Assembly (NCBI GenBank): GCA_964016885.1
Contig: OZ024745.1
Coordinates: forward strand, 99,572,001-99,636,000
DNA length: 64,000 nucleotides
Reading direction: 5' to 3'
DNA from: Eledone cirrhosa
Lineage: Eukaryota
The notes under the pieces were generated by a model that ran no database searches, was not told the DNA's origin, and worked only from the letters and a program-made list of their open reading frames with translations. The translations under genes and the position numbers were made by a program. This document shows positions 1-64,000 of this stretch, in pieces (positions within the stretch are counted from its first letter, which is position 1; every line of letters starts with the position of its first letter).

Positions 1-21
1 GACACTCTACCGATACTGCCA

Positions 22-281
22 ATTATTGTGTACAGTGCTCAAGTGCACTGCAACTCATCAAATGTGGTACATAGAATATAGTACATAGATTAATGCACAA
101 ATGTCAGCAAAGTGAACAGTGTATGAGTCATGGTATACACACAGATACATGCATGTGTAAGAAGGGGGACTATCATGAGTTGTGTTGGCAAATTTCAGGA
201 AGCATGGAAATTTTGAACGATGCAGTGTCCTGACAGCTAACAACTGATGAGGGTAGTTTGTTCCATGCTTTAGCAACTCTG
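22..281 (-). mobile_element. CR1-like LINE 3' end
   Basis: Same family as 42063-42550, reverse orientation. Confidence 0.8.
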
Positions 282-1942
282 TAAGAAACATTGTTAGGTT
301 ATGATTCAAACACCAGCTTAATAATGAGAAAGTTTTATTACTAAATCCCTCCAAACTCTTGATTATTTCCAAAATTATTTGAAAATAATCAATGAAAAAG
401 TTAAAGAATTTCACTTTGTGGGTGGCTTAAAATCAGATTTCTTTGTATCAGTTTTTAGCTATAAGAAATGGCTACTTTAGAAAGATTTTGTAAATATCAG
501 GATCCTAGTGTTGCATTTAGATGTGAAATGTTCAAGAGATGATAAGTGACAAATTCATTTTTGTTTTAATATAAAGAAATATGGTTTTTAAAATGTAACC
601 ATTCTGCTATTAAAAATAAAATAAAATAAAAAATAAATATCCTAGTTACAGAAATTTAATAAAAATAACTTTAGAATTTGTCCAACATTTATTTTATTTT
701 GAGGAAAAAAAAACTATTCTTCAGAAAAACAATAAAAAGTATTTTAGCAACCACATTTCTGAATTAATGAAATTTAGAGATTGGATATTTTAAATCGATA
801 AAGGAAGTATGTTACAAAGTTGTTATTTTTTTAAGATTTAGACTTGAAAATATTGTAAATAGACATTTCAAACATTTTACAAAAATAAGAACAGAAGTGA
901 GAATAATCAATGGAAAAGTTTTTATAAGTTTTTTTCTTTTTTTGCCTTGAGAATTTTGCCTGCAAGAATTCATTTCTCTAACAGAAAAAAAGACAAGGGT
1001 AGGGAGGGGGGATCACTAGGATCTTTTTAACAGTATTTTTTTTTAGTTTAGATACATTTAACTATTTCAAGTACATATAAAGGACATGAAGTATGTACAA
1101 TTATTACATTTGGCATTCATAATTTTAAAAAAACAAAACAAAAAGAAAAAAACATTTTGTTCATTTTGTTCACACAGTTAATTTACAAAAAGAAAATGTT
1201 TCATTTGTTTGTTATAAGTGAAAATGTAACTGGTTCCATAAAATTCTGAGCTGATGGAAACGAAAAATATTATCTTGACATGAATGATTTGACCATTTAC
1301 AGAGAAATTACAATGATAAGAATGAAAAAACCAGCTTGTTTAATGGATACCCTTGTACACCTTTTTTTTCTTTTTAATTGTGTATCAAATTGTTCTTTGG
1401 CAATAAAATTGTTCTGATGACAATAAAAAAAATAGGGAAGAAAAATAAAAGATGAACTGAATGATTTACTGCAGACCGAGATGGTGCCCCCAAAATATTC
1501 AAGATTGTATCATTTCATGTGCAAGCTGGACGGAATTATATAAGTTGGTTTATAAGGAGGAATCTGTCAGTTAGAAGGAAAACTGAATACAACCTAGGAA
1601 TATTTTTTTTAAAAATTACATGTAAAAGACTGAATTTTTTTAAAAACAAATATTGAATTAATCATTTGCATATGTTTAAGGCATATTAAATCAATAACTC
1701 ATAATACAGCCAGCAGATACATTAATATACGATTAAGTCAAAAGCAAAATATTGGTGGAAAATTGACAGTAAAGCTATCAGAAACTTACATTGGAACTGC
1801 TAAAGGAAATTTTGGTGAGAATATTTATAGAATTTATATTAATTCCTGATTTTCCTTGCAGCATTTAGAACTAAAAAAAATGGGAACATAAATATTTCAA
1901 ATTATTTACCCAGAAAGTCAACCAGGTTGAAATGAGTGTGTA

Positions 1943-2015
<73 letters not shown>

Positions 2016-2028
2016 ATACAATTATTAC

Positions 2029-2273
2029 AATTATTAAGGCCAGCTATTACAACAGAGCCATACATGGTACATACATATTAGCTCCAAGGACCAACTTATT
2101 CAACCAGTACTGATGAAAATGAACAGAATCAACAAGTTGGTCCTCAGAGCTAACGAAACGTATGTAGATGGTATGGCACCATTGTAGTAATTGGCCTTAA
2201 TAATTATATTAAAACTCACCCTACAGACTTGAGTTGCTTTATAACTTGGATATTTTTACCTACCTATTACTAC
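2029..2273 (+). mobile_element. Older Penelope-like remnant: diverged ~75-bp inverted repeat plus ~68-bp tail
   Basis: aattattaaggcc...ggaccaactt / aagttggtcc...ggccttaataatt arms; degenerate hammerhead 3' half GTTGGT-loop-GCTAAC GAAA CGTATG TA; CTGATGA at 2110; (TA)n on both sides. Confidence 0.5.
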
Positions 2274-5200
2274 TATATATATATATATATATAATGTATA
2301 TATACCATAAAATCCCTGATCAGCAAAACATACCCCCTTTAAGAAAACCCACTGTATGAATAAGAAATGTGTTATATGTAGAATAAATCCTCAAATAAAT
2401 TGTAAAACTAGAAATGTAGTCTATAGTATAAGATGTATAGAGGGTACTTGCAGAAAGACGACGACATACATAGGTGAGACAGCTCAAAGCAAATGATAGA
2501 GAATAGACCAACACTGGGGGAATTAAAAGGACAAAAACATGATGGTAATATAAACAACATAGAAATTAAAATAATATCTAAACATAGAAATGACTCAACA
2601 GGTAGACAAATAGAGAAGCAACTGAAATAAAACTAAGAAAACCAAAGATGAACAGAAAAGATGAATGGAATAACAACAACCAAACACAAACACACAATGC
2701 TGACCTAAGATAAATATAAATAAATAAATAAATATACACAAGTACAATAACAACAACCACACATGAACACACACTAGCAAACAAAGATAGAATACAAACA
2801 CACATAGACTCAGACATGAACACACACACACCAAACAGAAAGCACACATGCAAACACATGCGGAGACAGAGACAGAATAAATAAATAAATAAATAAAATA
2901 AAAATGGCATAGACATTACAATACAATGGGAGGAAACATAATAGTACCATTGATGATGTCACAGGTGTGTGATGAAAGAACTTTGATAGACTATATATAT
3001 ATATTTATATCTGTATTTTTAACTGTTGGTCAATCAATGATAAACATTGATTGCCAGATAAATTAACTATGGAGATATAAAAGATACAGAAGCGAAAAGC
3101 AATCCAAACCAAACAGTGAGTGTGTTTTATTATTATTTCTGGCAATATTATAACAATATGACCCTCCCCAAATATAACAATATAAATATATATATGCATG
3201 CACATATATATATATATGCATGTACATATATATATGCATGTACATATATATTATATTATATGCATGTACATATATATAATATATGTATATATGTATGTGT
3301 GCGTATGTGTGTGCTTGCGCATAAAGCTGAAGTTTTATTGTGCTTCTCTGAATTTGGGATTTAAAAATCTATCAGGCAAGAGAGATTATCAAATAATATA
3401 TAGTACTAAGTTAAATTGTTTAACTGCCACTCAACGACGTTAGTATATATCTAATAGAGGTACATTTAGATATATCAAACACAAAATTACAAATATTTTT
3501 CTTAATAACTAAACATCCGTAAGAGATCATAGATAACAGACTAGATTAGGTGTTGAACTACCAGTGGAAGATTTGGCAGGGTGTCATTGAAACTTAACTG
3601 TCATATTGTTCAGTTATCTTGACTGTAAATAGCTGTAGTAAGTAGTTACAAATGAGAATGATATATGGTGTAAGATAAGACTTAAAAGAGCACTTAGAAA
3701 TTAAAATGTCACTTGGAATTGAATAGTTAATTTAATGATTTTGTGGAAAGAATTGGTACAAGAGACAAGGAATAAATATGGTAGGAGATGTGAGTAGAAA
3801 ATGTTAAAATATTCCTTGGTGTTATTTGTTGTTATCAAAGAGAGAGATGACATGTAAAATATATGGTATTATAACTTTTCTATCCTATACAAAATAATTT
3901 AATTACAGCCTGGCAATTTTAGACAGCATAATATATATACTAAAACTCTGTGATTGTGTCTTGTCTAATTCAATACAGCCAAAACAGCGCATAATGGGAA
4001 AATACTTTGAAAGGAAGTTGCCCCAGAGATGGGAATACAAATGGAATAAAACAAGTTTTGCGTAAATCAGAGCACAGGTTCCCGAGATACAGGAATTTTC
4101 CGGGTACCTTCATAAATAGAGAGAGAGAAAGATATAGTGGTTGTGAGAGAGAGAGAGAGAGAAAGATGTAAAAATTTATTTTTAAGTGAACATGATTTTA
4201 AAAATATTTTTAATGAACATGACCCAACATGTCATAAAAACTGTTAGTTAAAAATTGCAATATATCAATAATAAACCACACAATAAAAACGAAAGGTATT
4301 TCTCAAACGTGTTCTAGCTAAGAAAACTTATATTTATAGCCTCTTTAACATCAATATTTTGCTCAATACTTCCTCAGTAGAACTGCGTCCCTGTGGAATT
4401 CCTGTCCTTACCATGTGACATGATCACAGCTTAAAATACTCAGAGACTTATGTATGTTTATCATATATATATATATATACTCAATATGCTTCATATATGC
4501 CTTTATTCTGAATTATGCTGTGTTGGGGGTATTGCTTATTAATACTAGCCTGTCAATCCCACACTATATGCCAATAAGCCATCAATGAAACTGTATTATT
4601 TGCAAAATCTTTATATAAGAAGCAATAGTTTCTTCACCTTAATACTGAGTGACTAAACGTCCCTGATAATGGATTAGTAATCCTGAAATACCAGTATTTG
4701 GCATTCTCACATGCTTTCAACAACAGGTAAATATTAAGTAAATTAATTTTACATTGTGGGACTGAAAAGGTTATAGTTCGAAATTACTAATATATAAAAA
4801 GAACTGATATTGAACTCATCTGTGAAAAAAAACTATAAAGGAATTGAGGAGTTTAGCACGTACGAAGTTATTAGATTTAAAACTAAAGCATCTAAGTCAC
4901 TTAATTGTCTAGGCGAATTTTAAAGCAGTTGTTCAGAATACTTATAATCAAAGGCTTCTCACATGTTGCTGTTTGGCAAGCTGATATCTTTTGGGATACT
5001 ATTATTAAATTTTCAACATTTCTACAGTGAAAGCACGAAGTAGTCATCTGAAGTAGGGGTCTAATTTTGGTATACAGTTGAAGCTAAGAAAAACAGAGAC
5101 ATTAAATAATCTCATTCGCCAAAAAATTCATGGCAGAAGCCACGAGCGTATTTACAAAGGGAAGTAACAGTTAAAAGTTATTCAGATTAAGTAGCAAGGG

Positions 5201-6829
5201 AGATAACTTACTAAAAACTGTTAACTCCTTTTAACAAGTTATCTGAATGAGTTTTACGTGTGAGATGTGGTTAAATTCTGGTCAAAGCTTGGAATAGTCT
5301 AATCGTGTGGCCGTACAAACCCCATCTTCTGTCCACTCAATAACTGATTAGCTAAGAACATTGTCTACAACAACTCAGTAAACACCAATACCTCTTCAAA
5401 AGCTTACATAAGCATCACATCTAAACACTTTACAAGTGTTTTCAAGATTTCATAGAATCTCTGAGAACAAAGGAATCAGATGGTGAACTATTTAATCATA
5501 GAGCAAGTAAATAATCAAAGTTACTCAATTATTATTCTTACTGTGTTACACATCAAGCAATCTTTAGTTTATATAACACACGAGAAAAGAGCCTTGTGAG
5601 TGACCTTCCACAACTTTTTATGGCAGATAATGAGGATATTGAACATAGCTAATTCAAGTGGAAGGTGAGGACACAGAAAGATTATTGCCACAGTACTTGA
5701 CCAGTATTGACTCAGGAAGGATGGAAGACAAAGTTGAGCTTAATGGGATTTCAATGCAGAGAATTGGAATGAATACTGTAAAGCAATATATCTAATGTTC
5801 TAATGAATCTGTAGATGAGACAAATTTCTAAATCTACTACATATTCTTTAATTAAGTTATCTAAGACATATGGAAAATAGAATTTATCTAACCTACAAAT
5901 AAAGGTATAAAAACAAATGTAATGCTGAATTTTAATTGAATACATTATAAATTTAGAAAACTGTTTTTCTATTTCATTGTTTTATTTTTTTAGAAATATG
6001 AAATGTATGTATTTCATCTTTATGCATGGAAATCAGAAGCCTCAGTTTGAAACTTAATATGATTCTAAGAAAAGAAAATGTTATTTCTCTATTGAAACCA
6101 TATATTTCAATTCAAGAATGATATAATAAAACCTACCATTAAACGTCAAATGAGTGCACCATTTAGATGTGACAATATCTAATGAAAAAAAAAGTTTCTC
6201 AAACCTACCACAAATATATGAAATGATTGTAAGAATATCCATGGAATAAGTAAAAAAATCACCAGATTCTAAGTAAAAAAAGATATATATAAAGACTTGT
6301 CTTTTAACAGAAGGAAGACTAATAGATTTGTGAATAGAAAACATTGTGCTTGTTTCATTCACATTAAATGTTTTCAATATACTATAAGAGAAAATGATAA
6401 TTATTTAAATCTATGCCTGGAAAACGTTTTTTTTATATCTTTGAAGTTAAATAAATACATAAATATAAATTTTGAAAAAATGAATTTAAAAAAAAAATAC
6501 ACTTAAGGACACTGCTCCCACAATCCTCCTAGGAAAAAGTGGGGAGAAGAAAAAAAAGGTTAAATTTTTTTACCACAATTTATATTTACTTAATCTTATT
6601 TTAAATCAATTAAACTTTATTTTTCTTACATCACAATTACAATAACTTTGTATCTAATAATAAGCTAATTTTGCAACCATCCTATGAAACTATTGTCAAT
6701 TTTTTAAACTATCGATATTTTAATTTAACAAAAAAATCTCACATATTCCATACTTTCATTGATTGGAAGGTCAGTAATCTTATATAATTTACATGCATTC
6801 TTAAAATGTTACAGTATAATGCTCTATAT

Positions 6830-7155
6830 AACACATGTGGGCATGCCAACAAAGTCAGAAAACAGCACAGCTCCCATGCCTTTTTTCACACTCAGAGTTG
6901 CTGAAGCATGGACCAAACTACCTGCATCAGTTATTAGCTGTCAAGACACTGCATCCTTTAAAACTTCCATACTTCCTGAGATTCGCCAACACTACAACTA
7001 ATATTCCCCCTCCATACACACGCACACATATCATGACTCATACACTATTCACTTCCCTGACATTTGTATATTATTCTATGTACTATACATGCACATTTGA
7101 TGAGTTGTAGTGCACCTGAGCACTGTACACAATCATTTCATTATCATTATCATCA
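6830..7155 (+). mobile_element. CR1-like LINE 3' end
   Basis: FFTLRVAEAWTKLPASVISC..SFK plus the shared UTR. Confidence 0.85.
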
Positions 7156-9114
7156 TAACACCAGCTAATTTATAATGACATAAATAGTCTGTATGATATA
7201 ATTGTTTCTAACATAGGCACATGGCTAGAAAATTAGAAGGGAGGAGTTAACTAATTAAATCAAGCTTAGTCCTTGAGTACTTTATTTTATTGACTCTGGA
7301 AAGGTGAAAGACAAAGTTGACCAGGGTAGGATTTAGAATTAGAACATAAATAACAACTAAATACTGTAAATTATATTCATGATATAATTACTAAGTAATT
7401 ATTGTTATGAAATATTTTTCCTAAAAGAAAGTGGAACAGTTATAATATGCCAGACTAATCTAGCACTGAATATTAGCATCAAGTAAGCTTTCCAAAATTC
7501 TTGAGTTCCAATAAAAATTGTCTTATGAAAAATTCTGTTTTACTTGAATTAAAAAAATAATTCCTAAGTTTTAGTTATATTTACATTTAACAGAAAAAGT
7601 TGCTTTAAAATGGTTTTAAGGCCAGAACCATTAAACAACAAAGCAAATATGTACATATAGTTAGTGACTGACTGTATTTGGTCACAGATGTGAAATGGTA
7701 GCAAAACTAGCAAAATCTGAAAGTGAACAAAAAAAAAAAAAGATTTGAGTTGGTGGCAGCAAATAAAATATTTTTTTATTTATCTATTTATTTTTAAAAA
7801 TAAAAAATGCTGACTAGTCTCCACTCACTCCCACTTCCTCGTCACTTATATTCTTCCTTCCTATTCCAGTACAATAATGCTCAGACATTTTCCTGACTGA
7901 CAGTTTACAAAACATAAAATGTACTTCCTGTGGGGGTGTTCCTCTTGTCATTAACCATAGTTCACTGGAAGCATGAGGAAAGAGGGTGAAAATTATATAC
8001 AGTGACAGTACCATACCCTAAAGGGATTTAAAATAAACCATCCCTGAAGCTCAGTAACAAATACCAGATATATAAAAGTGATAGTTTAATATCCAATATT
8101 TCTCCCACTGGAGCCCTTATAGGGATGTATAAAATCTAATATTTGCTACAATTAAAACAATGTACATTTCCCTAGTCATTTAAGATGAGAAGCTAACACT
8201 ATGAATTTTTTGATTTCTTCCTTTTAGCTTTTTGTAAAAATATATTAATATATAACTGTTTATTTTGAATATGTATATTTTGGTTTTTGTTTTCTGGAAA
8301 GAAAGAAAGTGAGAGAAAAAAATAGCACAGGAAGAGAAGCATGAGAGATAGAGAGAACATTTTAGAATTCTTTTACTGGTTTCAGACACTAGACTGAGAC
8401 CATGCTGGGGTACTGTTTTCAAGATTTTTTCTAGTTTTAGTTGATTATATCTACCTCTGTACACACCTTTATTAAAGTCTAGTATTTATTTTATTAAATT
8501 GTCAAACTACTAAGTTATGGGACATAAACAAACAACAGTATAAACACACATATGATGGGATTCCATACAGTTTCGTTCTACCAAATTTCACTCACAATGT
8601 TATAGTAAAAGACAGTTGCACAAAATACTACACAGTGGGACTGAACTGGAAGTCACGTGGTTGCAAAGCAAACTTCTTAACCACAGAGACATGTCTGTAC
8701 CTATATAAAGTACTGTTTATAAATTGTTTCTGTTGCTGGTAAAGAAAATAATCCTTATAGTATTACCAATAAAAACTTAAGGAAAAAAGATTGATAATGG
8801 TAAAATATTTCTCACCAGAATAAATAAAAACAATGAAAAAAAAAATGCAAAATTAATGAAAAGATAAAAATAAAGCTGAGTTCATGCTTTGAACAAATGA
8901 GAAATAATGGGTGTTGTTTGTGTGTTTCAGATGGAACCAAGGAAACACTGTTCCATTGCTGAGAGCATATGCCAGTCACAAACTCTGGTAGAAGGAGGTG
9001 GGATTTGAACTCAAAGCACACAGAGCATGACCAAATACATAGAAGTTGTTAGCATTTGTTACCTAAGTGACCTCATCAACACAGTGGTGGGGGGGGGGGG
9101 GTGCTTTGAAAGTG

Positions 9115-9570
9115 TGATAACAGACTAGAAGAAGTTTAGGGAGCCGGTACCTCTGCTGACAAGAAAGGGTTTTTCTCTCAGAGTGAAGATTAGAGTGTAA
9201 TATGCCTTTGTGTAAACTGCAAAGCTACATGGCAGTGAGACATGGGCCTTGATTGCAGAAGACCTACAAAGGCTAAAAAGAAATAAAGCAAGTATACTTC
9301 GATGGATGTGTAATGTTAGTGTCCATGAATGATGCAGCATAAGTAAGCTGAGAGAAATACTTAGAATAAGAGGATCTGGATATAATGTGCAAGAGAGAAG
9401 ACTGCATTGGTATGGTCAGGTGATGTGTATGGGAGATATAGCTACATAAAGTGCAGAGAAATCTTAGTGGATGGGACTTGTGAAAAACCAAACCTTATGA
9501 CAAATAGGACAAAAGACTGCAAGGGTTAGCATTATGCAGTACTGGAGAAGACTTGCCTCGCAGCATAGGG
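9115..9570 (+). mobile_element. Decayed RTE LINE fragment
   Basis: KKFREPVPLLTRKGFSLRVK, LHGSETWAL and RRLHWYG motifs with stops. Confidence 0.8.
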
Positions 9571-11055
9571 GAGATGATGTGACCCACCACCACCACTGCT
9601 AACACTCCTTAATAGAAATTCTTACCAGCACTGTACACCCTCACCCAACTCCTCATATATCATAATACATCAGTCATAACTCGCTAGTAGCTGTTGGTAT
9701 AACCACCAGCTCCCCTAACACTCATCACTGATAAATCCTATCCTATGAAACCATATTTATCTTCCTTCCTGAATGATTGAAAACCTTTACTGCTGGTGCC
9801 ATAACAAGCACACCCAGCACATTGTAAGGTGGTTTGTGATAGGAATAACTTCCAGCTATAGGAACCATGCCAAAAAGGGTTGAGAGGACCCTTCAGTTGT
9901 GTCAAAGGCAGGACAACTTCTCTAGTGCTGACTACACAATAAATGCATCCACTACACAAGGGTATAAAACCTGGCAGCTTGTTATTGTTAAGTGAGTTAC
10001 TTTACTCAATTATACCTGCATCCACACACAAACAGCAGTAGAGAAAGAAATGTCCAATAATATTTAATTGCTCTTTTATATTCTGAATTTACTTTACAAA
10101 CTCTAGTGGGAAGGAAGGTAAATTAAGTATTAGGCAAGTACTAAGATTAATTCAATAAAATAACTAATGTATGTCCTTGTACCACTAACAGTAGAGCATC
10201 GAACAAGTTCTACCCATGTTAGCATGGAAAATGGACGCCAAACGATGATGTTACCTTGTTGAAGACCAGCATACCAGTCTACACTCTCTATGCCACCAAG
10301 ATACAGTTCAGCACAAGTGATGTCACAACTCACTTCTAAAGCTGACTGAATTAAAGAAACATGAAATAAAGTGTATTTCTCAAGAACACAACACTTCGCC
10401 CAGTTTGGGAATCAAACTCTCAACCTCATGATTGTGAATTCAATGCTTTAACCACTAAACCACACATCTACTATTTTTGCAGTAGATTGTCAGAAAATTC
10501 GACAAAATACTTAGCAGTATATATTCACAGTCCTTTATATTCTGTGTTCAAATGTTACTACGGTCAACTTGCCTTTCATTATTCTGGGGTCAGTAAATAA
10601 AGTACCAATCAAGCACAGGGGTTGGTGTTAACTTATCCCTCCCCACGAAAGTGCTGGTCTTGTGTCAAAATTAGAAACCACTATTATTATTAGGGAAGTG
10701 AGTAGCAGAAATGGTACAGTGCTTGTATTTAATTACATTCCAAGTTGAAATCCAGCTGTCGTTAATAAAAAAAATAGTAACAGTGATGTATGATGTGGAG
10801 ATCCAATTAACTTTAACCCTTTTCTTATGAATTCATGTTTCAATATCCTTATCATCCTTACAGCTGGTGGTGGCTAGTCAAAGTGGTAGAGTCTTTGTAG
10901 TATTTAGCTATACCCTTTTACATTCAGAGTGCAAATCTCATCTCTGTTCATTGGCTTTACCTTTCATCTCTCTGGAGGCTGATAAAACAAGTACCAGGCA
11001 TATTATGAGATTGATTCAATCATTTAACTTTAACATACTGTTGATTTCATGAGTC

Positions 11056-11263
11056 AATGGTTTCTTATATAGGCACAAGGCTAGAAATTTTGGGGGAGAG
11101 GAAAGTCAATTTAATCGACCCCAGTGCATGACTGGTACTTTATTTTATCGACCTCGTGAGGATGAAAGGCAAAGTTTACCTCAGTGGGATTTGAACTAAG
11201 ATCATGAAGGGCCATAACCTCTATGCTGCAAAGCATAGTGTCTGATGCTCTACCGATACTGCC
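11056..11263 (-). mobile_element. SINE family A (long variant)
   Basis: Reverse complement of the family body. Confidence 0.85.
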
Positions 11264-11919
11264 AAGAGCCTCTGCATTGTCATTTGTCAGGCTAGAAACA
11301 GCAGTCAAATCTCACTCAAATCACATTTTTCAGTCTTCAAAAACCACATATTGGATGATGTGGTCATGGATTCCCTGCATATAGGAAAGAGATGATACCC
11401 AATGAACGTTGACTTAGGGTTAAACAATAATAATAGCCATTTCAACTATGTGTTTGTTCTAACATATATACTCCTACAAATAATATTTAATATAGTATTG
11501 TATAAATAAGTGTGCCAAAGTGTGGAATCAATATTTCTATTGTTAATATAACACAATATTAATTCTTAACATCCCATAATAATTTAGCAGAAAATATCTA
11601 AAAAATGGGTTTGTTAATTCAAATGTTTATAGTATCTTTACTAATGGATATATTATTGTGAAAATTTGCAATACACAAAAGATTTTAATTATTTATGTGA
11701 TGCAGTCATTGTGCTGTGTTGCACTTTCAAGAATGTCTTGTTAATGTACTTTCATGTGATGCAACAATTGTACTGTTTTGTACTATCAAGAATATCTTGC
11801 TAATATAGTTTCATGGAGTACCTAACATTAAGGGTTAATATAACTACCATACATATTAAACATTTAATATAGTTGAAATAGTTGTGCAAATTAGTGGGAT
11901 AGCTTGAGGTCTTCTTCAT

Positions 11920-12092
11920 AATTTTGGCACAAGGCCAGCAATTACCAAGTGTATTACTGGTACTTTATTTTATCGACCCCGTAAGGATGAAAGGCAAAGT
12001 TAACCTCGGCGGGATTTGAACTCAAATCATAAAGGGAGGTAACTCTTTGTTGCAAAGCATGGCATCCGACCCTCTACCGATACTGCCAATCC
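11920..12092 (-). mobile_element. SINE family A
   Basis: Reverse complement of the family body. Confidence 0.85.
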
Positions 12093-12316
12093 CTTCATAA
12101 TGTTAACTATTCAACAATGAAATTGAGAGCAGAACCTATTTTACAGTTCAGTAAACTGAAGCAAGCTGAGCATGAGGTTGTTGATCTTTAGCAAATAGTA
12201 CAAAGATTGCAACAGTATCAGCAAATATGATGATTGATTTCACTATAAATTATATTTTTAAAGATAAGAAAAAATAACTCAAGTTTGGAAATATCAAGTC
12301 AAAGAAATATTGGTTA

Positions 12317-12957
12317 GGGCGGTGGATTGGCAGTATCGGTAGAGGGTTGGATGCCATGCTTTCTAGCATAGTTACGTCCCTTTACAGTCTGAGTTCAAAT
12401 CCCGCCGAGGTTAACTTTGCCTTTCATCCTTACGGGGGTCGATAAAATAAAGTACCAGTAATGTACTGGTAATTGCTGGCCTTGTGCCTAAAATAGAAAC
12501 AATTATTATTAGCAGTGGATTGGCCGTATTGGTAGAGCATCAGACATGCTTTGCAGCATATAGTTACGTCCCTTTACATTCCGAGTTCAAATCCTGCTGT
12601 GGATAGCTCTGCAGGGTCGATAAAATAAAGTACCAGTCATGCACTGGGGTTGATTTATTTCGACCCTATCCCCCCAAAAAATTGCTTATATAAGAAACCA
12701 TTATTATTATTATTATTATTATTATTAAATAAGGTGGTGGATTGGCAGTATTGTTCGAGCATTGGATAACATGCTTTGTAGCATTGAGTTATGGACCTTT
12801 ACGTTCTGAGTTCAAATCCTGCTGAGGTTAGCTTTGCCTTTCATCCTTACAGAGTCGATAAAATAAAGTGCCAGTAATGTACTGGGGTTGATTTAATTGA
12901 CTTTCCCCTCTCCTCCAAATTGCTGGCCTTATGCCTATAGTAGAAATCATTATTATT
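12317..12957 (+). mobile_element. SINE family A, three consecutive copies
   Basis: Same head and body motifs, separated by (ATT)n. Confidence 0.85.
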
Positions 12958-14299
12958 AAAGTTGTGATGGATCAAAGTGATAGAATGATCAAAGTGATAA
13001 AATCTAGTAGAGTGCTATTTTCTTTTTAAATGAAAGTTTTAGGATTCAGCACAGAAAATTAATGTGATTATATGTATATGCCTATGCATAGATGTATACA
13101 CAAATGCATAGATATACATACATGTATACATATCAAAAGTGGGAAGAGAAAACTGAATTAAAGCAGTTTCTTCAAACAGAAGATTAAAACAAAAACATAA
13201 ATCATCTTCAAGGAAGACAAATGTTTAACAACAAATGGAAACTAAAGCTGTTGAAAGGATATAGAATAAAACTGAAAATTGAGGAAAGCTAAGAAAATAA
13301 CTAAAAATATGGTTTAGATTAAAGCAAGCAAGAATAACCTTTACAATCCTTTAACTTCAACCATTTGATATTCTTGAATCTAGTCTAGGTAGGAAGTGAG
13401 TGATATTTGATAGTTCAACACAGGTTTCTTTCTACAAAGGAGAATGGCAAGCAGAATTACATTTTTGAATCTAGTTCTGCAACTGATAGCTCCAAACTTA
13501 TTGGGATAGAAATAAACAGAAACAAATGAAAGAAGCCTACCATTTCACTATCTATAATTGGTAGGAAATATATACAACTTGAGTAAGATCATGAAATACA
13601 CATGAAACTAAACATATTCACAACTAACAATTTTAGAGAGAGAGAGATATGTCAGACTGATGAACTACAGAAATAACAATTCCTCAGTGAAAAGCACATA
13701 TTCGACAGATGAAGATAGGATTTGTTAACTTATAAATTCATAGATATCTCTAATGAAAATAGAGCTACAAATTTTGGGAAAGGCAAGGAAGTATATAGTT
13801 CTTTCCCAATATAGTCTATCTTGGATCATATTATCAAAGTATTTCTTTTTTTTTTTTTTTTAATGATAGTTAGGTCCCACCCTTGCAAGCAGGGAAAAGC
13901 GGATGTAAAATGATGATGATGATTAGGTGTGATTTGAGATTTGGCTGCTACTTCTAGCATGTTGAAACAACCATATAGCGGTTCTTGTTATTGTCTTTGT
14001 ATATTGGGAATTGCGAACTTTAGATTTAGTTGAGAAATTTTTTTTACTTAATGTTGGTCAGCAACGGCAAAAGAAAAATGTATATGTCGAGTAAATAGTC
14101 AACATACTGGACTATCTTCAGGGTTAAATACAAACTGAAAACTTTATAGACTATTTTCTAAACTGAAGTTTCTTTCTTAGCTGAACCCAAATATATATAT
14201 GTCCTACAACTAAGATTTACCATTTCTCTCCTTTTTCATAAACTTAGACAGTTGAAAAGGTATCTGACATTAGGCTGGGGAAAAAAATATGTACTTGGT

Positions 14300-15210
14300 G
14301 GGGGTTCAATTACTAAAATCCTTCAAAGCTGGCTCTTTCTACCTCCAAACACTTAGCACAGCAATCCTTCCACTGTTTGAAGCTAATCTGGAATGCTTCT
14401 CTCAGAATTGTTCTCATGGTAACTATATTTTGGGAAACAACCAGAAGTCATAGGAGCTCCGTCAAAAGAGTAGAGTCTGGTAAATGAACAAAATACCTTT
14501 CTTAGCCAAGAAACTTTAAATCAGCTGTGAAGGAATGAGCTAGGGCGTTATGATACAATTGCCAGTTTTGTGAGGCCCACAGATCCAGTCAGTTATGCAG
14601 CTCTGCATGACAAAGATAGAGGACTTCCTAATAGAATTTCTTTTATAACTCTTAGTGAATTCTCATGATAGACAATACTTTGGTAGTTAAGAATGTCAGC
14701 ATCACCTTAATTTTGTTCTGCACTTGACGTGCAATGCTGAATGCTTTTCTGGGTCTTACTCATACACCAATGTTTGAACTTCAAATATCAGTATTATGGA
14801 AATGAGGATCTTTGTTGAACTTAAGAATCTTGCACAACCTCAAGACGAAGTTGTTACTCCTGAGACAGCAGCTTGGGTACACATTTCACTGCCATTCTAT
14901 GTTTGCACAAACTCTCTTAAAATTGCATGTGAAGAGTCTTAACTAGTCTCAACATCATCAACCGATTTCCATGCCATTAGATGCTAATCTTTCATTATCA
15001 AGTTCTGCTCTTTTTTTAAAATAACAACTACATTGAGGCTTGTTGATGGCTTCCTGGAATGTTGATCACTCTTCATCAACGTAGAGCCATCTTTGACCCA
15101 GCTGTATCATTCTTTTATTTGAGTAACACTCATGGCATTGTCACCAAAAACTTGTTGAATTTGGTGAATTGTTTGCTTTTGGCAAAATATGATGCAAGAT
15201 TGCTGCTTCA
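14300..15210 (-). mobile_element. Heavily decayed mariner (DD34D-type) transposase remnant
   Basis: Minus-strand peptides CIIFCQK, QQVFGDNAMSVTQIKE, RMAVKCVPKLL, ARQVQNKIKVMLTF, WQLYHNALAHS and AFQISFKQWKD appear in mariner order. The ends are not resolved. Confidence 0.75.
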
Positions 15211-15485
15211 CATGTTGCATGATCATGGGTGAAATAAAATGCAACTAGTAAGTAGTACAACACCCCACACACTGGCTGCCTAACAGAAACTGATGCATCC
15301 AACAAGATTGCCAAAAATGCAGCATATGCATCAATGTATGTGGCTCCCATTTATTTCCCACAGGGAAAATTAAAGTTGGATATTTTTTTATTTTTTTAAA
15401 CTGTTTGTCCCTCTCTTTCTGCCTGACCATGTTTAAGATATAACAACCATTAATTTTCTACGGCTATGTAAATGCCACTCATATA

Positions 15486-28430: not shown

Positions 28431-28850
28431 CTGTAAAAAAGAGAAATATGAAAAAGATATTAAAATATTTGTAAAATTAAATAAATACAAATTGATATAT
28501 AGTAACAAGTTTCTTTAAATAACAAGAAATATAAAAAAGAAATTAAAATATTTGTAAAAATATATATATATAATATAAATATATATAACAAATATATATA
28601 GTAACAGATTTCTTTAAAAAATTTTCAACCAAAATAAAATAAAAATAAAATGAAACTCAATCTTATTATATATCATAAATATATAAGTGAAATTGCATTA
28701 GTCTTAATTGCATTCATATTCACATAATATTGTTTTGAAAATAAATTTGATTTATTTCAAAACTTGGCTCTAAGAATAGCCTTCCTAAAAGTTGCTTAAT
28801 ACTATTGGTCTCTTATCTGAACCCAATTTTAAAATGCCATATATATATAA

Positions 28851-29335
28851 CTAGCAACAGGACCCAGCATTGCATGGGGTAGGAAACATGAAATAGCAAC
28901 ATGCATATGCAAAGATTGAGGAATGTAGCTGTGTACTTTTTGAATTCCCTTATTCTCAGGGAATGATTGTTCATCTACTGGAAACAGAACACCAGCAGGC
29001 TGAATCCAGTAGTAGCGGTGTCAGTGGGCTGATTGCGGAAATCCTGTATGCGAAAAGAGTAAGTAAGTGTTGTGGGGCAATGTATGTCATAATTCTGTTC
29101 ACGAATTACGTCATGGATGGGGAACACACGTCAGTCTGAAGGAGCGATGTCTAAAAAATACGATTTTTCACCTAATGCTGACCCTAGAGCATAAAAAGTT
29201 AAATTGTTTTTAGCCCATTGCACTTCAAGAAGTATAAGTAACACGTGTGTAAAGTTTGAAAAAAAATCGGTCAGGTACTTTTCGAGTTTTAGCGATTTAC
29301 ACAGACAGACATCCTCTGTTTTATATATATAGAGA
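28851..29335 (-). mobile_element. Non-autonomous Helitron, ~485 bp, CpG-decayed hairpin
   Basis: A|TCTCTATATATATAAAACAG ... ACCCCATGCAATGCTGGGT ... CTAG|T; same terminal grammar as 43601-44359. Confidence 0.85.
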
Positions 29336-29368
29336 TATAATATATATAATATAATATGTATAATATAT

Positions 29369-29898
29369 AATTGTTTCTACTTTAGGCACAAGGCCAGCAA
29401 TTACCCAGTGCATTACTGGTACATTATTTTATCGACCCCGTAAGGATGAAAGGCAAAGTCAACCTCGGCGGAATTTGAACTCAGATCGTAAAGGGACGTA
29501 ACTATGCTGGAAAGCATGGCGTCCGACCCTCTACCGATACTGCCAATCCACCGCCCTGTATGTATAATATATAATATAACATATATATATATATATATAT
29601 ATGTATAATATATATAATATAACATATTTATATATATATATGTATGTATAATATATATAATATAATATGTATAATATATAATATAACATATTTATATATA
29701 TATATATAATATAATTGTTTCTACTTTAGGCACAAGGCCAGCATTACCCAGTGTATTACTGGTACATTATTTTATCGACCCCGTAAGGATGAAAGGCAAA
29801 GTCAACCTCGGCGGGATTTGAACTCAGATCGTAAAGGGACGTAACTATGCTGGAAAGCATGGCGTCCGACCCTCTACCGATACTGCCAATCCACCGCC
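29369..29898 (-). mobile_element. SINE family A, two near-identical copies separated by TA-rich repeats
   Basis: Copies at 29369-29556 and 29712-29898 share a private variant (ggtacattattt), suggesting local duplication. Confidence 0.9.
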
Positions 29899-29929
29899 AT
29901 ACATATATATATATATATATATAATATAA

Positions 29930-30286
29930 TGCCAACAACAACCCTGAGCACCATTTTTGGTTTCCATGTGTCTACAAAGTCAGAAAACAGCACAGCTCCC
30001 ATGACTTTCCGAAACATTTTTTCACGCTCAGAGTTGCTGAAGCATGGAACAAACTACCTGCATTAGTTGTTAGCTGTCGAGACACTGCACCCTTTAAAAC
30101 TTCCATGCTTCCTGAGATTCGCCAACACCATACATGATATCCCTCCTCCATACTCATGTACACATGAATATCATGACTCATACACTGTTCATTTTCCTGA
30201 CATTTGTACATTATTCTATGTACTCTGCACCTTTGATGAGTTGTAGTGCACCTGAGCACTGTACACAATAATTTCATTATTATTAT
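29930..30286 (+). mobile_element. CR1-like LINE 3' end
   Basis: Same family, (ATT)n tail. Confidence 0.85.
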
Positions 30287-30294
30287 TTTACACA

Positions 30295-30357
<63 letters not shown>

Positions 30358-30823
30358 GTGGAGGGATAGAGTCTACTGAATTGCTATTGAGATACAACTA
30401 ATCAGTAACTATGAGACATTGTATCTTTTATGCTCTCAATAAAAATAGACACTATGTATGGAGTTATATTTCTCAGAAATGTAGCCATTATTGGTATCAT
30501 CACTATTTTTGCTGTGTTAAAATAGAGATTTAACATTGGATAGCATCAAGATTAGCCATTTTATCCACATTCTGGAGAATAAAGCATTGAAAAGAAAGAT
30601 GATATGATAAAAATAGGTATTTGGCATCTCTGGGTGTCATAAGAAGCAACTAAAAGTGTTAGTGTGGAGAAGGACACCTTCTTGTAAAACATTGCCTCAA
30701 AAAGTCCTGTCCAAAATATGTCAGCATGGAAATGTCAATGTAAAAGCAAAGAGAGAAAGAAAGAGAGAGGAGGAGTGGGGAAGAGAGGAGGGGGGGGGGG
30801 GGGGGGGGGAGAAAGAGAGTTAA

Positions 30824-31013
30824 CCCTTTAGCATTTAAACCCACAGTATCCAGCCAGAATTCTCTCACCTCTTTCTGTTCAAACCAGCCGTACTGATGTT
30901 AATATATTTCTCAAAATAAATAATATCAAAATCTCGTACATGAGATTATGTGAGATATCATGTGAGATAAAGCTTTTACTATGAAATACAATAGTATATA
31001 TAGAGCTAAAGGG
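30824..31013. mobile_element. piggyBac-type MITE
   Basis: TTAA|CCCTTTAGC ... GCTAAAGGG|TTAA. Confidence 0.7.
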
Positions 31014-31789
31014 TTAAATATATTTTTGGAGTAAGAATACAATTCTCTGCAGTAAAAAATCAATGTCAATTTGTTTTTCATTCATGAAGTAATTATATTT
31101 CCAAAACATGTATTTACCAATATTATTTGACCCAATGAAGGAGCCTATGCCTGGTCACTTAATCTGCTAGAAATTGCAACCAAATCTCTCTCAAATGATT
31201 ATCTTTGAAAAAATGAAGGAACATATTGGATGATATGTTTTAAAATGTTGAATGGTCACACCTAGATCAACCATTAACTTATATAATGTTTGAGCAGACA
31301 TAAAATCAAAAGCATTCAAGCTATAATCATCCAATCTTTTCTTTCTAGAATAGTGTACCCTCGACTACATTATTCAATGTGTCCTGTTTTTAAGATAGCA
31401 AGTTGTGGTTTGAAGTAGATTTGGCTGTTATTTTTAGCATGTCAAGCAACCACACAGAGACTCATTTATTGTATATATTGTAATCAGCCCATGTTTAACC
31501 CTTTTGATACTAATCTGCTTAAGACTACTTCATATTTAGATTAATACTTATCAAACATAAATTTATGTAAGAACATACTTTTTAACTTATGTTTCAAATA
31601 CCAACTAAATAATGACAATTATTTTAAAAACGATTTAAAATACATGGGCATGGTAGGGTTAATGATTAATTCCTATAATTATTATTTATTTATTTATTCA
31701 ATTTAAACGTCCGCATAGAGCCAGTAAGTCATGACAGACTAGGGGAAGTATCAAGTACTCCTTACTGGTAATCAAAAAGAGTTAGTGAG

Positions 31790-32163
31790 ACATCATCATC
31801 CTCATTTTACATCTGCTTGCAAGGGTGGGACAGGAACTGATTCTGGTTTGATTTCTACAGCTGGATGCCCTTCTTAACACCAACCTCATTTACAGTGAGT
31901 GCTGGGTGCTTTTTTTCCGTGGCGCCTACACGTTCACTTTACAGTGTGGGCTTGGTGCTTTTTTGCCGTGGCACCTGCACGACCACTTTGTAGTGGAATG
32001 ATAGGGAACCCAGTCCTATCATCTCATTTCTACAGCTGAGTAAACTGGAGCAATGTGAAATAAAGTGTCTTGCTCAAGGAAACAACACATCACCCGATCT
32101 GAGTATTGAACGCACAACTTTTCGATTGCAAGGCGAATGCTCTAACCATTAAGCCATGTGCCT
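31790..32163 (-). mobile_element. SINE family B
   Basis: Reverse complement of the family. Confidence 0.9.
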
Positions 32164-32336
32164 TGATAAGACAAGTAATAAAAAATAAATAAAATTAAAA
32201 TTTCAAATATTCAAGGCCAACGGGAGGCAGATTATGCATAAGAGAAGGAAAATAGAAAACAAGGGAAGCTGTAAAACATCTAGAAGTTTCTGTTGAATCT
32301 TTTCGTAATGTCCATTGATGAAAATTAAGAACCGTA

Positions 32337-32520
32337 CTAGGGGGTGCTGAAAAGTTCCTGACTTTGGATAAAAGAAAATACAGGAGGGTCAGTTAATTAT
32401 GATTTTATTCAACATATTCCCATCTTAGATTCACGCACTTATTGCAACTGTCCTACCTCCCCTGTAAAGGTAACAGCTCTACCCTTTCCCAATACCCTTA
32501 AAGCCAGGAACTTTTCAGCG
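32337..32520. mobile_element. Mariner-type MITE with truncated right TIR
   Basis: TA|CTAGGGGGTGCTGAAAAGTTCCTGACTTT ... AAAGCCAGGAACTTTTCAGC inverted termini. Confidence 0.7.
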
Positions 32521-32700
32521 ATATGACCCAGGATGGAGCCCTGAGGAACAACTGCAATAACGTAGAAAGATCTAGAAAATTGGTCATTCAAAACAACCTT
32601 CAGTTCGCGATTTTATTAGAATGACTCAATCAGTAGGAAAGTCCACCCAGATTTTGTTTATATTTAGTAGACCAATTAAATTTATTGATCTCTTCTCAAC
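32521..32700 (-). mobile_element. LINE reverse transcriptase fragment (CR1/L2/Jockey-like)
   Basis: Minus-strand peptide RELKVVLNDQFSRSFYVIAVVPQGSILG matches the GVPQGSxLGP RT motif. Confidence 0.7.
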
Positions 32701-33017
32701 TATACAAACAATTATTGATCTCATTATTGAATAGTACTAAAGTAGAAATAATTATATAAAAAGTAGAAACAATTATTGAATAGTACTAAACAGACATCTC
32801 TGTTAACCCTTTTGATACCAAACTGCCTGAAAGCACCTCTGGTTCTACAATACAAAACTGTTTATTTCATATTTATCTAAAAAAAAATCTTCCATCAACC
32901 TTTGTTAAGTTGTGTTCAAACTTCAGCTTAATAATGAGAAAGTTGTACTGTATCACTAAATCCCTTCAAATTTTTATTTTCAAAATTTGACGCTCATAGT
33001 TATTGAAACAAACTACC

Positions 33018-33242
33018 TACATCAGTTGTAAGATGTCGGGACACTACATCTTTCAAAACTTCCATGCTTCCCGAGATTCACCAACACTACACTTGATATT
33101 CTCCCTCCATACACATGCATACAAGTGTGTTTGTGTTTATCATGACTCATACACTTCACTTTCCTGACATTTGTACATTATTCTATGTATTATACATGCA
33201 CCCTTGATGAGTTGTAGTGCACCTGAGCACTGTACACAATTT
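33018..33242 (+). mobile_element. CR1-like LINE 3' end
   Basis: Same family. Confidence 0.75.
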
Positions 33243-33282
33243 CCAACCCACACTATAAAGTGGTTCCCCTGGAGACTCAAAA

Positions 33283-33904
33283 GCACCCAGTCCACACTAT
33301 AAACTATAGGTTTCACGACAAAAAGCGCCCAGTCCACTGTAAAGTGGTCATGTAGGTGTCACTACTATAAGCACCCAGTCCACTGTAAAGTGATCATATA
33401 GGTGTCACTACTATAAGCATCCGGTCCACTGTAAAGTGGTCATATAGGTGTCACTACTATAAGCACCCAGTCCACTGTAAAGTGATCATGTAGGTGTCAC
33501 TACTATAAGCACCCAGTCCACTGTAAAGTGGTCATATAGGTGTCACTACTATAAGCACCCAGTCCACTGTAAAGTGATCATGTAGGTGTCACTACTATAA
33601 GCACCCAGTCCACTGTAAAGTGGTCATGTAGATGTCACTACTATAAGCACCCAGTCCACTGTAAAGTGATCATGTTGGCGACATGACAAAAAGTGCCTAG
33701 CCCACACTGTAAAGTACTCATGTAGGTGTCACGACAAAAAGCACCCAGCAGACTCTGTAAATGTGGTTGGCATTAGCAAGTGCATCCAGCTGTAGAAACC
33801 AAGCCAAAATCAGTTCTCTGTGAGCAACATACGGTCCTCCGACCCGATCTCTGACAAAGGGACAGCCCATCTTACCCATGCTAGCATAGAAATGCACGTT
33901 AAGC

Positions 33905-33936
<32 letters not shown>
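33283..33936 (+). repeat. 46-bp minisatellite (~10 units) inside an RTE-tailed repeat
   Basis: Unit GCACCCAGTCCACTGTAAAGTGRTCATRTAGGTGTCACTACTATAA at 33371, 33417, 33463, 33509, 33555, 33601 and 33647; ends with GTTAAGCGATGATGATG. Confidence 0.9.
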
Positions 33937-33937
<1 letters not shown>

Positions 33938-34293
33938 GCAGTGTCTTTCATTAGATGGAAACAAAAGAATGTATGGTGGTAAAATTCAAAGATGCTACCC
34001 AAATTTTACACTTTGTCAAATCTCAAACTTTTAACAGAATGTGATTTAGCAAGCATCACTAACTGTAAACTTATCTGACAGAATATGTCTGGTATGTAAC
34101 TGCTAAACAAAAGAACTATTGGTTCTTATAACTAAGATAATTCCAATTATAACAAAAGCTTTTTTTCTTTTCTAAAAAAAAAAAAAAAAAAATTGAGGGC
34201 AGAGAATGATTTAAAAACAAAAAATGCTCAATTTTATCTGAACAGTTGTAGGCAAAATAGGCTGTTTGAAATAAAAGACCATGTAACTATTAA

Positions 34294-34539
34294 CCCTTTC
34301 ATCACAATATTTCTAAAGAAAGACACTGCCTATGATTTAAAAATAATTTTGAAAATTATTAATTAAGAATTTGGAGGTGTTTAGTTCCATAACTAACTTT
34401 CTAATTATTATAAGCTGATGTTTGGAATACAACTTAGCAAATATTCTTACATAAAATTAGATAGAAGGATTTTAGATAAATATAAATACTTTAACATAGT
34501 TTTCTAGAGGTTGTTTCATATAGTTTGGCATCAAAAGTG
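34294..34539. mobile_element. Decayed piggyBac-type MITE (related copies near 31497-31662, 32803-33010 and 55345-55569)
   Basis: TTAA|CCCTTT start and AAAGTG|TTAA end; similar AT-rich bodies in the other copies. Confidence 0.5.
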
Positions 34540-34562
34540 TTAATGAAGTTTCACCACATATT

Positions 34563-34930
34563 GATAGTCTCTCTGAGAGGTTTGCGGTTGTGCCCTTAGC
34601 TGTGGAGACTTCTGGTGTCCTTGGCGCTCAGGCTATCTCCCTACTTACCACTATAGGCGCTGAGCCGGCCAGTTGCAGGTGTGAGCCTTGCGAGATGGAA
34701 TAGCTCTTCCAGTGCATCTCCCTTACCATCCTCCAGTGAAATGGCGTCTCCATTCTGTCTACCAGAACTGTGGGGCGGCCAGCACGTGGGACCCCATTTG
34801 CTCATAATACAGAGAGATAGGGAGGGTGAGAGAGATGGAGGCGATAACAGTGGGAATTTGGTTGTTCCGTGTTCGGACACATTTGTCAGACTGAAACAAT
34901 TGTACCATAATGGTCAATAAAATAAAGTAC
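34563..34930 (+). mobile_element. 3' end of a CRE-clade (restriction-like endonuclease) non-LTR retrotransposon
   Basis: The frame from 34563 reads RFAVVPLAVETSGVLGAQAISLLTTIG...E*LFQCISLTILQ*NGVSIL, matching the CRE C-terminal pattern FVPLAVETxG..LFQRISxAxxRGNA. It ends AATAAAATAAA, followed by poly(C). Confidence 0.75.
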
Positions 34931-37278
34931 CCCCCCCCCCCCCCCTATAAAAAAATAAAAGAAAGAAAGTTATACATTAGTAGTGGTTCATTGCATGTTT
35001 TTGATATTTCTTTAACTTTTTTTATACCAGCCAACTTGAAAATATCTCTAATTATATGATGCAAAACTATGCCTTTTAAAATGTTCCTATTTGAATTAAA
35101 ATCTTCCATCAAAAATAATTTATGTAAGAATCTTTTATTATAATATATTCCAGACACCATTTGATAATGAAAAAGTTAATTTACCAAATCCCACTAAATT
35201 ATTGATTATCTTCAAAATTAATTGAAGTAGATAAGCAGTGTATTTTATCAAAAATATTTTCATACAAAGGTTAAATCTATTGAGCTTGAAGACAAAATGA
35301 CCAGATATAATCTTCACACAAAAAACAATTAATAAGAACCAACCTCTAAAATATAGTGTTAAAAAAATGAAATGCCAAGATTGTAATCTTCATATGAGAA
35401 ATAGTTTAGTGACTGGTTAACAATGTTAAGAGAGTACAGGAATATGAATGGACCCTAGCTGTTTAGTAGAATTAGATGATAAAAAGTAGATTAAGGTTGA
35501 TAAATACAGTGTTGGAGTAGGGAAGGAATACTTTTACTTCACCTTTTCTGAAGAAAGGTCAATAAGGCACACAAATAAGTGGGATGGAGATATTTCTCAT
35601 CATATTTCAAATAAACACATGCTTGACAGTTTCTTTAAGAGTTGTTGAAGAAAGAATAGAAAACACTATTTCTGAGTCATTTTTATGTGTAGTTTTAACT
35701 TAACAGATGTCTTTCCTCACCATTTCTTTAAGATCATAAAAGGAGAAAATAAAAAAAAATGTAATAAGATAATTCCTAGCATTTTTTCTTTCACATTTCA
35801 TTGATATGAATATAAAATATTTCAGGATTGATTTCTATCAGAATAAGAATTAAGTTATGCTTAGTGGATAAAAGTGAAAATTTACATTTGATACATCAAA
35901 ATATATTAAAATAAATATGAAAGAAGAATCTAAGTAAGCACCCATAGAATTCTGTATCAACATAAACAATTTAAAGTTATTTCCTCCACTAAAGAAAGGG
36001 TAGGCCTTGCATGTGCCATGACATGGGATCCTTTTTGAGTCAATGTTTTACAATTGGATGCTCTTCTAAGCACCAACCTTTGGGTCAATTATATTTGTTC
36101 ATTGTTGCTAATGCAAAATAAGAATGTAAAGTTATAATATATATTTCAAATAATGTGGAAAGGAAGATTTAATTTCAAACAAAAGTAAATTAAGTTGAAT
36201 TAAAACATATTGGCATCAATATAGTTTAGTAGGTTTATTTGTTATGGTTAATGTTATATTCCAATAATTAATATTCCAACAAAGATTTAAAAAAAAACAA
36301 GTGGAATTTATCTCAAGTTAGCAATTATGAGGAAATTAACCAAATTATTTTAATATGGCATAACATTTTTTTTTAAATCTAAAAAGATGTTTGTTGAAAA
36401 ATTTCAGTAAATTTAATTACTGTTGGTCAAATAAGTGTAAAATGTATACAGGAACATTTAGTTGATAGATGAGTAGGTTCACAATTTAGTTAAGATACGG
36501 TTCTTATATTTTAAGCATGTCAAAACCTTATGGGTGGACGGTTACAAGAACAGTGTACACAAATTTTCCCAGTGTTTTCTTTTTTCTTTTCATTTCTTAT
36601 ACAAGTGTCATGGTAGTTGGAAATAAAAACAAGGGCAATTATTTTTCACATCACAAAAAAAAAAGGCTTTTCCTTATTTATTTTTAATACTGAGTTAGTG
36701 GTTCATAGAAAATATAAAGTTCATGGACAGTGACCTGACCCTTAGGTCAATCTGTGAGGAAGTACTTCAGTTTCCCTTCATATTTAATGCTTTGACTGAA
36801 GTCACTCAGGCATTTGTAAAAATGACAGGCTATGTCCCTTTATTTATTTAAAAAGCATGAGAGATTATGACCTGAGGGAAAAGACAGGAAAATGGCTCAT
36901 TGGTGCTGTAATAAGAGATTGAAAGTCGGAAAAGAGTTCAGCAGAAATTCAAGATCTCTGGGGAGAGACAGAGAAGTATTAATATTTGGATATTGTGACA
37001 CCATAGTGAATGAGGTAGGTAGGTATAGGAGACATTGATGGCCTCTGTAGATACACACCATAGCAATCTAAGGAATGAAAGGTCATGCTGAGAATAATAA
37101 TCATCATCATTATTTTTACATCCGCTTTTTCGCCATGTTTAAATATGTTGAATTGGTCTTCTCCAATACTTTTCCACCACTTGTTGTGGAACTTTCTCAT
37201 TTCTTTCATGGGTTTCAACAACTTGGGAGCAGTGAAACAGCACTTTATCTCATGTATTCCTCTTTGGAAAGGAGAGTT

Positions 37279-37620
37279 CATCATCATCATCATTTCATTT
37301 TACGTCCGCTTTTTCCCTGCTTGCAAGGGTGGGACGGGAACTGATTCTGGCTTGGTTTCTACAGCTGGATGCCTTTCCTAACACCAACCTCATTTACAGT
37401 GAGTGCTGGGGGTTTTTTGCCGTGGCACCTGCACGACCACTTTGTAGTGGAATGATATGGACCCCAGTCCCTATCATCTCATTTCTACAGCTGAGTAAAC
37501 TGGAGCAATGTGAAATAAAGTGTCTTGCTCAAGGAAACAACACATCACCCGGTTTGAGAATTGAACTCACAACCTTTCGATTGCAAGGTCAATGCTCTAA
37601 CCACTAAGCCATGTGCCTCC
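37279..37620 (-). mobile_element. SINE family B
   Basis: Reverse complement of the family. Confidence 0.9.
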
Positions 37621-37752
37621 AGTTAGATTTGGAAATGGAGGATTACATTGAATTCCTACATAAGTAAATAACATTGTACTGAGAGCTTGAGCATATGAGG
37701 GCATGTATATATATGTGAGTGTGTGTATGTAGAGAGAGAGAGAGAGAACAAC

Positions 37753-37846
37753 ATTTAATATAGAAATGGCTTTTACAGGACTAGAACCGTTTCATTTGAA
37801 GGAATGTATTGAGTACCTTACTTATTTCCGATTGAACCCGGGACTC
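37753..37846 (+). mobile_element. Second Penelope-like family: inverted pLTR piece fused directly to a tail piece
   Basis: 37753-37804 is the reverse complement of the hammerhead-side arm; 37805-37846 matches the tail (tgtattgagtacctt...gattgaacccggga). Flanked by (GA)n and CA/TA repeats. Confidence 0.6.
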
Positions 37847-37988
37847 ACACATATATATATTTCACAAAGATTGCATAACTGCCACAATGATTGCATAAGC
37901 ATCTGACAAAGTCACATGAACAACCATGTAACAGAAATATAAACAATTATGGTGATTTAATCCTGTCTTAACTAGCATTATTTGATAA

Positions 37989-38300
37989 AGGGCGGAGGAT
38001 TGGCAGTATCGGTGGAGGGTCGGACGCCATGCTTTCCAGCATAGTTACGTCCCTTTACGATCTGAGTTCAAATCCCACCGAGGTTGACTTTGCCTTTCAT
38101 CCTTACGGGGTCGATAAAATAAAGTACCAGTAATGCACTGGGTAATTGCTGGCCTTGTGCCTAACGTAGAAACAATTATTTGATAAATCTCTCCGACTTT
38201 GCCTTTCATCCTTACGGGGTCGATAAAATAAAGTACCAGTAATGCACTGGGTAATTGCTGGCCTTGTGCTTAAAGTAGAAACAATTATTTGATAAATCTC
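37989..38300 (+). mobile_element. SINE family A plus duplicated 3' half
   Basis: Full copy 37989-38180 with TSD-like ATTATTTGATAAA; 3' part repeated at 38195-38300. Confidence 0.9.
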
Positions 38301-38994
38301 TCTCTCTCGCTATATATAAATAAGAAAGAGAGAGAGTGGTGAGTGTGTATGTGCATATGTGCAAGCATATATATGTGTGTGTTATAATATTGTAGTATAT
38401 ATTTGCTAGTATAACTGCAGTGTTGTGTACTGTTTATTTTACTATGTATTATCCAACAGCAACTGCCATTTCAAAAACATTCAAGTAACCCTGCAGCTTG
38501 TTTGTTAACAGCCTCAGTAAGCTACATATTAACCAAGTTCTCAGCATACTGTAATAATAGTATAATTAATCTTAAAAAGACTTTGTATAACATGCTTACT
38601 GTTAGAGGAAATAAACAAATTACTAAGCTTTATCCCCAAAAGATGCCATGTTGTAATGCACTCATCATCATCACTGTTTTAACAGTTCTTGAAATGCACA
38701 TCCTTACAAGATTTCATTCTATTTGCAATCCCTAAAAATAGTAATGTTCTGTTACCTACCAAAAATAATACTAGCAGCCTGTTACTATATTCCTATATAC
38801 AATAGCAGCAGCAAGATAAGACCTCATAGCCAGGGCTGAGTCTCTTACTCTGCTGCTACATAAGACAATGCATAAATAAGTTTTTTTCATATATAACAAT
38901 CTTTCTTAACTGATTAGCAGGCTTGGTTAGATTATACTATACTGAAGAGGTCTAATAGACTGAAACAAGCCCGTAGTTGTTCTTTACTTGCATC

Positions 38995-39653
38995 GGCACA
39001 AGATTTGGGGGAAGAGTAAAGTCAGTTATATTAAATCAAGTACTTAACTGGTATTTTATTTTATGGACTTCAGAAGGATGAAAAGCAAAGTTGACCTCGA
39101 CAGAGTCTGAACTCAGAGTATTGTGTCTGATGTTCTAACAATACTACAAATCCACCACACTTTTACCTGTAAATAATTGTTTCTACTTTTGGCACAAGGC
39201 AAGCAATTACCCCAGTACATTACTGGTACTTTATTTTATCGACCCTCGTAGAGATGAAAGGCAAAGTTAACCTCAGCAGGATTTTAACTCAGACTGTAAA
39301 GGGTCGTAACTATGCTGCAAAGCATGGCATTCGACCCTCTACTGATACTTGTTTCTACTTTAGGCACAAGGCCAGCAATTACCCAGTGCATTACTGGTAC
39401 TTTATTTTATCGACCCCGTAAGGATGAAAGGCAAAGTCAACCTCGGCGGGATTTGAACTCAGATCGTAAAGGGACGTAACTATGCTTGAAAGCATGGCGT
39501 CCGACCCTCTACTGATACTGCCAATCCACCGCCCTACTGATACTGCCAATCGACCCTCTACTGATACTGCCAATCCACCCTCTACTGATACTGCCAATCC
39601 ACCGCCCTACTGATACTGCCAATCGACCCTCTACCGATACTGCCAATCCACCA
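38995..39653 (-). mobile_element. SINE family A cluster (three copies) with tandemly amplified 5' head
   Basis: Copies at ~38995-39160, 39175-39349 and 39349-39533, then repeats of CCCTCTACTGATACTGCCAATC to 39653. Confidence 0.85.
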
Positions 39654-39840
39654 GTGATGATGATTTTTTAAAAATACGACATATGCACAGTAGCTAGAGA
39701 GACAGGCAATCCCAAACAACATGTGGTACTGTCTGGACAGGGCCCCCCCCCCCCCCATTCACATGTTGGGCTCCATCAATGGAGATGATGGGCTGTCCTG
39801 GCATGTGTTGTGCAGATCTGATTAAAGGACACCCATTGCT

Positions 39841-40385
39841 TGATGATGATGGTGGTGGTGATGATGATGGTGATAGTGGTGGTAGTGATGATGGTGATAG
39901 TGATGATGATGATAATGGCGATGGTGATGATGGTGGTGATGGTGATGATGGTGGGAATGGTGATGATGGTGGGAATGGTGATGATGGTGGGAATGGTGAT
40001 GATGGTGGGAATGGTGATGATGGTGGGAATGGTGATGATGATGATGGTGGTAGTGATGATGATGGTGGTGATGATAATGGCGATGGTGATGGTGATGATG
40101 GTGGGAATGGTGATGGTAGTGATGGTGGGAATGGTGATGGTAGTGATGGTGGGAATGGCGATGGTGATGATGGTGGGAATGGTGATAGTGGTGATGGTGG
40201 GAATGGTGATGATGGTGATAATGGTGATGGTGATGATGGTGGGAATGGTGATGGTGGTGATGGTGGGAATGATGGGAATGGTGATGATGGTGATGATGGT
40301 GATAATGGCAATGGTGATGGTGATGATGGTGGGAATGGTGATGGTGGTGATGGTGGGAATGGTGATGATGGTGATGATGGTGATA
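39841..40385. repeat. (GAT/GGT)n trinucleotide-derived repeat with 18-bp unit GATGGTGGGAATGGTGAT
   Basis: Seen directly. Confidence 0.95.
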
Positions 40386-40689
40386 GAACCACAGGAAACA
40401 GAAGCCTAGAATGACAAAGATCTATGGAAAGATCTATGTTAGGAATTACTAAAAGACAAAACTTTTCAATGGATAAGAGAGAAAACAAAAGTAGAAGACA
40501 TAAAAGAAGAGAAAATGGAAGTAGGAAGGGGGACTATGGTTTGAACAAATGATAACAAATGGACACAGCTTACTGCACAGAATGAAGATTGAAAGGGACA
40601 GGTTCACAGTCATGGGAGACAGGGGCGAAGATGGGGGTATGAGAATAATGAGTAGCACCAGCCTAAGAAGGCCTTCCCTTTGTAGAGAG

Positions 40690-53966: not shown

Positions 53967-54156
53967 AAAATTTAATATAGAAATTGCTTCTACAGGACTA
54001 GAACTGATTCATTCGAAGGGGTTTCCTAATGATTTCCTTCGAATGAAACAGTCCTAGTCCTGTAGAAGCCATTTCTATATTAAATTTTGTTGTATACACT
54101 CTACTAATGTATTGAGTACTTTACTTACTGTGGTTATTCCCGATTGAACCCAGGAC
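53967..54156 (+). mobile_element. Penelope-like remnant, second family: ~53-bp inverted repeat plus ~68-bp tail, with hammerhead motif
   Basis: Arms 53967-54019 and 54036-54088; tail 54089-54156 ends at (TG)n(TA)n. Related pieces occur at 42810-42927 (+), 37753-37846 and 15976-16030 (-). Confidence 0.7.
54020..54070 (+). ncRNA. Minimal type-I hammerhead motif with a G5-to-A core mutation (probably inactive copy)
   Basis: GGTTTC / CTAATGA / T-TTC-cttc-GAA-T / GAAA / CAG-tcctagtc-CTG / TA / GAAGCC. Stem I has 6 bp, stem III 4 bp, and the cleavage triplet is GUA. The paralog at 42810 keeps TGATGA. Confidence 0.65.
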
Positions 54157-54168
54157 TTGTGTGTGTGT

Positions 54169-54220
<52 letters not shown>

Positions 54221-54344
54221 GTAGGAGGTGAGTTTTATTGTAGTACAATAAAGCAATGCAGATATCGGATAAGAAGCACTCTACAGTTTGTAGGACTGGA
54301 GTATACATAATATAAGATCAAAAGATGGTTAAAGGAGTTCCATG

Positions 54345-54415
54345 TATTTTATTATGCGCATTTCAAAAACAAACATCATCATGCAATAATATTTGTGTTT
54401 TCATCAGATAAAACA
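54345..54415 (-). ncRNA. Mirror copy of the same hammerhead ribozyme on the minus strand
   Basis: Exact reverse complement of 54541-54611 within the palindrome. Confidence 0.8.
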
Positions 54416-54540
54416 GGAGAACATGATATGAAGGCTAAAAAACACTTGTGGATAGTGCAGTCTTAAATCAACATATCATATATGTTGATTTAAGACTGCA
54501 CTATCCACAAGTGTTTTTTAGCCTTCATATCATGTTCTCC

Positions 54541-54611
54541 TGTTTTATCTGATGAAAACACAAATATTATTGCATGATGATGTTTGTTTTTGAAATGCGC
54601 ATAATAAAATA
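54541..54611 (+). ncRNA. Type-I hammerhead ribozyme with intact core and palindromic stem III
   Basis: Stem I TGTTTTAT(54541-48)/ATAAAATA(54604-11); CTGATGA 54549-55; stem II 54556-91 (15 of 16 positions paired including GU, GCAT loop); GAAA 54592-95; self-complementary ATGCGCAT 54595-602; predicted cleavage after AUA at 54603. Confidence 0.8.
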
Positions 54612-56012
54612 CATGGAACTCCTTTAACCATCTTTTGATCTTATATTATATATATATATATATATATATGCTGGAAATAATAATTTTATTAAATCCCTCA
54701 AAATTCTAAATTAGAACAGAGTGCATTTCATTTGAAATACAATCACAGAAAGTTGAACATAATCACATCAAAACACAAGGCTGATTTTCTGAATCTGAGG
54801 TACAATTTATCTGATGGGCTTCTTTAACGTCTCTGTCTACCTAGTTTCACTCACAAGGTTTAAGCTGATTTGAGGCTATGGTAAAGATACTTGCCCAAAA
54901 TGTCTTACACAGGAATTAAACCTGGGACCCAATGATTGTGAAGCCACTCAGTCACACACACACATACACAACTTGGTTAAAATTTTCGAAAACTGTTCTG
55001 ACATTCAAAGTGAAACAGGTTTTAGAGAAAGAGTAAAAGATTCTAACAATTTCTTTGAAGTGCTGGAGCACAAATGATGAATAAAAACTGAATAAAATAA
55101 GCAAGGAAAAAAAAAAGGATTAACATATTTGGTAAAAAACCAAAGAACTTATAAAGTTCAAAGGACTTTTCATCTGAAGAATTACATGTTGAAAAGTAAA
55201 ACATTTGTGGTATTAACAAGTAATGAATGAATCATGATTTAGGAGTAACATTTTTTAAAGGCAATCTCAAAGAATGGAAGATCACTGTATACTATGAAGA
55301 TGGAAGACATGTTTTTCTATAAAATAATTCCAAGCTGTTTTTAACCCCTTTGTTACCAACCCAGCCAAAACCGACTTTGGTTCTATGAAATAAAGTCACC
55401 CATTTTAAAGATTTCCAATTTAAATTAAAATCTTCCAACATAATTTTATATAAGAACCTTACATTAAATTACTGCCTTAGTAAAGAAATAATAATTTTAA
55501 TAAATCCCTCAAACTTCATTAATTAATTGAAACAGAGTGTATTCCATTAGAAATGCAGTCATGAAATGGTTAAGACTGTCTTTAAGATAATGAACAATTC
55601 AGTTTTAAAGTAAATGAATTCTGATGCTTCAAAATGTAATTTTTAACATTTGCTAATATATATACATATATATATCATTTAAGTTAGTTTCATTACTAGT
55701 GGGTAGAACTGATAGTTCTGGTTGGTAAATCATGATGTAACAAATCAATCAAAGCACTCAACGTTATGTAAGTCATACATCATAGATATGGTATCTATTG
55801 GTTGGTGTAGGAATGGAGTAAAGAATTTATTTAATTACAACAGAATGCTGGACTGGAAAATTTGCGGAAAATTCTAAAGCAAATTTTCCAGTCCGGCCTT
55901 CAGTTGTTTAATAAATGTGTGGGTGTGTGCGCGCGCGCGCGTGCGTGCGTGCGTGCGTGCATGCGTGCGTGCGTGCATGCGTGCGTGCGTGCGTGCGTGT
56001 GTGTGTGTGTAA

Positions 56013-56229
56013 AATAATGGTTTCTTATATAGGCACAAGGCCATCAATTTTGGGGGAGAGGAAAGTCGATTAAATTGACCCCAGTGCATTACTGGTACTT
56101 TATTTTATCAACCCTGTGAGGATGAAAGGCAAAGTTAACCTCGGCGGGATTTGGACTCAGATCATAAAGGGCCGTAACTATGCTGCAAAGCATGTTGTCT
56201 GATGCTCTACCAATACTGCCAATCCACCG
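56013..56229 (-). mobile_element. SINE family A (long variant)
   Basis: Matches 11056-11263. Confidence 0.85.
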
Positions 56230-56711
56230 TGCTCAATGGGTGTGTGTGTGTAAAATAATGTCACATAAATACACGCGCGCGCACATCCGAGACAGAGAGA
56301 GCAAAATATGGAAAAAAAAACAAAAACAGTTCAAGACAGAAATGAAGAAATAAAAGATAAGAGGAGAAAATGAGGGAGGAGAGATAAAGAAAAGAAAACC
56401 AAAAATATAACATAACAAAAGAAACAAAGGTGGTGAAAGAAAATATATGAAATCATTTTTAAAAATGAGAAAACAACAAAACAGAGGGGGATGCTGATAC
56501 AAAAGCAGTGAGCTTCAAAAATGAGAAATTTGCTGTGACATTTAAATTTATGGCCTATTAAGAGAATAATTTGGTTGGGTTGGAGAAGTTATGATAATAA
56601 GCCAGCAGTAATTGTACATTCAGAATTACAAATACCAATAAAAATTTACATAAGTCTTCTGTTAATGAGTGATCTAAAAAGACATTTTTCAGACTACTGG
56701 TTCAAATATAA

Positions 56712-57078
56712 AATAATAATAATAGAATTATTGTGTACAGTGCTCAGGTGCACTACAACTCATCAAAGGTGCATGTATAGTACATAGAATAATGTACAAA
56801 TGTCAGGAAAATTAACAGTGTATGAGTCATGACATGTGTGCATGTGTATGGAGGGGGAATAACAGGTATAGTGTTGGCGAATTTCAGGAAGCATGGAGGT
56901 TTTAAAGGATGCAGTGACTCGACAGCTAACAACTAATGCAGGTAGTTTGTTCCATGCTTCAGCAACTTTGAGCATGAAAATATGTTTCCGAAAATCATGG
57001 GAGTTGTGCTATTTTCTAACTTCGTAGGCATGCCCACGTGTGTTAGACACATTGAATTCCAAAAAGGTGCTCATGGTT
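56712..57078 (-). mobile_element. CR1-like LINE 3' end
   Basis: VAEAWNKLPALVVSCRVTASFKTSMLPEIRQHY. Confidence 0.85.
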
Positions 57079-57155
57079 GTAAGTGCTATTGTTATGAATG
57101 TTTGTAGTAAAGATGTAACTGGTAGTGATGTATTTGTTGAAACAGATATTGTTAT

Positions 57156-57393
57156 GATTAGAAATAGAAGCTTTCGCCATATTTTTGACTAAAGAAATTT
57201 TAGCCTGATAATGGGGCTCAGAACCCTCTAAGAAATGGAAAAAGATGAGTATTGATGTCAATAATCATCTTTTTCCAATTCTTAGAGGGTTCTAAACTCC
57301 ATTATTAGACTAAAATTTCTTTAGTCAAAAATATGGTGAAAGCTATTTCTAATTTCAAACTCGCCCACCGTTTCAAAACATAACTTACTTGTT
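57156..57393 (+). mobile_element. Inverted repeat (~98-bp arms) plus 40-bp tail between 12-bp direct repeats; Penelope-like insertion
   Basis: The palindrome 57157-57353 has a few mismatches. AGATATTGTTAT occurs at 57144-57155 and 57394-57405 (candidate TSD). Confidence 0.6.
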
Positions 57394-57516
57394 AGATATT
57401 GTTATATTTGGGGAAGGTCATGTTGCTCAAATATTACCAGAAAAATATAGTAAAACACACTCACTGTTTGGTTTAGTTTTCGCTTCAGTATATCTTTACA
57501 TTTCTATAAATAATTT

Positions 57517-57686
57517 AGCTAAGTTAAGCCAAGCCAAACTGAGCTGGGTAGCGTTAAGTTGAATGAAACCAAGTCAAGCCGGACAGAGCTAAGTTAAGCT
57601 AAGTGAAACCGAGCTAGACATAGCTAAGCTAAGCCAAATCAAGCCCAGCTGGACAGAGCTAAGCTAAGCCAAACCAAGCTGAGCTG
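57517..57686. repeat. Degenerate pentamer repeat (AGCTA/AGCCA)n
   Basis: Seen directly. Confidence 0.8.
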
Positions 57687-57804
57687 TGTGTGTATTTATG
57701 TATATATAAGTCCTAGGCTACTCTATGTAATACACAAGTCCTGGGGTACTCTCTATAATATAATATGCCTACAGTCTTACTGAGTAGTACTATTTTCTGT
57801 ATGT

Positions 57805-57845
<41 letters not shown>

Positions 57846-58185
57846 TAAATTATGTCCATAGAATCATTTGATAAAATATGTACACTATTTCCTCTCCCAA
57901 TTAGCATAATTAACCACATAAAAAATCAATTAGACCAAGCTATAAGAATAAAGGCTCCTATGAAGAAATATTTGATAAATAAACGATATATATATATATC
58001 ATCATCATCGTTTAACGTCCATTTTCCCCACCAGCATAGGCATCTAGCCATAGAAACTAAGCCAGAAACAGCTCTGTATGAGCAAGACATGGTTCCATGA
58101 TTTGATCTGACTCATCTCACAACGTCAGTACAACTCGTCTAACCCATGCTAGTATGGAAAATTGTGACATTACACACACACATAC

Positions 58186-58230
<45 letters not shown>

Positions 58231-58494
58231 ATATATAATACATGGCAAAGAATCCAGCATTCATTCAGGTGTTTCATAAACAATTAATAAATAAATACTT
58301 TTGAAAATACTTTTGAAAGAAAAATACTTTCACCATTGGGATGGAGCATACATGTGTCAGGATACTGAAATCAGCAAATATTTTAGGACAAAAATATACA
58401 AAAACATGTAAGGATGTATGTAAATAGAAAACACATTTTAAAAAAAAATACCCACTGACTAGATTTTTATGCAGTTTATGAAAGATAAAGAAGT

Positions 58495-58610
58495 GCAGGC
58501 GTGGCTGTGTGGTTAAGCAGTTTGGTTTGTAGCCACATAGTTTTGGGTGCAGTTCCACTGACAAGTGTCTACTCTAGTTTCTAGTAGACAAAAACTGCAG
58601 AAGCTCATTA
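58495..58610 (+). mobile_element. Older tRNA-derived SINE family C (decayed reverse copies near 8555-8700, 54810-54955 and 62855-62890)
   Basis: TGGCTGTGTGGTTAAG A-box-like and GGGTGCAGTTCCACTG B-box-like head; shared GTAGAC-AAACT tail motif. Confidence 0.5.
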
Positions 58611-59555
58611 TACATACATATGCATATATATATATATACAAACATACGTATACATACATATACATACACACATATATAAACAAACACACACATATACACA
58701 TGACTTTTCCAAAATAGCTGTCTAAACACATACAAAGCTTTCTTCCTGTAATTTTTTTTTTTTCATTTCTTCCTTTTCTTACTCTCATCTAGCCTATTTC
58801 TTTTACCTCTCATTTTATCTTTTGATGAAAGACTAATGTATGAAATGTTAAGACTCTTTCCTTCTATATCAAACATTAAACTAATATATAGCATCATTGT
58901 ACTGTATTGTTCTGCTGTGTTTTTCCCTGTTGACTTTTCATATATATATATATGTATATATATATGTATGTATAAAACATATGATGCATCTTCCTCTTCA
59001 GTCACCTATTTCGTGTGTTTGTGTATGTGTTTACATTTGTGTCTGTGTCTGTGTTTATGTCCTGTAACTTATAGTATCCATATCCATAAAAGGGAAGTAA
59101 CTCTAAATGAACATGAACTAGGTGAACTTAGCCATTCAATAAACTGAATAAGATAAAATAAATAAGCACCAGCCAAAGTACTGAAGTTCATATGATTGAG
59201 TGAAAACCTTGAAAGTGGTGCTCCAGCATGGTTGCTGTCCAATGACTAAATGCAGTGAAAGAACAGTAAAATTCAGTTTAACCTTCTGGAGCCTGAATTA
59301 TTTTTATGAATTGCTTCTCTTGAAACTGTATTACGTATTAAAGGGAGATGTCTGTATCAACACATTTAGTCACCCACAGCACCAAGAGGTTAAATATTAT
59401 TTTTCTTTGGAAAGATAGTAGAGATAAGCAAAGAACATAGATGGAAAAATAAAACTTAATGGAATTGTCATGAAATCTGTTCATTGAATTATTGTGGTTA
59501 ATTATTAAGTGTACTTGCTCAAAAACTGTTAAATGTCAAGACGAATCTCCTAGAA

Positions 59556-59858
59556 CAGTGGTCTCCAGCCTTTTTTATATCACAGACCGGCAGAAGCCGG
59601 ACAATCTTTCTGCGGACCAGTAGTTGGACATGTGTTATTTAAGTGCATTTCGATAAAAAGAGCAATTTATTAAAGGGAAAAAAAAGTGTATTGAGTACAT
59701 GAATATTGAATATTTAAACAAAAATCTTTTAAAATTAAAGTCTAATATTCAATTTATCTATTGTATAATTTTAAAGAAGTTAATTATTTCTTTACAGCCT
59801 GGTAGCAAATGATTCATGGACTGGTACCGGTCCACAGCCTGGTGGTTGGAGACCTCTG
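59556..59858. mobile_element. hAT (Charlie/Buster-type) MITE, 303 bp
   Basis: TIRs CAGTGGTCTCCAGCC / GGTTGGAGACCTCTG; perfect 8-bp TSD TCCTAGAA (59548-55 and 59859-66) with central TA. Confidence 0.9.
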
Positions 59859-59894
59859 TCCTAGAATACATATTAGCATTAACATGATAAATTC

Positions 59895-60376
59895 CAACCA
59901 CACACACTTACACCTCTCCAAGACAATGTCACTGGACCGAGATCTTTGGCGCTACACAGTAATACAGAAGACCCGCCTTGCCTAAGTACAAAGCGAAACC
60001 TACAGTCAGTAGGCACCTCTTAACCAAAATACACCCCCGTCCCACTACTCCGACCCCCACCCCCATATACACCACCCTTTTCGATATAAAGTTATGTTGG
60101 TACCACAACATCCAGTCCTAAATAAATTAGGTCGTGTAGGTGTCACGACAAAAAAACACACAGTCCACGCTGTAATGTGGTTGTGTAGGTAACACGGTAA
60201 AAACCTCCCAGTCCACACTGTAAACGTGGTTGGTGTTAGGAAGGGCATCCAGCCGTAAAAAACCCACCAGACAGTCCTGAGCAAGACAACCAATCTTGCC
60301 TCAAGTGGGACAATTCCCATCCAGACCCATGCTAGTGTGGAAGATGGATGTTAAACGATGATGATGATGATGATGA
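59895..60376 (+). mobile_element. 3' end of the second RTE subfamily
   Basis: Matches the reverse complement of 49170-49530 and ends GGATGTTAAACGATGATGATG. Confidence 0.85.
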
Positions 60377-60553
60377 TTATATTTTGGTGTTGTACATTTT
60401 TAGCAGCCCTCTTTCTTTCTAGTCGTTACATTCTCAATGTTCTATGGGAACAAAGCAAGGAAGGTCTAGAATGTGTGTGCTCACAACTACATGGGCACCT
60501 AAATTTCTTAGGGAAATCATGGTGCATACTACCACATTAAACTTGATTGTGAG

Positions 60554-60691
60554 TGATGGTAGTAGTAGTGGTGTTAGTAGTAGCAGCAGCAGTACTAGCA
60601 GCAGTAGTAATAGTAATAGCAGCAACAAAAGCAGCAGCAGTAGTAGTAGCAGCAATAGTGGTAGCAGCAGTAGTAGTAGTAGTAGCAACAA

Positions 60692-60721
<30 letters not shown>
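60554..60721. repeat. (AGT/AGC)n trinucleotide repeat
   Basis: Seen directly. Confidence 0.95.
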
Positions 60722-60722
<1 letters not shown>

Positions 60723-61186
60723 TTTTTGGCAAGTGACTTGATCAGAGACCATGTGTTAAAACTAAAACAATTACAGAATTACAGAAGAGCCATTTTAGCT
60801 GTTGAATTCACTTTATTTTTATCCTGTGACCTGGTCACCAACTCAATTCCACTGCAATTGACTGATAAATGATAAACGTAAAGTGAATGTAATAGATTTT
60901 GTGTATTTTTTTAACGACTAAAATGATTATCCATGATGTAATTGCTTAATATCATATATCATGAAACAATATTAATTTCTTGATTTGAAATTGTGATAAA
61001 TATATATGACATATTTATCTCAACAAAAATTATGAGAAATTAATTAGTTGTATTGTAAGAAACTTTATAACCAAAAACATTTCTATTTAATATTTTATTT
61101 TCTTGAACCTTTAGGCTTTCAGCCGGACTATATTCTTTTATTGGTTTCAGTCAATAGACTGTGCCCATGCTTGCACAATCTTAATA

Positions 61187-62204
61187 CAGTCGAGTCCGCT
61201 TAAGAGTATACCCTCGGGAATGGAAAATAGTATACTCTTAAGCGGACTATACTCTTATCCGGACTAAGTAAAATTATTCCATAGTATTATTATTTTGAGT
61301 CTTTCAATGATTAAAAATCGCTTTATTATCCTTTAAAATGCATTTATAAGTAAAAAAAATGAAAGTTACACCAACAAATTCAACAAAATTATAGATAAAT
61401 TAAGCAATATTTCAACATATTGGTATGCAATTTGGTGAAACCATTTTATGAGTGCATCTTTCAATCCTTGATGATCAACTGATCTTCTACATTTCGCATG
61501 CAAATCCACATTTGATAGAGCCAATTTTCGATATTTTTTTCATTCTGGAGATGGCTGCTTGACTGCAATTGAATTTATTAGACAATTCATTTTCTGACTT
61601 GGCAGATTTCAATTAATCCAAAATAGCAATTTTTTGAGTAATGGATAAAGCAGAGCGTTTCAAAGACATTTTTATGACACAATGAATTATTATTTTTGTA
61701 TTTGCATATATTAAACTTTAAATTGCTTTTAAAATGGTTGTATAAATGACATCATCGCATTTCATTTTGAATTGTTTAAAATGGTTATAAGCCCAATTTA
61801 CTTTACCGTATTCATTATACTCTTATTCGGACTAAATTATATAGAAAATATATAAACGGAAATTGATTATGCTATACTCTTATACAAACTATACTCTTAT
61901 CTGATACACTCTTAAGTGGACCCATGCACTGTACAAAACATAGTACATAAATTCGGGAATTGATTATGCTATACTCTTATACGAACTATACTCTTATCTG
62001 ATATACTCTTAAGCGAACCCATGCACTGTACAAAACATAGTACATAAATTCGGGAATTGATTATGCTATACTCTTATACGAACTATACTCTTATCTGATA
62101 CACTCTTAAGCGGACCCATGCACTGTACAAAACATAGTACATAAATTTGGGAATTGATTATGCTATACTCTTATGCGAACTATACTCTTAAGCGGACTCG
62201 ACTG
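61187..62204 (-). mobile_element. Non-autonomous pogo/Tigger-like DNA transposon with internal 97-bp tandem repeat
   Basis: TA TSD; perfect 24-bp TIR CAGTCGAGTCCGCTTAAGAGTATA; a minus-strand remnant from ATG 61669 (MSLKRSALSITQKIAILD*...KFNCSQAAISRMKK...LKDALIKWF) resembles the CENP-B/Tigger HTH; ~3.5 units of 97 bp at 61858-62198. Confidence 0.9.
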
Positions 62205-62486
62205 TACTTATATTTTCAAGTCTAGTATTTCTTTTGTCAACCCCTTTTTGCCAAACAGCTAACATACAGGACATAAATGTAAACACAGACATGGATACAC
62301 ACACACATATATATATATTAGCAAAAACAGCTATTGAATAATGAATATATATATATACATATGATAAAGGGGGCAGATTGGAACCTTTCTTGCAAAGCTA
62401 GAATTTGCTCTGGTGCATGTTTGCAAATTTCCTTAATTACTTGTCAGCACCAAACCAGCATTATATACACACACACACACACACAT

Positions 62487-62823
62487 GGAGGCACATGGCT
62501 TAGTGGCTAGAGCATTGGGCTTGTAACCGAAAGGTTGTGAGTTCAATTCTCAGACCGGGTGATGTGTTGTGTCCTTGAGCAAGACACTTTATTTCACATT
62601 GCTCCAGTTTACTCAGCTGTAGAAATGAAATGATAGAGACTGGGGTCTCTATCATTCCACTGCAAAGGGTCATGGAGGTGCCACGACAAAAAAGCACCCA
62701 GCACTCACTGTAAATGAGGTTGGTGTTAGGAAGGGCATCCAGCTGTAGAAATCAAGCCAGAATCAGTTCCCGTTCCACCTTTGTAAGCAGGGAAAAGCGG
62801 ACGTAACATGATGACGATGATGA
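62487..62823 (+). mobile_element. SINE family B
   Basis: Same motifs. Confidence 0.9.
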
Positions 62824-64000
62824 TACATATATATATATTTATTTATATATACAACAGGCTTCTGTACTTTCTGCCTACCAAATTTCATTCAGACAATGGG
62901 ACTGAAATTGAAATTAAGTTTGAAAATCAAGCCCCTTGACTGAATAGTGTATTTGTGATCCATTGCAGTAAAATTTTGCACCAAAGAGGGAGATAGGGGA
63001 TGTTGGAGAGAGAGAAAGAGAAAAAAAGGCAATATATAATTTTCTTTTTTTTTCGCTATTTCTTTTCTTTTCATGACCAATTATTAAGAAATTACGAGAA
63101 TCTGAATAAGTGACATATAATTAATGTAAAATAAAATGGCCTATTAAAAGTTCATATCTGGAAAATTTAATGTTCATAAATATAAAGTTACTAGTTTTTT
63201 TGGTTACACATGAACAAGAAAAAATTTGAAAGTAAAATATTTTACGGTTAGTGTAATAGTGTAAATGTACTATATAGTAAGTAAACATTTTAAACACAAA
63301 TAATCACTATTGTCATAAATTTATATAAATTGCATATTCAAAAATATTTCTTGAACTAATGTTAAAAGCTCAAAAGGTATCTTGTCTATGAAAATTAACA
63401 AATTTGTTTTGTAATATTTATTATATGCGTTTAGGAGTGAGAATACTCAATAGCTTTTCTAAGGTCTTTCAAAATTGAGAATCCAGGTGGAGTTAGTGCA
63501 GCTAACATTATTTTTCAAATTTTATAAACTTTTTTCATAAAATTATAATATAAATCTATAACAGAGCTAAGTAATTACTTAAGAGTGTTGCTTTTTAACC
63601 TCTTCAGTGTTGTAAACGAGATAACTCATCCTAACATGTATGCATTCTAGTGCCATGGACAAGATAAATCGTCCTAACATGTTTGAACTCTTTTCCACCA
63701 TTTCATAACTTCAAAGATAGATGGGATTACTAGTTTATTGATGTGACGTTTGTCAGTCATTCTGTTATGCATTGTTAATAAATGTTTGTTTAAAAATATA
63801 GTCATTATTTGGTACTGTTGGTAGAAGTGGTTACTCTGGGTTTTAAATTGTGAAAATATTTTGTTTTATTCATAGATTTGCAAAAATGTCGTAATGAGGT
63901 AAGCTGAAGCAGAGTTAAAGGATTGGTTGGAAGGGATTTCCCGGGGATTGTTTGTAATGTAATTGTGGAGAAGAGAGCATATGTGGGTGTGTTAGGTAGC

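Follow-up and report, generated by a model that had tools for sequence, protein, structure and literature searches.

Hairpin-plus-tail palindromes in the Eledone cirrhosa genome as a footprint of Penelope-like elements

The hairpin-plus-tail layout that recurs in the stretch of Eledone cirrhosa DNA analysed here (64,000 nt; hereafter the window) is a real, genome-wide footprint of Penelope-like elements (PLEs). Our preferred reading, which we hold with good confidence, is that three of the five families represented (A, B and D) are truncated ends of Hydra-clade PLEs, that the other two (C and E) are protein-less and likely carried by PLEs, and that all of them were likely made by two primed cDNAs. 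Every family is dispersed in the genome, with 795-4063 first-look candidates each, and scaling from 59 insertions in 800 kb gives an estimate of ~200,000 insertions, in agreement with the high density of the original prediction. Recognizing them fixes an annotation problem, since annotation would otherwise take these short palindromes for MITEs, SINEs, miRNA precursors or tRNA-Ser genes. For the most part, the pattern is the usual debris of PLEs; new here are a probable tRNA-headed lineage of PLE passengers, a covarying hairpin at the start of the tail, and the pairing of one tailed with one tail-less arm.

Layout, target sites and protein-coding parents

Palindromes with a one-sided tail were found for all five families, as predicted, but the complete layout of inverted arm, direct copy and tail is present in only five of the ten copies in the window (Table 1). 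Genome-wide, an inverted arm stands beside the direct copy at 16 (A), 28 (B), 22 (C), 28 (D) and 24 (E) of 30 loci per family. The tail, optional and confined to one side, spans the interval between two 3′ ends, as in EN+ PLE insertions, for which the arrangement of inverted copy plus tail has already been published (PMC8557442, Fig. 2 legend). The arm boundary is fixed, with variable arm length, in A-D, whereas it varies more in E. Within the window, sequence links join 44721 to 50781 (B), 53967 to 42812, 37747 and 15976 (C), and 54220 to 52727 (D). The families had been described as unrelated in sequence, which is not wholly the case: B and C have 27 nt in common at the tail start (E=0.002, though shuffled sequences reach this in 22/500 cases), and A-D share a tail hairpin. 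The copies at 37-57 kb lie inside a likely intron, and, judging from sequence, intronic 99% palindromes such as that of D are plausible dsRNA or editing substrates. Another EN fragment is also present in the window.

Table 1. Copies of the five families in the window
Feature	Positions	Strand	Description
Family A	2022..2273	+	inverted arm (palindrome 2022-2212, 70%), 5′-truncated direct copy, ~60-nt tail to 2273, (TA)n
Family B copy 1	44721..44852	-	inverted arm ~12-15 nt, direct copy, tail, TA repeat
Family B copy 2	50781..50963	+	palindrome 50781-50886, tail 50887-50963, TA flanking both sides
Family C copy 1	53965..54158	+	palindrome 53967-54088, tail to 54158, tail hairpin at 54098
Family C copy 2	42812..42928	+	direct copy and tail, without inverted arm
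Family C copy 3	37747..37847	+	partial tail fused to inverted arm
Family C copy 4	15976..16022	-	tail fragment alone, TA repeats on either side
Family D copy 1	54220..54646	-	99% palindrome 54310-54646, 89-nt tail 54220-54309, tail hairpin at 54302
Family D copy 2	52727..52817	-	tail only
Family E	57157..57393	+	palindrome 57157-57353, ~40-nt tail; truncated copy of 260-bp tandem unit
E target-site duplication, left copy, 12 bp	57144..57155	+	
E target-site duplication, right copy, 12 bp	57394..57405	+	

The predicted anchoring in microsatellites is above chance and above both SINE controls: TA was found at 70/81 arm ends, compared to 7/91 and 9/17 for the SINEs and 170/5000 for random positions. 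Insertion into (TA)n, as in the Hydra clade, was seen for A, B and D. The exception in the window is the E copy, which sits without a microsatellite in another repeat and is flanked by the 12-bp duplication. One of the two SINE controls is itself TA-associated about half of the time (9/17).

The PLE origin holds for A, B and D, which run into a reverse transcriptase (RT) together with a C-terminal GIY-YIG endonuclease (EN). RT/EN sequence lies in line upstream at 3/30 A, 13/30 B and 13/30 D loci, and long copies have frames that are open over 429 and 477 aa; extension in the 5′ direction gave none belonging to C or E, so that the description of the families as non-autonomous applies to C and E only. 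The three families have a single ORF with RT followed by GIY-YIG, represented in A by broken EN/linker pieces only. The motifs found (RWR, DKT, YRDD, CxCx5C, and CxxC..E..N..CxH) are of Hydra type and agree with section 11 of PMC8557442, whose supplementary Hydra references were compared by eye. The N-terminal RWR and DKT were read in B, the fetched D and A copies ending short of that region, while the CxCX5C linker and the CxxC and CxH around E and N, with no CCHH, are exact in B and D, and the A linker is one residue longer in the alignment. The parent ORFs gave no match against Pfam and PDB. On the strength of these motifs, A, B and D are assigned to 5′-truncated ends of autonomous PLEs of the Hydra clade, whose hammerheads, targeting of (TA)n and Octopus representative, Hydra-1_Obim, were described before (Craig et al. 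2021, PMC8557442). On this assignment, the window copy of A would derive from the 3′ end of an old PLE of Hydra type, B copy 2 from that of an autonomous one cut within hammerhead stem II, and D copy 1 from that of a young autonomous one. Neptune, our first reading, and Nematis were rejected because the CX2-5CxxC linker and the EN CCHH are missing from B, D and A, and Naiad because it needs an N-terminal EN without hammerhead, the EN here being C-terminal.

Arm pairing and the tail hairpin

Copies of every family end at one of two 3′ positions, with or without the tail, and 69/72 B pairs and 24/26 D pairs combine one tailed arm with one tail-less arm, which points to two separately primed cDNAs. 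Junctions vary between copies, indicating that each insertion forms its palindrome anew, and the 5′ ends of each family cluster in a ~10-nt window, which lies at about -140 in B, -135 in C and -260 in D, counted from the tail end. In the mechanism we propose, the (TA)n target would be cut in both strands by the endonuclease, a separate cDNA would be primed from each DNA end, and microhomology would join the two cDNAs. The two 3′ ends would represent two internal RT start sites, such as a Poseidon element uses in vitro, and the 5′ pile-up would represent run-off at a transcription start within the pLTR, so that the full-length mRNA itself would shed short stubs. Initiator-like words occur at the 5′ pile-ups. 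Both-strand cutting and two RT starts have been observed in vitro for Poseidon PAc of Anolis (PMC11167929).

The inverted arm could instead arise if a single cDNA, or an antisense template, folded back and primed itself, a route favoured for rotifer Penelope elements in the discussion of PMC3846280. Fold-back also predicts the near-symmetric majority of pairs (arms within 15 nt in 63/72 B and 17/26 D pairs), and it would suit junctions located on short palindromes (in E, CATG at five loci and ACGT at five, downstream of the T loop, and TCGA at none). However, a tail is not copyable from a tail-less cDNA, nor is a longer tail-less arm from a tailed one; arms differ by more than 50 nt in 8/72 B and 5/26 D pairs, and the tail-less arm exceeds the tailed arm at two loci, L026 and L181 (2.6 kb versus ~0.3 kb at the latter). 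We thus consider fold-back unlikely and favour two primed cDNAs.

A conserved hairpin begins 0-8 nt past the tail-less end in A-D and is lacking in E. This covarying RCTC..GAGY hairpin, placed where the tail starts, recurs in no fewer than eight families as well as in a coral Hydra element; outer pair and inner stem were both present in 39/105 matches collected by sequence only, as opposed to 1/83, 2/82 and 1/91 in shuffles. The overall stability of the tails is not above that of shuffles (z -0.09 to -0.79), and in D the hairpin is not part of the minimum-energy fold. It may serve as a recognition signal of the PLE protein. These features touch on the open question of how the inverted ends and the tails of PLEs arise, and the strict arm pairing, the sharp 5′ run-off points and the tail hairpin make it testable in vitro with the RT-endonuclease of the young, TA-targeting family D.

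Protein-less families C, E and F

Family C is a 524-bp non-coding unit that carries a hammerhead and whose longest frame is 87 aa; copy 1 in the window is a short form of it. Its left end gave 36 matches, 33 of them adjoining a microsatellite. Two upstream walks and six extended regions stopped at this fixed left end with no ORF, RT/EN sequence was found upstream at 0/30 and 1/60 loci, the single match belonging to a neighbouring B or D element, and no C copies were seen in tandem.

Family E consists of tandem units of 260 bp that carry a complete tRNA-like cloverleaf and lack a hammerhead. The head scores 44 bits with the Rfam tRNA model (gathering threshold 29), is called as a tRNA by ARAGORN at 7/10 loci, and has A and B boxes that are preserved in F, an older, collinear sister family with inverted arms at 15/30 loci. 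Arrays reach ~4.1 units with circularly permuted starts; 12 E arms start at unit positions 41-57 (tRNA +1 being position 51), and a T5 run directly follows the tRNA. There are two fixed 3′ ends, TA at the 3′ end in 24/30 loci, and no simple-repeat tail. No parent was found in 60 E and 30 F loci, the one RT/EN match upstream of 60 E loci again belonging to a neighbouring B or D element, nor was a partner element found for C, E or F; a Naiad-type PLE may be the partner of E. C and E are likely protein-less elements carried by PLE proteins, E being likely an undescribed kind of passenger with a tRNA-like head in place of the ribozyme. The head would set the RNA start, by Pol III initiation or an RNase P cut, and tandem or circular templates would yield the arrays of up to ~4 units. 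Against E as a Pol III product, the T5 run should stop Pol III ahead of the RT start sites.

The likeness of E to B hammerhead stem II is weak (1/500 shuffles). In F, words like CTGATG/CTAATG occur in no more than 7/25 copies and without A9, so that a relic of the 5′ hammerhead core is not claimed. An RT stop at m1A58 is a weak idea that the E junctions fit but whose pattern F does not show. Three E motifs sought in the Craig 2021 supplement were absent.

An improbable alternative holds that E is an ordinary tRNA SINE mobilised by LINEs, or else a satellite of tRNA pseudogenes, and that its arrays arose by DNA-level tandem duplication, in keeping with the complete tRNA-like head and its two boxes, the missing PLE partner and Hydra tail hairpin, and the TA association of the second SINE. 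This does not account for the two fixed 3′ ends, the inverted arms of E and also of F, the TA 3′ ends or the permuted starts; a LINE-type 3′ end, that is, one fixed end with a simple-repeat or A tail, is not what E has, and neither SINE control occurs among the palindrome-plus-tail clusters. Returning to E as a PLE passenger, a wider proposal, to which we give slightly less than an even chance, is that E and F form a long-lived SINE-like lineage moved by PLE proteins, in which the tRNA fold would take the hammerhead's place as the element that promotes transcription and directs processing of tandem or circular RNA, and that the RCTC..GAGY hairpin would be a clade-wide signal, from corals to octopus, for template recognition by the Hydra RT and for two cDNAs per insertion. 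If tRNA-headed passengers of PLEs are real, the PLE machinery would join LINEs, LTR elements and the ribozyme-bearing Sm-alpha type as the fourth class to host parasites of Pol III type.

Hammerheads and relation to known systems

The self-cleavage sites predicted in four families are there (GUA in A and C, GUC in B, AUA in D), but a complete hammerhead is found in the window only in the two arms of D copy 1, where it is of type I with an AUA site and a palindromic loop III (cores at 54407, minus strand, and 54549, plus strand). The 5′ core is absent from the window copies of A and B, that at 44721 keeping only the GAAA-GUC half, and the C cores are mutated or cut (mutated in copy 1). By descriptor, 10/30 A and 30/30 D copies have a full hammerhead (shuffles 0-1/300), and 0/30 short B copies have the 5′ core, the B 5′ ends falling within stem II; the descriptor also scored 0/30 long B copies owing to a stem II mismatch, and the B hammerhead was called by eye, in long copies. 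No hammerhead was detected in E by Rfam or by strict or relaxed descriptors on both strands. Rfam reported no hammerhead family among the best 150 of 341 matches in the window, nor at four loci with full hammerheads, and descriptor matches within the S2 SINE were treated as chance. The inverted arm of D is predicted to bury its hammerheads (+98.8 kcal/mol), which argues against active ribozyme mini-elements. The inserted stubs would thus be mostly dead, with half ribozymes or whole ones predicted to be buried, and calling the families ribozyme-bearing was an overstatement.

The original prediction took all five families for independent, non-autonomous, ribozyme-active (retrozyme-like) mini-elements, copying themselves as hairpin-plus-tail units. 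Short copies do predominate with uniform 5′ ends, D short copies are 99% alike with the hammerhead complete in all 30, and C and E are non-coding. Set against this, A, B and D run into RT/EN, palindromes arise afresh with every insertion, short B copies lack the 5′ core by descriptor, E has no hammerhead and that of D is predicted to be buried; moreover, the likeness to retrozymes fails, E being tandem without a hammerhead and C having a hammerhead but not being seen in tandem. The mini-element reading is largely refuted for A, B and D and, for the five together, quite improbable. That the palindromes are MITEs, fold-back elements of DNA type or products of misassembly around (TA)n tracts can practically be dismissed: the inverted repeats are near-perfect, at TA sites, and alike in size in D, but the tail is one-sided, arm length varies where MITEs need a fixed size and terminal inverted repeats at both ends, polarity is towards the RT/EN frames, and the opposite-strand and go-back joints of E recur in independent short-read contigs (presence only, in three contig sets of one sample).

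Among known systems, the Hydra clade (PMC8557442) shares with the PLE ends described here the RT with C-terminal GIY-YIG, the RWK-like, DKT, CxCx5C and CxxC/CxH motifs without CCHH, the hammerhead near the 3′ end, the (TA)n target, and the inverted 5′ copy with tail. The families here differ in their ~1-kb 3′ UTRs, tens of thousands of copies, tails of 60-90 nt rather than the quoted 30-40, the U3-A8 cores of A and B, and the tail hairpin, which the main text of PMC8557442 does not mention; the hammerhead of Hydra-1_oBim matches none of A-E, which are other families. Poseidon PAc (Frangieh et al. 2024, PMC11167929) likewise has two internal RT starts defining the tail, an AT-rich target, cutting and extension of both strands, and a stem-loop at the start site, and does not need its hammerhead for insertion. 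It belongs to another clade, however, its stem-loop is AC-rich, unlike the RCTC..GAGY hairpin, and the tailed/tail-less pairing is known here from genome copies alone. Solo PLE hammerheads and those on opposite strands (Cervera and De la Pena 2014, PMC4209133) are similarly dispersed by the thousands from truncated PLEs, with opposite-strand pairs 100-700 bp apart, a U3-A8 core variant and a palindromic loop III; the relevant passages of that paper name no mollusc, and most stubs here are half ribozymes.

For E, the closest likeness is to Sm-alpha and Sj-alpha of Schistosoma (PMC2770079, PMC6765202), which are tRNA-derived, SINE-like and often tandem, with a likely Pol III head. Sm-alpha has an active hammerhead, whereas E has only a GAAA half-core, together with the PLE signature of inverted arm and two ends. 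Metazoan non-LTR retrozymes, according to the passages on them in PMC7229834 and bioRxiv 10.64898/2026.07.22.740005, are non-coding tandem units of 170-400 nt tied to PLE pLTRs, with a hammerhead needed in each unit and no tRNA heads in those passages; E fits in size (260 nt) and tandem form and C in its hammerhead, but neither in both. Finally, the TRIMp3 elements Helenus, Ajax and Cassandra (Kojima 2024, PMC10886601, in whose text 'Penelope' has 0 occurrences) resemble E as a non-autonomous, non-LINE class with a small-RNA-derived Pol III promoter and tandem arrays, but, unlike E, they depend on LTR retrotransposons (PBS, PPT, LTRs).

Layout, abundance and setting

Masked self-comparison of the window recovered all five palindromes with a one-sided tail, and the family links between the window copies were confirmed in the same way. 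The families are named here A (at 2022), B (44721 and 50781), C (53967 with its relatives), D (54220 and 52727) and E (57157). The original prediction had given all five families this layout and had placed the tail ends mostly at microsatellites. The complete layout is present in only 5 of the 10 listed copies, and the E copy has no microsatellite there, its insertion being flanked by a 12-bp target duplication instead. That the repeats form a dense population was borne out: in the 3.0-Gb genome (the window is 33% GC and rich in TA/CA tracts), a search returned 795 (A), 2175 (B), 4063 (C), 725 (D) and 2345 (E) first-look candidates, of which 40 per family were scored and 30 fetched. Eighty evenly spaced 10-kb stretches (800 kb) held 59 insertions (33 B, 13 C, 8 D, 5 E, 0 A), scaling to about 124,000, 49,000, 30,000 and 19,000 for B to E (from small counts in a sample unweighted for contig size).

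A (TA)4 tract lay within 15 nt of the arm 3′ end, an arm being the direct or inverted copy in a palindrome, in 70 of 81 arms of the 800-kb sample (83 minus two with a short flank; paired arms of one insertion are non-independent). The controls gave 170/5000 for random non-repeat points, 7/91 (3′ ends) and 7/80 (5′ ends) for SINE S1 in that sample, and, for SINE S2, 4/17 raw 3′ ends, 9/17 once its own tail was removed (p 0.004 against arm ends) and 11/22 5′ ends. The TA association predicted for the tail ends is genuine and exceeds both SINE controls. About half of the ends of S2, a tRNA SINE, likewise show a TA association, unlike those of S1. In the 800 kb, 23 palindrome clusters have TA at one side.

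Since a Fringe-like exon lies on the same strand about 278 kb upstream of the last exon of a chondroitin synthase-like gene, the window from 28.5 to 64 kb is likely one intron. The family copies at 37–57 kb likely lie within it, so that the D arms (168 bp, 99% alike) would pair in the pre-mRNA.

Further features of the window
Feature	Position	Strand	Remark
Tail hairpin	54098	+	
Tail hairpin	54302	-	
Tail hairpin	44790	-	
Hammerhead-like core	38942-38975	+	CUGAAGA, stem II, GAAAC, GUA; outside the five families
Broken GIY-YIG endonuclease fragment	2290-3180	+	CxxC pairs, CCH-type core, then non-coding to TA repeat; looks Neptune-like and distinct from family A
Local palindromes	15482-15629, 18234-18547, 18809-18964, 55825-55916		some with one-sided tail; outside the noted families
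SINE S2	53060-53432		with kin
Chondroitin synthase-like last exon	26877-28514	-	546 aa, PF05679
RTE-like LINE fragments	49447-50230, 51291-52280	-	presumed from translations
Tc1/mariner-like transposase fragment	21594-21951	+	presumed from translation

Parental elements and hammerheads

Walking upstream led from A to broken endonuclease sequence, from B through a 3′ UTR of about 1.1 kb to RT-EN frames, and from D through about 1.0 kb to a young frame that stays open over 477 aa at locus L181. In-line RT/EN matches were present in 3/30 A, 13/30 B and 13/30 D loci, those of B and D having been picked with upstream queries. The RT/GIY-YIG ORFs expected on 5′ extension were thus reached in A (broken), B and D. 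Upstream of C (1/60 and 0/30), E (1/60) and F, an older sister family of E (0/30), the single matches are neighbouring B or D elements, and no autonomous partner for E was found in the loci examined. Of the proposal of non-autonomous derivatives of Penelope-like elements (PLEs), the non-autonomous status therefore suits C and E but not A, B and D, which continue into RT/EN.

Long C copies have a fixed left end, adjoining a microsatellite in 33 of 36 matches, and a continuous 524-bp body with a longest frame of at most 87 aa. C carries both hammerhead and tail hairpin, no tandem copies were seen among the loci examined, and by its structure the family is judged non-autonomous. A variant at four loci (L380, L381, L382, L384) shares the left ~370 bp but ends in another tail, where a separate hairpin-like motif (GAGC) is present.

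The parent proteins contain RWR, DKT, YRDD, CxCx5C and CxxC..E..N..CxH, without CCHH; Pfam and PDB searches of the parent ORFs gave no match. Those motifs are the Hydra clade diagnostics, and the clade is described as having hammerheads and inserting into (TA)n (PMC8557442, section 11). Hydra-1_Obim, listed in the supplement of that paper, appears by eye to be a different family from those described here. It is highly probable that the finding as framed is of a known kind, namely Hydra-clade PLE stubs in TA repeats; beyond these, what appears new against the literature searched is the E/F lineage with its tRNA head, the hairpin in the tail and the pairing of tailed with tail-less arms. Other Hydra-type families occur at L182:1254-3434(+), L186 and L184 (one open frame of 727 aa), their 3′ ends carrying variant hammerhead cores.

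A structural descriptor (0–1/300 matches in shuffles) identified complete type I hammerheads in 10/30 A loci (U3-A8 core), 10/30 short and 9/30 long C copies, and 30/30 D loci. It found none in 30 long B copies, although visual inspection of B shows a U3-A8 core, a long stem II, a GUC site and pairing in stem I. Hammerhead cores in four families are thus upheld, although within the window only the D arms are complete. Rfam returned no hammerhead among the best 150 of 341 window matches listed, nor in four full-hammerhead loci. The U3-A8 variant and opposite-strand hammerhead pairs from truncated PLEs are already published (PMC4209133). In the D element the antisense arm precedes the ribozyme whichever strand is read, and forcing the hammerhead fold is predicted to cost 98.8 kcal/mol in the whole element versus 4.8 in the direct arm alone.

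Paired arms and the tail hairpin

Each family has two 3′ ends, one tailed and one tail-less, the inverted arm starting at the latter. Of the arm pairs, 69/72 in B and 24/26 in D combined one tailed and one tail-less arm; they were symmetric to within 15 nt in 63/72 and 17/26 and differed by more than 50 nt in 8/72 and 5/26. Formation of the inverted arm by self-priming, as described in PMC3846280, leaves unexplained the loci L026 and L181, where the tail-less arm is the longer. For a Poseidon protein, PMC11167929 describes that both strands are cut and extended and that two internal start sites bound the tail. We propose that a break in (TA)n would give two DNA ends, each priming its own cDNA, the two cDNAs then being joined through microhomology.

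The 5′ ends of the arms accumulate near −138 in B (176 arms mapped), −133 in C (102) and −258 in D (59), on initiator-like words. The pile-ups could mark run-off of the cDNAs at the RNA 5′ end. Such run-off is their likely cause, because PLE transcription starts inside the terminal repeat region, or pLTR (PMC2377424, PMC6765202).

A sequence-only pattern (NCTC, 7–22 nt, TN, GAGN, RC) matched 105 times in 800 kb; 39/105 matches combined Watson–Crick outer pairing with at least 3 pairs in the inner stem, versus 1/83, 2/82 and 1/91 in three shuffles. In at least eight PLE families the hairpin, built of RCTC, an inner stem, a bulge of 2 nt and GAGY, lies where the tail starts, mostly followed by a TA or CA run; inner stems differ, and the outer pair covaries (A-U or G-C). 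Folding predictions give this hairpin for the window tails of A, B and C but not for that of D, and the tails overall are not predicted to be unusually stable. The coral Hydra-2_Amil consensus ends in the same form. Neither 'stem-loop' nor 'hairpin' occurs in the main text of PMC8557442, and the literature search gave no paper on such a hairpin.

The tRNA-headed families E and F

The full E unit (260 nt) has a tRNA-like cloverleaf, called tRNA-Ser(GGA) in 7/10 loci (44 bits against Rfam tRNA) and lacking a long variable arm; a T5 run directly after it counts against a simple Pol III reading. E arrays are circularly permuted, reach about 4.1 units and include inverted arms. The two 3′ ends are at unit positions 212–220 and 253–260, and arm 5′ ends cluster in the tRNA 3′ part and at 41–57, around tRNA +1 at 51 (30 loci selected without the head, a few being two views of one insertion). 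Neither Rfam nor the descriptor found a hammerhead in E; a GAAA half-core lies after a stem that weakly resembles B stem II (1/500 shuffles). F (L397–L426; ~75–80% between copies) is collinear with E over the entire tRNA-headed unit and has an inverted arm in 15/30 loci. Because the Hydra tail hairpin is absent from E, the family may be carried by another PLE clade.

Our tentative proposal is that E and F could be a long-lived SINE-like lineage mobilised by PLE proteins, the tRNA fold replacing the hammerhead, and that the RCTC..GAGY hairpin could be a clade-wide Hydra RT signal launching two cDNAs, from corals to octopus. The literature searched held no tRNA-headed PLE-dependent element; a prior entry in Repbase, Dfam or the O. 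vulgaris library is possible, the last reportedly containing 893 unclassified young SINE families. Penelope families that are short and non-autonomous have been noted in butterflies and in Chlamydomonas (the latter in PMC8557442). Among the closest known elements, as far as the sources describe them, are non-LTR retrozymes (PMC7229834; bioRxiv 10.64898/2026.07.22.740005), TRIMp3 (PMC10886601) and Sm-alpha, which is likewise tRNA-derived and tandem but, unlike E, has a hammerhead (PMC2770079, PMC6765202).
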